Shown here piece by piece: positions 1 to 64,000 of a stretch of 64,000 nt of DNA. Positions within the stretch are counted from its first letter, which is position 1. Every line of letters starts with the position of its first letter. The notes under the pieces are model-generated. The model searched no databases and had not been told where the DNA came from. It saw nothing but the letters and a program-made list of their open reading frames with translations. The stretch comes from an uncultured Chloroflexia bacterium (lineage in GTDB: Bacteria; Chloroflexota; Limnocylindria; Limnocylindrales; CSP1-4), in the NCBI GenBank assembly GCA_963748625.1, contig CAVVJT010000010.1, positions 832,001 to 896,000 of the forward strand, written 5' to 3'. The position numbers and the translations under genes were made by a program.

Positions 1-2148
1 CCCGGTGGCCGCGACGAAGGCGATGCCCCGCCCGGTGAACGTCCGGCTGACCGATGCCCCCTTCGCCCGGCTGTAGAGCGCGGTGCCGCCTGACCAGATC
101 GAGCGCTCGGACCGCCGCCAGGTGCCGGACCGCGTGATCGTGCTGCTGGTGTCCTGGACCACGGCCGGGTCAAGCGTTCCGCCGCCGGTCCAAGGGCTCC
201 AGTTGCCGGCGCGCATCGCGGGCGCGTACCTCGAGCTTGTACGTGTGGCCGGTGGTCACCGTGCGCGACGCCGAGCGTGCCGTGGCGGAGGTGCTCGACG
301 CGGCGCCCGCGACGCCGTCCACGACCCAGCGGGCCTGGTAGCCCGTGATCCCGCCGACCGCATCCGTCCCGGCCGCCCACGCCTGGCGGATGCCGATCGA
401 AGACCCGGACAGGCGGCTCGACGTGATCGCGAGGGCGGCGGGCGCAGTGGCGACCGGGACCACGCTGTCGACGTGCACCGTGTACGACCGACGTCCGGAT
501 GCGACTGGCGTCCGCGACGTCGCTGGCCGTGACCGTCACCTCGTAGTCGCCGCTGGGTGTCTCGGGGGGACGGTGACCGCCATGGTCGTGCTGGTCACCT
601 CGAGCCCCGTGAGGCTGCCGTGACCGCCAAGGCCACCCCGAGCGGGGCGTCGGCGGCGACCGCGAGGGCGACGGCTCCCGGGAACCCCTCACCCCGGTAC
701 AGCTTCACGGGCAGGGTCAGGCTGGCCCCTACGCGCCCGACGAGGGCGTCACGCGACCGGTCAGGGGTGGCATCGACCATGAAGTCGTCCACGTCCACGA
801 TGTGCGAGACGTCCAGCAGGGGCTCGTGGTATGCGTCTGGATCAGTGGTGGTGTCCCAGTCGGAGGTCCCTGCGGCCACCAGCGCGGACTTGACCTGCGC
901 AGGAGTCGCGGTGGGGCGCGACGCCCGGTACAGCGCGATGGCACCCGTGACATGGGGGGTGGCCATCGAGGTGCCGGAGATCACGCCATACCGGCCATGC
1001 GGCTCGGACGTGGTCGGCGGCAGCGTGGACAGCGTGCACTTGCCCGGGGCGATCAGGTCCACGTCCCGCCCGTAGTTGGAGAAGTCGGCGAAGGTGTCGT
1101 CGTTGTCCCAGCTGTCCCACGAGTAGCACAGGTCACCCCCCAGGCCGCCCGGCTTGCCGTCCATATCAGCCAGCGCGGACACCGTGATGACCTCGTTGTA
1201 GCTCGCCGGACGGAGCTTGCTGGCGTTGAACGAGTTGTTGCCCGCCGCGACCGCAACCGGGATACCGGCGGCGACGACACGGCAGATGGCCTGGTGCATG
1301 ACGTCATTGTTGGTGAGGCCACAGTTGCCATCGTCCGCGCCGGGCTTGGCCACGGACATGTTGACCGCCTCGAACAGCGGCCTCGCAGGGTCCACGGGAT
1401 CCCGCTGCGCGACGATCCAGTCAAGGCCGCAGACGTACCACGACAGGAGCCCGTCGCCCGCGGAGTTGAGGATCCGCACCGCCCAGAGGCGTGCGCCGGG
1501 CGCCACACCCACCACGCCCACGCCGTTGTCGAGCGCGGCGACGGTGCCCGCCACATGGGTGCCGTGGCCGTTGGGATCACCCCACGCCGCGGGGTCGTCG
1601 GTGGAGCAGTTGACGCCCCCTGCGATGTTCAGGTCCTCGTGGGTCCCGTACGTGGCCTTGATGGGGCTTCCAATACCCGTATCGACGATCGCGACATCGG
1701 CATCGACGCGCACATCGTTGCCGTCGATTCCCGCGACGAGGCTCTCGCGGCCGCCGATCCGCTTCACACCCCGGGGCACGCTCTGGCCGGCAATGGTGAT
1801 GACCTCGTCGGGGATGACCTGCTCGACGGCCGGATCCACTCGCAGCTGGGCCACCTGGCCGTTGCTGAGCCTGGCCGCGTAGCCGCGGACGGACCGGAAG
1901 GTCCGGTCAACGGTGATCCCACGCGCCCGGGCCCGGCCCGCCTCGCGACTGGTCGAGGTCCCGTTGTTGAGGATGACGATCCAGCGCCCTTCCGCACTCA
2001 GCGGCCGATCGGTGCCTGCCGCACCCTCCGGGAGCCCCGCGGCACCTGCGTCCCCAGTGCCAGCGGGTGCGGCGGACCTCGCCGATGCAGCAGGCGCCAG
2101 GCCGAGGACGAGGGCAAGTGCGATGGCCAGGGCTGCGGCTCGTCGCAT
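1..2148 (-). CDS. Secreted S8 (subtilisin) serine protease with I9 propeptide and C-terminal Ig/FN3-like domains; several frameshifts in the 3' part; runs off the window edge
   Basis: Signal peptide MRRAAALAIALAL after a GGAGG SD; catalytic motifs IVDTGI, NGHGTHVAG, AAGN and SGTSMATPHV. Beta-rich sequence continues in other frames (170..478 ORF: YQARW...YKLEVRARD), implying indels near ~620, ~555, ~487 and ~195. Confidence 0.85.
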
Positions 2149-2293
2149 GGTGCCTCCAGGTGCGCGGTGGCGGTCGCGTGCCGGCGGCGCGTGACGCACT
2201 TCGGCGGTCAGGCCACCCCGCGGACCTGGCGAGTATCGCCTATCGACAGGCACCCGCCAACCCCGACCTTCGGGGAAGCCCGTTGCTCGAACG

Positions 2294-3595
2294 TCAGGCG
2301 GCTGCGTCCCGGGCCGCCCGGAGCTCCGCCTCGGCCTCGGTGACGCGGGCAAGGATGCCCGTCCGCATGGCGTCCAGCCCCTCGGTCACAGCCTTGGTCA
2401 CGGTCGTGATGGACGTCAGCTGCGTCTTGAGGTTGCGCACCTGCTCCAACTGCTCGCGGACCCCGTTGAGCGCTTTCGCGATGGCCTGGGCGTCCACGTC
2501 GACGGCGCGCTCCGCGAGCTTCGCGAGGGCCATGATGCGGGCCAGGCGGACGGCAGCCTCCAGGTACGCAGGGTCCGGCGCGTCCGGGTCCACCGCCACG
2601 TGGACATCCTCGCCGATCACCAGGAAGGGGGCGACCCCCTGCGGGGCGTGCTGGGTGCTCCACACCGCGACCGCGACAAGCGCGTCACGATTGCGGCAGG
2701 CCTCGCGCAGCTCCTTGCGCATGTCCGGCCCGGACATGTGGCGGTCCTTCGCCTCGAGCACCACGCGGACGTCCGCGCCGTGGGTGGAGCGGGGGTCCAG
2801 CGTGATGACGAAGTCGCCCTTCTTCGAGTTGGCGACCGCGCCATGCTCGGTCCCGGTCCGCTCCACCATGTCGCTGCTGCCGCGGACGATGTCCCCGAGC
2901 AGGCGGTGGAGCAGCCCCTCGAAGTCCCCGCCCTTGGCGGTGCCCTTCGCGCGCTCGCCGGCTCGAGCGGAGCTGGCCGCCTCGAGTGCGACGAGCTTCT
3001 CGTTCAGCACCTTGAACCCGTCCGCCACCTCCTGGCGGAACTGGTGGAGCGGCGAGCCGAGGCGCGTGGGGTCCAGGAGTACCGCGAGCCTGGACTGGTC
3101 GCCATCGAAGTAGCGGCCGAGGAGCGTGCCGATGCGCCCGATCGCCGAGTCCCGCTTCGTCTCGTCGAACAGGTCCTTGACGAAGACCTGGAGCGCGCCC
3201 TTGTCACCCAGGAACTTCTCCAGCGTGCGTGGCAGGCGGCCGTCGCCGTCCCCGAAGTTCAGACGCAGCAGCGTCTCCACCTCGCGCGCGGCATCCTCGT
3301 TGGCCTGCGCGGTCTGGGTGACCAGCTTCTCAAACTCGCGCCGGACGACGTCCACGTCCATCGAGGTGGCTGCGTCCTGGAGCGCCAGCAGGCCGATGCG
3401 CAGGGCACGCTCGACGACCGCGGGGCGGTCTGCCTCGTCACGCTCGGCGAGGGAGGCCGCGAGCGCGCCGTCTCGCAGGACAAGCCGCTCGACCACGATC
3501 CGATCGCCATCGATGCGCACAGTGGCGCCGATGCCGGCAGGCGTGAGGCTGACCGGGGGGACGTGGGTGGTGAGCGGGAGGATGCGGGCTTCCAT
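2294..3595 (-). CDS. Coiled-coil protein with PD-(D/E)xK nuclease-like domain (RmuC/DUF2130-like)
   Basis: Helical coiled-coil N- and C-terminal regions flank KGGDFEG...KKGDFVI...VVLEAKDR. Confidence 0.6.
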   Translation of the reverse strand: MEARILPLTTHVPPVSLTPAGIGATVRIDGDRIVVERLVLRDGALAASLAERDEADRPAVVERALRIGLLALQDAATSMDVDVVRREFEKLVTQTAQANEDAAREVETLLRLNFGDGDGRLPRTLEKFLGDKGALQVFVKDLFDETKRDSAIGRIGTLLGRYFDGDQSRLAVLLDPTRLGSPLHQFRQEVADGFKVLNEKLVALEAASSARAGERAKGTAKGGDFEGLLHRLLGDIVRGSSDMVERTGTEHGAVANSKKGDFVITLDPRSTHGADVRVVLEAKDRHMSGPDMRKELREACRNRDALVAVAVWSTQHAPQGVAPFLVIGEDVHVAVDPDAPDPAYLEAAVRLARIMALAKLAERAVDVDAQAIAKALNGVREQLEQVRNLKTQLTSITTVTKAVTEGLDAMRTGILARVTEAEAELRAARDAAA

Positions 3596-3620
3596 AGCGC
3601 AACCATGGGCCCCGGTTGTG

Positions 3621-4223
3621 TCAGCTGTGTGTCACAGCCTCACGCGAGCCCGCGCTGCGACCGGCGACTGCCCGTCCAGCGGGCTGGCGGACAGACCCGT
3701 CAGGCTCCATGGCCGGCGTCTGGCGGGCGGCCCGCGACGGCGGTGCCAGCTCCTCGCCGATCTCGGCCGCCCAGGCCCGCACCCGCGCGATGTCCACGGG
3801 ACCCAGCCGCTCGACGAGATCCGCGCCGGCGTCCACCGCCCTCGGCCCGAACACGGCCCAGCCGCGTGCGCCAACGTCCGTGGCGACCGATGCGACGCTG
3901 CAGTCATCGGATCCGCCGTCATGGGTCCCGCCGGCACAGCGCCGACGGCCGATCGGGCCTGCGCAGAACAGCCAGACCTTGCGCGTCGTGAGGTCGTTCG
4001 TATGGCGCGCGAGGAAGCCGCCGCCATCCGCGTGCCGGCTGGGCACGTACATGCCGCTGCCCAGGATGACGGCCGCGTACGGCGTGACATCGGTGACATC
4101 GCGGGCGGCGCGCGCCTCGACCTCCAGGCCGTAGCGGCGCAGGACGCCGCCGATGGCTTCGGCGATGCTCGCCGTCGACCCCGCCTGGCTGGCGAAGGCG
4201 ATGAGGACGCGGTCTGCAGCCAA
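3621..4223 (-). CDS. Flavodoxin-domain protein (HemG/Flavodoxin_5-like)
   Basis: RVLIAFASQAGSTASIAEAI, AVILGSGMY and KVWLFCAGP; TTG start at 4223 with GGGAG SD. Confidence 0.75.
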   Translation of the reverse strand: MAADRVLIAFASQAGSTASIAEAIGGVLRRYGLEVEARAARDVTDVTPYAAVILGSGMYVPSRHADGGGFLARHTNDLTTRKVWLFCAGPIGRRRCAGGTHDGGSDDCSVASVATDVGARGWAVFGPRAVDAGADLVERLGPVDIARVRAWAAEIGEELAPPSRAARQTPAMEPDGSVRQPAGRAVAGRSAGSREAVTHS

Positions 4224-4712
4224 CGTGGACTCCCTTGCGGTGTGACGGGATCGTCGGCTGTCACGGTGGCGATCGGGAGGGTCCAACCGCCCCCAATCAC
4301 AGGTGCCCTGCACCACAACGATCCGGGCACCTCGGCTCGGGCCACCCGGCACGGCCGAACGGCCCCCAACCGGATGTCCGGCCTGTCCACCCGGGCGGGC
4401 TCGGCCCCGGCCGTCGCACCCCGGTCCCTGGGGTCCGGCGCCCGACCCTCGCGCCCGATGCCGGATCTCATCCGCACAAGGATGGTTTGGCGGACCTATC
4501 CCCGCAGGGATCGAATCGAGGCGGTTCGTGCAGGGCTCGGGGTCCGGACCCGGGGTTCGGTGCGCGACCCCTGCACGGCCTGGACGGATCTCAGCACGGG
4601 GAATGTTGGCCGATTCGATCCGCAGAGGAATGAAGCGGGCGAGCGAGCCGGGGGCGGGCCTGACGGGAGCCTGGGCCCCCCGCGTCGCGCGGGCGGGTCT
4701 CGGCCCTGGGGC

Positions 4713-6122
4713 TCAGGCGGGCGGCAGCATCCGTCCGGGGTTCAGCAGGTCCCGGGGATCGAGTGCCACCTTGATCGCACGCATCACCGCGACGGCGTCC
4801 GCGCCGCGCTGCGGGACCAGCCATTCCCGCCTCGCCGCCCCGATCCCGTGCTCCCCGGTCACCGTCCCGCCCAGCGCCAGCGCCGCCTCGTAGAGCTCCC
4901 GGCGCGCGGCCTCGAGCCGGACCACGGCCGCATCACCCTCGTCCCGATCGAGCAGGAAGGTGGGGTGCAGGTTGCCGTCGCCCGCATGGCCGAAGGTCCC
5001 GATCGCGATCGCGTTGCGCTCGGCGATGCCCTCGATCTCGCGCAGCAGCGCCGGGATGCGGCTCCGCGGGACCCCGACATCCTCCATCCGGGCCACGGCG
5101 ACGTGCTCGAGCGCGCGATACGCCAGCCGGCGGCCCGCGCGGAGCCAGTCGGCCTCCTGCGCGCCGCGCGCAAGGACCACCTGCGTCGCTCCCGCCGCTT
5201 CGCATACCGGTACCGCGGCCTCCATCTCCGTCGCCGCGCCGGCGCCGGGCAGGTCGGATTCGACCATCAGCATGGCTGCCGCATCGCGATCGAGGCCCAG
5301 CTGGTGGACGTCGTCCACGGCCCGGATCGTGGTGCGATCCATCAGCTCGAGCGTCACGGGTGAAAGGCCGGCCGCCGCGATCCCGGCCACCGCGGCACCC
5401 GCCGCGTCGAGGGTCGGGAAGAAGGCGATCAGCGTGGAGCGCGGCGGTGGCGCCGGCCGGAGACGCAGGATCGCCTCGGTGACCAGGCCGAGGGTCCCCT
5501 CGCTGCCGACGAGCAGCGGGATCAGCCCATACCCGGCCACGTCCTTCACGTTCCTGCCGCCGAGGCGCAGCACCGTCGCATCGGCCATGACCACCTCGAG
5601 GCCGAGGACCGCGTCGCGGGTGACCCCGTACTTGAGGCAGCACAGGCCACCGGCGTTGGTGCCCAGGTTCCCGCCGATCGTGCAGGTCTCGAACGAGGCC
5701 GGGTCGGGGGCGTAGAAGAGGCCTCGGGCCGCCACGGCCGCCTTGAGGTCGGCGTTCACCACGCCCGGCTGGGTGGTCACCGTGAGGTCGACCTCGTCGA
5801 TGTCGAGCACCCGGTCCATGCGCGTGAAGGCGATGGTGAGGGCGCCCTCGATCCCGGCCGCAGCGCCGGACAGGCCCGTGCCTGCGCCGCGGGCCACGAT
5901 CGGCACATCGTGCAGGCCGCACAGCCGGACCAGCGCCGCCACCTCGGCCGTTGTCTCCGGCAGGGCAACCGCGACCGGCAAGCCGGTCGGCAGGTACGCC
6001 GTCTCATCGCGCCGGTACGACTCCCGGTCGAGCGCGTCCGTGAGCAGGCGCACGTCGGGCAGCTCCGCCCGGATCGCCCGCACCAGACCGTCGCCGTCGC
6101 CCCTGGCCACGTCCGCCTCCAT
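4713..6122 (-). CDS. FAD-linked oxidase, glycolate oxidase GlcD / D-lactate dehydrogenase family
   Basis: RGAGTGLSG, YAPDPAS, TIGGNLGTNAGG, GSEGTLG, GHAGDGNLH, GEHGIG, LNPGR. Confidence 0.9.
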   Translation of the reverse strand: MEADVARGDGDGLVRAIRAELPDVRLLTDALDRESYRRDETAYLPTGLPVAVALPETTAEVAALVRLCGLHDVPIVARGAGTGLSGAAAGIEGALTIAFTRMDRVLDIDEVDLTVTTQPGVVNADLKAAVAARGLFYAPDPASFETCTIGGNLGTNAGGLCCLKYGVTRDAVLGLEVVMADATVLRLGGRNVKDVAGYGLIPLLVGSEGTLGLVTEAILRLRPAPPPRSTLIAFFPTLDAAGAAVAGIAAAGLSPVTLELMDRTTIRAVDDVHQLGLDRDAAAMLMVESDLPGAGAATEMEAAVPVCEAAGATQVVLARGAQEADWLRAGRRLAYRALEHVAVARMEDVGVPRSRIPALLREIEGIAERNAIAIGTFGHAGDGNLHPTFLLDRDEGDAAVVRLEAARRELYEAALALGGTVTGEHGIGAARREWLVPQRGADAVAVMRAIKVALDPRDLLNPGRMLPPA

Positions 6123-6174
6123 GCTCACGCTGGGATGTCGCGGAGTATGGCGTATGCCGGAGTACGATCGGGGA

Positions 6175-7566
6175 ATGTCGGGCGTCGGGCGCACCCTGTT
6201 CCGTGCCGCGGTCGCCACCGTGCTCGCGGTGGCCGTGCTGCTGCCGGGCTTCGCGGTGCCTGGTGCGCAGGCAGCGGGCCCCGTCGCGCAGGCAGCGGGC
6301 CCCGTCGCGCAGGCAGCGACGTCGGCGATCGTGCCCGGCACGGTCAACCGCTCCTCGATCCGGATGCTGGCGACCTACGCGGTCTCGGTGCGGATCGGCT
6401 GGGCCGCGCGAACCGTACGCGGCAACGTGGTGATCACCGCCCGGAACGATGCCGGAGTGGGCGTCGATCGCGTGCGGCTCAACACCGTGATGGGGCCGCT
6501 CGGCGGGCTGCGCCTGGGCGACGTGACCGTGGACGGGACCATCCGGGCCGCCATCCTGGTCGACCAGACCATCACGGTCCCGCTGGGCGGCGTCCTCCCG
6601 GCCGGTGCGACGACCGTCATCCGCGTCCCGTTCCGGGCGACCATGCGCGCCACGACCGGCGGCTCATCGTGGCTGTTCACCCGCGCCAACGGCGTGGCGA
6701 ACCTCTATCGCTGGGTGCCCTGGATCAGCCGGTCGACGCCCTTCACCCGAGCCAATCATGGGGACCCCTTTGTCACCCCGTCCAGCCCCCTGGTCACGCT
6801 CCGCGTCACGACCGACGTGCCCCTGGCGGTGACCGCCAACGGGATCCGAACGAGCCGGACGGCCGACGGCCTCGTCACCACGTGGGAGGCGAACAACGTG
6901 CGTGACCTCGTGCTCAACGCGTCGCGCGGAGCCGACCGCCGTTCCGCGGTGGTCAACAGGACCAGCATCCGCGTGGTCACCAGGCCCGGCGGTCCATCGG
7001 CGGCCCTGCTGCGCGCCGCAACGCGCGCCCTGCCGCTGCTGGAAGCCCGCCTGGGGCCCGCCCCGTGGCCGGTGCTGCGCGTGGTGGAGTCGGCCGGCGG
7101 TTTCGCCATGGAGGGTCCGGGCGTGGTCTGGATCCCGGCCGGCACCGAGGCGTGGCGGTACGAGTACCTCGTCACCCACGAGCTGGCACACCAGTGGTTC
7201 TTCGGCATGGTCGGCAGCGACCAGGCGCGCCAGCCGTTCGCCGATGAGGCGATGGCGGACATGGTCACGCGCTACGTCCTGGGCAGCCGGCGCGGCTCGA
7301 CCTGTGCCCGATCGACCCTCGACCGCACCATCTACCGCTACTCCGAGGCGTGCTACTACGAGGTCGTGTACATCCAGGGCGGGAACCTCCTCGACGACGC
7401 GCGCAAGGCGATGGGCACCAGGGTCTACTTCAGCGCCGTTCGCAGGTACCTCGCCGACAACCGGTGGGGCCTCGCAGGCACTCGGGCACTACTGGACACC
7501 CTCGATGCCGCCACGCCCCTGGACATGGCCGCGCGCTGGCGTGCACGCTTCCCGACGTTGTACTGA
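6175..7566 (+). CDS. Secreted M1-family (gluzincin) zinc metallopeptidase
   Basis: Signal peptide; GFAMEGPG (GAMEN-like), HELAHQWF, downstream DE and YIQG motifs. Confidence 0.8.
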   Translation: MSGVGRTLFRAAVATVLAVAVLLPGFAVPGAQAAGPVAQAAGPVAQAATSAIVPGTVNRSSIRMLATYAVSVRIGWAARTVRGNVVITARNDAGVGVDRVRLNTVMGPLGGLRLGDVTVDGTIRAAILVDQTITVPLGGVLPAGATTVIRVPFRATMRATTGGSSWLFTRANGVANLYRWVPWISRSTPFTRANHGDPFVTPSSPLVTLRVTTDVPLAVTANGIRTSRTADGLVTTWEANNVRDLVLNASRGADRRSAVVNRTSIRVVTRPGGPSAALLRAATRALPLLEARLGPAPWPVLRVVESAGGFAMEGPGVVWIPAGTEAWRYEYLVTHELAHQWFFGMVGSDQARQPFADEAMADMVTRYVLGSRRGSTCARSTLDRTIYRYSEACYYEVVYIQGGNLLDDARKAMGTRVYFSAVRRYLADNRWGLAGTRALLDTLDAATPLDMAARWRARFPTLY

Positions 7567-7576
7567 TGAGGTGCTG

Positions 7577-8161
7577 ATGCGCGCCGCGATCCTCCTGCGC
7601 CTCGCGACGCCGGCCGACGGGGCAGCCGTGGCCGCGATCTATGCCCCGTACGTGACGGACGCGGTGATCTCGTTCGAGGCAGAGCCGCCCGATGCCGCGG
7701 AGATGGCCACACGAATCGAGCGGACGATCGCGCGCACGCCGTGGGTGGTGGCCGAGGTGGACGGCGTCGTGCGCGCCTACGCCTACGGGTCACGCCACCG
7801 CGAGCGCGCCGCCTACGACTGGACCGTGGAGACGACGGTCTACGTGGACCGGGCCCACACGGGCGAGGGCCTTGGGCGGGCGACGATGGAGGCGGTGCTC
7901 CGGATCCTGCGCCTGCAGGGCGCGCACCTCGTGGTGGCGGGCGTCACCCCGCCGAACCCGGCCTCCGTCGGGCTCCACCTCTCGCTTGGCTTCGAGCGTG
8001 TCGGGGTGTTCGAGGCGATCGGCTACAAGTTCGGAGCGTGGCACGGCGTCGAATGGTTCGCGATGGAGCTGGGACCGCGCCCGAACGTGCCGGCGCCACT
8101 GGTGCCCTTGCCCGAGCTGCTGGGGAGCGAGGCTCTCGCGGCCGCGCTCAGGGGTGCCTGA
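7577..8161 (+). CDS. GNAT N-acetyltransferase (phosphinothricin acetyltransferase/YncA-like)
   Basis: AIYAPYV, ISFEAEPP, RAAYDWTVETTVYV, NPASVGLH, GYKFGAW. Confidence 0.9.
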   Translation: MRAAILLRLATPADGAAVAAIYAPYVTDAVISFEAEPPDAAEMATRIERTIARTPWVVAEVDGVVRAYAYGSRHRERAAYDWTVETTVYVDRAHTGEGLGRATMEAVLRILRLQGAHLVVAGVTPPNPASVGLHLSLGFERVGVFEAIGYKFGAWHGVEWFAMELGPRPNVPAPLVPLPELLGSEALAAALRGA

Positions 8162-8227
8162 GTCCTGGAGGTCGCCCCCATGGACATCGGCGTGGCAGCC
8201 TACTCCCGCGAGGATAGGAATGGCCGA

Positions 8228-8245
8228 TCATCCCCGTGGGGATGA
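8228..8245. terminator. Perfect hairpin between convergent GNAT and bioY genes
   Basis: TCATCCCC-GT-GGGGATGA, an 8-bp stem with no clear U-tract. Confidence 0.35.
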
Positions 8246-8311
8246 ATGTCTCCGCGCAGGAATGAAATCGGCTGCCGCTACCGGCACATGAGCAGCGGCA
8301 GGAGAACGGAT

Positions 8312-8956
8312 CTAGCGGTCGGACGGGCGCCGGCCGACCACGCCCCAGGCCACCGGGAACGCGACCGCGGCCGCGACCAGCTTGACGGCATCCACGATGA
8401 GGAACGGCACCAGGCCCACCGCGATCGCCTGCCCGAGGTCCATCCCGGTGGTGAACGCGAGCCACGGCACGCCGAGCGCGTAGATCACGGCCGTGCCCGC
8501 CAAGTTCATCCCGAGCGAGCCGCCGATGTGGCGGTCCCAGCCCAGCTCCGCGAGGCGGCCGACGACCAGCGCCGCGACGACAAAGCCGACGAGGTATCCA
8601 CCAGTGGCACCCCAGATGACCTCGAGGCCGCCCCTGCCCTCGGCGAAGAACGGCAGGCCGACGAGGCCCAGGGCGACGTAGAGCGCGGCGGCGAGCCCGC
8701 CCCGGCGCAGGCCGAGCGCTCCGCCCACGATGAGGATCCCGAACGTCTGGAGGGTGTACGGCACGGGATTGCCCGGCACCGCGAATGCGATCTTGCTGGT
8801 GAGGAAGATGAACATCACGCCCGCGGCGACCAGCAGGGCGTTGCGGAGCCGCGGCGAGGTGTGCTCACCCACCCGCACCGGGACGAGAAAGTCGGCGATG
8901 GTGATGCCCTTCTCGGCCGCCGGGATGCGGGTCAGCGACGGGATCGCGTAGCTCAT
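8312..8956 (-). CDS. bioY: Biotin transporter BioY (ECF S-component)
   Basis: PVPYTLQTF, GLVGLPFFAEG, GATGGYLVGF; multi-TM protein. Confidence 0.9.
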   Translation of the reverse strand: MSYAIPSLTRIPAAEKGITIADFLVPVRVGEHTSPRLRNALLVAAGVMFIFLTSKIAFAVPGNPVPYTLQTFGILIVGGALGLRRGGLAAALYVALGLVGLPFFAEGRGGLEVIWGATGGYLVGFVVAALVVGRLAELGWDRHIGGSLGMNLAGTAVIYALGVPWLAFTTGMDLGQAIAVGLVPFLIVDAVKLVAAAVAFPVAWGVVGRRPSDR

Positions 8957-9054
8957 TGGCTCCCTCTGGGCCGCGCCTGACGGCGAGGTGTTGCGCGGAG
9001 TCTAGCAACCGGGCCGGTGGGCCACCAGCCGGGGTGGGTCGCACGCGGGAAGGC

Positions 9055-9137
9055 CACGCTGCCGGGAGCGGCGGTCACTCGGCCAGGACGGCGGTCACGC
9101 TGCCGGGAGCGGTGGTCACTCGGCCAGGACGGCGGTC
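9055..9137 (+). repeat. 41-bp tandem duplication spanning the stop codon of the ABC permease
   Basis: CACGCTGCCGGGAGCGG(C/T)GGTCACTCGGCCAGGACGGCGGT twice (9055-9095, 9096-9136), one mismatch. Confidence 0.9.
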
Positions 9138-11677
9138 GCGATCGGCTGCCTGCCGGCGATCCGTGCAGGCTGCGCCGCGGCAAGCATGGCGAGCGCCACC
9201 CCGAGGACCAGGGCGAGCCCGATCGTCGCGAACGGGATCTGGATGCCGCCGTCCGTCCTGCCCCCCGACGTCACCACCAGCAGGATCCCCAGGCCGATTC
9301 CCGCAAGCGAGCCCATCAGCGCTCCGATCGCGCCCAGGATGCCGGCCTCCACCAGCACGCTGCGCCACACCTGGCGACGGCTCATGCCGACCGCCCGCAG
9401 CACGCCCAGCTCGCGCGCGCGCTCGAACGTGTCCATCGAGAGCGTGTTCACGATACCGAGGGCGGCGATCACGACGGCCGCCATCGCGATGAGATCCAGC
9501 AGCCCGAAGACCCGGTCGAGCGCGTCCGACACGGCGCCCTCGATCTCGGTGACGGGCGCCACCGTCAGCGCGTACTCCGTGGCCAGCGCCGCCACCGCGG
9601 CCCCTGCATCGCCGTTCCCGGGCAAGGTGTCCCCGTACCGGACCGCGAACGAGTCCGCGCCGACCACGCCGAACGCCGTCTCGGCATCGGGCCAGCCCAC
9701 CAGCACCGTGTCGCCCGAGCGACCTGGGAATGAGCGGTCCACGAGACCCACGACCCGCAGCTCCACGAGGCCCTCGGCGGTGGAGATCGCCAGCAAATCA
9801 TCAAGCCCCACCCCCAGCTCCTGCGCCCGCGCCTGCGGCAGGATCATCGCGCCGCCCTGGTCAAGCGCCGCGAAGGCTGCGGAACGATCGCCGGCCAGGA
9901 AGCGCAACCGCCCGTCGGCCTCGAAATCGGCGCCCACGATGGCCGTCGCCTCGAGCCTGGTGCCGTCGTAGGCAAGATCGAAGGCCGCGAGCGGCGTCGC
10001 CGAGCCGACCCCATCGATGGCCGCCAGCTGCTCCTCCACCCCGCCCTCGCCCACCGGCGCCGGGGCGATCGCGGTCAGCACCTCGTCGCCGGGCACCACG
10101 TCGTACAGCCACGCGGTCGCCGTCACACGGGCGTTCGCCTGGACGGAGCCCAAGGCCACCACCATCGCGAGGCCCACCACGAGCGTGCCCACGGTCAGCG
10201 TGGTCCGGCTCGGGTCACGGGCGATGGCAGCACGGGCAAGCCGCTCCTCGAGGCGCAGCACGAGCGCGAACGGCGCCCCTGCGATCCGCCCGAGCGGTCT
10301 GAGCAGGACCGGCGTCAGCAGGACGGCGCCCAGGAGGACGCCATAGACCAGGACAGTGCGGGCCAGGCCCAGCGGTGACCCCTCCCCCACCGGCAGCAGG
10401 AGCAGCGCCACCAGGCCCATCGCGCCGATCACCACGATCAGCCAGCTGATGTGGGCGCGGGCCGCAGCCCCCGGATCGGAGCGGGCGCGCAGGGCGATGA
10501 CCGGCGCCACCGAGGCGGCCCGGCGAGCGGGCTCGGCGGCGGCGACCAGGGTCAGGACCAGCCCCACCACGAGGCCGGTCAGGAAGATCTCCGGCGAGAG
10601 GCGCGGCGCCTGGAGGTTGATGTTCCCGGACTGCCGCAGCCACCACGTCACCAGCTGCGCCAGGAGCACGCCGAACGCCAGGCCGGTGATGGAGCCGGCG
10701 ACACCGAGGACGAGTGCCTGGACCACGACCACGCGGACGATCTGGCCCCGGGCGGCGCCTGCGGCCCGCAGCAGGGCGAGCTCGCGGATGCGCTCCACCA
10801 CGGTCATTGCGAGCGTGTTGAGGATCATGAACGCGGCCGCGAACAGCGTGATCGAGGCCAGCAGGGCCATGGTGCCCCGGATGTCGGCGGTGGAGGCCCG
10901 CATGGCCGCGGCGAGGTCCCGCGGGACGCTGAGGACGTACGGCTCCACATCGAGCGCGTCGGAGAGAGCGGCCGTCACCTGGTCGAGGTCGGCGCCCTTG
11001 GCCAGCACAGCGTCGATCCGGGCCACGCCCGCGAGCGTGCCCTGGGGTGGTGGCGGGTCGCCGTCGAACAGCGCGAGCCGCATGGCCGTCTCGATCGGCA
11101 GGATCACCGTCCGCCCCGCGGCGTCGGCCACCGGCCCGTCGCCCGGGACGATCCCCACCACGCGCACCGACAGTGGCCGGCCGGCGCCCAGGATCGCAAT
11201 CCGCGAGGCGATGGTCAGGCCCTCCTCGGCGGCGAGGCGCTCCGTGATGAGGGCGGCCTCCTCGTCGGGCTCCTGGAGCGGCACCCCGGCCACGAGGGCG
11301 AGGTCGCGCACCTTGGGCTCGGCCGCCGGATCGATGCCCAGCACCGTGACCGGGTCGGTGATGACGGGCGTGCCGGGCTCGGACTCCAGGAACGCGCGGC
11401 GCTCGATGACCGGCGCGACCACCGCGATGCCGGGCACGGCGGCCAGGCGGTCCACGGTGGCGTCGGACAGGCCACCTTCCGCGAAGGCGGCGACGCGCAG
11501 GTCCGCGCGACCCACGATCGAGGCCACGGTCCGGTCGATCGCATCGTCCATGCCCGCGTCCACCGCGAGCGCCGCAACCAGCACGGCGACGCCGATGGCG
11601 ATGCCGAACACGGTCAGCAGGCTCCGCGCGGGCCTCGCGACGAGGCTCCGCCACGCGTACGGGAGGAGGCCGCGCAT
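9116..11677 (-). CDS. ABC transporter permease, FtsX/MacB family (duplicated domains)
   Basis: RSLLTVFGIAIGVA, ERIRELALLRAAGA, ERARELGVLRAVGMSRRQV. Confidence 0.9.
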   Translation of the reverse strand: MRGLLPYAWRSLVARPARSLLTVFGIAIGVAVLVAALAVDAGMDDAIDRTVASIVGRADLRVAAFAEGGLSDATVDRLAAVPGIAVVAPVIERRAFLESEPGTPVITDPVTVLGIDPAAEPKVRDLALVAGVPLQEPDEEAALITERLAAEEGLTIASRIAILGAGRPLSVRVVGIVPGDGPVADAAGRTVILPIETAMRLALFDGDPPPPQGTLAGVARIDAVLAKGADLDQVTAALSDALDVEPYVLSVPRDLAAAMRASTADIRGTMALLASITLFAAAFMILNTLAMTVVERIRELALLRAAGAARGQIVRVVVVQALVLGVAGSITGLAFGVLLAQLVTWWLRQSGNINLQAPRLSPEIFLTGLVVGLVLTLVAAAEPARRAASVAPVIALRARSDPGAAARAHISWLIVVIGAMGLVALLLLPVGEGSPLGLARTVLVYGVLLGAVLLTPVLLRPLGRIAGAPFALVLRLEERLARAAIARDPSRTTLTVGTLVVGLAMVVALGSVQANARVTATAWLYDVVPGDEVLTAIAPAPVGEGGVEEQLAAIDGVGSATPLAAFDLAYDGTRLEATAIVGADFEADGRLRFLAGDRSAAFAALDQGGAMILPQARAQELGVGLDDLLAISTAEGLVELRVVGLVDRSFPGRSGDTVLVGWPDAETAFGVVGADSFAVRYGDTLPGNGDAGAAVAALATEYALTVAPVTEIEGAVSDALDRVFGLLDLIAMAAVVIAALGIVNTLSMDTFERARELGVLRAVGMSRRQVWRSVLVEAGILGAIGALMGSLAGIGLGILLVVTSGGRTDGGIQIPFATIGLALVLGVALAMLAAAQPARIAGRQPIATAVLAE

Positions 11678-11686
11678 CCCGGACGC

Positions 11687-12481
11687 CTACAGGCCCAGGA
11701 CGGCCAGGCGGGTGATCAGCGGGCCCGCGGCATGGTCCTCGCGGCGGCCCAGGACGATCTCGTCCTGGATCGTGCCGTCGCCCACCACGAGCACCCTGTC
11801 GGCGTAGGCGGCGGTCTTCGCGTCGTGGGTCACGAGCACCACCGTCTGGCCACGCTCCACGCACGTGCGCCAGAGCGCATCGAGCAGGTCCAGGCCCGTC
11901 TTGAAGTCCAGGTTGCCGGTGGGCTCGTCGGCGAACAGCAGGGCGGGGCGGGTGACGATCGCCCGCGCCACGGCGACGCGCTGCCGCTCGCCCGCGGAGA
12001 GCTCGTCTGGCTTGTGGCGCTCCTTGCCGGTGAGCTCCACGATCTCGATGGCCTCGCGCACGCGCCCCGCCAGCTCACCCTTGGAGGGGTCCTGGCCCGC
12101 GATCGTGAACGGCAGGCCGACGTTCTCCACCACGTTGAGCAGCGGCACCAGGTTGAACGACTGGAACACGAAGCCGGTTCGCTCGCGCCGCAGGCGGGTG
12201 GCCTGCTCGTCGTTGAGGTGGCTGATGGACTCGCCCTGGAGCAGGACCTCGCCCGACGTGGGGCGGTCGAGCCCGCCCAGGAGCTGGAGCAGCGTGCTCT
12301 TGCCCGAACCGGACGGACCCATGAGCGCCACGAACTCCCCGGCCATCACCTGCAGCGAGACGCCGCGGACCGCCTGGACCACCTCGCCCGGCATCGGGTA
12401 CTGGCGGGTGACGTTGCGCGCCTCCAGTATCGGCCGGTCTTCGGGCCGCGCGGCGGTCGCACCTGCGTCGGCGGCGGTCAT
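11687..12481 (-). CDS. ABC transporter ATP-binding protein (LolD/MacB-like)
   Basis: GPSGSGKST, LSAGERQRVAVARA, ADEPTGNLD, VTHD. Confidence 0.95.
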   Translation of the reverse strand: MTAADAGATAARPEDRPILEARNVTRQYPMPGEVVQAVRGVSLQVMAGEFVALMGPSGSGKSTLLQLLGGLDRPTSGEVLLQGESISHLNDEQATRLRRERTGFVFQSFNLVPLLNVVENVGLPFTIAGQDPSKGELAGRVREAIEIVELTGKERHKPDELSAGERQRVAVARAIVTRPALLFADEPTGNLDFKTGLDLLDALWRTCVERGQTVVLVTHDAKTAAYADRVLVVGDGTIQDEIVLGRREDHAAGPLITRLAVLGL

Positions 12482-12516
12482 GCGGTCTCCCGTCGAGTGC
12501 GGATCACGGCGGCTCC

Positions 12517-13503
12517 CTAGCGTCCGAAGTACTGCGCGGCGATGGCGTTGAGGATCGAGTCCACGAGGCCCACCTCAACGGGCCGGTCCACGATCGCAAA
12601 GGTCGTCCAGCCGGAGCCGGGCTCCTCGGTGGGGATCGGCACGGGCGTGGGCTCCTCGGACGGGCTCGCACTGGGCGTGGCGGCGGCCGGCGTGGAGATG
12701 GCGGACGCGGTGGGCGCGGCCGTCGCGAGCGGGACTGAGGGGCTGGGCGACGAGGTCGGCTTCTTCGTGGGCTTCGGGGTCCGCCTCGGCTTCGGGGTCG
12801 GCTTCGGCGTCGGTTTGGCGGTCCGTTGGGCTGTCGGCTTCGGCGTCGGCCGCTTCGTGGGCTTGGGCGTGGGCTTCGGGGTCGGCTTCGCCGTCGGTTT
12901 GGGGGTGGCGCCGCCCGATCCGCACTTGTCGGCGAAGAGGACGGTCCAGACGTACTTGTCCTCCGTCCAGCGGATGGCCCCCACGCCCACGACGTCCCAG
13001 GCCTTGCCCATGATGTTGGCGCGGTGACCCTTCGACTTCATCCACTCGTTGAACACGTACGTGGTGACGTCCGACTCCGAGGCGCCGGGCCATGTCACGG
13101 TCCCGATGTTCTCGCCCGCCACCTTGAAGCAGTAGTCGTACTTGTACTGCATGTACCAGAAGACTTCGTGGCTCGTGCCCTTGACCGTGTGCGAGAGGTA
13201 GTTGCGGTCCGCCATGTCCTCGCTGCGCCAGCGCGCGATGGAGCGGAGGGTGCTGTCGAGCTTGAGCGTGCGCAGGCCGGCCGATGCGCGGGCCTGGTTC
13301 TGCAGCGAGATCACCAGGCTCTCGGAGTCGCTGCTGTAGTTGCCCTCGGCCCAGGCGCGTGCAGGACCCGCGACGACCGCAAGGCTGGAGATTGCGAATG
13401 CGAGCGCAGTGACCAGCGCAACCCAGCGGCTGGTCAGCAGGCGGGCGATCCGCGGGCGAGCGGGCGACGGGCGGGCGATCGACGGGGCATGAGCGGGCGT
13501 CAT
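12517..13503 (-). CDS. CAP/SCP-domain secreted protein with Pro/Thr/Lys-rich tail
   Basis: N-terminal hydrophobic stretch; [33 protein letters not shown]; KPT repeats. Confidence 0.85.
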
Positions 13504-13590
13504 CGCCGTCCAGTGTCGCGCATGGCAGGCCCGGTGCGCACTCCACCGTTGAGGTCGCGGGAGGATGGGCGTCCGGACTACGCTGGGCCG

Positions 13591-14743
13591 ATGCACGTCG
13601 TGGTGATCGGGGGCGGGATCACGGGCACGGCCACGGCCGCGTTCCTGGCGCGGGCGGGCGCGCGGGTGACGCTCGTGGAGCAGGCGGGCCTCGCGTCGGG
13701 AGCGTCGGGTGCGAACTCGGGCGTGGTGTACCACCCGTTCGACGCGGTGCTCACCGCGCTGTACCACCCGACGGTCGCCCTGTACCGGGAACTGCAGGCG
13801 GAGGACGCCGGTTTCACCCTTGGCGTGGAGCCTGCCGGCGTGCTCTACGTGTCCCGCGATGGCGACGTGGTGCGCCTCGTGGCGTCGCGGATCCGGGCGT
13901 TGTTCCCCGCGCTGGCGGTGGACGAGGTCGAGGGTGGCGGCCTGCGCGCACTCGAACCCGCCGTCGCGCCGGATCTGCTCGCCTGTCGGGCTGGGATCGG
14001 GTTCCCCGTGGCTCCCGGGTCCGCGACCTACGCCTATGCCACCGTCGCGGAACGGGCCGGGGCGGTGGTGCGGGCCGGACGCACGGCGGCGCTGGCGGAG
14101 GTGGATGCGGCAGAGCCAGGCCGGAGGCCGTGTGGAGGGCGTCGTCGTCGATGGCGTCCTCGTCGAAGCCGATGCCGTGGTCGTTGCCGCGGGCCCGTGG
14201 ACGCCCGAGGTGCTGGACCCGGGCGGCACCTGGTCGCCGATCGTGCGCCGCTGGGGCGTGGTGGTGGAGGCGTTCCTGGGCGACGGGCCGCGACACGTGC
14301 TGGAGGAGGCCGAGGGCGAGGTGGACGTGGGTGCGGTGGAGCTCGTCGAGCCCGGCCTGCCTGAGCCTGTCGACCCCGGGTTCAGCCTCGTGCCCACGCC
14401 GGGCACGGCGTCGATCGGGTCCACGTGGCTTGCCGCGGAGCCTGACCCTGACGCCTGGACGGAGCGAATCCTCGAGCGGGCCGTGGCGTACGTCCCGTCC
14501 GTGCTGGACGCCCCGATCCGCGGCACCCGCTGCTGTGCCCGCCCGGTCAGCGTGGACGGCCGGCCGCTGGTCGGGCGGGTTCCGGGTCGCGAGAACGTGT
14601 ACGTGTGCTCGGGGCACGGACCGTGGGGGATCTCCACGGGGCCCGCATCGGCACGGCTGGTGGCGGACCTGGTGCTGGGCGGTTCGCCGCTCATCGATCC
14701 CGCACTGGATCCGGCGCGGTTCGGCGTGCCCGGCGGGAGCTGA
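13591..14743 (+). CDS. FAD-dependent oxidoreductase, DAO/glycine oxidase family (one frameshift near 14120)
   Basis: [12 protein letters not shown] and [10 protein letters not shown] in one frame; [23 protein letters not shown] and [11 protein letters not shown] in the next frame. Confidence 0.85.
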
Positions 14744-14852
14744 GACAGGCTGGAGGACTCCGGGCCGCAACCCGCGTCCGGCGCAGCGTCCCGTATACTG
14801 CGCCGGTCCCCGGATGCAGGGCCCTCGTGGTCGGTGCGCCCGGAGCGGGCAT

Positions 14853-14928
14853 GGTGGCCTTAGCTCAATGGCAGAGCATCGGATTGTGGCTCCGAAGGTT
14901 ACGGGTTCGAGCCCCGTAGGCCACCCCA
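14853..14928 (+). tRNA. tRNA-His (GTG)
   Basis: G-1 plus GTGGCCT/AGGCCAC acceptor stem, TAGCTCAATGGCAGAGC D-arm, anticodon loop TTGTGGC, GGTTCGAGCC T-arm and encoded CCA; TATACT -10 at 14794. Confidence 0.95.
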
Positions 14929-15119
14929 CCATCTCGGACGATCCGTGCGTGCGCGGGGCGCCCTACGTCGCGGTTGCACGTCCCGGCCCACGTGGGGGGC
15001 GAATCCGCACCTCCCACGCACGAGGTGCGCGTGAAACCCGACCTTTCGAACCTGGACCCTGCGTGAACCGGGCCGGAACGCCCCCCACGTGGGGCGCGGT
15101 GCGGGTCGTGAGCGCGGAG
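14922..15119 (+). repeat. 198-bp direct repeat, left copy (last 7 nt of tRNA-His plus downstream palindromic sequence)
   Basis: Aligns to 42546-42743 with about 6 differences by manual alignment. Confidence 0.95.
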
Positions 15120-15273
15120 CGCCTGGATACCGGGCACTCGCGAGGATGACGTCGACCCCGGCATCCGCAACACGACGAACGGCCTCGCGCACGGCGGGAC
15201 GGATCCGATGGCCGGGGTCCAGCAGGGTGCCGTCAACGTCGATGGCGAGGGCCGCGATCACGTGGTCGTTCAT
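15120..15273 (-). pseudogene. 5' fragment of a Cof-type HAD hydrolase, truncated at the repeat
   Basis: MNDHVIAALAIDVDGTLLDPGHRIRPAVREAVRRVADAGVDVILASAR (HAD motifs I and II), then it runs into the repeat. Confidence 0.8.
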
Positions 15274-15306
15274 GGGCGAGGAAGGCTGGCAGCGCACCTG
15301 CCGGGA

Positions 15307-15978
15307 TTACGGAAGCTTGGTGGTGCCGAAGGTCTCGTACCAGTCGGCGGCGAAGGCGTTCACCGCCTGGGTGACATCAGGTGCCCCGAGAGCGGCGCGG
15401 AGCAGCGCCGGGGGCAGCGTGACGGCCGTGGCGCCCGCCTCGAAGGCCGCGCTCACCTGGGCCACGTTCTTGAAGCTGGCGGCCATGATCTTGCACGCCG
15501 CGCCGTGCCGGTCGATGAACTTGGCAAGGGACTTGATGGTGGCGCTGGTGTCGATGTCCAGGCTCTCCATCCGGTTGAAATAGGGCGCGATGTAGTCGGC
15601 GCCGGCCGCGATCGCGAGCATGCCCTGGGTCTTGGAGTAGATGGCGGTGGCGGTCACCCCGATGCCCTCGTCCTTGAGCAGCCGCATCGCGTGGATGCCC
15701 TGCTCCGTGGTCGGGATCTTCGCGTACACCTTGCCGTCGACCTGGTCGAGCAGGCGGTGGGCGTCGGCGACGATGCCGGCGGCGTCCTGCGCCAGCACCT
15801 GGATGTGCAGCGTCCGATCCGGGCCGATGATCTCGCGGATGCGGCGGAAGTGGTTGTAGAAGTCGATCCGGCCCTCGGCCTTGATGATCGTGGGGTTCGT
15901 CGTCACGCCTGCGACCGGGTAGAGCGGCGTCATCTCCTCGATGTCGCGCAGGTTGGCAGTATCGAACAGGATCTCCAC
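15307..15978 (-). CDS. fsa: Fructose-6-phosphate aldolase (FSA-type transaldolase family)
   Basis: ILFDTAN, GVTTNPTI, VYAKIP, AASFKN; Gln in LHIQVL and Tyr in IAPYFNR are the aldolase-type residues (transaldolases have Glu/Phe). Confidence 0.85.
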   Translation of the reverse strand: MEILFDTANLRDIEEMTPLYPVAGVTTNPTIIKAEGRIDFYNHFRRIREIIGPDRTLHIQVLAQDAAGIVADAHRLLDQVDGKVYAKIPTTEQGIHAMRLLKDEGIGVTATAIYSKTQGMLAIAAGADYIAPYFNRMESLDIDTSATIKSLAKFIDRHGAACKIMAASFKNVAQVSAAFEAGATAVTLPPALLRAALGAPDVTQAVNAFAADWYETFGTTKLP

Positions 15979-16006
15979 TCGGTTCCTCGCTTCAGCAGCC
16001 CGGCCG

Positions 16007-16055
16007 AGCCGGGATGGACCAATCAACGCAGCCGGGATGGACCAATCAACGCAGC
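16007..16055 (+). repeat. 23-bp tandem duplication spanning the stop codon of the HAD phosphatase
   Basis: AGCCGGGATGGACCAATCAACGC twice, perfect. Confidence 0.9.
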
Positions 16056-16720
16056 AGGCGAAGCCGGCCTTCCCACACCACCTGCCGGAGGTCGGGAACC
16101 ACTGCCGCCTCATGAGCGACCGGCGCACCCGACCCGACGCGGACGATGCAGGCCACGCCGGCAGCGTGCGCCGCGGCGATCCCCGGCGTGGTGTCCTCGA
16201 AGACCGCGGCTCGCCCTCCACCGACCCCAAGCTGTCGGAGCGCGGACGCGTAGCCCTCCGGGTGCGGCTTGCCGCGAACGACATCGTCGGCGGTGATCAC
16301 GACCCGGGGCCTCGGAAGGCCGGCAGCGCGGATACGGGCATCGAAGAGCGCCGGGCTGGCCGACGTCACGACGGCCCAGCGGTCCGCAGGGAGGCGCGTG
16401 AGGAGCTCCAGGGCTCCTGGGATCATCCGGACGGTGTCGGCGTCCGCTATCTCGATCTCCTCGATGAGGTCGCAGCCCTCAGCCACGAGGTCACCGGGCA
16501 GCCAGGTCGCCACGGTGTCGGGCGATGTCCGTCCATTTGAAGCGGCGAGCACGGTGGCGCCGTCCAGGCCGAAGCGTTCTGCCCAGCGCCCCCACGACCG
16601 GTCCACGCTGGCAGCCGAGTCGACCAGGACGCCATCGCAGTCGAAGATGATCGCCTCGACGCCGGCGAGCAGGGCCTCGCCGGGAGAGGCAGGATCCGCG
16701 CCTGCCACCGACTCAGCCAC
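16046..16720 (-). CDS. HAD-IA sugar-phosphate phosphatase (YfbT/HxpA-like); start approximate
   Basis: IIFDCDGVLVDS, WAVVTSA, GKPHPEGY, VFEDTTPGI. Confidence 0.85.
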   Translation of the reverse strand: MAESVAGADPASPGEALLAGVEAIIFDCDGVLVDSAASVDRSWGRWAERFGLDGATVLAASNGRTSPDTVATWLPGDLVAEGCDLIEEIEIADADTVRMIPGALELLTRLPADRWAVVTSASPALFDARIRAAGLPRPRVVITADDVVRGKPHPEGYASALRQLGVGGGRAAVFEDTTPGIAAAHAAGVACIVRVGSGAPVAHEAAVVPDLRQVVWEGRLRLLR

Positions 16721-16782
16721 GGGGCGTGAGGAGCGGCTCGAGGCGGACGACCGGGTGTGCGCCCGCAAGCCCCGGAGCGGGC

Positions 16783-17922
16783 CTAGAACGTCGAGGCCAC
16801 ATCGATGACCCTGCCCTCGCGAGCGGACTGCTGTGCGGCAAGCATCACCTCGAGCACGTGCCGCGCGTGACGCCCACTCGCGATCGGCTGCACGCCATCG
16901 CGGACGCAGTCCGCAAGGTGCTCAATCAGGGACCCGCGCTGCAGCTCGGCGAACCGGTCGGATCCCACCGGGAAGATGTCGTAGCTCTGCGGCGTGATCC
17001 AGCCGCCAAGGCCGGGCGCTGCGTCAAGCCGGTACACCTCGACGGGCGGCGCTGCGACATCACCGCGGTTGACGAGGAGCGTGCCCTCAAGGCCGAACAC
17101 CTCCATGCGCGGGCTCCGCGAGGCGACCACGTTGTAGGTCCCGTCGATGACGGCGAATGTCGCCTCGCCGAAATCCAGGAGGAGCAGGTTGTTGTCGGGC
17201 GCCGTCACGGGAATGGTCACACCGTCGTACGGGCCGCCACGTGCAATCCGCGTCGGGACCGTGATCCCGGACATGGCCGACACCCGCTTGGCCGCACCAA
17301 GGACGCCTGTGGCCTGGGTGATGCCGTACACCGCCATGTCCAGGAGCGCACCGACGCCGTCCTTGTAGAACTGCGACGGATCGACCGGCCAGGAGAGTCC
17401 GGCGGCCCCGGCGTGCGAGGACTGCACCCGCGCGAAGGCGACCTTGCCGATCGCCCCCCGGGCGACAAGATCCCGTGCGCGCGCCCACTCGGACGCGAGC
17501 ATGTCGGCGGGCGCTGCCACGACGTAGAGGTTCCGGCGATCCGCCAGGTCGAGGAGCTCGTCGGCCTCGGCAAGCGTGGTCGTGATCGGCTTCTCCGTGA
17601 TGAGGTGGCGCCCGGCGTCGAGGATCTGCTTCGAGGCGGTGAAGTGCGCGGGGCCTGGCAGCAGGTTGACCACGGCGTCCAGGTCGAGCGCAAGCAGATC
17701 GTCCAGCGATTCGACCGCCCGGCCGATGTCGTGCGCCTCGGCGACGGCCCGCGCCTGGTCGATGCGCAGGTCGGCGATGGCGATCAGCTCTACCCGGTCC
17801 CGGATCTTGCCCAGGTGCGGCAGGTAGCCATAGCCGATGGTCGCGATCATGCCGGCGCCCAGGACGCCCACCCGCATGCGGGACCCGGCGGCAGGCTGGG
17901 CGGAAGGCATGTCTGCTGTCAT
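16783..17922 (-). CDS. Gfo/Idh/MocA-family oxidoreductase
   Basis: RVGVLGAGMIA, ITEKPI, GALLDMAVY. Confidence 0.9.
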   Translation of the reverse strand: MTADMPSAQPAAGSRMRVGVLGAGMIATIGYGYLPHLGKIRDRVELIAIADLRIDQARAVAEAHDIGRAVESLDDLLALDLDAVVNLLPGPAHFTASKQILDAGRHLITEKPITTTLAEADELLDLADRRNLYVVAAPADMLASEWARARDLVARGAIGKVAFARVQSSHAGAAGLSWPVDPSQFYKDGVGALLDMAVYGITQATGVLGAAKRVSAMSGITVPTRIARGGPYDGVTIPVTAPDNNLLLLDFGEATFAVIDGTYNVVASRSPRMEVFGLEGTLLVNRGDVAAPPVEVYRLDAAPGLGGWITPQSYDIFPVGSDRFAELQRGSLIEHLADCVRDGVQPIASGRHARHVLEVMLAAQQSAREGRVIDVASTF

Positions 17923-19796
17923 GACCCGACTCCTTCGGCTGCGGGCGCCGCGTGCGCCATGCGTCCTCGCTCATCGGCGGCCCAGTTGCGCCGGTAGTTC
18001 GCGTAGTGGATGGCGCCGATCGCCTGGGCGAACTGGGCGACCGTGTAGGTCTCGCTGTCGCGCAGCTGGCGCATGAGGTCCGTGTTGGCCATCTCATCGT
18101 CGGCTACGGCAAGCCAGAGGGTGGGCGCGATGAACCGAGCCCCGCCGACCATCAGGTCGAAGCACGCCCGACGCTTCACGAGCCGGCCGAACAGGATCCG
18201 CTTCTGGACGGCCGGGTCCAGGAGCCACGCGGATTCGTGCCAGGCGACGGCCATGAATTCCCCGATCTCCCAGAAGATCCGGTCAACCGCCGGGTGACCC
18301 CCCTCCTCTGCCGCGGCCATCAGGAACTCGAGCAGCGGCTTGCGCATGTCCTTGGGCTCGGTCGGGACGAACACGCCGTCCTCGGAGACCGTGAGCAGGC
18401 CCCGCTCCAGGAGCTCGGCGAAGAGCGCCGGGTCCTCCTCGGGCAGGTACTTGGCCGCCAGCCGGAAGACGCCGCTCTGGCTCGTGTACTTCTGGAGCGT
18501 GCCGGCGAGCCGCGTGTTGAAGTTGTTGACGCTCCGGACGTCATCGGGGGCGTACTGGCGCTCGGGGTAGCTGCCGAGGTCGATGATGCAGTTGTAGATC
18601 TCGAGGGGGATGTCAGGAATGGTGCCGGCCTCCGTCACCCACCCGGTCCCGAGCTCCGTTCCGAGGGTGTGCGCGAAGACGCCATCGGCGATCGCCGCGG
18701 GGTCAACCACCCCGAGCTCCACAGCGGCGGTGAAGGCCGCCATCGGGCCGTCGTTGACCATGCCGACCACGCCGCCGGGCTTCACGAACGCCCGAAGCGC
18801 CTCGTCGAGGGTCGAGAGCCGCCGGAACTCGGCCTCGTAGGCGGGACCGAGGTGTTCCCGCATGCCGCGGGTCTTGTAGACCTCGCCACCCACGATCTTG
18901 TCGCGTACGACGACGTCCGGGAAGCAGACACCGATGGCATCAAGCCCGAATGGGGCGGACTGCAGCGCCTCCCCAGCGAGCACCGAGGCCTCGATCGTCG
19001 GGAGCAGGGCACCGCGGGCGAACGCCGGGGCGAGCACCTCCGCCATCGCCTCTGGGTCACAGGCACCCCTGACCCTCGCCCCATCGAGTCGCATCAGGCG
19101 GACGAGCAGCAGGATCGGGTCGATGATCTGGTCGATCTCGGTGAAGGCGGCCGGGAACCAGTCGTACTCCAGGAAGCGGGCGACCTGGCCATCGACGGCC
19201 AGGCAGAGCTTGATGTCGGTGCCGCCGATGTCCATGCCGCAGATCGCGGTCCCGTCCATGCCGCTGGTCGCCAGTGTTCCCAGCTCGTGGATCCGGGAGG
19301 CGGGAGCTGTCGCCTGGGCCGCGTCGGCCGGCGCGGCGTCGAGCATCCGGAAGCGGCCGCGGGACGGGCTGCCCGGTTCCGAGATGGCCTCGTCCATGCG
19401 CTCGGAGACATTGACGGCACGGCCGTAGCCGGGGCGCTCGAGCCGCGTTGCCTCGAGGCCGAAGGCCCGCTCGAATGCCGCAGCCAGCTCGGCCCCCTCG
19501 CCATCGTCGCCCTCCGCCTGGAGCGCGATGCCGCGGCCGCCGAGCGTGGAGATGATGTTGTAGCAACCTGCCAGGACGTACTCCGTGACCATCGCCCGCT
19601 CGTCATCTGCCAGCGCCGCGAACCTCGGCAGGCGGAAGAAGAAGGCCTTGCCAGCCTCGTCGAAGCCGTCGAGCGAGGCCGTCAGGACGAACGAGTCCGA
19701 GGGCGGCAGCGCATCGAACCGCTCACGCACGGAGCTGATGTACACGGGTCGGCCCGCTGCGGCGGTGTCGACCAGATCCCGGATGACCTGGCTCAT
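17919..19796 (-). CDS. Large ROK/ASKHA-family sugar kinase-like protein with an uncharacterised N-terminal domain
   Basis: CGMDIGGTDIK, IGVCFPD, VNDGPMAA, TLGTELGTG; ~625 aa, about twice a typical ROK kinase. Confidence 0.7.
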   Translation of the reverse strand: MSQVIRDLVDTAAAGRPVYISSVRERFDALPPSDSFVLTASLDGFDEAGKAFFFRLPRFAALADDERAMVTEYVLAGCYNIISTLGGRGIALQAEGDDGEGAELAAAFERAFGLEATRLERPGYGRAVNVSERMDEAISEPGSPSRGRFRMLDAAPADAAQATAPASRIHELGTLATSGMDGTAICGMDIGGTDIKLCLAVDGQVARFLEYDWFPAAFTEIDQIIDPILLLVRLMRLDGARVRGACDPEAMAEVLAPAFARGALLPTIEASVLAGEALQSAPFGLDAIGVCFPDVVVRDKIVGGEVYKTRGMREHLGPAYEAEFRRLSTLDEALRAFVKPGGVVGMVNDGPMAAFTAAVELGVVDPAAIADGVFAHTLGTELGTGWVTEAGTIPDIPLEIYNCIIDLGSYPERQYAPDDVRSVNNFNTRLAGTLQKYTSQSGVFRLAAKYLPEEDPALFAELLERGLLTVSEDGVFVPTEPKDMRKPLLEFLMAAAEEGGHPAVDRIFWEIGEFMAVAWHESAWLLDPAVQKRILFGRLVKRRACFDLMVGGARFIAPTLWLAVADDEMANTDLMRQLRDSETYTVAQFAQAIGAIHYANYRRNWAADERGRMAHAAPAAEGVGS

Positions 19797-19827
19797 CAAG
19801 AAGCTCCGAAGGGCCGCCGGGGCGACC

Positions 19828-20736
19828 TCACCGTACGGCGAGACCCCGTTCGGCAAACAGGGAACGAAATGCGTTCATCTCGGCCGGCGAGTACGAGGTC
19901 GTGACATCGGCGAACTCGTGGGGCATCCCCATGCGCCGGTACTTCGCGCTCGCGAGCGGGTTGAAGTTGATGAGCTCGACCGGCAGGGCAGGGTCGATCT
20001 CCGCCACGAGGTCGGCGATCGCGCCGAGGTTCTCCGGCGTGGCCGTGTAGCCGGGGACGAGCGGCACCCGCACGAGGATCCGTCCCGTGTCCTGGAGCGC
20101 CGCGGCGAGGCGGCGCAGATTGCCGAGGATGAGCTCGTTCGAGACACCCGTCGCGACCCTGTGCGCTTCGGGATCCGCGACCTTCACATCCACGATGAAC
20201 AGGTCGATCACGGGCAGGAGCGGCTCGATCGAGGACCACGGTGCGTGGAACGATGATTCGAGCGTCGTGGGCAGACCCTGTTCCTTGAGGGCGGCCGCCG
20301 TCTCGAGCACGAACGCGGCCTGGGCAAGCGGCTCGCCGCCCGAGAACGTCACGCCGCCCCCGGAGACCTCGTGGAAGATCGCGTCGCGCCCGACCTCGGC
20401 CACCACCTCGTCCGTCGTGATGTCGCGGCCGTCCAGCGCGAGCGCGTTGCGGGGGCACGCCTCCACGCAGTCGCCGCACTGGGTGCAGGCGGCATGGTTG
20501 ATGTCGACGCCGGTCGGCGTCAGCGTGATCGCCTTGGTGGGGCAGACCTCGGCGCAGCGGCCGGAGTGGCCGCACAGGTTCTCGAAGTGCCACAGCGAGA
20601 TGCTGCGATCGAGCCCTTCGGGGTTCTGGCACCACCGGCACCGGAGGGGACAGCCCTTCAGGAAGACGGTGGTGCGGATCCCGGGCCCGTCATGGACGGA
20701 GAACCGCTGGAGGTCGAAGATCCGGGCCGAGCTCAC
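19828..20736 (-). CDS. Glycyl-radical enzyme activase (radical SAM with ferredoxin insert; PflC-like)
   Basis: HDGPGIRTTVFLKGCPLRCRWCQNPE, ferredoxin-like Cys motifs, GGVTFSGGEP. Confidence 0.95.
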   Translation of the reverse strand: MSSARIFDLQRFSVHDGPGIRTTVFLKGCPLRCRWCQNPEGLDRSISLWHFENLCGHSGRCAEVCPTKAITLTPTGVDINHAACTQCGDCVEACPRNALALDGRDITTDEVVAEVGRDAIFHEVSGGGVTFSGGEPLAQAAFVLETAAALKEQGLPTTLESSFHAPWSSIEPLLPVIDLFIVDVKVADPEAHRVATGVSNELILGNLRRLAAALQDTGRILVRVPLVPGYTATPENLGAIADLVAEIDPALPVELINFNPLASAKYRRMGMPHEFADVTTSYSPAEMNAFRSLFAERGLAVR

Positions 20737-23106
20737 GAGTCTTCGTAGCTGGTCCGCGCGATGATCTCGTTCTGGAGATCCTCGGCAAGCTCGGTGAAGT
20801 AGGCCGTGTAGCCGGCGACGCGGATCGTCAGGTTCCGGTACTTGTCCGGATCCTTCTGGGCGGCGATCAGGTCATCGCGGGTGACCACGTTGAACTGGAC
20901 ATGGTTGATGCGAAGCCGGACGAACCCGCGCAGCATCGAGGAGAAGGCGGCGGCCCCCTCCTCGGACTTGAAGAGGCGCGGCAGGAACTTCATGTTGAGC
21001 AGCGTGCCGTTGCTGCCCAGGTAGGAGTCCACGCGCGCCACGGACGAGAGCAGCGCGGTCGGGCCGCGGTGATCGCGTCCGTAGACGGCGGACATGCCGC
21101 CATCGGCAAGCGGGCGCCTTGGCGGGGCGGCCGTCAGGCGTCGCGCCGACGTTTGCGCCCATCGGGACGTGGGCGCTCACGGTGTAGAGGCCCGTGTGGT
21201 ACCGGCCACCGCGATAGTTCGTGCGGCCCTCGAACTTGGCAGCGAAGTAGTGGACCCACGTGTTGCCGATCTCGTCCACCCACTCGACGTCGTTGCCGTA
21301 CTTGGGCGCCTTGTTGATGAGGATGTGCTGGAGCTCCTCGTCCTGCGCGTAGTTGGTCTGCAGCGCCGCGACCAGGCGGGCCTTGTCGACGGTGCCCTCG
21401 TCGAAGACGAGCTTCTTGACCGCCGCGAGGCTGTCCGCGACGTTGGCCACCTGGATGACCTGGATGCCGGACAGGTTGTAGTGCGCGCCGCCGCGCGTGA
21501 CGTCGAGGCCGCGGTCGAGGCAGTCGTCGATGACCGAGGACAGGAGGGCAGACGGGAGGAGGCGCTGGTGCATCTCCTCGACCTTCTCGCACGCCTCGAT
21601 CATCTTCTCGAAGAAGTAGTCGATCTGGACGGCAAAGGCCTGCTCGAGGTCCTCGTAGGTCGCGAAGTCGGTGAGATAGCCGGTCTGCGGGCCGAGCTGC
21701 GCACCCGTGAGGAGGCACTTGCCATCGTTCATGGCGAGCTCGAGCGCCTTGACGAGGTTGAACATCGCCGCGTCCGACCACCCGAGGGTGTTGCCGTGGG
21801 TGGTGAGCTCGACGCAGCCGACGATCGCGTAGTTCACGGCGTCGGCCGGCGCGATGCCCTGGGCCTCGAGGGCCGGGATGATGGACTCGTCGTTGAAGAC
21901 CTGCGGCATGCCGGAACCCAGGCCGATCACGCGCGTGCACTCGTCGAGGAGCGCGTCAGGCGTGTGCTCGTGGAGCCGGGCGGAGAGGTTGGGCTGCGGC
22001 AGGAGGATGTGGGCCTGCGCCTCGAGGAACAGGTACGAGAGGTCGTTCGACTCGTCCCGGCCCTGCTCGTCACGGCCGCCGAGGGCGACATTGAAGCCGA
22101 TCGGGAAGCCCGCGAAGAACGATGCGCTGTGCGAGTTGCGCAGGTACACGATCTGGTTGAACTTCAGCCAGAGCGCCTCGATCAGCTCGAGGGCGCCTGC
22201 CCGGTCCAGCCGGCCGGCGTCGACGTCCGAGCGGTAGTAGGGGTAGAGGTACTGGTCCGCGCGACCCGGCGAGAACGACGAGGCGTTGCTCTCCATGTGG
22301 AGCAGGGTGAACAGGAACCAGAGTGACTGGACCGCCTCGTGGAAGGTCTCGGCGCCGCCGACGGTGAGCTTGGTGCAGATCCGGGCAACCTCGCGCAGGT
22401 TGGCCGCTCGCTCGGGCGTCTCGGCCGTCGCCGCCATCGCGTTCGCGAGCTCGGCATACCGGCCCATGAAGTCGATCGATGCATCGAGGACGACCAGCAC
22501 GGAGTCGTAGAACTCACGCTGGTCGGGCGCGGCGCTCGCGGCCCGGGCCGCCGCCTCCGCGCGGAGGCCGGCCGGACCAAGGCGGATCCACTTGGCCGTG
22601 TCCGGGCAGATGTGGCCCTGGGCGTGGTCCTTCTGGTTGATCTTGACGACTTTGGCGATCGCGTCGAGAAGCGGGCCATCCTCGGCCCGAAGGGTGTCCT
22701 CGAGCGTCTTGCCCTGCCAGTACGGGAGGATCCGCTCACGGAAGGTGGCGGCATCCTCGGGGTGGACGTTGAACTTGTCCTGGGGCCGCGTCGCCATCGT
22801 GTCGAGCTCGCGGTCGATCCAGCTGATCCCGGCCTCCGGGAAGACAACCCCACCGCGGACACCGGTCGTGCGGTTGCCGACGATGAGCTCGTCCGGGTCG
22901 ATGTGGATCTCGAGCCTGCGCATCGATTCGGCGAGCGACAGGGCGCGCTTGAGGGCTGCGCTGGCGCCCTCATGCGACTGGTAGACGTCCGTGATGATGA
23001 GCGCCTGCTCAATCGACAGGTAGCGCGGCTCGTCGAGCATGCGCTCCTTCAGATCGACGATGCGCTGTGTCAGTCCAGCCTGCGTGGGGTGCTCTGCCAG
23101 GGTCAT
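20733..23106 (-). CDS. Glycyl radical enzyme, PflD (PFL2) clade; +1 frameshift at ~21113
   Basis: RPQDKF, INQKDHAQGHI, ESNASSFSPGR, FFAGFP, LPQPNL and the GCVE Cys loop. The C-terminal RVAGY glycyl loop is in the next frame; removing one base at 21112-21114 gives a ~790-aa ORF. Confidence 0.9.
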
Positions 23107-23131
23107 CCGTACTCTCCTCGACTCAGGCGCA

Positions 23132-23195
23132 ACCTTATCTGTCCCGTCTCCTCCCGTGAAGTCACATACCTTGCCGATTGGTGGAGGAAAGTGCC
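23132..23195 (-). promoter_or_regulatory. GRE operon promoter: -10 TAAGGT and putative AraC site
   Basis: Motif GATTGGTGGAGGAAAGTG (+ strand, 23176) lies 38 nt from a TAnnnT box. Confidence 0.55.
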
Positions 23196-23313
23196 CTCCC
23201 TCCGGGCGGAACTCCGCGGCTGCCCCGGCGGGCGGGCCCGCGTCAACACGTGGATCGGGCGTGCGCCGGGGTGGAGATAACTGACGCGTTCCGCAGCGTT
23301 CCGGACTGGATGA

Positions 23314-24192
23314 TCAGTCAGCGAGACGGGCCCGACGGAAGGCGCTCGGCGTCGTCCCCGCGAGGTCCCGGAAGACGCGGGCGAAGTACTTCGGATCATC
23401 GAACCCGACCCGCTCGGCAACGTCGTCCACGGTCAGGCGCTGGTCCGCAAGGAGCAGCTTCGCCTTGTCGATGCGGACGATGTTGCGGTAGTGCATCGGC
23501 GTCACGTCCATCTTCTTCTTGAACAGCCGGAACAGGTAGCTCGGGCTCACCGCGACCTGGGAGGCGAGCTCGTCGATGTCGAAGTCGCCCGCGTAGTTCT
23601 CGTGGATGTAGCCGAGACACCGCTCCACCAGCATGTTCGACTCGCGCGCCGGCTCCGAGAAGTGCTGGCGCACCTGGAGGAAGATCGCCTTGAGGTAGGC
23701 GGAGATCAGGTCCTCGGAGCAGGGCCGGTTCGCCGTGAACTCCGCATACACCATCTCGAACAGCGACCGCAGGTTCCCGCGCTCGTCCATGAGCTTGATC
23801 GCGTGCCCGAACGTCTCCGTGGGCCCGGTGTCGGCCCACAGGCAGATGATCTCCTGGCGATGTCGCAGATCGAGGTGCTCCGCGTGCTCGAGCTCGGGCG
23901 GATAGATCACGACGTCAAATCCGAGGACGTCGACCGACTCGTCGCCGGCGTCGATGTTGGCCTTCCCCTCGAGGAAGAAGATCAGCTCGAAGAACCGGTG
24001 CGAGTGCTTGCTGAAGTTCCAGATGCGGCTCTGCTCGTCGAAGCGCTCGCAGAACTGCAGCGTCGCATGCTCGATGTTCGTGCCCGCCAGGTACTGGCAG
24101 ATCGACTCGCGCTCGACCGGCTCGGCCCTGGCATGCGTTGCGTCGGAACTGGAAGCCCCTGCTCGACCCCGCGTCCGGGCCTCCGCCGCCAT
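23314..24192 (-). CDS. AraC-family transcriptional regulator (cupin + HTH)
   Basis: HSHRFFELIF cupin; SPSYLFRLFKK and VGFDDPKYFARVF. Confidence 0.95.
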   Translation of the reverse strand: MAAEARTRGRAGASSSDATHARAEPVERESICQYLAGTNIEHATLQFCERFDEQSRIWNFSKHSHRFFELIFFLEGKANIDAGDESVDVLGFDVVIYPPELEHAEHLDLRHRQEIICLWADTGPTETFGHAIKLMDERGNLRSLFEMVYAEFTANRPCSEDLISAYLKAIFLQVRQHFSEPARESNMLVERCLGYIHENYAGDFDIDELASQVAVSPSYLFRLFKKKMDVTPMHYRNIVRIDKAKLLLADQRLTVDDVAERVGFDDPKYFARVFRDLAGTTPSAFRRARLAD

Positions 24193-24194
24193 CG

Positions 24195-25193
24195 TCAGAG
24201 CTCGACCCGGGTACCGGTCTCGGCCGCCTCGCGGACGGCGAGCGCGACCTGCGCGGCCTGCAGCCCCTCGAGGCCCGTGACGACCGGCCGCGCTGCCTCG
24301 CCGTGGACGGCGGCAGCGAACCCGCTCACGTTGATGTCGTAGAGGTCGCGGCGGTTGGGGATGTCGACCTCCCGCTCGCCGGATGCATCACGCACCACCA
24401 CGGTTCCGATCGGCTCCTGCGTCATGACGTTGGTCGCGAGGATCGCGCCGTCCTCGCCGATGACGTGGATCCCGGTCGGAGCATAGGCGACGGTGAAGGC
24501 ATCGTGCGTCTGCACGAGGACCCCGTTGGCGTAGCGCATCGTCGCCATGAGCGCGTCCTCGGCAGCCGACTCCCAGGAGCCCTGCTTGGTCGAGAGCGCG
24601 ACCACATCGACCGGCAGCTCGCCGACAAGTGGGTTGATGACCGCGGCATCGTGGCACGTCACGTCCAGGGCGACGCCGCCGCCGGCCTTGCTGGCAAGAC
24701 GCCAGCCCTGGAGCCGCGGCGGGAGCATGACCGCATGGAACACGCGGATCGCGAGCAGCCGGCCGATGGCCCCCGCCTGCACCAGCTCCCGGATCGTCCG
24801 GTGCGTGTCGCAGCCAGGGAGATGATGGTTCGTGCCCAGGATCACGCCTGCCGCCTCGGCCGCGGCCAGCATCGCCTGGCCGTCCTCGACGGACAGGGCG
24901 AGCGGCTTCTCGGCGAGGACGTGTTTGCCGGCCCGGGCCGCGAGGATGGCGTGGTCGCGGTGGAACTCGTTCTTGGTGCTGATGTAGACCGCATCCACGT
25001 CGTCGCGCGCAACGAGGTCCTCAACGGTGCAGCCCACGGGGATCCCGTTGCGGTCCGCGTAGGTGGCGGCCCAGTCCGCGGTGGGATCGCCGACGGCCGT
25101 CACCTCGTGGCCCATCCGGCGCATGGCCGGGATCATGCGGGTGGCGGCGACGTCGCTGGCGCCGATCAAGCCCCAGCGCAGTGTTGCAGGCAT
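24195..25193 (-). CDS. afr: 1,5-anhydro-D-fructose reductase (1,5-anhydro-D-mannitol-forming) homologue, Gfo/Idh/MocA family
   Basis: LRWGLIGAS, AVYISTKNEFH, EKPLALS, LGTNHHL, RVFHAVMLPPRLQGWRL, GGGVALDVTCHDA, HDAFT and NVMTQEPIG closely follow the Sinorhizobium Afr sequence as I recall it. Confidence 0.8.
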   Translation of the reverse strand: MPATLRWGLIGASDVAATRMIPAMRRMGHEVTAVGDPTADWAATYADRNGIPVGCTVEDLVARDDVDAVYISTKNEFHRDHAILAARAGKHVLAEKPLALSVEDGQAMLAAAEAAGVILGTNHHLPGCDTHRTIRELVQAGAIGRLLAIRVFHAVMLPPRLQGWRLASKAGGGVALDVTCHDAAVINPLVGELPVDVVALSTKQGSWESAAEDALMATMRYANGVLVQTHDAFTVAYAPTGIHVIGEDGAILATNVMTQEPIGTVVVRDASGEREVDIPNRRDLYDINVSGFAAAVHGEAARPVVTGLEGLQAAQVALAVREAAETGTRVEL

Positions 25194-25221
25194 GGCGTTC
25201 GCTCCTCGTGGCGTGGGCGGC

Positions 25222-26820
25222 TCAGACGACCTTGCCCGCACGCATGATGGCCGCACCCTTCTCGCCGACCATGATCGACGGGGCCTGGGTGTTGCCGCTG
25301 ATCAGGGTGGGCATGATCGAGGCGTCGATGACGCGCAGCCCGCCGAGTCCGTGGACCTTGAGCTGCGTGTCGACCACCGCCATCGGGTCAGAGCCCATCT
25401 TGCAGGACCCGACCGGGTGGTAGTCGGTCTTGGACCACTCCTTGATGTACTCGCGGACGGCCTTCTCCGACTTCACGTCCTTGCCGGGCAGGCGCTCCCT
25501 CCGGATCAGACCCTTGAACGCCGGGGCGTTGATGATCTCGCGCCCGCGCTCGAAACCCTCCATGGAGATCTTCCAGTCGTAGGGGTCCTGGAGGAAGGCG
25601 GGGTCGATCGCCGGCTCCACCGTGGGATCCGCCGACCGGAGCGTCACCGAGCCGATGCTCTTCGGGCGCAGGTTGCAGGTGTTGATGGTGACGCCGTGGC
25701 CCTTGATCCGCATGCGGCCGTGGTCCACGACGTACGCCGGCAGGCAGTGGATCTGGATGTCGGGCGAGCGGACGTCGCTGCTCGACCGCAGGAACGCGCC
25801 GGCCTCGGCGACGCAGGCGGTCACCGGCCCCGTCTTGTAGAGGAGGTACTGGATGCCATGGCGGGCGGCCTTGTCCCACCGGTCCTCGCCGTTGTAGCTC
25901 ACCGGCGCGGTCTCGGCCGTCAGGTACACGTCCATGTGGTCCTGGAAGTTCTTGCCGACGCCCGGCAGGTCGTGCACCACATCGACGCCGAGCGCGCGCA
26001 GCTCGTCCGCCGGGCCGATGCCCGACAGGAGCAGCAGGCGGGGCGAGTTGACAGCGCCTCCCGAGAGGACCACCTCGCCGCCTGCCTGGATCCTGGCCTC
26101 GGCGGGCTTGCCGCTGTGCAGGTACTGGACCCCGACGGCCCTGCCGCCCTCCGTGAGGACCTTGGTGGCCGTTGCGTGGGTCTCGATGACGAGGTTCTTG
26201 CGGCCCTTGGCCGGACGGAGGAACGCCGTCGCCGCGCTCTCGCGGCGGACGTTGCGCTGCGTGACGTCGTAGTAGCCCACGCCGTCCTGCTCGGCGCCAT
26301 TGAAGTCATGGCTGAACGGGATGCCGAGCGTCTGCACGGAGCGCACGAACCCCTTGGAGATGGGGTTGTGCGAGACCTGTTCGGTGACGTTGAGCGGGCC
26401 GCCGGTGCCGTGGAACTCGTTGGCGAGACGCTCGTTGTTCTCGGACTTCGTGAAGTACGGCAGGACGCCGTCGTAGCCCCACCCCTCGTTGCCGAGGTCG
26501 CGCCACTCGTCGTAGTCGAGCCGGTGGCCGCGGATGTAGATCATCGCGTTGATCGAGGTGCTGCCCCCCAGGGTCCGGCCCTGCGGGTAGTGCATCCGGC
26601 GATCGTTGAGCTGCGGCTGCGGCACCGTGCTGAAACCCCAGTTCACGTCCGGGCTCGTCAGCTTGGTGAAGCCGGCCGGCATGTGGATGAGCGGATTGTT
26701 GTCGGGTCCGCCGGCCTCGAGGAGCAGGACGCGATTGGCGGGCTCCTCGCTCAGGCGGGCGGCGACGACGCAACCCGCCGCACCGGCCCCGACAACGATG
26801 TGGGTGTAGCGCTGGCTCAT
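25222..26820 (-). CDS. GMC oxidoreductase, choline/L-sorbose dehydrogenase-like (primary alcohol to aldehyde)
   Basis: IVVGAGAAGCVVAARLSE, GRTLGGSTSINAM, GKNFQDH, YHPVGSCKMG, GNTQAP. Confidence 0.9.
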   Translation of the reverse strand: MSQRYTHIVVGAGAAGCVVAARLSEEPANRVLLLEAGGPDNNPLIHMPAGFTKLTSPDVNWGFSTVPQPQLNDRRMHYPQGRTLGGSTSINAMIYIRGHRLDYDEWRDLGNEGWGYDGVLPYFTKSENNERLANEFHGTGGPLNVTEQVSHNPISKGFVRSVQTLGIPFSHDFNGAEQDGVGYYDVTQRNVRRESAATAFLRPAKGRKNLVIETHATATKVLTEGGRAVGVQYLHSGKPAEARIQAGGEVVLSGGAVNSPRLLLLSGIGPADELRALGVDVVHDLPGVGKNFQDHMDVYLTAETAPVSYNGEDRWDKAARHGIQYLLYKTGPVTACVAEAGAFLRSSSDVRSPDIQIHCLPAYVVDHGRMRIKGHGVTINTCNLRPKSIGSVTLRSADPTVEPAIDPAFLQDPYDWKISMEGFERGREIINAPAFKGLIRRERLPGKDVKSEKAVREYIKEWSKTDYHPVGSCKMGSDPMAVVDTQLKVHGLGGLRVIDASIMPTLISGNTQAPSIMVGEKGAAIMRAGKVV

Positions 26821-26845
26821 CTGGATCTCCGGAACGCAGGTGGGA

Positions 26846-28366
26846 TCAGGCGATGCCGGCCTTGTCCGCGACGCGCAGGGCCTGCGCGGCCACGGTCAGC
26901 GCCGGATTCTGGGCTGCCGACGACGGGAGGAACGAGGCGTCCATCACGTACAGGTTCGAGATGTCGTGCGAGCGGCAGAGCGGGTCGAGCACCGACGTGG
27001 CCGGGTCGTCACCGAACCGCAGGGTCCCGCACTGGTGCGCGATCGCATCGATGCCGAACCGCCGGGTCTGGATGACGGGATAGCCGGCGCGCTGCATCGC
27101 GCGCGACATCGCCTTGACGAGACGCTTGTGCGCTCCGACGTTGTTCGGCTTCCAGGCCATGATCGTGCGGCCCGAGGCGTCGAGGGCGATGCGGTTGTCC
27201 GGGTGCGGCAGGTCCTCGGTCATGAGGTACCAGTCCACGCTACGCCCGGAGATCTCCTTGAGCGCAGCCTTCGGCATCCAGGAGATGGACGCCGCGAGCA
27301 TGCCCGGCTGCAGCTTGCCCAGGAGCTGCGCATTGCCCATCGGCAGCCGCGACGAGTCGTCGCCGAAATACCAGTCGTTGACCGCGAGGGTCTTCTGGAA
27401 GACCGTCGTGTTCTGCTGGGGCCGCACGGCCAGCATGCCCGAGTTGACGTGCATCATGAACCCGCGCCCGACGAGGTCGGACGAGTTCGAGAGGCCGTTG
27501 GGGTGCGTGTCAGAGGCGGATCGCAGCAGCATCGCCGCCGAGTTGATCGCACTCATCGCGACCACGTAGGTCTTGGCGATCACCCGCTTGCGCTCACCGT
27601 TGTGGTCGATCTCCACGCTTGAGATCTGGCGGCCGGACGGATCCGTGCGCAGGACGACGGCGCGGGCGCCCGTCATCATGTCCACATCGGGCGACTCGAG
27701 GGCAGGCCGGACAACGCACGTCTCAGCGTCGCTCTTTGCGAGCACCTGGCATGGGAAACCGTCACAGGTCTTGCAGCGGATGCAGGTCCCGCCTTCCTGG
27801 ATGTCGATGCCCAGCTGCAGCGGGTACGGCCTCAGTCCCTGGTCGCGAAACTTCTCCGCAAGCTCGGCGATGACCGGCTCGTGCGCCACGGCGGGGAACG
27901 GATAGGGGCCGGAGCGCGGCGGCTCGATGGGGTCGGCGCCCATCTCCCCATGGACCTTGAAGATGCGCTCGGCCTCGGCGTAGTACGGCTCAAGCTCCTC
28001 GTATGTGATCGGCCACGCGGGCGAGACGCCGTCCTCGGTCTCAAGCACCCCGAAGTCCTCGCGGCGGAGGCGGGGCAGCGCGGCGCCGTACACCTTGGTG
28101 TTGCCACCGACGCCATACCAGAAGGCGGGCCGGAACAGCTTGCCGTCGCGGTCGAGAAACTGCTCGGTCGTGCGGTAGCGCTTGTTCTTGAAGACGGCCG
28201 TCGGGCTCCAGTTCTCGGGCTCGCGTGGAAGGATGCCGCCGCGCTCGAGGATGAGCACCTTGGCGCCCTTGTTGCGGAGCGCGTAGGCGAGGGTGCCACC
28301 ACCCATCCCACTGCCGATGATGACGATGTCGGCAGTGATGGTGGGTCCGTCCGTCTGCGAGGTCAT
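26846..28366 (-). CDS. GMC oxidoreductase, sugar/glycoside keto-forming dehydrogenase-like
   Basis: IIGSGMGGG, VGGNTKVYGA, Cys cluster CIRCKTCDGFPC, AHQCGTLRFG, QNPALT. Confidence 0.85.
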   Translation of the reverse strand: MTSQTDGPTITADIVIIGSGMGGGTLAYALRNKGAKVLILERGGILPREPENWSPTAVFKNKRYRTTEQFLDRDGKLFRPAFWYGVGGNTKVYGAALPRLRREDFGVLETEDGVSPAWPITYEELEPYYAEAERIFKVHGEMGADPIEPPRSGPYPFPAVAHEPVIAELAEKFRDQGLRPYPLQLGIDIQEGGTCIRCKTCDGFPCQVLAKSDAETCVVRPALESPDVDMMTGARAVVLRTDPSGRQISSVEIDHNGERKRVIAKTYVVAMSAINSAAMLLRSASDTHPNGLSNSSDLVGRGFMMHVNSGMLAVRPQQNTTVFQKTLAVNDWYFGDDSSRLPMGNAQLLGKLQPGMLAASISWMPKAALKEISGRSVDWYLMTEDLPHPDNRIALDASGRTIMAWKPNNVGAHKRLVKAMSRAMQRAGYPVIQTRRFGIDAIAHQCGTLRFGDDPATSVLDPLCRSHDISNLYVMDASFLPSSAAQNPALTVAAQALRVADKAGIA

Positions 28367-28618
28367 GTCGCGTCAGCCTTTCACCGAGCCCTGTCGGTCC
28401 GCGGATTGGCAGCGGCCGAGGTTCAGAGAGATGTGGTCACGGGCGACCCCGCGATCTGGTTGGCGGCCATCACGGCGACCTGCGGGCGCGGGGTGCGCGA
28501 GAGGGCGCCAGGGCGACGGTGACTGGCTGGTGCGTGCCGCGCGTGCGGCATCGGTCATGATCCAGCCGCTCTGTCGCGTTGTCTGGAGTCATGCGGCACT
28601 CATTGCGACATGGTGCTG

Positions 28619-28682
28619 ACCGTAGTCGGCGCGGTCGCTTGTGCCTACCCTCGCTTGTCGCAGATAGGTGGACAGGAATGAC
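28619..28682 (-). promoter_or_regulatory. GMC-GMC-afr-araC operon promoter: -10 TACGGT and putative AraC site
   Basis: GATAGGTGGACAGGAATG at 28663 lies 38 nt from the -10 box. Confidence 0.6.
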
Positions 28683-28783
28683 CTAACCGAGACCAGATCG
28701 CAACAATCGCGGATCAGCCCGGCGCAGCCTGCCGAGGCTGGCACCGAATGGCGCCAGCCTCGCCGCGCGGGACGACGCGCGGG

Positions 28784-29782
28784 TCAGACGGTTTCCCGGC
28801 GCCGCTTCCGGCTGAAGCTGTCGAGCCACAGGATCGCCACGATGATGAAGCCGAGGAAGAGGGTCGAGAGGTAGGACACCATCGAGTCGATGCGCAGCAT
28901 GTTGAACGAGTTCGTCAGCAGGCCGAGCAGGAGCAGCCCGATGGTGGACTTGATGGCCCCGCCGATGCCGCCCGCAACCGATGTGCCGCCGACGACGACG
29001 GCGCAGACGACGTACAGCGCCGTGCTGTCGCCCGCGATCGAGGACGCCGAGTTGAGCTGTGAGGCCAGCATGACGCCGCCGAGGGCCGCGGTCAGCCCGC
29101 AGATCAAGAAGGTCGCCGCCTTGGTCCGGCGGACGTTGATGCCCGAGTACTTCGCGACCTCGGGGTCGCCGCCGACCGCGTACACGTTGCGGCCGAAGGA
29201 GGTGCTCCGCAGCATCAGGTAGATGACGGCCAGCACGGCCAGCATCACGATGACCAGGAGCGGCACGGGTCCGAGGACCTTGAGGTTGGCGATGTCCGCG
29301 AACGCCGGGATCTGGCTCGCCACGGGCCGCGCGTTGGTCAGCTGCTGCCCGGCGCCGGTCAGGACGATGCCCATCCCCAGGGTGATGATGAAGGGCTCCG
29401 CCCGCTGGTAGACCGAGATGAGCGCGTTGACCGCCCCCACGGCGACGCCGATGAGGAGGGCGATCACGATGGCCACCGGGATCGGCACGCCCGCATTGAG
29501 CATCAGGACCACCGTCACGCCCGAGAACGCCATCATGGCGCCGATCGAGAGGTCGACGCCGCCGGCGATCAGCACGACCGTCTCGCCCATCGCGAGGATC
29601 AGGAAGATCGACGCGGACTTGAGGACATTGATGAAGTTGGCCTCGGAGAAGAAGTTGGTCTTCGTCTCCGGGTTCAGGTTGGCCAGGGCCATCACGAGGA
29701 TGACGAGCAGGATCGCCAGGAACGCCTTCTGGACGCCCAGGCCCTTCCTCGCGGCTCCGTAGATCCGTGTGTTCGCGCTCAT
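28784..29782 (-). CDS. Monosaccharide ABC transporter permease (RbsC family)
   Basis: GGVDLSIG, FGRNVYAVGGDPEVAKYSGI, VVVGGTS. Confidence 0.95.
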   Translation of the reverse strand: MSANTRIYGAARKGLGVQKAFLAILLVILVMALANLNPETKTNFFSEANFINVLKSASIFLILAMGETVVLIAGGVDLSIGAMMAFSGVTVVLMLNAGVPIPVAIVIALLIGVAVGAVNALISVYQRAEPFIITLGMGIVLTGAGQQLTNARPVASQIPAFADIANLKVLGPVPLLVIVMLAVLAVIYLMLRSTSFGRNVYAVGGDPEVAKYSGINVRRTKAATFLICGLTAALGGVMLASQLNSASSIAGDSTALYVVCAVVVGGTSVAGGIGGAIKSTIGLLLLGLLTNSFNMLRIDSMVSYLSTLFLGFIIVAILWLDSFSRKRRRETV

Positions 29783-29785
29783 CGG

Positions 29786-30790
29786 CTAGCCCCTCACTCG
29801 CGCTTGCTTCACGGTGTCGAGCCAGATCACGACGATCAGGATGATCCCCCAGATCATGAACTGGATGTAGGACGAGACGCCAAGCAGGTTGAGACAGTTG
29901 TTCAGGAGCACCAGCAGGAAGACCCCGACGACCGTCCACAGGACGCTGCCGCGGCCCCCGGCCAGCGCCGTGCCGCCCACGACGACCGCGAGGATCGCCT
30001 GTGTCATGTACGGCGTTCCCATCGTGGGATCGGCCAGCGTGACTCGCGAGACGAGGACCACGGCGCCGATCGCCGACAGGAGGCCCGAGATCGCGTAGAT
30101 CATCACGATCGTCTTGCTGATGGGAACGCCGGCCAGGCGGGCCGCCGTCTTGTTGCCGCCCGTGAGGACGACCGCGCGTCCCATGTACATCCGTCTCTCG
30201 ATGACCAGGAGGATCGCGCCGCAGACGATGGCGATGGCGGTGAAGACCGACACGGGCCCGATGGTGCCCGAGTTGATCGCGTTGAAGATCGAGATGTCGG
30301 TCTGGGAGTACGTCAGGAACTGCGTGACGCCCTGGACGTACATCAGCGCCACGGCGCCGTAGACCAGGCTCATGCCGTAGGTGATGAACAGCGCCTCCGC
30401 CTGGGTCAGCGCACCGCTCGAGAGGATCAGCCCGCTGTTGACGAGGCCGCACAGCAGGCCGACGCCCACGCCGATGAGGATGGCCGGGCCCTGGCCCACC
30501 TTGTCGATCATGGTGACCGTCACCACGGCCACGAGCGAGATGATCCCGCCGATCGAGAGGTCGATGAACCCGGCCATGATCACGAAGGTCATGCCGAGGG
30601 CGGCGAAGATGAGCGTCCCGGACGACAGGATGATGTTGTTGAAGTTCGACGCGGTCAGGAACTTGGGTTCGACGATCGAGGTGACCACCACGAGGCCCAC
30701 GATCGCCACGTAGATGGGGTTGTCCCGCAGGAAGTTGACGATCGTGTGGGGGATGGACCGGCGTGCGACGGGTTGTGTCGTTGCGCTCAT
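29786..30790 (-). CDS. Monosaccharide ABC transporter permease (RbsC family)
   Basis: GFIDLSIG, GGNKTAARLAGV, AVVVGGTALAGGRG. Confidence 0.95.
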   Translation of the reverse strand: MSATTQPVARRSIPHTIVNFLRDNPIYVAIVGLVVVTSIVEPKFLTASNFNNIILSSGTLIFAALGMTFVIMAGFIDLSIGGIISLVAVVTVTMIDKVGQGPAILIGVGVGLLCGLVNSGLILSSGALTQAEALFITYGMSLVYGAVALMYVQGVTQFLTYSQTDISIFNAINSGTIGPVSVFTAIAIVCGAILLVIERRMYMGRAVVLTGGNKTAARLAGVPISKTIVMIYAISGLLSAIGAVVLVSRVTLADPTMGTPYMTQAILAVVVGGTALAGGRGSVLWTVVGVFLLVLLNNCLNLLGVSSYIQFMIWGIILIVVIWLDTVKQARVRG

Positions 30791-32277
30791 GCGAACTCGA
30801 AGGCCTTCGCCATGATCTCGTCGGCCGAGGCGACCGCGGGGTCGAACTCGCCGTTGACCCGGCCATCACAGATCGTGTTGACCCGGTTGCTCATGTGGAG
30901 CACCTCCGGCAGCTCCGAGGAGATCAGGATGATCGACCCTCCGTCCTCGACGATCTTCTTCATCAGCATGTAGATCTCGTACTTCGCCCCGACGTCGATA
31001 CCCCTGGTGGGCTCGTCGAGGATCAGGATGCGGGGCTTCATCTCGAGCCAGCGGCCAAGGATCGCCTTCTGCTGGTTGCCGCCCGAGAGCGTCCTGATCC
31101 TGGTCTTGCCCGACGGCGTCTTGACGTTGAGGGCCTTGATCTGGCGGTCGCTGACCTCGCCCTCCGCATTGGAATCGATGAAGCCGCCCCGCGTGAGATG
31201 GCGCAGGACTGCCAGCGAGATGTTCTGCTCCACGGAGAACCCGAGCAGCAGGCCCTGGAGCTTGCGGTCCTCCGGGACCATCGCGAGGCCCAGGTTGATG
31301 GCGTCGATGGGGTTGTGGATCTGGACCGGCTTGCCGTCGAGGTAGACGCTCTTCTTGCGGACCTTGTCAGCGCCGAACAGGGCCCGCACGAGCTCCGTCC
31401 GCCCGGAGCCCACGAGACCCACCAGACCCAGGATCTCGCCCTTCCGCAAGGTGAGCTGGACGTCCTTCAGCTTCCGGGTGCTGATGTTCTTGATCTCGAG
31501 GATCGGCTCGCCCGCGCTCTCCGGCCGCGGCGGGTACTCGTTCTCGATGGTCCGCCCGACCATCATCGCGATCATCTCGTTGCGGGTCAGCTCGCTCACG
31601 GGCTTGGTGTCGATGACGCGTCCGTCGCGCATGACGGTGACCTTGTCGCAGAAGCCGAAGATCTCGTCGAGCTTGTGGCTGATGTAGATGATCGCGATGC
31701 CCTTGGCCTTGAGGTCCGCGATGATCTTGACGAGCTTGTCCATCTCGTCCTGGGTGAGGCTGGAGCTGGGCTCGTCCATGATGATGAGCTTCGAGTCGAA
31801 CGAGAGCGCCTTCGCGATCTCGACCATCTGCTTGTCCGAGACGCTGAGCTCCGAGACCATCTTGTGGGTGCTGACCTTGCACCCGATGCTGTCCAGCAGG
31901 TTGCGTGCCTTGGCGTGCACGCCGCGCCGTCCGCCCGACTCGCTGAACCGGCCGAGGAAGACGTTCTCGCCGACCGTCATCGTGTTCACCAGGTTCAGCT
32001 CCTGGTAGATGATGGCCAGCCCCATGTGCATCGATTCATTGGGCGTGATCTTCTCGATCTGGCGCCCCTCGTAGATGACCTCCCCGCTGTCCTTCTCGTA
32101 GACCCCGGACAGGATCTTCATCAGGGTGGACTTGCCGGCCCCGTTCTCGCCCACGATCCCGTGGACGAGGCCGCCGGTGACCTCCAGCGAGATGTGATCA
32201 AGCGCCTTGACGCCCGGGAACTCCTTGCTCACGTCCCTGATGGTGAGCAAGGGTTGCGGGGTGCTCCCCACGACCAT
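30787..32277 (-). CDS. Monosaccharide ABC transporter ATP-binding protein (RbsA/MglA type)
   Basis: GENGAGKST, LSGGNQQK, DEPTRGIDVGAK. Confidence 0.95.
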   Translation of the reverse strand: MVVGSTPQPLLTIRDVSKEFPGVKALDHISLEVTGGLVHGIVGENGAGKSTLMKILSGVYEKDSGEVIYEGRQIEKITPNESMHMGLAIIYQELNLVNTMTVGENVFLGRFSESGGRRGVHAKARNLLDSIGCKVSTHKMVSELSVSDKQMVEIAKALSFDSKLIIMDEPSSSLTQDEMDKLVKIIADLKAKGIAIIYISHKLDEIFGFCDKVTVMRDGRVIDTKPVSELTRNEMIAMMVGRTIENEYPPRPESAGEPILEIKNISTRKLKDVQLTLRKGEILGLVGLVGSGRTELVRALFGADKVRKKSVYLDGKPVQIHNPIDAINLGLAMVPEDRKLQGLLLGFSVEQNISLAVLRHLTRGGFIDSNAEGEVSDRQIKALNVKTPSGKTRIRTLSGGNQQKAILGRWLEMKPRILILDEPTRGIDVGAKYEIYMLMKKIVEDGGSIILISSELPEVLHMSNRVNTICDGRVNGEFDPAVASADEIMAKAFEFA

Positions 32278-32370
32278 CCACGTCTCCTCTGTGACCGGCC
32301 GCCGATGCTGTGCGAGGTGCTAGACCTCACGCCCGGGGACCGGGCGTGAGGTCTCAGTCAGGTCAGCGAT

Positions 32371-33429
32371 TTACCACTCGGGAGCGGTGAAGTTCCCGAT
32401 GGTGTCCTTGCTGATGATGTCGAACGGGATGATGTTCTCCTTCACCGCAGCGGCGTCCTTGTCCAGGAAGAGCTTGGACTCCTCCATGACCTTGGACGTG
32501 ATCGTCTCGGCGTTCTGCGCGATGGAGATGTAGTTCGGCCAGCTCTCGACCTGCTGGAAGCCGGTCTTGTTGCCGTCGACGCCGATGATCATGACCTTGT
32601 TGGCCCAATCCTCGTTGACGGCCTTCAGGGCGTTGATGACGCCGGTGGCGCCGTTGTCCCAGTGGGTGAAGATGAACTGGATCTCGTCACCGTACTTGGT
32701 GATCATGTCCTGGGCGATGGCCTGGGCCTCGGCGGTGTCCCACGCAGACGGGTTCTGGTAGTCCATCACCTCGATGTTCTTGCCCTTGATGCCCTCGGTG
32801 AAACCGGTGTGGCGGTTGGTCGCCGCGACGTGGCCGGCCTGGCCGCCGATCTCGACGCCCTTGGCGCCGTCCGGGAAGGCCGCGATGATCGCCTCCGCCG
32901 CGGTGTTGCCACCCTTGATGTCATCGACGCTGACGGAGCAGTTGGAGCCGTCGATCGCCTCGGCCGCCGCCGGGACCATGCTCAGGCAGACCACGACGCC
33001 CGCATCCATCGCGGCCTTGGTGGCCGGGACGTAGCCGACTGCGTCGACCGGGTTGATGGCGATGGCGTTGGTGCCCTGCGCAACGGCGTCGTTGATGCAG
33101 GTGTTCTGCTGCTGGACGTCGCCCTTGTTGTCGCAGACCGCGACGTTCCAGCCGTACTGCTCGGCGTTCTTCTGGTACATCTTCCAGGAGAAGGCCTGCG
33201 ACGGGTTGTCGATCTGGGCGATGAACGTCAAGGTCGGCTTCTCGCCGGTGCCTGCGTCAGTCGCTGCGGGGGCTTCGGTTGCCGCCGGGGCGGTGGTCGC
33301 GGCCGGAGCCTCGGTGCCTGCGGCCGGGGCCGTCGTGGCGGTGCTGCCGCCGCAGGCGGCCACCAGGATCGCTGCCACCGACAGGGTGGCCAGCGTGATT
33401 CGAGTGCGGTTCAAGTTTGCTCTCCTCAC
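32371..33429 (-). CDS. Sugar ABC substrate-binding lipoprotein (type I PBP)
   Basis: Lipobox LVAAC, Ala/Thr/Pro linker, AIAINPVD, IIGVDG. Confidence 0.9.
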   Translation of the reverse strand: MRRANLNRTRITLATLSVAAILVAACGGSTATTAPAAGTEAPAATTAPAATEAPAATDAGTGEKPTLTFIAQIDNPSQAFSWKMYQKNAEQYGWNVAVCDNKGDVQQQNTCINDAVAQGTNAIAINPVDAVGYVPATKAAMDAGVVVCLSMVPAAAEAIDGSNCSVSVDDIKGGNTAAEAIIAAFPDGAKGVEIGGQAGHVAATNRHTGFTEGIKGKNIEVMDYQNPSAWDTAEAQAIAQDMITKYGDEIQFIFTHWDNGATGVINALKAVNEDWANKVMIIGVDGNKTGFQQVESWPNYISIAQNAETITSKVMEESKLFLDKDAAAVKENIIPFDIISKDTIGNFTAPEW

Positions 33430-33691
33430 TTCTAGGTCTCTACTCGCGCGGTCCTGATCTCAACAGTGACCACGGATGAGCCAAGGACTTGCTGTCGCCT
33501 TCAGGCACCTCCTAGCGTGTAGGCGATGCCACTATCGATACAGACCGGATCGGCCGGTCGCCGCTCGGGATGGCGCGTTCGCGCCTTGGACAAGCGTGAC
33601 GGCTCCCTCAGCGTCTCCCCGCTCCAGCGCGGATAGTAATCCGGTTGGCGCGACGAGGCCATCGTCGCGAAGTCTACGGAGTTCTGGCCCA

Positions 33692-34477
33692 TCATGTCCC
33701 CCCGAACCGGGGTGGGCGACGCTCCCGGAAGCTGGCGAGCCCTTCGCCCGCGTCGTCGGTGAAGGCCGTGAGGCCGCTGCCCAGCGCCTCGAGCGATGCC
33801 GGCACGCGCGGCCGGAGGCCGTCGACCAGCTGCTTAGCGACCTGCACGGCAACCGGCGCCTGGCCTGCGATGCGGAGCGCCATCTGCTGCGTGGCGTCCC
33901 GGAGGTCAGCCGCGGTCACGACCTCGGACAGGATCCCCCAGGCCTCGGCCCGGGGCGCCTCCACGGGCAGACCGGTCAGGATCATCTGCTTCGCGCGCGC
34001 CGGCCCGGCCAGCACGGCGAGCCGGGTCGTCATGCCCCAGCCGGGGATCGTCCCGATGCCGGTCTCAGGCGCCGCGATCTTGACGGTGTCCGCGGCGATT
34101 CGCAGGTCGCACGCGAGCGCCAGCTCGAGACCGCCGCCGTAGGCGATCCCGTTGAGCGAGGCGATCGTGGGCTGGCGCAGCCCGTCGAGCCGATCGATCA
34201 CGCGGTGCCCCAGCCGCACCCAGTGGCGCCACATGTCGATCGGGGCGAGTGACGCCCAGGCGTTGATGTCGGCGCCGGCGCAGAACGCTCGCTCACCCGC
34301 GCCCGTGACCACGACCACGCGAACCGAATCGTCCGCCTCGATGACGTTCAGCATCGACTCGAGACCCTCGAGCATCCCGGGGGTGATGGCGTTGAGCTTC
34401 TCGGGGCGGTCGAGCGTGACCGTGGCGATCGGCCCATCGATGTCGAGGCGCAGGCCGGGGGTCTCCGGGAGGCTCAT
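33692..34477 (-). CDS. Enoyl-CoA hydratase/dehydratase (crotonase family)
   Basis: RPEKLNAI, AFCAGADI, YGGGLELALACD, APETGIG; both catalytic Glu are present. Confidence 0.9.
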   Translation of the reverse strand: MSLPETPGLRLDIDGPIATVTLDRPEKLNAITPGMLEGLESMLNVIEADDSVRVVVVTGAGERAFCAGADINAWASLAPIDMWRHWVRLGHRVIDRLDGLRQPTIASLNGIAYGGGLELALACDLRIAADTVKIAAPETGIGTIPGWGMTTRLAVLAGPARAKQMILTGLPVEAPRAEAWGILSEVVTAADLRDATQQMALRIAGQAPVAVQVAKQLVDGLRPRVPASLEALGSGLTAFTDDAGEGLASFRERRPPRFGGT

Positions 34478-36066
34478 GCACCACGCTCCGCGAGCCGCAG
34501 CCCGATCGGGCCCGGCGCGAAGAGGCTCGGGTGCATCTGGCGCAGGTCCGGGCTGATCCGCAGCTCCAGTGCCGTCTGCCCCAGGATGTCGCGCTCCACC
34601 GAGATGCCAGGGGCGATCTCCGTGACCGTCAGCCCCTCGGGGAGCAACCGGATCACGCAGCGCTCCGTCACGAACACCACCTCCTGGCCGAGCTCCCGGG
34701 CCCGGCGGCCGCTGAAGGTGACGTGCTGGACCTCGGGCACGAACCGCTGGTGCTTGCCCTCCCGGAGGATGCGCACGTGCCCATCCTCGATGGCGATCTG
34801 GGCGCCCGCGGTGAAGTAGCCCGAGAAGACAAGGCGCTTGGCACGGGCGGTGATGTCCACGAAACCGCCGACACCCGCGGTGACGTGCGGGCGGGCAGCC
34901 AGGCGCGAGACGTTCACGTTGCCGTCCGCATCGACCTCGAGGAACGAGAGCATGGCCCGGTCGAAGCCGCCGCCCTGGAGGTACTGGAACTGGTCGGGTG
35001 ACGGCATGAGCGCGTCGGGGTTCTGGGCACAACCGAAGGCGAAGCCAAGGAAGGGCACGCCGCCGACGGCGCCTTGCTCGATCACCCACGTGACGGCGCC
35101 GTCGAGACCCTCCTCGAGGAGGATGCGAGGAACCAGCGCCGAGATGCCGAACCCGAGATTCACGGCCTCGCCGTCGCGCAGCTCCATCGCCGCCCGTCGG
35201 GCGATGACCTTCTCCGGTCCCCACTCGGCGAGTTCGAGCGAGGAGGTCGGCGCACGGTAGTGGCCCGCCGCCTCGGGGAGGAGCTCGGTCTGCGTCGTCT
35301 GGAGCTGGTCCGGCGCAACCACGACCGCATCGACCACGATGCCTGGCACGCGGACGGCCTGCGCAGGGAGCGTCCGGCCCTTGGCGAGTCGCTTGACCTG
35401 GGCAATGACCAGCCCACCGTTGTTGTGCGCGGCCAGCGCCTGGTCAAGGACGCCAAGGGGCGCGCCCTCGTCCTCACAGGTGAGATTGCCGTATTCGTCG
35501 GCGGTGGTTGCCCGGATGATCGCAACATCCACCGGGATGGCGCGCAGGTAGAGCCACTCACGCCCGTCGAAATCGACGACCGAGACGATGTCCTCGGTTG
35601 TCCTGCTGTTCATCCGCCCGCCGTGACGCCGGGGGTCCATGAACGTGTCCTTGCCCACCTCGGTGAGCACGCCAGGCTGCCCGACAGCGGCGGCACGGTG
35701 GAGCTGGAACAGGATCCCGGACGGGATGTTGTAGGCCTCGATCTCGTTGGCCTCGATCGCACTCACGATCTTGGGGGGTGTCGCTGACGAGGGGCCGCTG
35801 GGGTAGGAGCCGGCGATCACGCGGCGGATCTGGCCGGGTGCCGTCAGGTGGTCGATCCCGTCCACGCCGTACATGTCGCCCGCGGCGATCGGGTGGAGGA
35901 GCGTCAGGTCCCCGCCCTCGCCGGTGGCCGTGTAGCGCTCGCCGAGGGCGCGCAGGACCGCATCGGGGCAGCCGAGGCCGCTCGACGAGCTGACCGACAC
36001 GGTCGCCCCCGTCGGGATGCGCCCGACGGCCTCGGCCGCCGACAGGACCGGTACGAGGCGACTCAC
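34474..36066 (-). CDS. Family I acyl-CoA transferase (YdiF/propionate CoA-transferase-like, fused alpha-beta)
   Basis: GKDTFMDPR, VNLGFGI, catalytic-Glu motif IEQGAVGG, GVGGFVDIT, VTERCV; the GTG start overlaps the ALDH stop. Confidence 0.9.
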   Translation of the reverse strand: MSRLVPVLSAAEAVGRIPTGATVSVSSSSGLGCPDAVLRALGERYTATGEGGDLTLLHPIAAGDMYGVDGIDHLTAPGQIRRVIAGSYPSGPSSATPPKIVSAIEANEIEAYNIPSGILFQLHRAAAVGQPGVLTEVGKDTFMDPRRHGGRMNSRTTEDIVSVVDFDGREWLYLRAIPVDVAIIRATTADEYGNLTCEDEGAPLGVLDQALAAHNNGGLVIAQVKRLAKGRTLPAQAVRVPGIVVDAVVVAPDQLQTTQTELLPEAAGHYRAPTSSLELAEWGPEKVIARRAAMELRDGEAVNLGFGISALVPRILLEEGLDGAVTWVIEQGAVGGVPFLGFAFGCAQNPDALMPSPDQFQYLQGGGFDRAMLSFLEVDADGNVNVSRLAARPHVTAGVGGFVDITARAKRLVFSGYFTAGAQIAIEDGHVRILREGKHQRFVPEVQHVTFSGRRARELGQEVVFVTERCVIRLLPEGLTVTEIAPGISVERDILGQTALELRISPDLRQMHPSLFAPGPIGLRLAERGA

Positions 36067-37565
36067 CGCGACGCGGCCCCGGGGCGCGGCATCCACCACG
36101 ACGTGCGCGGGCCCAGGTGCATCTGCACCGACTTCAGCTCCGTGAAGGCGTCAATGCTGAACCGCCCGAACTCGCGCCCGATCCCGCTCTCCTTGTAGCC
36201 GCCGAAGGGGAGCTCCGGGTACCCGTCCAGGAACGTGTTGACCCAGATGGTGCCGGCGCGGATGGCGCGGCTCATGCCGATGGCCGTGTCGAGGTCGCGT
36301 GTCCAGACGCCTGCGGACAGCCCGAACGGGGTGGCGTTGGCGATCCGTGCCGCCTCCTCGGGCGTGTCGAACGTCAGCACCGACAGGACGGGGCCGAAGA
36401 TCTCCTCGCGGGCGATCCGCATCGACGGCTCCACGCCCGAGAACACGGTGGGCGCCATGAAGCGGCCGCATTCGGTGTCGAGGCGGCCGCCGCCCAGGAG
36501 CAGGTCGGCGCCCTCGGCGCGGCCGGAGTCCACGAGCTCGACGATCTTGGCGAACTGCTCGTCGGTCGCGATGGCCCCGACCTTGGTCGCAGGATCGAGG
36601 GGGTCGCCGACGGGAACGGTCTGGGACCGCTCCACGACCCGGGCGACGAACTCGTCTGCGATCGAACGCTGCACGAGCAGGCGGCTGCCGCTGTTGCAGC
36701 ACTCGCCCATGTTGAAGTAGACGCCGTAGACAACCGCGTCCAGGGCGGCCTCCAGGTCGGCGTCGGCGAAGACGAGCTGGGGGTTCTTGCCCCCGAGCTC
36801 CAGCTCGACCTTCTTGAGGTTGCTCTTGGAGGCATCGATCACCCGCCGGCCGACATCGGTCGATCCGGTGAAGCTGATCATGTCGACGTCCGGGTGGGCC
36901 GCCAGCGGCGTGCCGATCACCCGTCCTGAGCCGGTGACGACGTTCAGCACGCCGTCCGGGAGCCCGGCCTCCTGGGCCATCTGGGCGAGGCGCAGGGTGG
37001 TCCCCGGCGTGATCTCCGCCGGCTTGACGACGGCCGTGCAGCCCACGGCGAGGGCGAATGGCAGCTTCTGGCTGATGATCAGCAGCGGGAAGTTCCAGGG
37101 GGTGATCATCCCCACCACGCCGACCGGCTCCCGCAGCACCATCCCGAACATCGAGGAGCCCAGGGTGTTGTACGTGTCGCCGTACGTGTGGCGGCACAGC
37201 GTGGAGGCGTACTCCCAGAGGTCGGCGGACGACAGGATCTCGTCGCGCGCCTGGGTCACGGGCTTGCCGCTCTCGAGCGCCTCGACGTAGGCGAGGTCGT
37301 CCGCGTTGGCACGGATGGCCTCGGCGATGCGGTTGAGGATCCGGGCGCGCTCGACGCCGGGCATCATCGGCCACGGGCCCTCGTCGAACGCACGCCGCGC
37401 CGCGGCGACGGCTCGTTCGAGGTCCACCACACCGGCCCTCGGGTAGCGGCCCACCACGACGTCGTGCGCCGGGCTCATCCGCTCGAAGGTGTCGCCATCG
37501 GCAGCGCCGACCCACGTGCCGTCGATGAGGTTCTGGTAGTCGCGGGCGGTGATCGCCGAAGTCAC
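36063..37565 (-). CDS. NAD(P)-dependent aldehyde dehydrogenase (L-sorbosone dehydrogenase-like)
   Basis: ITPWNFP, SFTGST, LELGGKNP, MGECCNSGSR, EEIFGPV; RMSPAHDV and GDTYNTLG resemble the SNDH subfamily. Confidence 0.9.
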   Translation of the reverse strand: MTSAITARDYQNLIDGTWVGAADGDTFERMSPAHDVVVGRYPRAGVVDLERAVAAARRAFDEGPWPMMPGVERARILNRIAEAIRANADDLAYVEALESGKPVTQARDEILSSADLWEYASTLCRHTYGDTYNTLGSSMFGMVLREPVGVVGMITPWNFPLLIISQKLPFALAVGCTAVVKPAEITPGTTLRLAQMAQEAGLPDGVLNVVTGSGRVIGTPLAAHPDVDMISFTGSTDVGRRVIDASKSNLKKVELELGGKNPQLVFADADLEAALDAVVYGVYFNMGECCNSGSRLLVQRSIADEFVARVVERSQTVPVGDPLDPATKVGAIATDEQFAKIVELVDSGRAEGADLLLGGGRLDTECGRFMAPTVFSGVEPSMRIAREEIFGPVLSVLTFDTPEEAARIANATPFGLSAGVWTRDLDTAIGMSRAIRAGTIWVNTFLDGYPELPFGGYKESGIGREFGRFSIDAFTELKSVQMHLGPRTSWWMPRPGAASR

Positions 37566-37584
37566 GAGTGGATGCTCCTTGTGG

Positions 37585-38283
37585 TCAAGCGGGACGCTGC
37601 GTGCCGCCCGTGCGGGCCGCAGCGACGAGGGCGATGAGGTGGGCGACCGCGGGCGTCAGGGCGGCGGGGTCGGCATCGGAGGCCGGGTCTGTGTATGCCT
37701 TGGAGATGAGCGCGGAGCCGAAGCCCAGGCAGGCGGCCCCGGCGCCGATCCACTCGCCGACGCTGGCCTCGGTCGCCTGGACGCCCCCCGTCACCACGAC
37801 CTGTGTCTCCGGGAGCGGGCCGCGGATCGCCCGCAGGAAGGCCGGCCCGAGGCTGTCGCCGGGAAACAGCTTGACGAGCTCGACCCCCGACTCCTCGGCG
37901 GTCACGATCTCCGTCGGCGTCGCGCAGCCGGGGATGTACGGGATGCGACGGCGGTTGCACAGCCGGGCGACATCCGCGGAGAAGCTCGGACCCACGATGA
38001 ACCTTGCGCCGGCCGCGATGTACCGGTCGGCGGCCTCGGGATCACGGATGGAGCCGGCGCCCAACAGGGCATCCGGGTCATGGCGTGCCGCCTCCTGGGC
38101 GAGCGCGCTGAATGCGGACCACGCGCCGGGCCCGCGGTCGGTGAACTCGATCACGCGCGCACCGCCCTCGCGGAGGGCGGCGGTGATCCGCAGGGCCCGC
38201 TCAGCGTCCGGCGTGTAGAACAGCGGCAGGACACCGGCCTCCACGGCGGCGACCAGCACCTCGAGGCGCGGCGAGAGTCTCAA
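37585..38283 (-). CDS. eda: KDPG/KHG aldolase
   Basis: VIEFTDR, LGAGSI, IPGCATPTE, VKLFPG, VTGGV; the TTG start overlaps the kdgK stop. Confidence 0.9.
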   Translation of the reverse strand: MRLSPRLEVLVAAVEAGVLPLFYTPDAERALRITAALREGGARVIEFTDRGPGAWSAFSALAQEAARHDPDALLGAGSIRDPEAADRYIAAGARFIVGPSFSADVARLCNRRRIPYIPGCATPTEIVTAEESGVELVKLFPGDSLGPAFLRAIRGPLPETQVVVTGGVQATEASVGEWIGAGAACLGFGSALISKAYTDPASDADPAALTPAVAHLIALVAAARTGGTQRPA

Positions 38284-39326
38284 CGCTCCACCCTCCCTGA
38301 TCCTGAACCGCCGGCCAGGGCATCGACTTCCGCGACCGAGACGAGGTTGACGTCGCCGCGGATCGAGTGCTTCAGGCAGCTGGCGGCCACGGCGAACTCG
38401 AGGGCGGCCTCCGCCGTTCGTCCGTCGATGAGGGCGTAGATGAGGCCCGCCGCGAAGGAATCGCCCGCCCCTACGCGGTCGACGATGGGGGCAATGCGGT
38501 ACGAGCGAGCGACATGGAAGGCATGGGGCGTCCACAGGACGCCGGACCAGGTGTTCTCGGACGCGGACACCGAGCCACGCTGCGTGAAGGCAATCGTGCG
38601 CAACCTGGGGAACCGCTCCGCGAGTCGTGCGGCCACGTCGGCGTAACCGGCGGGATCCACCCTGCCGTCAGCGACGGAGCTGCCCGGGGCGCGGATGCCG
38701 AAGACCCTGTCGGCGTCCTCCTCGTTGCCGATCAGGACATCCGCCTCGGCCACGATCCCCGCCATGACGTCACCCGCTTGGGCTCCCCAATCCCAGAGCT
38801 TCGCCCGGTAGTTGAGATCGACGGAGACTGTTGCCCCCGCAGCACGGGCCGCCCGGACGGCCGCAAGGGCGGCCTCGGCAGCAGGGGCGGACAGGGCCGG
38901 CGTGATCCCGGTGGTGTGGAACCAGCCCGCACCGTCGAGCAGGGCCGTCCAATCGTAGGCCGCTGCCCCCGCCCTCGCGATGCACGAGTCAGCCCGGTCG
39001 TAGATGACGCGACTGGCGCGCTGGGAGGCGCCGGGCTCGAGATAGTAGACGCCCAGGCGTCCCGCCTCCGAGGCGATGCCCGACGTGTCCACGCCGAGGC
39101 CGCGGAGAAACCGGATTGCCCCATCACCCAGGTCATTGCGTGGGACACGCGTGACAAACCGGGCAGGGACGCCGAAGCCCGCCAGCGATGCGGCAACGTT
39201 CGCCTCGCCGCCTCCATACGTTGCGTCGAAGGACGGCGCGCCAGCGATCCGCATCCCGTCGGGCGCGCTCAGGCGAAGCATCACCTCGCCAAAAGTGACG
39301 ACTCGCGGGGTTGTCTCGTTCGCCAC
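38280..39326 (-). CDS. kdgK: 2-keto-3-deoxygluconate kinase (PfkB family)
   Basis: VTFGEVMLRLS, YGGGEANVA, VIYDRADS, DLNYRAKLW, DRVGAGDSFAAG. Confidence 0.9.
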   Translation of the reverse strand: MANETTPRVVTFGEVMLRLSAPDGMRIAGAPSFDATYGGGEANVAASLAGFGVPARFVTRVPRNDLGDGAIRFLRGLGVDTSGIASEAGRLGVYYLEPGASQRASRVIYDRADSCIARAGAAAYDWTALLDGAGWFHTTGITPALSAPAAEAALAAVRAARAAGATVSVDLNYRAKLWDWGAQAGDVMAGIVAEADVLIGNEEDADRVFGIRAPGSSVADGRVDPAGYADVAARLAERFPRLRTIAFTQRGSVSASENTWSGVLWTPHAFHVARSYRIAPIVDRVGAGDSFAAGLIYALIDGRTAEAALEFAVAASCLKHSIRGDVNLVSVAEVDALAGGSGSGRVER

Positions 39327-39524
39327 GTCCGTTCGCAATCCTCGTACTGTAGGCGATCTTGTCGGGCGCCCCGAATGCAGCAGGGACGCCCGACAAGAGG
39401 AGGAGGAGCAGAGGCCACGGTCCAGCGAGACCGCCACAGGGCGGTCGCCACAGCATGAAGTCGTCGAGAGCGGACGTCGCCGGCCTCCTCCAGCCATAGC
39501 GCCAAACCGCAACCTTCACCGTCG

Positions 39525-39589
39525 ACAGTACGCGCGACCGGCGGCCGCACAACACTCACTGGCATGGCCGATAGGTGGACAGGAGTGAA
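39525..39589 (-). promoter_or_regulatory. kdgK-eda-ALDH-CoA transferase-ECH operon promoter: -10 TACTGT and putative AraC site
   Basis: GATAGGTGGACAGGAGTG at 39570 lies 39 nt from the -10 box. Confidence 0.6.
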
Positions 39590-39833
39590 CGACGTAGCCG
39601 GGCGCAAGCACGATCGGCACGGGTCGGCCATCGTGGGTCAGCGGCGAGTGCAGTCGTGTCCACCTGAAGGCGAGCGATCGGACTTGACGCGCCGGGCCTG
39701 CTGTCCTCAGCATCGAGAGTGTTCAGCGGCGAGTGCAGAACGTCCGACGTCGCCCTCGCATCACGGGTGGACAGACACGTCGGCCCGGTCTCCCGCGAGG
39801 ACCGCATCCACACCCCGCCCGAAGGAGCGCCCG

Positions 39834-41210
39834 GTGATCATTGACGAGACTGTGACCCTTGAGGACCTGCGTGCCCCGCTCGCCGCGTTCTGGCCCGTGT
39901 CGGGAGCCAGGATCGCCGGCCTGTGCGAGACCTGGGACGCCTCGAAGGGCTCGCCCGTCTTCACGGTCCGGGGCCGGTACACGAGCCAGGGCTGGACCGA
40001 GTGGACCCAGGGCTTCCAGTTCGGGTGGGCGATCCTCCAGTACGACGCCACGGGAGACGAGCGCTTCCTCGAGATCGGGCGGCGGGGCACGGTCGAGCAC
40101 ATGGCGCCGCATGTCTCGCACATCGGCGTTCACGATCACGGGTTCAACAATGTCAGCACGTACGGCGCACTCCGCCGGCTGATGCTCGAGGGGCGCATCC
40201 CCCACGACGAGTGGGAGCTCGCCTTCTACGAGCTCGCCCTGAAGGCGTCGGGTGCCGTCCAGGCGGCGCGCTGGCGACCGACCCACGAGGGCCCCGGATA
40301 CATCTACTCGTTCAACGGTCCGCAGTCGCTGTTCGCCGACACGATCCGGTCGGTGCGATCGCTCTTCCTTGCGCATCGGCTGGGTCACGCGCTCATGGGC
40401 GAGAACGACGAGCGGATCTCGCTGCTCGGCCGCGGCATCGAGCACGCCCGCACGACCGCGCGCTGGAACGTCTTCTACGGCGAGGGCCGGGATGTGTACG
40501 ACGAGTGGGGACGGGTGGCCCATGAGAGCGTGTTCAACGTGAACGACGGGCGGTTCCGCACGCCGTCGACGCAGCAGGGGTACTCGGGGTTCTCGACGTG
40601 GACCCGGGGCCTGGCCTGGATCATCGCGGGCTACCCGGAGGAGCTCGAGTTCGTCGAGAGCCTCTCGGACGACGAGCTGGCCCCGCACGGGGGCCGCGAC
40701 GACGTCACCGCGATGCTGTTGCGAGCGGCGCGCGCGTCGTGCGACTTCTACATTGCCAACACCGCCTCGGATGGCGTCCCGTACTGGGACACCGGCGCTC
40801 CTGGCCTCGTGGCCATGGACGGCTGGCGGGACCGGCCGGCCGACCCGTACAACCGGCATGAGCCCGTGGACTCCTCGTCGGCGGCCATTGCCGCCCAAGG
40901 GCTGCTGCGGTTGGGCCGGTACCTGTCGAGCCGAGGCGACCAGGACGGCTCCCGGTACACCGCGGCCGGCCTCATCGCCCTGCGGACCGTGCTCGGCCAG
41001 CCATACCTCTCGACCGATCCCGCCCACCAGGGACTGCTGCTCCACGGCGTCTACCACAGGCCGCGCGGCTGGGATCTCGCCCCGGACGGTGACGGCGTCC
41101 CGCGCGGCGAGGCGGTGATGTGGGGTGACTACCACCTCGTCGAGGCGGCCTTGCTCGCCCAGCGGCTGCTGGACGGGGCGCCGTACTACAGCTTCTTCGG
41201 ACCGCTCTGA
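39834..41210 (+). CDS. Glycoside hydrolase family 88 (unsaturated glucuronyl hydrolase-like)
   Basis: EWTQGF, HDHGF (Asp), LFADTI (Asp), WTRGLAW, PYWD, DSSSAAIAA, WGDY; AAGGAG SD. Confidence 0.85.
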   Translation: MIIDETVTLEDLRAPLAAFWPVSGARIAGLCETWDASKGSPVFTVRGRYTSQGWTEWTQGFQFGWAILQYDATGDERFLEIGRRGTVEHMAPHVSHIGVHDHGFNNVSTYGALRRLMLEGRIPHDEWELAFYELALKASGAVQAARWRPTHEGPGYIYSFNGPQSLFADTIRSVRSLFLAHRLGHALMGENDERISLLGRGIEHARTTARWNVFYGEGRDVYDEWGRVAHESVFNVNDGRFRTPSTQQGYSGFSTWTRGLAWIIAGYPEELEFVESLSDDELAPHGGRDDVTAMLLRAARASCDFYIANTASDGVPYWDTGAPGLVAMDGWRDRPADPYNRHEPVDSSSAAIAAQGLLRLGRYLSSRGDQDGSRYTAAGLIALRTVLGQPYLSTDPAHQGLLLHGVYHRPRGWDLAPDGDGVPRGEAVMWGDYHLVEAALLAQRLLDGAPYYSFFGPL

Positions 41211-42388
41211 GGGGTCTCCGTGTCGCTGCGGCGGTCCGGTCCGCGTGCCGGCTCACGCAGCACTCCCGAGAGCAGCAGGCCGATTGCGACAAGTCCGCCG
41301 GTGAGGGTCAGGGCACGCAAGGTCCCCGTCTGCTCGCCGAGGAAGCCGATCAGCGGCGGGCCGGCCAGGAACGCGACGTAGCCCATCGTCGCGACCACGC
41401 TCACCCGGGCGGCGGCATGCTCGGGCTCATCGCCCGCTGCGCTCATCCCGACTGGGAAGCCGAGCGCGACCCCGAGGCCCCAGAGCACGGCGCCTGCCAT
41501 CGCGATGGCGAACTCGGAGCTCCAGATGATCAGCGCGAGACCAACGAGTGCGAGCAACCCGAACAGGCGAACGATGAGGACCCGGCCATGACGGTCGATC
41601 AGCCCTGGGCCGAACCAGCGCCCCAAGGTCATTGCGGCCAGGAAGAGGGCAAAGGTCAGCGTGGCGAGCGCGGCGGACACGCCGTAGCCGTCAATGATCG
41701 CGACAGCGAGCCAGTCGTTGCCGGTGCCCTCGGTGAAGGCCGCAGCGAACACGAACACGCCGATCAGGATGGTGCGTCGCTCGGTCCATGCCGCCAGCGG
41801 GCTTCGGCCCCCGCCCCCGCCGGCCTCCTCGGGCGGATCAGGGAGGAAGTCGCGAACGGCGACCTGACCGACGACTGCCACGATCGCCGCGACGGCGACA
41901 AGGTGGACGGATGTCGGGACGCCGACTGCCACCATCGCCGCGCCGAGGAGTGCACCAGCGACGGTCCCAATGCTGAAGCCGGCGTGGAAGCGGGGCATGA
42001 TCGCCTTTCCGAGCGCCCGCTCGACGGCCGACCCTTCGACGTTCATCGCGACGTCCCACGTTCCATTGCCGACGCCGAACGCGAAGAGCCCAACGACCAC
42101 CGGGATCACTCCGACCTGCTGGCCAAGCCCAACCGTGGCGAGGCCTGCGGCGGCAACGAGCGACATCGCCCCGACCGTCCGGGCCGTACCGATGCGACGC
42201 ACAACCAGGCCGGCCATGGGCATCGAGAGCACCGAGCCGGCGGCAATGGCCAGGAGCACCAGGCCCAGGCTGCTGGGTGACAGCTGCAGCGCATCTCGGA
42301 TGCTCGGAATCCGCGACGCCCAGCTCGCGAACGCGAACCCGCTGAGGATGAAGACGGCGTACACGGCCATCTTCGCTCGAGCGGTCAC
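41186..42388 (-). CDS. MFS transporter
   Basis: 12-TM pattern; WASRIPSIR, DVAMN, MPRFHAGFSIG, AMTLGRW. Confidence 0.9.
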   Translation of the reverse strand: MTARAKMAVYAVFILSGFAFASWASRIPSIRDALQLSPSSLGLVLLAIAAGSVLSMPMAGLVVRRIGTARTVGAMSLVAAAGLATVGLGQQVGVIPVVVGLFAFGVGNGTWDVAMNVEGSAVERALGKAIMPRFHAGFSIGTVAGALLGAAMVAVGVPTSVHLVAVAAIVAVVGQVAVRDFLPDPPEEAGGGGGRSPLAAWTERRTILIGVFVFAAAFTEGTGNDWLAVAIIDGYGVSAALATLTFALFLAAMTLGRWFGPGLIDRHGRVLIVRLFGLLALVGLALIIWSSEFAIAMAGAVLWGLGVALGFPVGMSAAGDEPEHAAARVSVVATMGYVAFLAGPPLIGFLGEQTGTLRALTLTGGLVAIGLLLSGVLREPARGPDRRSDTETPQSGPKKL

Positions 42389-42545
42389 GGTCGCGCGACC
42401 TCAGCGCCAAGGGCATGGAAGGTTCCGGCTGGCCCGCTCGTGACGAGGCCATCGACCCGCTCCGGCGGCGCGACAACGTATGGGCTCACCGTGCTCACCT
42501 TACCCGATGCAGGACGACGGTCCGTGCGGTGCGAGCTTCGTGGAA

Positions 42546-42743
42546 CACCCCACCATCTCGGACGATCCGTGCGTGCGCGGGCGCCCTACGTGCGCGGTTG
42601 CGCGTCCCGGCCCACGTGGGGGGCGAATCCGCACCTCCCACGCACGAGGTGCGCGTGAAACCCGACCTTTCGAACCCGGACCCTGCGTGAAGCGGGGCGG
42701 AACGCCCCCCACGTGGGGCGCGGTGCGGGTCGTGAGCGCGGAG
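42546..42743 (+). repeat. 198-bp direct repeat, right copy
   Basis: Near-identical to 14922-15119. Confidence 0.95.
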
Positions 42744-42792
42744 GTTGGGGCCGCCGCCGCGCGGAGCGCGAGGCCGCCGCGACGATCGGCCC

Positions 42793-43437
42793 TCAGCACT
42801 CCACCACGTTGAGCGCGAGCCCGCCCCGGCTCGTCTCCTTGTACGTGTGGTGCATGTCCTCGCCCGTCTCGCGCATCGTCTTGATGGCGGCCATCCCTGT
42901 GCGGAACGCGTGTGACAGCACCGTCACCTCGGGGACCGCATGGTGGGGATCGGCACTGGCGAGCAGGTCGTCGTCCACGATGAACCCGCCGCCCACGGAA
43001 TACACGGTGAGGTGGTCGAGCTCCTCGCCGTCCCCGTCGAGCGCGCTGAAGCGCACGTTGTTGACGTGGAACGGCTCGCGGTCGTCGTGGCTGATCCGGT
43101 CGCTGGACTCCACCTCCACCGCGACCTCGCGGCGGCCGTTGAGCTGCAGGCGGCGGGAGGCGTCGATCAACGCGACGCGTGCCGGGGCCCCGGCGGTATC
43201 GATCGTGTCCGGGGCGGAGCCCTCCAGGCCCAGGACCACCGCCATCCCCGTGCCATGGCCACGCCCGGTCGCCCCGAGGCTGCCGTACAGCTGCGCGCGC
43301 ACGAGCGCCGTCGCGTCCAGGAGCCCGTGCCGGTCCAGGCGGGCGGCGAAGCGCGCCGCAGCGCGCATCGGGCCGACCGCGTGGGAGCTGGATGGGCCGA
43401 TTCCGATCTTGAACAGGTCGAAGGCGCTGACGGCCAA
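42793..43437 (-). pseudogene. sdaA: L-serine ammonia-lyase (SdaA) with a large in-frame internal deletion
   Basis: SAFDLFKIGIGPSSSH, LYGSLGATGRGHGT and YSVGGGFIV are followed almost directly by the C-terminal KTMRETGEDM..YKETSRGGLA..VEC; 214 aa versus ~455 expected. Confidence 0.8.
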
Positions 43438-43460
43438 GGGACGCTTCCTTCTCGGTGGGG

Positions 43461-43892
43461 CTAGCGGCCGTCCCCGATCCGCAGGTGCGACCGGTAGCTC
43501 CCCGCGCGCATCCCGAAGAGGAGGCCGAGCAAGCCACGCCGGACAAGCTCCACCCTGCCGACGCGCCAGCCACGTGCCTGGGCTGCTGCACGGCCCTGCT
43601 CCGTGACCAGGGCGAGGTTCGCGACCGTCGCCAAGGCCGCCACGGCCGTCTCGGCATAGAGGAGCGCGGCCTGCCGCCGATCCTCGGTCGCAGTCTCGCG
43701 GGTCGCGATCCGGGCGACGTCGATGGCGAGAATCCCAACGGTCACCGCGCCCACCACCGCGGCCCCCGGGCGTCCGAGCCTGGCAATGGCGAGCTGCGTG
43801 AGCGGGAACCCCGACCCGCTGACGACGGCGAGCACGACGCCGAGTCCCTGGTGCATGAGCCAACCCCTCCCGGTGCCGGGCGCCAGTCGCAC
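43461..43892 (-). CDS. Small hypothetical membrane protein
   Basis: Several hydrophobic segments; fills the gap between genes on the same strand. Confidence 0.5.
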   Translation of the reverse strand: MRLAPGTGRGWLMHQGLGVVLAVVSGSGFPLTQLAIARLGRPGAAVVGAVTVGILAIDVARIATRETATEDRRQAALLYAETAVAALATVANLALVTEQGRAAAQARGWRVGRVELVRRGLLGLLFGMRAGSYRSHLRIGDGR

Positions 43893-43957
43893 CGGCGCGA
43901 GGCTCGAACCCTACCCCACGCGGAGCTGGCTCGTGCGCCGCACGGTCAGGGCATCGG

Positions 43958-45160
43958 TCAGCGCATCGCTCCGAAGGCGACGCCGGCCTGGCCCGCGACG
44001 GCGGCCAGCGCCACGACGGCGATCGGCGGGACGCGTCCCGTGATCAACAGGGCGAAGCCCGCGGCTGCGACCACGATGTCGAGGGGGCCGGTGATCGCCG
44101 TCGTCCAGACCGGCGAGTAGAGGGCTGCGGCCAGGATGCCGACGACAACAGCGTTGACGCCGAGTAGCGCCCGTCCGAAGCGCGGCGACGCCCGCAGGCG
44201 GTCCCAGGCGGGCATCGCGCCAAGGACGAGCAGGAAGCCGGGCAGGAAGATCGCGACGAGGGCGAGAGCTCCGCCGGCGACGCCGTTGGGCGCCACGCTG
44301 GACACCACGCCGAGGTACGCCGCAAACGAGAACAGCGGCCCGGGCACCACCTGGGCGGCACCGTAGCCGGCCACGAACGCGCTGTCGCTCACCCAGCCCG
44401 GCTCGACGACATTGGCGTGGAGCAGGGGGAGGACGACGTGACCGCCGCCGAACACGAGCGCCCCAGAGCCGTAGAACGCGTCGGCCACGGCCGCCGCCTG
44501 GCCTCCCGCCACCCGGGCCACGGGCAGGAGCACCAGGAGCGCGGCGAAGAGCCCCAGGGCGAGGGCGCCGGTTCGCCACGAGGACGCGGACCCGCTCGGG
44601 CGCCGCACAGGTTCGCGCGAATCGCCCAGGGCAAGCAGTCCCACGAGCGCTCCCGCCGCGATGAGCGTCAGCTGGACGAACGGCGTGGCCCAGGCCAGCG
44701 CCAGGACCATCGCGGCGAGGGCCAGGAGACGCCGGGACAGGTCGGGCGCGAGGGATCGTGCCATCGTCATGACAGCCTGTGCCACCACGGCAACCGCGGC
44801 GATCTTGAGCCCGTGGACCCAGCCGGCGCCCGACAGGTCCGTGCCTGCGGCGAACAGCCCGAATGCGATCATCAGCACCGCGGACGGCAGGGTGAAGCCG
44901 ATCCAACCGGCGATCGCTCCGGCAAGCCCCGCCCGCCGCGATCCGATCGCGATCACGAGCTGCGTGCTGGCCGGGCCGGGCAGCGCCTGGCAGAGCGCGA
45001 CAAGATCGGCGAAGTCCGCCTCCGGGAGCCATCGCAGCCGCTCGACGTACGCGCGCCGGAAGTACCCGATGTGCGCGATCGGCCCGCCGAACGAGGTCAG
45101 GCCGAGTCGCAGCGCGGCGACGAGGACCTCGGCGACAGAACCCGCGTGGACGCTGGTCAC
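43958..45160 (-). CDS. chrA: Chromate efflux transporter ChrA
   Basis: LGLTSFGGPIAH, CQALPGPAS, GALVFGGGHVVLP, AQVVPGPLF. Confidence 0.95.
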   Translation of the reverse strand: MTSVHAGSVAEVLVAALRLGLTSFGGPIAHIGYFRRAYVERLRWLPEADFADLVALCQALPGPASTQLVIAIGSRRAGLAGAIAGWIGFTLPSAVLMIAFGLFAAGTDLSGAGWVHGLKIAAVAVVAQAVMTMARSLAPDLSRRLLALAAMVLALAWATPFVQLTLIAAGALVGLLALGDSREPVRRPSGSASSWRTGALALGLFAALLVLLPVARVAGGQAAAVADAFYGSGALVFGGGHVVLPLLHANVVEPGWVSDSAFVAGYGAAQVVPGPLFSFAAYLGVVSSVAPNGVAGGALALVAIFLPGFLLVLGAMPAWDRLRASPRFGRALLGVNAVVVGILAAALYSPVWTTAITGPLDIVVAAAGFALLITGRVPPIAVVALAAVAGQAGVAFGAMR

Positions 45161-45336
45161 GCCCTGAGTCTAGCGGCGCTCGAACAGCTGTCGGGCGCGG
45201 TCGAGCGCAGCGTCCACCGGGACGTCAACCACCACGTCGAGCAGACGGATGTCGGGCCCCGTCGCGTGCCGATCGGCCCGTGATCCCAGTGATGGGGACT
45301 GGCGCCGACGCGCCACTGGCCCGACCATGAGCGGCG

Positions 45337-46122
45337 ATGTCGGACATGCCTGCCCAACGCCGCCGTCCTCGCATCCGGATCCGCCGAGTCGTCCTGGCCC
45401 CGTTGCTGACGGGCGTGGCCATCCTGGGCTGGCTCTGGATCACCGATGCCCGCCAGATGTGGCGGACGACCCCCGTCTACGACCCGCCGGTTCTGGCCGG
45501 GCAGATGGCGATGCCCTGGTGCACCGGCGGCTTCTATGTCCGGCGTGGCGACGAGATCATGGTCACGGTCGCGGCTCACTGCGGGCAGGAGGGGCAGGAG
45601 GTGCAGGCCCGGGACGGGGGAGACAGGCTCGGCGTCCTGGGGCCGGCCGCCACCTACACCCCGTGCGCCCATGAGGACCGCCAGTGCCTCGCCTCCGACC
45701 TGAGGGCCCTGCGCCTCGATGCCGGGCACATCCCATGGGGTCACCTCAACGAGGTCGACATGGGGGCCGGCGGCTACCGCGTCATCCCGCCCGGGACGCG
45801 CCCGCTCGCCTGCGATGACATCCGGGCCGGCGACACGGTCGAGATCAACGGTCGCACCCGCTTCCGGACCGGCACGGTCATCGAGAAGGACGAGATTGAC
45901 AACGATCGCGACCCGAACTACTTCCCCTGCATGGTCGCAGCCGACATCAGGGTCCAGACGGGCGATTCGGGCGGGGCCGTCCTGGTGAACGGGCTGCCCG
46001 CGGGCATCACGTCGCGGGGGTACGCAGGGTGGCTCGGCTTCACGCCGCTGGCGGAAGGGCTCGAGGTCCTGGGCCTGGAGCTGTGCACCGAGCCGGACTG
46101 CGGCCTGGATCCGCCCGGCTGA
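45337..46122 (+). CDS. Membrane-anchored/secreted trypsin-like (S1) serine protease
   Basis: N-terminal TM; WCTGGF, TVAAHC, SDLRAL, GDSGG. Confidence 0.75.
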   Translation: MSDMPAQRRRPRIRIRRVVLAPLLTGVAILGWLWITDARQMWRTTPVYDPPVLAGQMAMPWCTGGFYVRRGDEIMVTVAAHCGQEGQEVQARDGGDRLGVLGPAATYTPCAHEDRQCLASDLRALRLDAGHIPWGHLNEVDMGAGGYRVIPPGTRPLACDDIRAGDTVEINGRTRFRTGTVIEKDEIDNDRDPNYFPCMVAADIRVQTGDSGGAVLVNGLPAGITSRGYAGWLGFTPLAEGLEVLGLELCTEPDCGLDPPG

Positions 46123-46208
46123 GAGGCCGGTCGCGCTGGCGCCCGATCCTGTCGATACCGCCACCGGCACCAGGGAGGGGGGACGACCTCGCCCGGGCGC
46201 TCTGCGCG

Positions 46209-46249
46209 TTGACCTGCCGACCCGTCCAACGGTATGCTCGATAATCGAT
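46209..46249 (+). promoter_or_regulatory. Sigma70-type promoter with palindromic GntR-type operator
   Basis: TTGACC-N18-TATGCT followed by TCGATAATCGAT (46238-46249). Confidence 0.65.
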
Positions 46250-46292
46250 GATGTGTGGCGGGCTCGGGACCCCGCCCAAGGAAGGGACAGGC

Positions 46293-47078
46293 ATGAGCTA
46301 CCTGGACGCGTTCAGCCTCGAGGGCAAGGTCGCCATCGTCCCGGGTGGGGCCGGCGCCATCGGTGCGGCGATCTCCAAGGCCCTGGCGGGCGCCGGCGCC
46401 AAGGTGGCGGTGATGGCCCGCACGCTCCCCCAGGCGGAGTCGGTGGCCGCCGAGATCAACGAGGCAGGCGGTGACGCGATCGGCGTGGCGGCGGATGCCA
46501 CGGCGGAAGCCGACTGCGAGGCAGCCGTCGCGGCCACTGTCGAGCGGTTCGGCCACCTTGACATCATCGTCAACTGTGTTGGTGGCGGCGCGGGCAAGGT
46601 CCTCTTCGGCGCGGAGGAGTATCCGCGCGACGCCTGGGACTGGATCATGGAGCTCAACGTCCGGAGCACGCTGGTCGCCACCCAGCCCGCCGTGAAGCAG
46701 ATGATCGCCCAGGGCACCGGCGGCAAAGTCGTCAACATCAGCTCCGTGCGGGCGCAGCTCGGCATCAACGCCGGCTACTCCGCCTATGTCGCTGCAAAGG
46801 GCGCCGTCGAGTCGCTGACCCGCCAGTGGGCCACCGAGTGGGCCAAGCACGGCATCAACGTCAACGGCATCCGGCCGACCTTCGTGGACACCCCGCAGGT
46901 CGCCATGCTGCTGGGGGATCCCGCGTTCAAGGCGGGGATCGTCAGCCGCATCCCGCTCGGCCGCGTGGGCGGCACGGACGACATGACGGGCGCCGTCGTG
47001 TTCCTGTGCTCCCCCGCCGCGGCCTTCGTCACCGGCCAGACCATCGGGCTCGATGGCGGCCTCACCGCCACCCAGTAG
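46293..47078 (+). CDS. Short-chain dehydrogenase/reductase (gluconate 5-dehydrogenase/KduD-like)
   Basis: PGGAGAIG, NISS, YVAAK, WAKHGINVNGI, IPLGRVG. Confidence 0.9.
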   Translation: MSYLDAFSLEGKVAIVPGGAGAIGAAISKALAGAGAKVAVMARTLPQAESVAAEINEAGGDAIGVAADATAEADCEAAVAATVERFGHLDIIVNCVGGGAGKVLFGAEEYPRDAWDWIMELNVRSTLVATQPAVKQMIAQGTGGKVVNISSVRAQLGINAGYSAYVAAKGAVESLTRQWATEWAKHGINVNGIRPTFVDTPQVAMLLGDPAFKAGIVSRIPLGRVGGTDDMTGAVVFLCSPAAAFVTGQTIGLDGGLTATQ

Positions 47079-47102
47079 CCCCTGCAGAGAGCGAGACCGA
47101 GA

Positions 47103-47996
47103 ATGGAGCAGGTCACCGACCGGATCTGGGCCGAGACGAAGGTCCGCGGGTGCAACCCGTGCTTCGTCAAGACGTCCAAGGGACCCGTGGTCATCGATAC
47201 TCCGCAGCTCCCCACCCGCGCGGTTGCGATGCGCGACATGGTCGAGTCGATCGGGCCGATCCAGTACCTGATCAACACGGAGCACCACGTCGACCACATC
47301 TTCGGCAACTACTGGTTCAAGGGCCGCACGCAGATCGTCCACCACCAGGGCGTCCACGACCGGTTCATGACCGTCTATCCGGAACTGGACCCGTTCACGT
47401 ACGCCCTCGAGGCCCTGCCGACCGATGATCCTGACGGCGCCGCCCTCGTCCCCGACCGCGAGACCTATTACGCGAACATGGGTACCGGCGACATCGTGTT
47501 CAGCGGTGACCTGACGCTCAAGGTCGGCGACCGCACGTTCGCGCTGCTCCACACCCCGGGCCACACGCCGGGCCAGGTGGCCGTCTACGTGCCCGAGGAG
47601 CGCGCCGTCTTCACCGGCGACACGATCTTCTCCGAGTGCACCACGTGGCTCATGACGTCCAACGTGGACCAGTGGATCACGGCGCTCGACCGGATCCGCG
47701 CCCTGGACATCGACTACGTGATCCCGGGCCACGGCCCGGTGCAGCCGAAGTCGTACCTGGCCACGCAACGCTCGTTCATGCTCGAGTGGAAGGCGGCCGT
47801 CGCGGTGGCGATCGCGAAGGGCTGGAGCCGCGAGGAGACCATCGCGCGGGTCAGCTTCGCCGAGCGCTACCCGGTGGATATCGGGCAGGAGTACATGATG
47901 GAGTACATCCAGGAGCGCAACGCCGGCGCCCTGTACGACCTGTTCACCAAGCCCACCGAGACGACCTTCCCCGCGGAGCACCCGCCGGCCCGGTAG
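47103..47996 (+). CDS. Metallo-beta-lactamase-fold hydrolase
   Basis: VIDT, TEHHVDHIFGN, HTPGHT, TGDT, IPGHG. Confidence 0.9.
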   Translation: MEQVTDRIWAETKVRGCNPCFVKTSKGPVVIDTPQLPTRAVAMRDMVESIGPIQYLINTEHHVDHIFGNYWFKGRTQIVHHQGVHDRFMTVYPELDPFTYALEALPTDDPDGAALVPDRETYYANMGTGDIVFSGDLTLKVGDRTFALLHTPGHTPGQVAVYVPEERAVFTGDTIFSECTTWLMTSNVDQWITALDRIRALDIDYVIPGHGPVQPKSYLATQRSFMLEWKAAVAVAIAKGWSREETIARVSFAERYPVDIGQEYMMEYIQERNAGALYDLFTKPTETTFPAEHPPAR

Positions 47997-48313
47997 GGCG
48001 CAGCTGGGTCCGAGCTCCGTCCGCTCGGGCGATCCAGCGGCCCCCTCCCCATGTTCGCAGGCCCGTTCCCGGGGGCCGGGACAACGGTTCCAGCGCATGC
48101 CAGGATCCCCGGGCACGGGACAGTCGCTGCGTAAGGGTGCCCCTGGTGCGCGAGGGGCCGCATGGTGCGGGAAGGCCGACGCGTGACGCGATGGTTGTCC
48201 CGCTGGGCGGGAATCGAATGGGAACGGCGCGCGTCGGGGGGACGAACGGCCCGGGTGGGACCCCCCTTCTGCCCGATTGCCGGGCAGCCAGCGCGACGTG
48301 CACGATCGCAGCG

Positions 48314-50317
48314 ATGAACGTCGTCTGCCCCTACTGCCGTGTGCCTGTTGCCGTCGACTCGGCGGGCAACAGCGCCTGTGGGCACCTGCGGGGCAACGCG
48401 GGAGCGCCGGTGCCGCCACCGGTCACCCAAGCCGCACCTCCCCCGCCGGCTCCGGTGCGTCCCCCATCGACGCAGCCGCCGCCGGTCATGCCCGCGCCTC
48501 CGGCCGCACCCCAGGGCGCGACGCCCGGCTGGTCCGCGCCCCCTCCCAAGCGCGGCGGCTGCGGCAAGGCGCTCGGCTGCCTCGCCATCGGTGGGGCGCT
48601 TGTCGTCGCCGCGCTGGTCGGCATCATGCTCTTGCCCGACAGCCTGCTGGACGACCCGTCGGCGGCCGGCGCTACCCGGGCCCCCGGCGCTGCGACCACC
48701 GGCCCGGCGACCACCGAGCCCACACCGCCGCCCGCGGCCGGACCCCTCACCGGCACCATCACCGTCGGCGAGGGCGCGCCCGTGCTGGCGACGAAGGTCA
48801 AGGCCGGCAAGGCAGCCACGCTCAGGGCACCTGGTGATGGGCCTGCCGCCGGGCTCGTGATCGAGGTGCCAACGGGGGCCTACCCCGAGAAGCGGACCTT
48901 CCAGGTCTCCGCGGCCCCGCTCGACATCTCCGGCTTCGACGGTGCCGTCACCCCGATCTCGCCGCTGTTCACGATCGACAACGGCGGCGGGTACGCAGCA
49001 TCACCCATCGAGATCACCATCCCCGTGGACATCCCCGACGGCAGCTTCGCGATGGGCTTCTACCTCCACGACGACGGGTCGCTCGAGGCGATCCCGGTGC
49101 TTGAGGAGAGCGCAGCTTCGATCACGATCGCCACGCGCCACTTCTCCTCGCTGTTCATCGCGATGATCGCCACGGCCAGCCTGCCGGAGACGGTCGGGAC
49201 CGGCTTCCGCGCCGGGGAGGACGATTTCGCGGCACCCAACTACGGCAGCTACATCGCCCCCGGTGGCCACTGCGCGGGCCAGTCACTCGCCTCGATGTGG
49301 TACTTCTCCGAGCGGCGCAGCCAGGGCGCCCCGCAGCTGCACACGCTCTACGAGGGCGTTGGGGACTTCTCGATGACCGAGACGTGGGTCGATGACCGCG
49401 ACATCTACCGCCTCGCCTCGTCGGTGCAGGTCGACCAGGACCTCGGCCTGCTCTACAAGGCGGAGCGAGCCCTCAAGCTTGCCGACTACCAGCGGACGGC
49501 CTGGCTGTCCTTCCGCTATGCGATGCACGTGACGGCCCAGCCCCAGTACGTGAGCCTGGCGGTCAGGGGCGAGGACGGCGGGCATGCCCTGGTCGCCTAC
49601 GCCTACACCCCGTACGGCCTCTTCGTCGCTGACCCGAACGCCCCGGGCGAGCTGCGCAGCATCCATTGGAATGCGGATGCCGGCCGCTTCGACCCCTACG
49701 GCTCGGGCCCCACCGCCGAGACCAGCGACCGGATGTACGACCAGGTCATGTTCTACGCGAAGAGCTCGCTCATCGATTGGGGGCGGATCGGCGCGCGGTG
49801 GGCTGCACTCGAGGACGGCACCATCGGCCAGGACCGCTTCCCGACCTTCTCCTACGAGTACCTGGCCGGCCAGGATGCGACGGGGGTCGACATCTGGCTG
49901 CCGCTGACCGACGGCACAACCGTGCCCGCCTCCACCATCACCATCCGCGCAAGCTCGTGGCCCCCGGCCTCCGGCGAGGTGACGGTGTACGCGGACGCCG
50001 ATCGCTCGTTCGGGGTGCTCGGCACGTTCCCCGCCGGCTGGCCGAACCAGGGAAACGTCGACCTGGGGTACGGAACCTTTGCGATCGGCCTGTATGCGCA
50101 GGCGATCCCCAAGGGCAAGGCCGAGTCCGAAGCCGTGGACTTCCGGACCATCCGCGTCACCACCGGCCTTCCTCCATCCTTCACGCCCGCGCCGCCCGCC
50201 GCCGAGCCGACCCCCGACGCCGGGTACGACTGCAGCACCAAGCCCAAGGGCCAGATCGAGCAGCTCGACTGGGCGCTCCACTGCGAGCAGATCCAGACGA
50301 TCCAGCCGGCACCCTGA
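48314..50317 (+). CDS. Single-pass membrane protein: Zn-ribbon, Pro-rich linker, TM, beta-rich domain, papain-like Cys-His-Asp domain
   Basis: CPYC...CGH; PPPP linker; hydrophobic LAIGGALVVAALVGIMLL; TRHFS; GHCAGQS...GGHALVAY...VADPN. Confidence 0.65.
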   Translation: MNVVCPYCRVPVAVDSAGNSACGHLRGNAGAPVPPPVTQAAPPPPAPVRPPSTQPPPVMPAPPAAPQGATPGWSAPPPKRGGCGKALGCLAIGGALVVAALVGIMLLPDSLLDDPSAAGATRAPGAATTGPATTEPTPPPAAGPLTGTITVGEGAPVLATKVKAGKAATLRAPGDGPAAGLVIEVPTGAYPEKRTFQVSAAPLDISGFDGAVTPISPLFTIDNGGGYAASPIEITIPVDIPDGSFAMGFYLHDDGSLEAIPVLEESAASITIATRHFSSLFIAMIATASLPETVGTGFRAGEDDFAAPNYGSYIAPGGHCAGQSLASMWYFSERRSQGAPQLHTLYEGVGDFSMTETWVDDRDIYRLASSVQVDQDLGLLYKAERALKLADYQRTAWLSFRYAMHVTAQPQYVSLAVRGEDGGHALVAYAYTPYGLFVADPNAPGELRSIHWNADAGRFDPYGSGPTAETSDRMYDQVMFYAKSSLIDWGRIGARWAALEDGTIGQDRFPTFSYEYLAGQDATGVDIWLPLTDGTTVPASTITIRASSWPPASGEVTVYADADRSFGVLGTFPAGWPNQGNVDLGYGTFAIGLYAQAIPKGKAESEAVDFRTIRVTTGLPPSFTPAPPAAEPTPDAGYDCSTKPKGQIEQLDWALHCEQIQTIQPAP

Positions 50318-50357
50318 CACCCGCAGCTCCGCGCCTGTCTCCCCTACCCTGATCAGC

Positions 50358-51014
50358 ATGTCCGGCCTGCTGTATCCGAGCTATGCGCTCGCCTATGTCG
50401 TGCTCCTCGCCTGGGGCTCACGCCTCCTCGTGCGGCGGCCGCGCGCCAGCACGGCGATCATCCTGGCCGTCACCTTCGGCGTCTTCTGGGACAACCTGGT
50501 CCTCGCGTTCGGCGGACTTCTGGGTGACGGTGAGCTCCTCCTCGCCCTGTCGGTCCCCCGGTTCGCGCTGCACCAGCTGGTGCTGCCGTGGCTGATCTAC
50601 GCCGCGTGGTCGATGGCGGACCAGGCCGGCCACGGCTGGGCGGCGCAACGCTGGGCGCAGCCCGGGGCGATCAGTCTCGCCCTGCTCGTCATGGCGGCAG
50701 GCATCGCGACCCGGCTGCTGGGCGTCACGCTGGAGCCGGCGGTCCTTGACGGCGTCCTGCGCTACGTGGCGGTCGGGATCAAGGGGCCGCCCATCGTGAG
50801 CATCGTCAGCATCGCGTTCGTGGGTGTCGCGGGCATCCGATTCTGGCGGTCGGGCTGGCCCTGGGTCACCGTCGCCGCCATCGCGGTCGCCGTCGGCGAG
50901 GGCTTCCCTGACGAGAGCGTCCGGCGGGTGGTCGGGTCGGCCCTCGAACTGGTGTTCATCGCCGTGCTGCTCGAGACGCAGCGGCGCCTGGACGCCGGCC
51001 GGCTCCGCGCCTGA
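50358..51014 (+). CDS. Hypothetical multi-pass membrane protein
   Basis: About 7 hydrophobic helices; TAnnnT box 7 nt before the ATG. Confidence 0.7.
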   Translation: MSGLLYPSYALAYVVLLAWGSRLLVRRPRASTAIILAVTFGVFWDNLVLAFGGLLGDGELLLALSVPRFALHQLVLPWLIYAAWSMADQAGHGWAAQRWAQPGAISLALLVMAAGIATRLLGVTLEPAVLDGVLRYVAVGIKGPPIVSIVSIAFVGVAGIRFWRSGWPWVTVAAIAVAVGEGFPDESVRRVVGSALELVFIAVLLETQRRLDAGRLRA

Positions 51015-51033
51015 CCGCCACGGGTCGCCGTCC

Positions 51034-53160
51034 TCAGGCCCGGCCGGCGGCCGTCTCCTCCGCGCGGGTGCGGCCCGCCAGGGCGATGAGGTCCTCGTGG
51101 AGCTCGAACCAGGCGCCGTGGTAGCTGTCCACCTTGGGGCTCGCGATGTACTTCCCGTTGCCGCCCTCCACCTGGGCCGCCGCAGCGGACAGCCGCACGC
51201 CGTAGAGCGCCAGCCTGGGCAGCCCGGCCGATACCGACGCGAGCCATCCCTCCACGTCACGGTGCAGCTCGCCGAGCCGGGCCAGGACCGCGGCGTCGTA
51301 GGCGGCGTCGGCATGGTCGTTGAAGACGCCTGGCCCCTTGGTCTGCCAGTCGGTGACGACCTGCTTCATCCGCCGGTCGAGGGTGACGAAAGCGTCGAGC
51401 GCGGCGTCCGCGGCAGCCGGGCCCCAGGCGGCACGATCCTCTGCGACCAGCGCCGCGGCGGCCTCCTTGCCCCCGTCGGTGAGGCGGAAGGCGCCCGAGA
51501 ACGGCTCGGCCAGGCCATCGGCCACGAGGGTGTCGATCTTGGACGTCGCCACATCGACCGGGACGCCCATCGCGACCGCGAGCGTGTCCGGCGTGGCGTT
51601 GCCCTTCGCCCTGAGCATCCGGAGCGCCAGGCTCCGCAGGTCGCCCTCCGCCGCCGCTGCCGGTGACGGCGCCCGTGCAGCCCGTGGCTCCTCATCCTCG
51701 CCGATCGCGGTCCCGAGCTCCCGCGCCCACCCGAGCAGCACCTTCGCCTCGGGCACGACCTCCTCCACGCCCGAAGCGACGCCCTCGAAGACCTCGCCGG
51801 TGGCGCCGTCGATCGTGATCACCGCGCCTGCGGCCAGCGTGCGCCCGCCGATGGCCACCACCCCATCCCCGATCACCACGTCGGATGCGCCCACGACCGC
51901 GGGAATCCCCCACCCCCGTGCGACCACCGCCGCGTGCGAGACGAAGCCGCCGGTGGACGTCAGGATCCCGGTCGCCCGGCCCATCCCGTGGACGTCGTCG
52001 GGCGAGGTCTCGGCGCGGACGAGGATCACGTCGCGGCCCGCGTCGGCGACCGCAACCGCGGCGTCCGGCGTCAGCGCGATCTCGCCGCAGGCGATGCCCG
52101 GAGAGGCCGCGAGGCCCGACGCCAGCAGCACGCCACCACCATCCCGGCACACGACCGAGCGGGGCGGATCGGCCAGGATCAGCCGCACGCGCTCCACCGC
52201 CTCCTCGCGGGACAGCGGGAACGTGGGGTCTTCCGCCATGTCGAGTGCCATCCGGAGCGCGGCCTGGGGCGTCCGCTTGCCGACCCGCACCTGGAGCAGG
52301 AACAGCCGGCCCTGCTCGATGGTGAACTCGATGTCACAGCAATCGCGGTAGTGGCGCTCGAGGCGGCCTGCGAAGTCCCGCAGCTCCGCCCCGACCGACG
52401 GCAGGCGCGTCTCAAGGACGGCGATCGGCTCCGTGGCGTGCGTGCCTGCGACCACGTCCTCGCCCTGGGCGTTGAAGAGGATGTCGCCGTAGAGCAGGTG
52501 CTCGCCGGTCGCCGGGTTGCGCGTGAAGAGCACCCCGGTTCCCGAGTCCGGGCCCCGGTTCCCGAACACCATCGCCTGGACGGTGACCCCGGTGCCCAGG
52601 TCGTCCGCGATCCCCTCGTGCTCGCGGTAGGCCTTCGCCCGATCGCTGTTCCAGGAGCGGAACACCGCCTCGACGGCGCCGCGCAGCTGGTCCCACGGGT
52701 CGGCGGGCACTGCGGGTACGCCCACGATCGAGCAGTACGAGGCCCGGAACCGCGCGTGGCAGTCGGCGGCGAACGCCGCGTCGCCTGAGACCCTCGCCAG
52801 GCCCGCCTCGGTCGCCTCGTTGAGTCCGAGGTTCAGGATCGTGTCCATCATCCCGGGCATCGACCGCGGAGCGCCGGACCGGACCGAGACGAGCAGCGGG
52901 TCGATCGCCGATCCGAAGCCCCGCCCGACCTTCAGCTCGAGCGCGGCCATCTGCGCGCGCAGCTCGTCGGTCAGCCCGGCGGGCCAGCCGTGGGCGAGGT
53001 AGTCCAGGCAGGCCTCGGTGGACACCGTGAACGCCGGCGGGACCGGCAGCCCCATCGCCACCGCCATGGTCGAGATGTTGGCGGCCTTGCCGCCGATCTT
53101 GCGCTGCAGCTCGGGGAGCGGCAGGCCATGGTCGACGTCGTACGCGAAGACGAACGTCAC
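51034..53160 (-). CDS. PPDK-like protein: ATP-grasp and phospho-His swivel domains fused to a winged-helix/helical domain; no pyruvate-binding barrel
   Basis: GGKAANI, PVPPAF, LLVSVRSGA..SMPGMMDTILNLG, QAMVFGN, QGEDVVAG, DIEFTIE, GGFVSHAAVVARGWG; C-terminus DSYHGAWFELHEDL. Confidence 0.85.
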   Translation of the reverse strand: MTFVFAYDVDHGLPLPELQRKIGGKAANISTMAVAMGLPVPPAFTVSTEACLDYLAHGWPAGLTDELRAQMAALELKVGRGFGSAIDPLLVSVRSGAPRSMPGMMDTILNLGLNEATEAGLARVSGDAAFAADCHARFRASYCSIVGVPAVPADPWDQLRGAVEAVFRSWNSDRAKAYREHEGIADDLGTGVTVQAMVFGNRGPDSGTGVLFTRNPATGEHLLYGDILFNAQGEDVVAGTHATEPIAVLETRLPSVGAELRDFAGRLERHYRDCCDIEFTIEQGRLFLLQVRVGKRTPQAALRMALDMAEDPTFPLSREEAVERVRLILADPPRSVVCRDGGGVLLASGLAASPGIACGEIALTPDAAVAVADAGRDVILVRAETSPDDVHGMGRATGILTSTGGFVSHAAVVARGWGIPAVVGASDVVIGDGVVAIGGRTLAAGAVITIDGATGEVFEGVASGVEEVVPEAKVLLGWARELGTAIGEDEEPRAARAPSPAAAAEGDLRSLALRMLRAKGNATPDTLAVAMGVPVDVATSKIDTLVADGLAEPFSGAFRLTDGGKEAAAALVAEDRAAWGPAAADAALDAFVTLDRRMKQVVTDWQTKGPGVFNDHADAAYDAAVLARLGELHRDVEGWLASVSAGLPRLALYGVRLSAAAAQVEGGNGKYIASPKVDSYHGAWFELHEDLIALAGRTRAEETAAGRA

Positions 53161-55427
53161 GACGCGGGTTCCTTGGCCTGCAGCGCGTGCCAGACGCGCT
53201 CGGGGGTGAGCGGGAGGTCGTGGAGCTCGATGCCGGCGGCCTCGCGCACGGCAGCTGCCACGGCTGACGCCACGCCCAGCAGCGCGCCCTCGCTCATGCC
53301 CTTGCTGCCATACGGTCCCGGCCCGTCCGCATTCTCGACGGCCTCGCTGTGGAGCTCGACCGGGAGGTCCATGGACGTGGGGATCCGGTAGTCGATGGCG
53401 CCCAGGTTCCGGATCCGGCCCCAGTCGTCCCAGATGTAGTGCTCCATGAGCGTGTGGCCGAGGCCCATGATCGCCGCGCCCTCGTCCTGCATCCGGACCT
53501 GGAGCGGGTTGAGGGCTTTGCCGACATCGCTCACCGTGATGTGCCGGTGGATCGTGATGTCCCCGGTCTCCTCGTCGACGGACGCCTCGATGGCGGTTGC
53601 GTTGAACTCGAAGAAGGCGGCGGCGCCCGAGAGCGGGTGTGCGGGGTCGGCGTCCTTGCGGGTCTCGCCAAGACCCGTGATCTCGCCACCCAGCCTGCCG
53701 AAACCCGGCTTCATGACGTCCACAGGGGCGAGCTCGCGGCCGTCGGGCAGGCGGATGCGGCCGTTCGCGACCTCGATCGCCGCCTCGTCGATGCCGTGGA
53801 CGCGCGCGGCCATCGTGCGCAGCCTGGCCTGGACGTCCCGGCACGCAGCAAGGACGGCGTTGCCCATGAGCACGGTGGAGCGCGACGCCGACGTCTGCTG
53901 GTCGTACGGGACGATCGCGGTGTCGCCCATGACGACCGTGACCCAGTCGAGCGGGGCGCCCAGCTCCTGTGCGGCGATCTGTGCCAGGACGGTGCGGGCG
54001 CCCTGGCCCATGTCGGATGTGCCCGCGTACACGACGACCGACCCGTCGCCGAGGAGGCGCACGGTCGAATAGGACAGGCCGGTGGTGGGACCGGACTTGA
54101 TGCCCAGGGCGATGCCGCGGCCACGGCCCTCGGGGATCGGTGTGTCCCAGCCGATGCGATCCGCAGCGAGGCGGACGGTCTGCTCCCACTCCCCGTCGCA
54201 GGGCGTGTCGAACGGGATGAAGCGATCGCCCTTGTGCGCCAGGTTGCGCAGGCGGATGTCCAGCCGGTCGATGCCGAGCGCCTTCGCGCCGTCGTCGAGG
54301 TTGGACTCGACCGCCCAGTTGACCTGGGGGTTGCCGAAGCCGCGGAAGGCGGTCGAGGGGACGGTGTGCGACAGGATCGAGCGGGCCACGATGCGGACGG
54401 CGGGCACGAGGTACGGCCCGGCGGCCGGGTACGACCCCTTGCCCACGACCCGGTCCGCGATGTCCGTGTACGCGCCGATGAGATAGTCGGCGCGGATGTC
54501 CTGGAAGGCGATGCGACCGTCGGTGGTGAAGCCGGTCCGCACGTGGGTCTCGCACGCGGCGCGTCGCACGGCCTGGAACGTCTCCTCGAGCGTGAGGACG
54601 AGACGCACGGGCCGCCCGACCTTGAGCGCGGCGAACACGACCGCCGGCTCGTACTTCGCGTGCTGCTTGCCGCCGAAGCCGCCACCCGGGTCCGGGGCGA
54701 AGACCCGCACCTTCGCAAGCGGCAGGCCGACGAGCTGGGCGATGGTCTTCTGGAGCCAGTTGGGGTGCTGGATCGTGGACCACACGGCTATACCCCCGCC
54801 ATCCGGCGCGGCCATGAAGGCGTGGGGCTCGATGGCGAAGTGGGTGACCATGGGGAAGGTGTAGCGGCCCTCCACGATGACGCCTGCGGCGCGCTCGGCG
54901 GCCACGAGGTCGCCCCACTCGACGCGGTGCTCGTTGAGGACGTTGGTGTCCGCCCGCGGGTCGGCGGCGCCGCGGAGGGCCGGGTCCTGGACGAGGGGCG
55001 CGCCGGGCGCCAGCGCGGTGCCGATCGTGACGACCGCGGGGAGCTCCTCGAAGCTCACCTTGACGGCCGCGGCGCCGGCCTCGGCCTGCTCGAGCGTGTC
55101 GGCCGCGACAAGGGCGACGGGATCACCGTGGAACTTGGTCTCGCCGATCGCGAGCACCGGCCGGTCCACGCGCTGCGGGCCGAAGCGGGGCATCGGGTCC
55201 GGCAGGTCCGCGGCCGTCAGGACGAGGCGCACGCCGGGCAGGGCGAGTGCAGCCGATGCGTCGATCGCGTCGATCCGGGCACGGGCGACCGGCAGGGTGA
55301 CCAGCTTCGCGTGGAGCACGTCGGCGAGGCGGATGTCCGCGAGGTACTGCTGGGCGCCGGTCACCCGGTCGATGCCGCCGACACGATTCGGGGAGCCGCC
55401 GATGACCGGGTGGTCGGCAGGGCTCAC
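53157..55427 (-). CDS. Xanthine dehydrogenase-family molybdopterin-binding large subunit
   Basis: GGGFGGK, AFRGFG, DMGQG, SASRST, catalytic-Glu motif KGMSE. Confidence 0.95.
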   Translation of the reverse strand: MSPADHPVIGGSPNRVGGIDRVTGAQQYLADIRLADVLHAKLVTLPVARARIDAIDASAALALPGVRLVLTAADLPDPMPRFGPQRVDRPVLAIGETKFHGDPVALVAADTLEQAEAGAAAVKVSFEELPAVVTIGTALAPGAPLVQDPALRGAADPRADTNVLNEHRVEWGDLVAAERAAGVIVEGRYTFPMVTHFAIEPHAFMAAPDGGGIAVWSTIQHPNWLQKTIAQLVGLPLAKVRVFAPDPGGGFGGKQHAKYEPAVVFAALKVGRPVRLVLTLEETFQAVRRAACETHVRTGFTTDGRIAFQDIRADYLIGAYTDIADRVVGKGSYPAAGPYLVPAVRIVARSILSHTVPSTAFRGFGNPQVNWAVESNLDDGAKALGIDRLDIRLRNLAHKGDRFIPFDTPCDGEWEQTVRLAADRIGWDTPIPEGRGRGIALGIKSGPTTGLSYSTVRLLGDGSVVVYAGTSDMGQGARTVLAQIAAQELGAPLDWVTVVMGDTAIVPYDQQTSASRSTVLMGNAVLAACRDVQARLRTMAARVHGIDEAAIEVANGRIRLPDGRELAPVDVMKPGFGRLGGEITGLGETRKDADPAHPLSGAAAFFEFNATAIEASVDEETGDITIHRHITVSDVGKALNPLQVRMQDEGAAIMGLGHTLMEHYIWDDWGRIRNLGAIDYRIPTSMDLPVELHSEAVENADGPGPYGSKGMSEGALLGVASAVAAAVREAAGIELHDLPLTPERVWHALQAKEPAS

Positions 55428-55900
55428 GACGCGACCTCCCCGCTCGCGACGGCCTCAACCGCCTCGAAGATCTGCTCGTAGCAGGCGCACCGGCAGAGGT
55501 TCCCTGCCATCCCCTCCTCGATCTCGTGGCGCGTCGGGTGCGCGTGCTCCGCGAGCAGGGCATGCGCCGACATCAGCTGGCCCGGGATGCAGAAGCCGCA
55601 TTGGACCGCGCCCTTGTCCAGGAACGCCTGCTGGAGCGGGGCAAGGCGGCCGTCGCGCGACGCCAGGCCCTCCACGGTGAGGATCGCGGCGCCGTCGCAC
55701 TCCGCCGCAAGCACCAGGCAGGCGTCCACGCTCCGGCCGTCGAGCAGCACCGTGCACGCGCCACACTCCCCCACGAGGCAGCACTCCTTGGTGCCGGTCA
55801 GCTCGAGATCGCATCGCAGGACGTCGAGAAGGGTGGCATGCGGGGCGACGTCCACGGTGCGGGCGATGCCGTTCACGGTCATCGTGACGTTGATGGTCAT
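55424..55900 (-). CDS. XDH-family 2x[2Fe-2S] small subunit
   Basis: GTKECCLVGECGACTV, QCGFCIPG, GNLCRC. Confidence 0.95.
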   Translation of the reverse strand: MTINVTMTVNGIARTVDVAPHATLLDVLRCDLELTGTKECCLVGECGACTVLLDGRSVDACLVLAAECDGAAILTVEGLASRDGRLAPLQQAFLDKGAVQCGFCIPGQLMSAHALLAEHAHPTRHEIEEGMAGNLCRCACYEQIFEAVEAVASGEVAS

Positions 55901-56769
55901 GCCGGCACCTCCCCATCGAGGCGGGCGAGCGCCGTCGCCAGCGCCCGGCGGCCCAGGACCCGGAGCATCGCGAGCCGGTACTCGGGCCCCGCACGCATGG
56001 ACGTCGGCGACGGGTGTGCATCAGCGAACAGGTGCTCGAACACGGCCGCGCGGTCCTCCTCGGACGAGGTCGGGTCCGCGAGGATGCCCGACGAGTCCAT
56101 GCGGAGCAGCGGCCGCGGCCCGACGCTGCCGAACGCGACCCGGGTCACGTCGGAACCGTCCACTCCGCAGGCGAGCGTGACCGACGCGAGGTCGTGGCCG
56201 CGGCGTCGGGTCCGCCGCTGGTGGGCACTCGCAAGGCGGACATGGCGCGCAGGGAGCTCGATCGCGGTGACCAGCTCGCCCCGCGCCAGCGTGGTGACCC
56301 CGGACCGGACGAAGAACGCATCGAGGGGGATGCGGCGCGCGCCGCCCGGACCCGCGGCGACGATGATGGCGCCATGGATCAGGAGCGCTGGCGCCGTGTC
56401 GGCCGCCGGCGACGCATTGCACAGGTTGCCCGCGAGCGTCGCCCGGTTGCGGACCTGGACCGAGCCGACAACCGCCGCCGCCTCCGCAAGCGCGGCGACG
56501 TGACGCCGGATCACCGGGTGCGCCGCAATCTCGGTCATCGTGGTCGTGGCGGCGATGACCAGCCAGCCCCCATCGCCGGCACGGATCCCCGGCGCCAGCT
56601 CCGGCACGCGCTTCACGTCCACCACGATCGAGGGCGTCGCCGATCCATCCCGGAGGCGGATCAGGAGGTCGGTGCCGCCCGCCAGCACGCGCGCCGCGGA
56701 CCCGTGCTCGGCGAGCAGGGCCACGGCCTCCGCGAGGCTTGTCGGGCGGGCGTACTCGAACGGATGCAT
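55897..56769 (-). CDS. XDH-family FAD-binding medium subunit
   Basis: LAGGTDL, QVRNRATLAGNLCNASPAAD. Confidence 0.95.
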   Translation of the reverse strand: MHPFEYARPTSLAEAVALLAEHGSAARVLAGGTDLLIRLRDGSATPSIVVDVKRVPELAPGIRAGDGGWLVIAATTTMTEIAAHPVIRRHVAALAEAAAVVGSVQVRNRATLAGNLCNASPAADTAPALLIHGAIIVAAGPGGARRIPLDAFFVRSGVTTLARGELVTAIELPARHVRLASAHQRRTRRRGHDLASVTLACGVDGSDVTRVAFGSVGPRPLLRMDSSGILADPTSSEEDRAAVFEHLFADAHPSPTSMRAGPEYRLAMLRVLGRRALATALARLDGEVPA

Positions 56770-56772
56770 GGT

Positions 56773-57666
56773 TCAGGCGAGGATCCTGTCCACCTCGTCC
56801 ATGAGGACCTGGGGGTTAGCCGCACGGATGAAGTAGAAGGGGCGCTCGCAGAACCGGTTCACGAACTCCGCGCGGCGGGCGCGCAACTCGTCGTTGTCCA
56901 CCAGGGGCATCACATGTCCCGGCGCGAGCAGCTCGTTGGTCAGGAAGTAGTTCTGGAGGCTGTGCAGGAACTGGAACTGGCGCTCGAACGGGATGAGCTC
57001 GTTCGTGGCCGCGTCGAAGTTGCCGTCGATGGCCGGGACGATGACGAGGTCGATGTCGGGCTCGCCGTCGAAGAGCTCCCACTCCGGCATCACCGGGCCC
57101 CAGAACTTCTCGACGCCCTTGTTCGGGGCAGCCTTGTCGGAGCGCTCGGTGCCCTCGGTGCGCTTGACGAGGAACACGTCCACGGAGCCCATGACGGCGC
57201 GGCCGTCGTCAGCGATGACCGTGGTCTCGGAGGCCACCTGGCGCGCGCCGCGCTTGCCGGCCTCGATCAGGCCCATGGACTTGCCGTGGTTGGACTCGCC
57301 GCCCAGGAACAGGAACGTCCTGCCCTTGTAGTTCACGGCAGCGGAGTGGGACGGGTGGAGACCGACCGCCTCCATGCGCAGCGCGAGCACGGCCACGATG
57401 ACCTTCTGGATGGGACCCGCCGGCCAGTCCCCGGTGAACGTGACCCGGCGACCGTCGTACTCGACCTTCTTCGCCCCATCCTGGTTCCAGATGATGTCGG
57501 GCTCGGCCAGGGTGACCTCGGGCGAGATCCGAACATCGGCCAGGCGGTAGTTCATGAAGGACATGTCGTCGAGCACGTGCTCGCGCGGCGCGCCCCCGTG
57601 GACGTCGATCCGCAGGCGGGCGGCGCCGCAGGAGAACTCCTCGGTGAGCTGGAGCGTGTCGTTCAT
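56773..57666 (-). CDS. Hypothetical protein with HPr-kinase-like P-loop region
   Basis: HSAAVNYKGRTFLFLGGESNHGKS resembles the H-x-x-x-V...GxSGxGKS motif of HprK-related proteins. Confidence 0.55.
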   Translation of the reverse strand: MNDTLQLTEEFSCGAARLRIDVHGGAPREHVLDDMSFMNYRLADVRISPEVTLAEPDIIWNQDGAKKVEYDGRRVTFTGDWPAGPIQKVIVAVLALRMEAVGLHPSHSAAVNYKGRTFLFLGGESNHGKSMGLIEAGKRGARQVASETTVIADDGRAVMGSVDVFLVKRTEGTERSDKAAPNKGVEKFWGPVMPEWELFDGEPDIDLVIVPAIDGNFDAATNELIPFERQFQFLHSLQNYFLTNELLAPGHVMPLVDNDELRARRAEFVNRFCERPFYFIRAANPQVLMDEVDRILA

Positions 57667-58409
57667 CGTGTCCTTCCGGGGGTGTCAGTCAGCGAGGGCT
57701 CAGCGGGGCCTGCGGGATCGGCGGACGCACCGGGTTCGGCCGGCTCCCCGGGCATCTCCACCCAGCGCTCGGCGAGCGAGGCGCGGGCAAGCTCGAAGTG
57801 GTGGCGGATGGCGTCCTCGGCGACGGCCGGGTCGCCGCCCCGAAGGCTCTCGATAATGGGCCCGTGGAGCTCTGCCATGCGGACGCGGTCGCCGCCCGGG
57901 AGGGCCATCGTGATGTACGTGCGCGAGTGCGGCTCAAGCCTGCCCCACACGCGGGCCAGCGTCGCGTTGCCGGCGAGGTCCACCAGGTCGCCGTGGAAGC
58001 CGGCGTCGGCGGCCGCCTCGGCCACGGTGTCCCCGGCGCGCGCGGCGTCGAGCATGTCGGCCAGGCGCCGCGCCAGGCGGACGAGATCGGCCTCGCCCAG
58101 GTTGGGCAGCGCGAGCCGGATGGCCAGGGCCTCGAGCTCGGCGCGCACCACGTACGCCTCGAGCATCTCGGCCTTCGACGGCCGCCGCACCCGGGCGCCG
58201 CGGAAGGCGGCGATCTCCACGACCCCGAGCGCCTCGAGGTCGCGGAGCGCCTCGCGGACGGGCGCCTGGCTGGTTCCCAGCTCCTTGGCCACCCGGGTCT
58301 CGATGATGCGGGACCCGGGCGGATAGCGGCCGTCGAGGATGCCCTCGAGCAGGCGGTCCTTGACGGCGTCCGACAGGACGCTGCGGGCGATGGCGGTCTC
58401 GGCAGTCAT
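57663..58409 (-). CDS. GntR/FadR-family regulator (FCD domain)
   Basis: LGTSQAPVREAL; ADAGFH...H FCD motifs. Confidence 0.95.
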   Translation of the reverse strand: MTAETAIARSVLSDAVKDRLLEGILDGRYPPGSRIIETRVAKELGTSQAPVREALRDLEALGVVEIAAFRGARVRRPSKAEMLEAYVVRAELEALAIRLALPNLGEADLVRLARRLADMLDAARAGDTVAEAAADAGFHGDLVDLAGNATLARVWGRLEPHSRTYITMALPGGDRVRMAELHGPIIESLRGGDPAVAEDAIRHHFELARASLAERWVEMPGEPAEPGASADPAGPAEPSLTDTPGRTR

Positions 58410-58423
58410 CCTGTCGTTCCCGG

Positions 58424-60217
58424 TCAGTCGATCGCCGGGATTGCGGGCGCCGCACGCTCGATGATGTCGACCACGCCGAGGACGTACGTCGTCCCGTCCT
58501 CGCGGGTGACCTCGCGGGAGGTGAGCCGCACCCGGTCACCGGTCCTGATCTTCGCGGTGGCGTTCGAGGTGCCCACGACCGCGGGAATCTCGTACTCGCG
58601 CGCGAGCACGGCCGGGTGCGCGGCGAACCCCCCGGCATCGGTCACGAGGCCTTGGATCTTGCCGAACAGGATCTGCCAGGCCGGGTTGGTCATCTGGCAG
58701 ACGAGGATGTCGCCGGGCTTGACCTGGTCGAACTCGGCCTCGGACAGGACCACGCGGGCGACGCCCTCGACGGTACCCGGCGAGCCCAGGATGCCGGTGA
58801 CCTCGGCCTCGGCCGCCCCGATGGAGCGATAGAACTTCTCCGGGAAGGCCCACAGGTTGAGATACGGGAAGTCGAGCTGGGCCTGGGTGCAGGTGCCCAC
58901 CCAGTCACGCGGCGTGACATCGTAGGCGGCGTCGCGCTCGGCCTTGTTCTTGGCGACCAGGGCACGGGCGTCGCCGGTCGGGTTGCCGATGACGTACCGC
59001 AGCTCGTTGTAGTGCATGAGGATCACGTCGTCGGGGCGGTCGATGGCGCCCGATGCCACGAGCTTCTCGCCCACCGCGAGCAGGACCTGGCGCACGTGCG
59101 CGTTGGCGCCCTGGTCGATGTAGAAGTGGTGGTCCGGGGTGAGCGGCGCCATGCGCAGGTTGACCGTCAGGGCCCGCTGCATGTCGGCGAGAGCGTCACC
59201 CTCCAGGCCGTCGAGGATCTCGGCTGAGGCGGCCTTGATGTCGTCGGCGAGGCGCTTCTTGGACGCCGGGTAGTCGTAGTCCTGGGTCACCTGGTCCCGC
59301 ACGAGGCCGATGATCGGCTCCATGTTCTCGAGGAAGCTCGGGAAGATGAACTCGTGGCTCCAGACCGCGTGCCAGCCGAACTCCTGCTGGTACGGCTTGA
59401 CGCGCTCGGCGATGAAGCGCTGGCCGCGCGGGCTCGCCTCGAGGGCCGCGACGATGTCCGCGGGCTCCTTGTGGTCGAAGGCAGCCTGAAGGTCAGGGTT
59501 GACCGTGACCTCCTCCTTCATGACCCACAGGGCCTCGATCTTGTCCCAGTTGCGGTCGGTGGCCGAGTTCTGGAGCCGGCCGAGGAGCGCGGGGTCCGCC
59601 TTGCCATGCTTGGCGGCGGTGGCCTGGAGGTCAAGGGTGCCGCTGAACTGGGCGAAATTCAGCATCCAGTGGATCTTCCAGTGGCGATCGTGGATGTCGA
59701 TCGCGTCCTCAAGGAGCACCGCGGCCCGGGCAAGGGACATGCTGTCCTTGGTCGCCAGCCGCGCCTCGAGGTAGTCGAAGTTGCGCTGCATCTCGGGGAC
59801 CAGGCGGTTCTTCCACCAGTCCGCGAACTCCATGCCGTACACGCCAAGCGTGCCGAACAGGTAGCCCCCGATGTTCGCCGCGTACGCCGGGTCCTGCGGG
59901 ACGACGGCGTTCATCGCGAACCCGTTCTCCTGCATCGCGACCTTGACGCCGGCTTCGGCCGGGACCGCCGCGGTGTACAGGTAGCCGTTGATCTTCTTGG
60001 CGATCCAGTCGCTCGCGAACGGCGTGCCGAAGCGGCGGAACATGTGGTCGCACGTGAGCCACCAGCCGCCGATGTCCTCGTACATCGGCGACAGCGGCTG
60101 CGGGCAGTGCAGGTCGTCGAAGACCCAGAAGAGGTCCTTCTCCGTCTCGCTCGACCACTCGACCGGGAACGACTCGTCACCGAAGAAGGTGGCGAGCGCT
60201 GTCTCCTTGAGGGGCAC
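58424..60217 (-). CDS. PEP-utilising enzyme: substrate-binding helical domain plus C-terminal phospho-His swivel domain; no ATP-grasp (PpsA/CreH/Rph-like)
   Basis: DDLHCPQPLSP N-terminus; GSPGTVEGVARVV, GDILVCQMTNPAW, TDAGGFAAHPAVLAREYEIPAVVG. Confidence 0.85.
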   Translation of the reverse strand: MPLKETALATFFGDESFPVEWSSETEKDLFWVFDDLHCPQPLSPMYEDIGGWWLTCDHMFRRFGTPFASDWIAKKINGYLYTAAVPAEAGVKVAMQENGFAMNAVVPQDPAYAANIGGYLFGTLGVYGMEFADWWKNRLVPEMQRNFDYLEARLATKDSMSLARAAVLLEDAIDIHDRHWKIHWMLNFAQFSGTLDLQATAAKHGKADPALLGRLQNSATDRNWDKIEALWVMKEEVTVNPDLQAAFDHKEPADIVAALEASPRGQRFIAERVKPYQQEFGWHAVWSHEFIFPSFLENMEPIIGLVRDQVTQDYDYPASKKRLADDIKAASAEILDGLEGDALADMQRALTVNLRMAPLTPDHHFYIDQGANAHVRQVLLAVGEKLVASGAIDRPDDVILMHYNELRYVIGNPTGDARALVAKNKAERDAAYDVTPRDWVGTCTQAQLDFPYLNLWAFPEKFYRSIGAAEAEVTGILGSPGTVEGVARVVLSEAEFDQVKPGDILVCQMTNPAWQILFGKIQGLVTDAGGFAAHPAVLAREYEIPAVVGTSNATAKIRTGDRVRLTSREVTREDGTTYVLGVVDIIERAAPAIPAID

Positions 60218-60296
60218 CGTTGATCCTCCTTGTGCCCGGGGCTGACGTCCCCGCGGGCCTGGGTGTGGCTGGTGTACCGGCGCGACGGATCTACCT

Positions 60297-60343
60297 TCGA
60301 TAATCGATTAGCGATGGTAGGCCTGCGGCGGAGCGGGCGTCAA
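60297..60343 (-). promoter_or_regulatory. Sigma70-type promoter with palindromic GntR-type operator
   Basis: Minus strand TTGACG-N18-TACCAT (60343-60314); operator TCGATAATCGAT at 60297-60308. Confidence 0.65.
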
Positions 60344-60396
60344 GACGGGTACCCGTGCGATGGGAGACCGCTCGGATTGCAGCCGGCGGCCGCCGA

Positions 60397-61062
60397 TCAA
60401 CCCCCGCCCGACAGCCAGCCACCGGCCAGGTGCGCCGACGCCTCGTCGAAGTGCCGGCGCAACGCGGCCTCGACCGCCGCCGCATCCCGAGCCCGGAGCG
60501 CCGCGAGCACCGGCAGGTGCAGGTCCGCGGACCACTGCGCATCGGCCCCCGGCGCGACCAGCGTGATGTAGGTGCGCGAGAATGGCTCCAGGGACTGCCA
60601 CACCCGCTCCAGCGTGCCGTTCCCTGCCAGCGCGAGGATCCGCGCATGGAATGCCGCATCCACGACGGCCACGGCATGCCGGTCTCCAGCCCGCGCTGCG
60701 TTCTGCATGCCGGCGCCAAGCGCCTCGAGCTCGTCGAGGTCGGCCCCGGTCATCCCGGGCACACCCAGCCGCGCGCCCAGCGCCTCCAGCTCGGAGCGGA
60801 CGATGTACGCCTCCAGCAGCTCCGCCGTCGACGGCATTCGCACGCGCGCACCGCGGAACGGCATGATCTCCACGATCCCGAGCGCTTCGAGGCCGCGCAG
60901 GGCCTCCCGGACGGGCGCCTGGCTGACCCCGAGCTCCCGCGCCACCCGCGTCTCGACGATCCGCGCCTCGGGCGGATACTTGTCGGACAGGATGTCCTGC
61001 AGGAGCCGGTCCTTGACCTGCTCGGCGAGCACACTGCGGGAGATGGTCGGGTCGGCTGGCAT
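60397..61062 (-). CDS. GntR/FadR-family regulator (FCD domain), paralogue of 57663..58409
   Basis: RSVLAEQVKDRLL, LGVSQAPVREAL, DAAFH, SRTYIT. Confidence 0.95.
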   Translation of the reverse strand: MPADPTISRSVLAEQVKDRLLQDILSDKYPPEARIVETRVARELGVSQAPVREALRGLEALGIVEIMPFRGARVRMPSTAELLEAYIVRSELEALGARLGVPGMTGADLDELEALGAGMQNAARAGDRHAVAVVDAAFHARILALAGNGTLERVWQSLEPFSRTYITLVAPGADAQWSADLHLPVLAALRARDAAAVEAALRRHFDEASAHLAGGWLSGGG

Positions 61063-61080
61063 GGAGCACTCGAGTGGGCT

Positions 61081-62016
61081 GTGAACGGTTCGGAGCATAG
61101 CGCTGCCACGCAGCCGCGAGGGCTCGAACAGCACGGCGATCCCGTCGCTGACGGGCGGATCGCGAGCGTCCCGCACCACTGGACAGTCTGGGCGTTCGCG
61201 GACATCCACGGCGTTGCCTCCGGCTTCGAGCAGGGGCTGCGCGAGGCGGGGCTGGTCGACGAGCGCCTCCGCTGGGTGGCCCCGCCCGAGACCGCGCTCG
61301 TGGGCTGTGGGGACTACGTGGACCGGGGCACGGCCAACCGCCGCGTGACCGCGCTCCTCCGTCGCCTCCAGGCGGAGGCTCAGGCCGCCGGCTCCCTCGT
61401 GATCCCCGCCCGTGGCAACCACGACCACCTTCTCTCCACGCTGGCCGAGGGCACCAGCGTCGATCTCGCCACCTGGCTGGCATATGGCGGCGGTGCCACC
61501 CTCGACGACTTCGGGCTCCCCACGCCGGATCGCGCCGACCCCGCCCCCACCCTGCGGCGCATGGACGAGGGGCAGCCGGGCTTCCTGGCGTGGCTGGCTT
61601 CCCTCCCTCACGCCGTCCGCTGGCGTGACGTCCTCTTCGTCCACGGCGGCCTCCCGCCATGGGCGGGCCTCGACGACTTCGGCACGCAGACCGAGCAGCA
61701 CCTCTACGTCCGCCGCGACTGGTTCACGACAGCGTGGGAGACGGGCGTGTTCACGCGCTTCGAGGAGGCAGGCATCGCGCGCGTCGTCTTCGGTCACACC
61801 CCGCGTCCTGACGGCGCGCAGCTGTTCCACGGTGGCCGCTCCATCGACCTCGACACCAACGCCTGCGGCAACCCCCACATGCCCGATGACGCCCGGCGCC
61901 TGGTCACCCTGCTCGAGCTGCACGGCGACATCCCCTTCGCGGAGGCCCGGCGGGTCGTCGTGGACACCCGCGACGCTCCCGACCGCTCGCGGATGCAACC
62001 TCCCGGCAACCCTTGA
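61081..62016 (+). CDS. Metallophosphoesterase (PPP/ApaH/PrpA-like); start uncertain
   Basis: ADIHG, GDYVDRG, RGNHD, FVHGG, FGHTP, LDT. Confidence 0.85.
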   Translation: MNGSEHSAATQPRGLEQHGDPVADGRIASVPHHWTVWAFADIHGVASGFEQGLREAGLVDERLRWVAPPETALVGCGDYVDRGTANRRVTALLRRLQAEAQAAGSLVIPARGNHDHLLSTLAEGTSVDLATWLAYGGGATLDDFGLPTPDRADPAPTLRRMDEGQPGFLAWLASLPHAVRWRDVLFVHGGLPPWAGLDDFGTQTEQHLYVRRDWFTTAWETGVFTRFEEAGIARVVFGHTPRPDGAQLFHGGRSIDLDTNACGNPHMPDDARRLVTLLELHGDIPFAEARRVVVDTRDAPDRSRMQPPGNP

Positions 62017-62087
62017 CGACCGTCGGCCTCCGCGATGGCCGGCCCGCCCGGTGTAGGCTCGGGAACTACTGCTAGGAGACACCACCG

Positions 62088-63161
62088 ATGAACGCCCCCG
62101 CCAAGCTGAACGCTCTCGGCCAGAGCCTGTGGCTCGACAACATCACCCGTGACCTGCTCGACTCCGGCACGCTCGCGCGCTACATCGCGGAGCTCTCGGT
62201 CACCGGGCTCACGTCGAACCCGACGATCTACGACAAGGCGATCAGCGGCGGCACCTCCTACGACGAGGACGTGCGCGAAGGCGCCGCGGCCGGCCTCGAC
62301 GCCGAGGGCATCTTCTTCGAGCTTGCGCTGGCGGACCTGCGCCGGGCGGCCGACCTGTTCCGGCCCATCCACGACCGCACCCTGGGCGTGGACGGGTTCG
62401 TGTCGCTCGAGGTCTCACCCCTGCTGGCCGACGACGCGGAGCAGACGCAGGTCTGGGCGGCGAAGCTGCACGCAGCGGGCGGGCGGCCGAACCTGTTCAT
62501 CAAGATCCCGGGCACCCCGGCGGGCCTCGTCGCCATCGAGGAGACGATCTTCGCGGGCGTGCCGGTCAACGTGACGCTCCTCTTCAGCGTGGACCAGTAC
62601 CGCGGCTGCCTGGAGGCCTACACGCGGGGCATCGAGCGCCGCGTCGAGGCAGGGCTGTCGCCGTATGTCGCGTCCGTGGCGTCGGTGTTCGTCAGCCGCT
62701 GGGACGGGGCCACCGCGTCGAAGCTCCCGGCGGAGCTCAAGAACCGCCTGGGCCTGGCGATCGGGCGGGCCGCGTACGCCGAGTACCGGTCCTTCACCAG
62801 CTCCGACCGCTGGCAGCGCCTGGCGAACGTCGGCGCGCGGCCGCAGCGCCTGCTCTTCGCCTCCACCGGGACGAAGGACCCGGCCGAGTCGGACACGATG
62901 TACATCGGCGGGCTGGCCGCACCGAACACCGTCAACACGATGCCCGAGGACACGCTCCTCGCGTTCGGTGACCACGGCGAGATGGGTGGCCTGCTCGACC
63001 CGGACATGGAGCACGCGCTCAACGAGCTGGCACGCTTCGCCGATGCCGGCATCGACATCGACGGGCTGGGGGCCGAGCTGCAGGCCAAGGGCGCCGCGTC
63101 CTTCGTGGACTCGTGGGCGTCGCTGGTGAAGCGGATCGAGGAGAAGGCCGCCGCGGGCTGA
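62088..63161 (+). CDS. tal: Transaldolase (long actinobacterial/plant type)
   Basis: GQSLWLDNI, GLTSNPTI, VSLEVSP, FIKIPGT, VASVFVSR, ASTGTKDP, VNTMPE. Confidence 0.95.
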   Translation: MNAPAKLNALGQSLWLDNITRDLLDSGTLARYIAELSVTGLTSNPTIYDKAISGGTSYDEDVREGAAAGLDAEGIFFELALADLRRAADLFRPIHDRTLGVDGFVSLEVSPLLADDAEQTQVWAAKLHAAGGRPNLFIKIPGTPAGLVAIEETIFAGVPVNVTLLFSVDQYRGCLEAYTRGIERRVEAGLSPYVASVASVFVSRWDGATASKLPAELKNRLGLAIGRAAYAEYRSFTSSDRWQRLANVGARPQRLLFASTGTKDPAESDTMYIGGLAAPNTVNTMPEDTLLAFGDHGEMGGLLDPDMEHALNELARFADAGIDIDGLGAELQAKGAASFVDSWASLVKRIEEKAAAG

Positions 63162-63370
63162 GGCCGGGGCAGCCGCCGCGGCTTGAGGTCAGGGGCAGGC
63201 TGCAGCGGGGTCCGCACGCTGCCGCGGATGCGGCGGATGCGGCGGATGCCCGACACTGCCGCGGATGGACGCTGCGTCCGTGAACAAGTCGAGCCTCTAC
63301 CACAGGGTAGCGGGTCGCCACGGACACACCATCCAGCCACAGGATGCGGTCTCTGACACGCAGGGCCCGA

Positions 63371-64000
63371 TCAGAGGCGCTCCGCCAGCACCTCGGCGAG
63401 GTGGCGGGCGCGACGTCCGTCCAGGAACTCGATCTGCGTGCGGCACGAGAAGCCGTCGGCGAGGATCTCGGTGCCCGCGCCGGTCGCGCGCAGGGCCGGC
63501 ATGAGCGCCAGTTCCGCGACGTCCCTCGAGATCTTCTCGTGGCCGGCCTCCGCGCCGAAGGAGCCCGCGAGGCCGCAGCAGCCCGCGAGGGTCTGCGTCG
63601 GGGTGATGCCCGCAGCGGTCATCAGGCGTGTGTCGGCCGCGGTGCCAATCACGGCCTGCTGGTGGCAGTGGGGCTGGACGAGGGCTTCGATCGGCGCGCC
63701 GTCGGGCGGGATCCAGCCGGCCTCATCGAGCACCTCCGCCAGGGTCCGGACCCGCCGCGCCACCGAGGCGCCGCGCTCGTCGTGCGGCAGGAGCTCGCCG
63801 ATGTCGCGGCGCAGGGAGGCGGCGCATGAGGGCTCAAGGACGACGATCGGCTCCTCACCCGCGAGTTCAGGGGCGGCAAGCGTCCGGGCCACCACCGCCT
63901 TCGCTGCGTCGAGCTGACCGGTCGTCACGTACGTGAGCCCGCAGCACACCTGGGTGCGCGGCACCACGGGCTCGAAGCCCGCCGCGCGGAGCACCCGCAG
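63371..64000 (-). CDS. C-terminal CCG (Fe-S) domains of an FAD/Fe-S oxidoreductase; starts outside the window
   Basis: VCCGLT, EPSC, HCHQ, GCCGLAGSFG, DGFSCRTQ. Confidence 0.85.
   Translation of the reverse strand: MRVLRAAGFEPVVPRTQVCCGLTYVTTGQLDAAKAVVARTLAAPELAGEEPIVVLEPSCAASLRRDIGELLPHDERGASVARRVRTLAEVLDEAGWIPPDGAPIEALVQPHCHQQAVIGTAADTRLMTAAGITPTQTLAGCCGLAGSFGAEAGHEKISRDVAELALMPALRATGAGTEILADGFSCRTQIEFLDGRRARHLAEVLAERL

Follow-up and report, generated by a model that had tools for sequence, protein, structure and literature searches.

The question raised by this locus is whether a repeat-flanked block of catabolic genes in a Chloroflexota genome acts on one group of substrates, 1,5-anhydrofructose (AF) and the 1,5-anhydro-hexitols anhydromannitol (AM) and anhydroglucitol (AG). 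We give about an even chance to reading the block as a composite island for the catabolism of AF, AM and AG, which joins two modules that are separate elsewhere. The window referred to below is the whole 64-kb stretch of DNA that was analysed.

Boundaries of the gene block

The block (15120-42545) is flanked by two direct repeats of ~215 nt, both starting in tRNA-His 3' end sequence and spaced 27,624 nt apart.

14854..14928, plus strand: tRNA-His (GTG) (ARAGORN; Rfam RF00005, 68.8 bits)
14904..15135, no strand assigned: left direct repeat, starting inside tRNA-His and consisting of the tRNA 3' end and ~190 nt within which lies a long hairpin
15124..15297, minus strand: N-terminal fragment of a Cof-type HAD phosphatase (PF08282, 34.9 bits, 42/255 profile positions)
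42528..42760, no strand assigned: right direct repeat, carrying a degenerate tRNA-His 3' remnant

The repeats matched each other over 54 nt at 89% and 151 nt at 97% in one comparison, and over 216 nt at 94% (E 1.5e-90) in a second, so the repeat-bounded block described in the initial annotation is borne out. Every gene which that annotation listed was located, some with caveats, and every listed block gene is on the minus strand with the GH88-like gene as the sole exception. The block also contains items beyond that list, namely genes for an AraC protein, a second Gfo/Idh/MocA protein, a HAD phosphatase and an MFS transporter, the Cof-type HAD fragment, and a +1 frameshift that interrupts the glycyl radical enzyme (GRE).

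Genes of the radical module

Module A is composed of a CUT2 ABC transporter, a 623-aa kinase, a GRE, its activase and FSA; the list below also gives two genes lying between FSA and the kinase.

15307..15978, minus strand: FSA-type fructose-6-phosphate aldolase (FSA; NF009299, 283.5 bits vs cut-off 214)
16046..16768, minus strand: HAD-IA sugar-phosphatase-like protein (Pfam; NF008610, 122.9 bits, below the cut-off of 282)
16783..17922, minus strand: Gfo/Idh/MocA oxidoreductase 1, far from all characterised members (top PDB match DgpA1, 62 bits)
17919..19796, minus strand: ~623-aa sugar kinase of ROK/hexokinase fold with an extra N-terminal domain (DIGGTD motif; predicted structure)
19828..20736, minus strand: GRE activase, radical SAM (TIGR02494, 302.8 bits vs cut-off 174.35)
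20733..23106, minus strand: PflD-sister GRE, split into an N part (21118-23106) and a Gly-radical part (20733-21095)
28784..33429, minus strand: CUT2 sugar ABC transporter (permeases 28784-29782 and 29786-30790, ATPase 30787-32277, binding protein 32371-33429), whose orthologues adjoin the GRE module in other loci

The FSA is 35% identical to E. coli FsaA and 40% to FsaB, and keeps the K, Q, T and the Tyr of APY(V/F)NR. The kinase had been called ROK-like. Its predicted fold agrees with this, because the AlphaFold (AF2) model (pLDDT 88.8) gave ROK sugar kinases as top Foldseek matches with a probability of 1.0, whereas by sequence it has no Pfam, NCBIfam or PDB match; its homologues number 1221, none of them named and two of them fused to activase.

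In the assembly, the GRE is broken by a +1 frameshift, one extra C near 21116-21118 within a C run, and its PFL-like (675 bits) and Gly_radical (97.5 bits) domains are in different frames. Both the GCVE Cys-loop and the RVAGY glycine motif are in place. The orthologue in the relative G028 (92% identical) is intact without the extra C, and a 1-base gap was found at the frameshift site in 5/5 bridging contigs from four runs, among the matches listed; the best of the sequencing runs searched holds 0.24 of words. Judged from these comparisons, the frameshift is most likely an assembly error and less probably the mark of a true pseudogene, since such an error would predict both an extra base within a run of C and the comparable break seen in a different gene of G028.

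The broken gene could also be taken as a sign that the block is a decaying, repeat-flanked mosaic in which the GRE is dead and the genes form no functional unit, a reading that we regard as very unlikely. The Cof-type HAD fragment, interrupted at the left repeat, would agree with decay or a mosaic origin, as would the serine dehydratase gene just beyond the right repeat, which lacks about 750 nt, the absence of an integrase among the ORFs scanned, the lower G+C of the ABC part (0.64-0.67 vs 0.71-0.75 in the flanks) and the gene order of G028, which differs from that of the block. Against decay, all block genes but the GRE are open with coding-type GC3, operon order and the upstream motif described below are kept in relatives, and the extra base in the C run has its counterpart in the G028 break.

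Phylogeny and neighbourhood of the GRE

A tree of 151 sequences, which drew on 131 of the 150 nearest representatives from 1.84 billion proteins and included no sequence labelled as glycerol dehydratase, CutC or HypD, placed the GRE in a clade (support 1.0) that is sister to the clade of E. coli PflD (support 0.998). The combined clade comprised 17 of the 151 tips with YbiW outside, so the GRE groups with PflD, as had been proposed, and does not fall outside that clade. The two clades have 13 alignment columns in common that are found in <15% of the other sequences. The solved structures nearest to the GRE are those of PflD (8ID0, 481 bits; 8YJO, 476 bits), with glycerol dehydratase 1R8W close behind (460 vs 481 bits).

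The neighbourhood survey covered 80 loci from many phyla, found via the kinase. The GRE was present in 61-63 of them and the activase in 63, the ABC ATPase in 43 and the binding protein in 34, and, of the 16 loci that have a canonical ROK kinase, 12 also have a second GRE. In a rival reading, the GRE, kinase and ABC genes act on some other sugar or polyol, the closeness to PflD reflecting common chemistry only. We consider this reading unlikely. It would fit an identity to E. coli PflD of only 39%, a score of 576 bits vs a cut-off of 1109 on the PflD equivalog model (query without the C-terminal domain), a shikimate-dehydrogenase-like gene in 29/80 loci and a binding protein with only weak likeness to ribose binders (83 bits). 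It would also fit the distribution of FSA, which was found in 0/80 of the kinase-found loci and whose model TIGR00875 reached its cut-off in 0/5 module-bearing genomes; three of these five genomes have YbiW orthologues, and the FSA gap is therefore not specific to this GRE. On the other side stand the sister position and the signature residues shared with PflD, the YbiW orthologues (51-59% identity) that adjoin the module in 14 loci, and a Propionivibrio locus in which the same kinase lies beside a GRE 69% identical to E. coli PflD. Moreover, AFR lies <=10 kb from the kinase in 8/80 loci, all of Chloroflexota, and the order on contig L115 is GMC1-AFR-AraC-GRE. The pairing of FSA with the GRE claimed in the initial annotation holds for the gene string of this genome and is peculiar to it among the 80 related loci. 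The host genome encodes a haem-copper oxidase, and this GRE is its only one.

Conservation of the oxidative genes around AFR

Module B comprises the AFR orthologue, two GMC oxidoreductases, ALDH, the CoA-transferase and ECH; the other genes of this part of the block are listed with them.

24195..25256, minus strand: 1,5-anhydro-D-fructose reductase (AFR) orthologue
25222..26820, minus strand: GMC oxidoreductase 1 (GMC1), choline-dehydrogenase or alcohol-oxidase like
26846..28366, minus strand: GMC oxidoreductase 2 (GMC2), resembling the large subunits of fructose dehydrogenase and FAD-glucose dehydrogenase
33692..34471, minus strand: enoyl-CoA hydratase (ECH)
34474..36099, minus strand: fused family-I CoA-transferase
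36063..37565, minus strand: aldehyde dehydrogenase (ALDH), betaine-aldehyde-DH like
37585..38250, minus strand: KDPG/KHG aldolase (Eda)
38280..39512, minus strand: PfkB kinase of the 2-keto-3-deoxy-sugar-acid kinase type (KdgK; NF041633 kinase half, 478 bits)
39564..41210, plus strand: GH88-like (unsaturated glucuronyl hydrolase-like) protein, weak evidence
41186..42388, minus strand: MFS transporter, of which a 36% identical homologue adjoins AFR on an Arthrobacter plasmid

The suggested Afr homologue proved to be a full-length orthologue of both solved AFRs (304.5 bits to 4KOA and 299.5 to 2GLX, with the next-best match at 92). On the KDG/KDGal kinase model KdgK scores 220 bits, below the cut-off. 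The GH88 assignment keeps a PDB match in the C-terminal half (E 4e-11) and an Atlas lead of 0.97, and loses the family call, as the Pfam score of 13.7 bits is below the cut-off of 26.6.

In Sinorhizobium meliloti the order is LacI-AFR-CoA-transferase-ECH-ALDH-ABC-GMC-SDR-GMC, with identities of 49.5% for AFR (annotated as AFR), 63% for the CoA-transferase, 44% for ECH, 57% for ALDH, 45% for GMC2 and 49% for GMC1. Roseibium has five of the six enzymes in the order AFR-CoA-transferase-ECH-ALDH-LacI-ABC-GMC, and neither locus contains a GRE. GMC2 is 44-49% identical to the AFR-adjacent GMC of four other bacteria, AFR lies next to GMC2 in both Arthrobacter and Bradyrhizobium, and the metagenome contig L117 repeats the order ECH-ABC-GMC2-GMC1-AFR. 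By these comparisons, the oxidative genes around AFR are not random neighbours.

This conservation bears on a simpler reading, to which we assign a low probability, namely a single linear pathway in which GMC2 and AFR do no more than turn AG and AF into AM as input to the radical route, while the genes for ALDH, CoA-transferase, ECH, KdgK, Eda and the GH88-like protein belong to the breakdown of an unrelated acid-sugar or uronate and adjoin by chance. GMC2-like genes do occur in GRE loci of anaerobes (seven non-Chloroflexota loci), GH88, KdgK and Eda are classic unsaturated-uronate genes by their Pfam, NCBIfam and PDB matches, and CoA-transferase/ECH pairs are found elsewhere in Chloroflexota in unrelated contexts. 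But chance adjacency sits poorly with the CoA-transferase, ECH and ALDH genes placed directly after AFR in the GRE-free loci of S. meliloti and Roseibium, and with the recurrence, upstream of the KdgK operon, of the motif found at the GRE and GMC operons. In G028, KdgK still adjoins ALDH-CoA-transferase-ECH.

A motif upstream of three operons

The motif TCCACCWATCKGC occurs in three copies in the 64 kb, all on the minus strand and upstream of the GRE, GMC2 and KdgK operons. Three copies were reached in 0/100 shuffles, a test that is post hoc because the pattern was taken from those same sites.

23173..23185, minus strand: motif copy 1, upstream of GRE
23314..24192, minus strand: AraC-family regulator, candidate motif binder (Pfam)
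28660..28672, minus strand: motif copy 2, upstream of GMC2
39567..39579, minus strand: motif copy 3, upstream of KdgK

The upstream motif common to three operons, as first noticed, is thus confirmed, and a related word, GTCACTTnnnTCCACC, is found at corresponding places in relatives. The operator-like motif is probably bound by the AraC protein, and its distribution would suggest one regulator for the block.

Proposed routes and known systems

Returning to the composite island, uptake of the sugar would fall to the ABC transporter and perhaps to the MFS protein as well; AFR would reduce AF to AM, with GMC2 perhaps oxidising AG to AF. By analogy with the known product of AFR and the known substrate of PflD, both halves would converge on AM. 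Judging from homology and gene context, route A would start with phosphorylation of AM to AM-6-phosphate by the ROK-fold kinase, the activase-switched GRE would open the ether ring to give 1-deoxyfructose-6-phosphate, and FSA would split the latter into glyceraldehyde-3-phosphate and hydroxyacetone. The whole would amount to E. coli 'anhydroglycolysis' run without a PTS. In the proposed route B, C6 of AM would be oxidised by GMC1 and ALDH to 1,5-anhydromannuronate, the CoA-transferase would form a thioester, and ECH would take off the 4-OH to yield a 4,5-unsaturated enol ether. Addition of water, either spontaneous or catalysed by the GH88-like protein, would then open the ring to 2-keto-3-deoxy-D-gluconate (KDG), which KdgK and Eda would turn into pyruvate and glyceraldehyde-3-phosphate. 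Against this proposal, none of GH88, KdgK and Eda adjoins the rhizobial AFR clusters examined. The two-branch idea of the initial annotation has partial, comparative support, as AFR and GRE gene clusters are conserved elsewhere; the GRE clade, AFR orthology, the conserved oxidative cluster and the shared motif speak for it. FSA counts for route A by its place in the gene string and against it by its absence from the 80 related loci.

The available text on E. coli anhydroglycolysis describes PflD/PflC, YbiW/YbiY, the Frw PTS, FsaA/FsaB and GldA (Ma et al. 2024, cited in PMC13450708 and PMC12441222). In E. coli, pflD lies with yijO, fsaB and gldA, and ybiW with ybiV (Cof-type HAD) and fsaA. Both systems combine a PflD-superclade GRE, an activase and an FSA-type aldolase, with an AraC-type gene nearby. 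The present block differs in having CUT2 ABC uptake and a new 623-aa kinase of predicted ROK fold with no PTS, a GRE of a separate sister clade, no gldA, AFR and GMC genes upstream, and a respiring Chloroflexota as host. For Sinorhizobium, the available text describes conversion of AM to mannose by C-1 hydroxylation, with a hydroxylase to which no protein is assigned (Kuhn et al. 2006, cited in PMC12441222). The AFR orthologue (~50% identity) and the six-enzyme neighbourhood are alike, whereas route B, compared with the pathway as given there, would not pass through that hydroxylation; the rhizobial locus also differs in its type of ABC transporter and in having no GRE. Our literature search found no described role for the conserved rhizobial CoA-transferase, ECH, ALDH and GMC genes.

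The end of route B resembles the catabolism of alginate and unsaturated uronates, through a proposed 4,5-unsaturated pyranuronate, KDG as end product and the KdgK, Eda and GH88-like genes. In that catabolism, 4,5-unsaturated uronate is converted to DEH and KDG, followed by KdgK and Eda, and GH88 hydrates the enol ether of unsaturated uronates. Here, the double bond would be formed on a CoA thioester by a crotonase and not by a polysaccharide lyase, and a DEH reductase would be unnecessary because C1 is already reduced. The HMF/furoate (Trudgill) pathway, compared by pathway description only, would be analogous to route B in that a GMC oxidase and aldehyde oxidation lead to a ring-2-carboxylate and the cyclic ether opens as a CoA thioester, but its ring is an aromatic furan and its enzyme set has a molybdenum dehydrogenase. 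The presence of radical and oxidative gene sets together suggests a testable, oxygen-compatible route for starch-derived cyclic-ether sugars.

Organization and borders of the island

The block between the two direct repeats contains 20 minus-strand genes running from 39512 down to 15307, and their order can be given in four groups, KdgK-Eda-ALDH-CoA-transferase-ECH (enoyl-CoA hydratase), binding protein-ATPase-permease-permease, GMC2-GMC1-AFR (1,5-anhydrofructose reductase)-AraC, and GRE (glycyl radical enzyme)-activase-kinase-Gfo1-HAD-FSA (fructose-6-phosphate aldolase); the block further contains an MFS gene and, on the plus strand, a GH88-like gene. The binding protein showed only a weak similarity to ribose binders. 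A common upstream motif had been ascribed to three operons of the block, and this holds, as TCCACCWATCKGC is present in three copies in the 64 kb, all on the minus strand and upstream of GRE, GMC2 and KdgK, and a variant of it stands at matching places in relatives. In shuffled sequences TCCACCWATCKGC gave a mean of 0.26 matches and reached at least three in 0 of 100 shuffles, a test that is post hoc because the word was derived from those very sites. Independent support comes from the variant GTCACTTnnnTCCACCnnnCnGC, which was found upstream of GRE in four loci of relatives (L003, L013, L014 and L015) and upstream of GMC2 or KdgK in five (L010, L013, L014, L015 and L078); a search of the other loci with the exact motif matched the window's own copies alone. 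A word of about 24 nt, GCTGCGTTGATTGGTCCATCCCGG, occurs twice in tandem on the minus strand at about 16000-16050, between HAD and FSA and just 5' of the FSA start.

The genome carrying the window (G000, 4.6 Mb in 10 contigs, completeness 98.3%, contamination 7.7%) has it at positions 832001-896000 of contig C10, with a G+C of about 70%, and the closest named homologues come from Chloroflexota metagenome-assembled genomes. Genes were called by third-position G+C and named through Pfam, NCBIfam and PDB sequence searches. The description of the block as repeat-bounded in the initial annotation was correct, as two direct repeats lie 27,624 nt apart, one of them within the 3' end of a tRNA-His gene. 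The features at the borders are:

14854-14928, tRNA-His gene
14904-15135, left repeat, starting inside the 3' end of tRNA-His
15124-15297, minus strand, truncated fragment of a Cof-type HAD phosphatase gene, cut at the left repeat, beside FSA
42528-42760, right repeat, a direct copy that keeps only a degenerate tRNA remnant
42793-43863, minus strand, L-serine dehydratase gene directly beyond the right repeat, with the beta domain and the last ~25 alpha-domain residues only

The repeats match in two stretches, one of 54 nt at 89% and one of 151 nt at 97%, and a separate search gave 216 nt at 94% (E 1.5e-90). About 120 nt within the repeat (window 14960-15140 and 42595-42720) constitute a dispersed, hairpin-forming element with a folding energy of -95.7 kcal/mol (z -2.2), which resembles a REP or MITE and has weaker copies (~75% identity) at four other sites of the genome (G000:C7:625783-625900, C10:317862-317985, C7:37265-37386 and C10:976450-976562). 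The Rfam search returned the tRNA as its sole match. The island genes and 20 ORFs at the edges and in the flanks were scanned for domains, and none of them showed an integrase domain. The L-serine dehydratase gene looks internally deleted, because a relative (G069) has about 750 extra bases between the matching parts. The right flank was also searched in 60 genus relatives as an intended check for an empty site, and 11 sdaA loci were found with no tRNA nearby. In the congener G028 the same cluster sits elsewhere, in a context without a tRNA. On this sequence evidence, mobility of the island is plausible. The Cof-type fragment has a parallel in E. coli, where the Cof-type phosphatase gene ybiV adjoins ybiW and fsaA.

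AFR and a conserved oxidative gene set

The AFR protein (353 aa, 24195-25256) is indeed an Afr homologue, as it is similar over its full length to two solved AFRs (EC 1.1.1.292; 304.5 and 299.5 bits), far above other Gfo/Idh/MocA proteins, the next of which scored 92. Residues 26-353 align to 2-329 of the 333 residues of a solved AFR, and AEKPLA, LDVTCHD and GLIGAS align with identical letters in 2GLX, in which we take the key residues to be the EKP lysine, the D...H pair and the GxxGxxxxA dinucleotide motif. It is the sole AFR-type gene of the genome. A search of plasmid records with AFR gave 35 records, all below 60% identity, and a metagenome scan gave 15 loci, three of which were close.

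The neighbourhoods of AFR elsewhere carry much of the oxidative half of the island. Behind the annotated AFR gene of S. meliloti come CoA-transferase, enoyl-CoA hydratase, aldehyde dehydrogenase and an ABC transporter, and the cluster continues with a 506-aa GMC, an SDR, a 551-aa GMC and a glycerate kinase; the identities to the window proteins are 49.5% for AFR, 63% for CoA-transferase, 44% for ECH, 57% for ALDH, 45% for GMC2 and 49% for GMC1. The order in Roseibium porphyridii is AFR-CoA-transferase-ECH-ALDH-LacI-ABC-GMC, and AFR adjoins GMC2 and an MFS gene on both an Arthrobacter and a Bradyrhizobium plasmid. These neighbourhoods indicate that the oxidative half is a conserved AFR-centred unit, which is found without GRE in aerobes. 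The S. meliloti cluster has six enzymes in common with the island, but the GRE present in the island is absent there. Another reading, in which GMC and AFR only feed the radical route and the acid-CoA genes are unrelated, was dropped after the AFR-CoA-transferase-ECH-ALDH-ABC-GMC arrangement of S. meliloti was seen.

The window CoA-transferase is 63% identical to the rhizobial protein, whereas the homologues found in 400 other Chloroflexota genomes had at most 58% identity to it, and those at 41-58% stand in other contexts in the four loci inspected. In two other Chloroflexota (L130 of G177 and L133 of G354), pairs of CoA-transferase and ECH stand with distant GMC-like genes, to which G354 adds a sugar ABC transporter; these loci hint at a broader CoA-dependent way of handling unusual sugars. 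GMC1 is similar to choline dehydrogenase and to alcohol oxidases, ALDH to betaine-aldehyde dehydrogenases, and GMC2 to the large subunits of fructose dehydrogenase and FAD-glucose dehydrogenase. The naming of a GH88 protein is weakly supported: in the C-terminal half, residues 301-530 align to residues 200-388 of solved unsaturated glucuronyl hydrolases (UGL, E 4e-11), but the catalytic N-terminal half of UGL lies outside the alignment and the PF07470 score (13.7 bits) is under the gathering cut-off of 26.6; the Atlas label of its clusters, UGL at 0.97, serves as a lead only.

The glycyl radical enzyme belongs to a sister family of PflD

The solved relatives of the GRE are, by score, PflD (481 and 476 bits), glycerol dehydratase (460 bits) and YbiW (370 bits). 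It is 39% identical to E. coli PflD across 785 residues, and its GCVEL aligns with the PflD Cys loop, which carries the CxE motif whose role is treated in section 5.7 of PMC13450708. Scored with the PflD equivalog model NF007437, the 744-aa frameshifted protein reached 576 bits, the cut-off being 1109. For the phylogeny, the intact protein of G028 was searched against 1.84 billion representatives, and a midpoint-rooted FastTree of 151 sequences was made from 131 of the 150 best hits (the other 19 fell outside 700-900 aa), E. coli PflD and YbiW, and 18 locus proteins; labelled glycerol dehydratase, CutC and HypD were not part of it. The clade of the window GRE (support 1.0) is joined first by two single representatives and next by the E. 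coli PflD clade, and the joint clade has a support of 0.998 and 17 of the 151 tips, with YbiW outside. In thirteen alignment columns the window and PflD clades have residues in common that occur in less than 15% of the other sequences; they include NQxDxxQ and ESNAS, both present in the window translation. Membership of the PflD clade, as first assigned, is thus borne out by the joint clade, but the tree placement, the 39% identity and the missed equivalog cut-off make the GRE a member of a PflD sister family and not PflD proper.

Among 61 genomes, taken from the genus of the window and a sister family within the same order and with G000 itself counted, any GRE match was found in four, and an orthologue outside G000 in G028 only. 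Other GREs with 26-37% identity to PflD, YbiW and the window GRE are carried by G028, G012 and G030 (L010, L004 and L005), and the extra GRE of G028 (L010 6209-8557; G028:C3:~112200-114560) stands directly behind the ABC transporter of the same cluster, together with an activase of its own.

The two domains of the GRE, PF02901 (675 bits) and PF01228 (97.5 bits, with RVAGY), lie in different frames in this assembly. The 744-aa frame matches the PFL-like domain along its whole length, similarity ends after ...ATPDGRPAKA, and the glycine-radical domain with RVAGY continues in another frame. In the alignment to the G028 orthologue, which is intact, 809 aa long and 92% identical, the break comes down to a single surplus C within a run of C near 21116-21118, and in the short-read contigs of relatives from four runs one base is missing at 21111-21115 in all five of the bridging pieces listed. 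These contigs leave the frameshift in G000 itself undecided, because they stem from relatives that are mostly 90-95% alike, and no run contains more than 0.24 of the words. The Gfo1 orthologue of G028 (L009 2921-4058) is likewise split over two frames (residues 1-291 and 291-379), which suggests a frameshift there and supports single-base errors in these assemblies. An assembly error is the probable cause of the break in GRE, and a real pseudogene the less likely one.

The kinase and its radical-module neighbourhoods

The 623-aa kinase gave no Pfam, NCBIfam or PDB sequence match, no family even at E 10 with PF00480 included, and a PDB profile search returned glucokinase alone (E 0.65); none of its 1221 homologues has an informative name. 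Its structural model (pLDDT 88.8, pTM 0.90) had ROK-family proteins, glucokinase, Mlc, NanK and NagK as the top Foldseek matches (prob 1.0), mostly kinases plus Mlc-type regulators, with TM(target) of 0.54-0.73. The ROK match covers the C-terminal ~440 residues and leaves an extra N-terminal domain of ~180 residues, and the DIGGTDIK that contains the phosphate-1 motif (DxGGT) is kept unchanged in 29 of 29 sequences. The earlier label of a ROK-like kinase therefore agrees with the ROK/hexokinase fold and the DxGGT motif, but not with the absence of a PF00480 match. Two homologues of the kinase (P0119, 890 aa, and P0123, 854 aa) are activase-kinase fusions with the radical-SAM domains PF04055 and PF13353. 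The idea of an HgdC-type electron-transfer ATPase, which came from these fusions, was rejected on the ROK-kinase fold matches and the single invariant Cys.

A scan of species genomes with the kinase gave 340 relatives, and the analysis went on with 80 of the loci, from phyla including Spirochaetota, Planctomycetota, Bacillota, Myxococcota, Actinomycetota and Pseudomonadota. GRE was present in 61-63 of these loci, activase in 63, ABC ATPase in 43, binding protein in 34, AraC in 22, GMC2 in 15, Gfo1 in 9, AFR in 8 and GMC1 in 7. FSA, CoA-transferase and ALDH were found in none of the 80, and ECH was outside this count; these absences are weak evidence because many contigs are short.

The module is tied to known anhydro-hexitol-phosphate lyases by its contexts. 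A second GRE with 51-59% identity to E. coli YbiW occurs in 14 loci, and of the loci that have a canonical ROK kinase, 12 of 16 contain a second GRE; a locus of Propionivibrio combines the 623-aa kinase, GMC2 and the ABC transporter with a GRE 69% identical to E. coli PflD. Two observations count against the tie. One is a shikimate-dehydrogenase-like gene beside GRE-activase-kinase in 29 of the 80 loci, in anaerobes (e.g. L073:4860-5723 and L066:11932-12858). This gene might be an alternative anhydrofructose reductase; in 54 non-Chloroflexota loci, both it and GMC2 were found in 3, GMC2 only in 2, the shikimate-dehydrogenase-like gene only in 21 and neither in 28, counts that are too small for judging a joint occurrence of GMC2 and a reductase. 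The other is that the FSA model cut-off was reached in none of five module-bearing genomes, but the missing FSA is not specific to the new GRE clade, since three of the five have YbiW orthologues.

The FSA of the island itself scored 283.5 bits with NF009299 (cut-off 214), and its YIAPYFNR aligned to YVAPYVNR of E. coli, so that it retains the FSA-type tyrosine, which we take to be the hallmark of FSA in replacing the transaldolase Phe. The genome has five TAL/FSA-family genes, among them a classical transaldolase at the window end (62076-63161, plus strand) and two longer paralogues (G000:C10:452949-453752 and 471486-472262) with 22% identity to the island FSA.

A possible oxygen-compatible route

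1,5-Anhydroglucitol (AG) and its relatives are common sugars derived from starch and glycogen. To our knowledge, their ring opening has been worked out enzyme by enzyme in bacteria for the strictly anaerobic E. coli route only. As described in the parts of PMC13450708 and PMC12441222 on this route, YbiW and PflD are the C-O lyases of AG-6-phosphate and anhydromannitol (AM)-6-phosphate, respectively, the product is cleaved by aldolases and uptake is PTS-based. The island module differs from it in having an ABC transporter and a kinase in place of the PTS, and a GRE of the PflD sister clade. For aerobic Rhizobiaceae, the relevant part of the review states that the AM-converting enzyme is still unidentified (PMC12441222).

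The oxidative gene set may be arranged into such a conversion. An alcohol-oxidising GMC and an ALDH are the usual pair for turning a primary alcohol into an acid, and GMC1 and ALDH could act on C6 of AM to give a tetrahydropyran-2-carboxylate. The CoA thioester of this carboxylate would be a 3-hydroxyacyl-CoA, its dehydration by the crotonase would give the 4,5-ene, an enol ether, and hydration of the enol ether would open the ring. GH88 enzymes hydrate unsaturated uronates with ring opening. Because C1 is already CH2OH, the product of the manno isomer would have the configuration of 2-keto-3-deoxy-D-gluconate (KDG), the compound that also results when alginate-derived DEH is reduced, and KdgK and Eda are encoded in the same operon as ALDH, CoA-transferase and ECH. 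The gluco isomer would not yield KDG, a possible reason for AFR producing the manno alcohol. GMC2 could oxidise AG to 1,5-anhydrofructose (AF), the conversion ascribed to pyranose 2-oxidase in the part of PMC8135088 concerned. Alternatively, the substrate of GMC2 could be AM, whose oxidation at C1 to mannose would agree with the published physiology.

We therefore put forward, as a tentative and rather unlikely proposal in its entirety, that AFR, GMC, ALDH, CoA-transferase and ECH form an O2-compatible, radical-free AM route, through a C6 uronate, its CoA thioester, 4-OH elimination and hydration to KDG, and that Chloroflexota paired it with the PflD-like radical route under one AraC-type switch. 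If true, this KDG route would give a reason for AFR producing AM and not AG, and it would also assign a role to those genes of the Sinorhizobium AF cluster that are so far unexplained. The genome has a haem-copper oxidase and a single GRE, a gene content that fits an organism that would be able to use either route depending on oxygen. Our literature search found no paper tying anhydro-sugars to CoA-transferase, ECH or GMC genes, and none joining PflD-type enzymes with the ABC/kinase module. The combination of genes reported in the initial annotation was confirmed as an observation, and its interpretation as two routes for one substrate is partly supported, by comparative evidence.

Judged from sequence comparison, the radical half is a putative new variant of a known pathway and the oxidative half is a candidate for a new pathway. 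According to the part of the review on this subject (PMC12441222), an O2-tolerant enzyme would be required in a probiotic meant to lower 1,5-AG in GSD-Ib and G6PC3 patients. The island and the rhizobial AFR cluster together provide six candidate genes for O2-compatible ring opening, which can be knocked out in S. meliloti as this organism is cultivable. The island also defines a widespread, unnamed kinase family, and the PflD sister clade would extend 'anhydroglycolysis' to non-PTS bacteria of many phyla.
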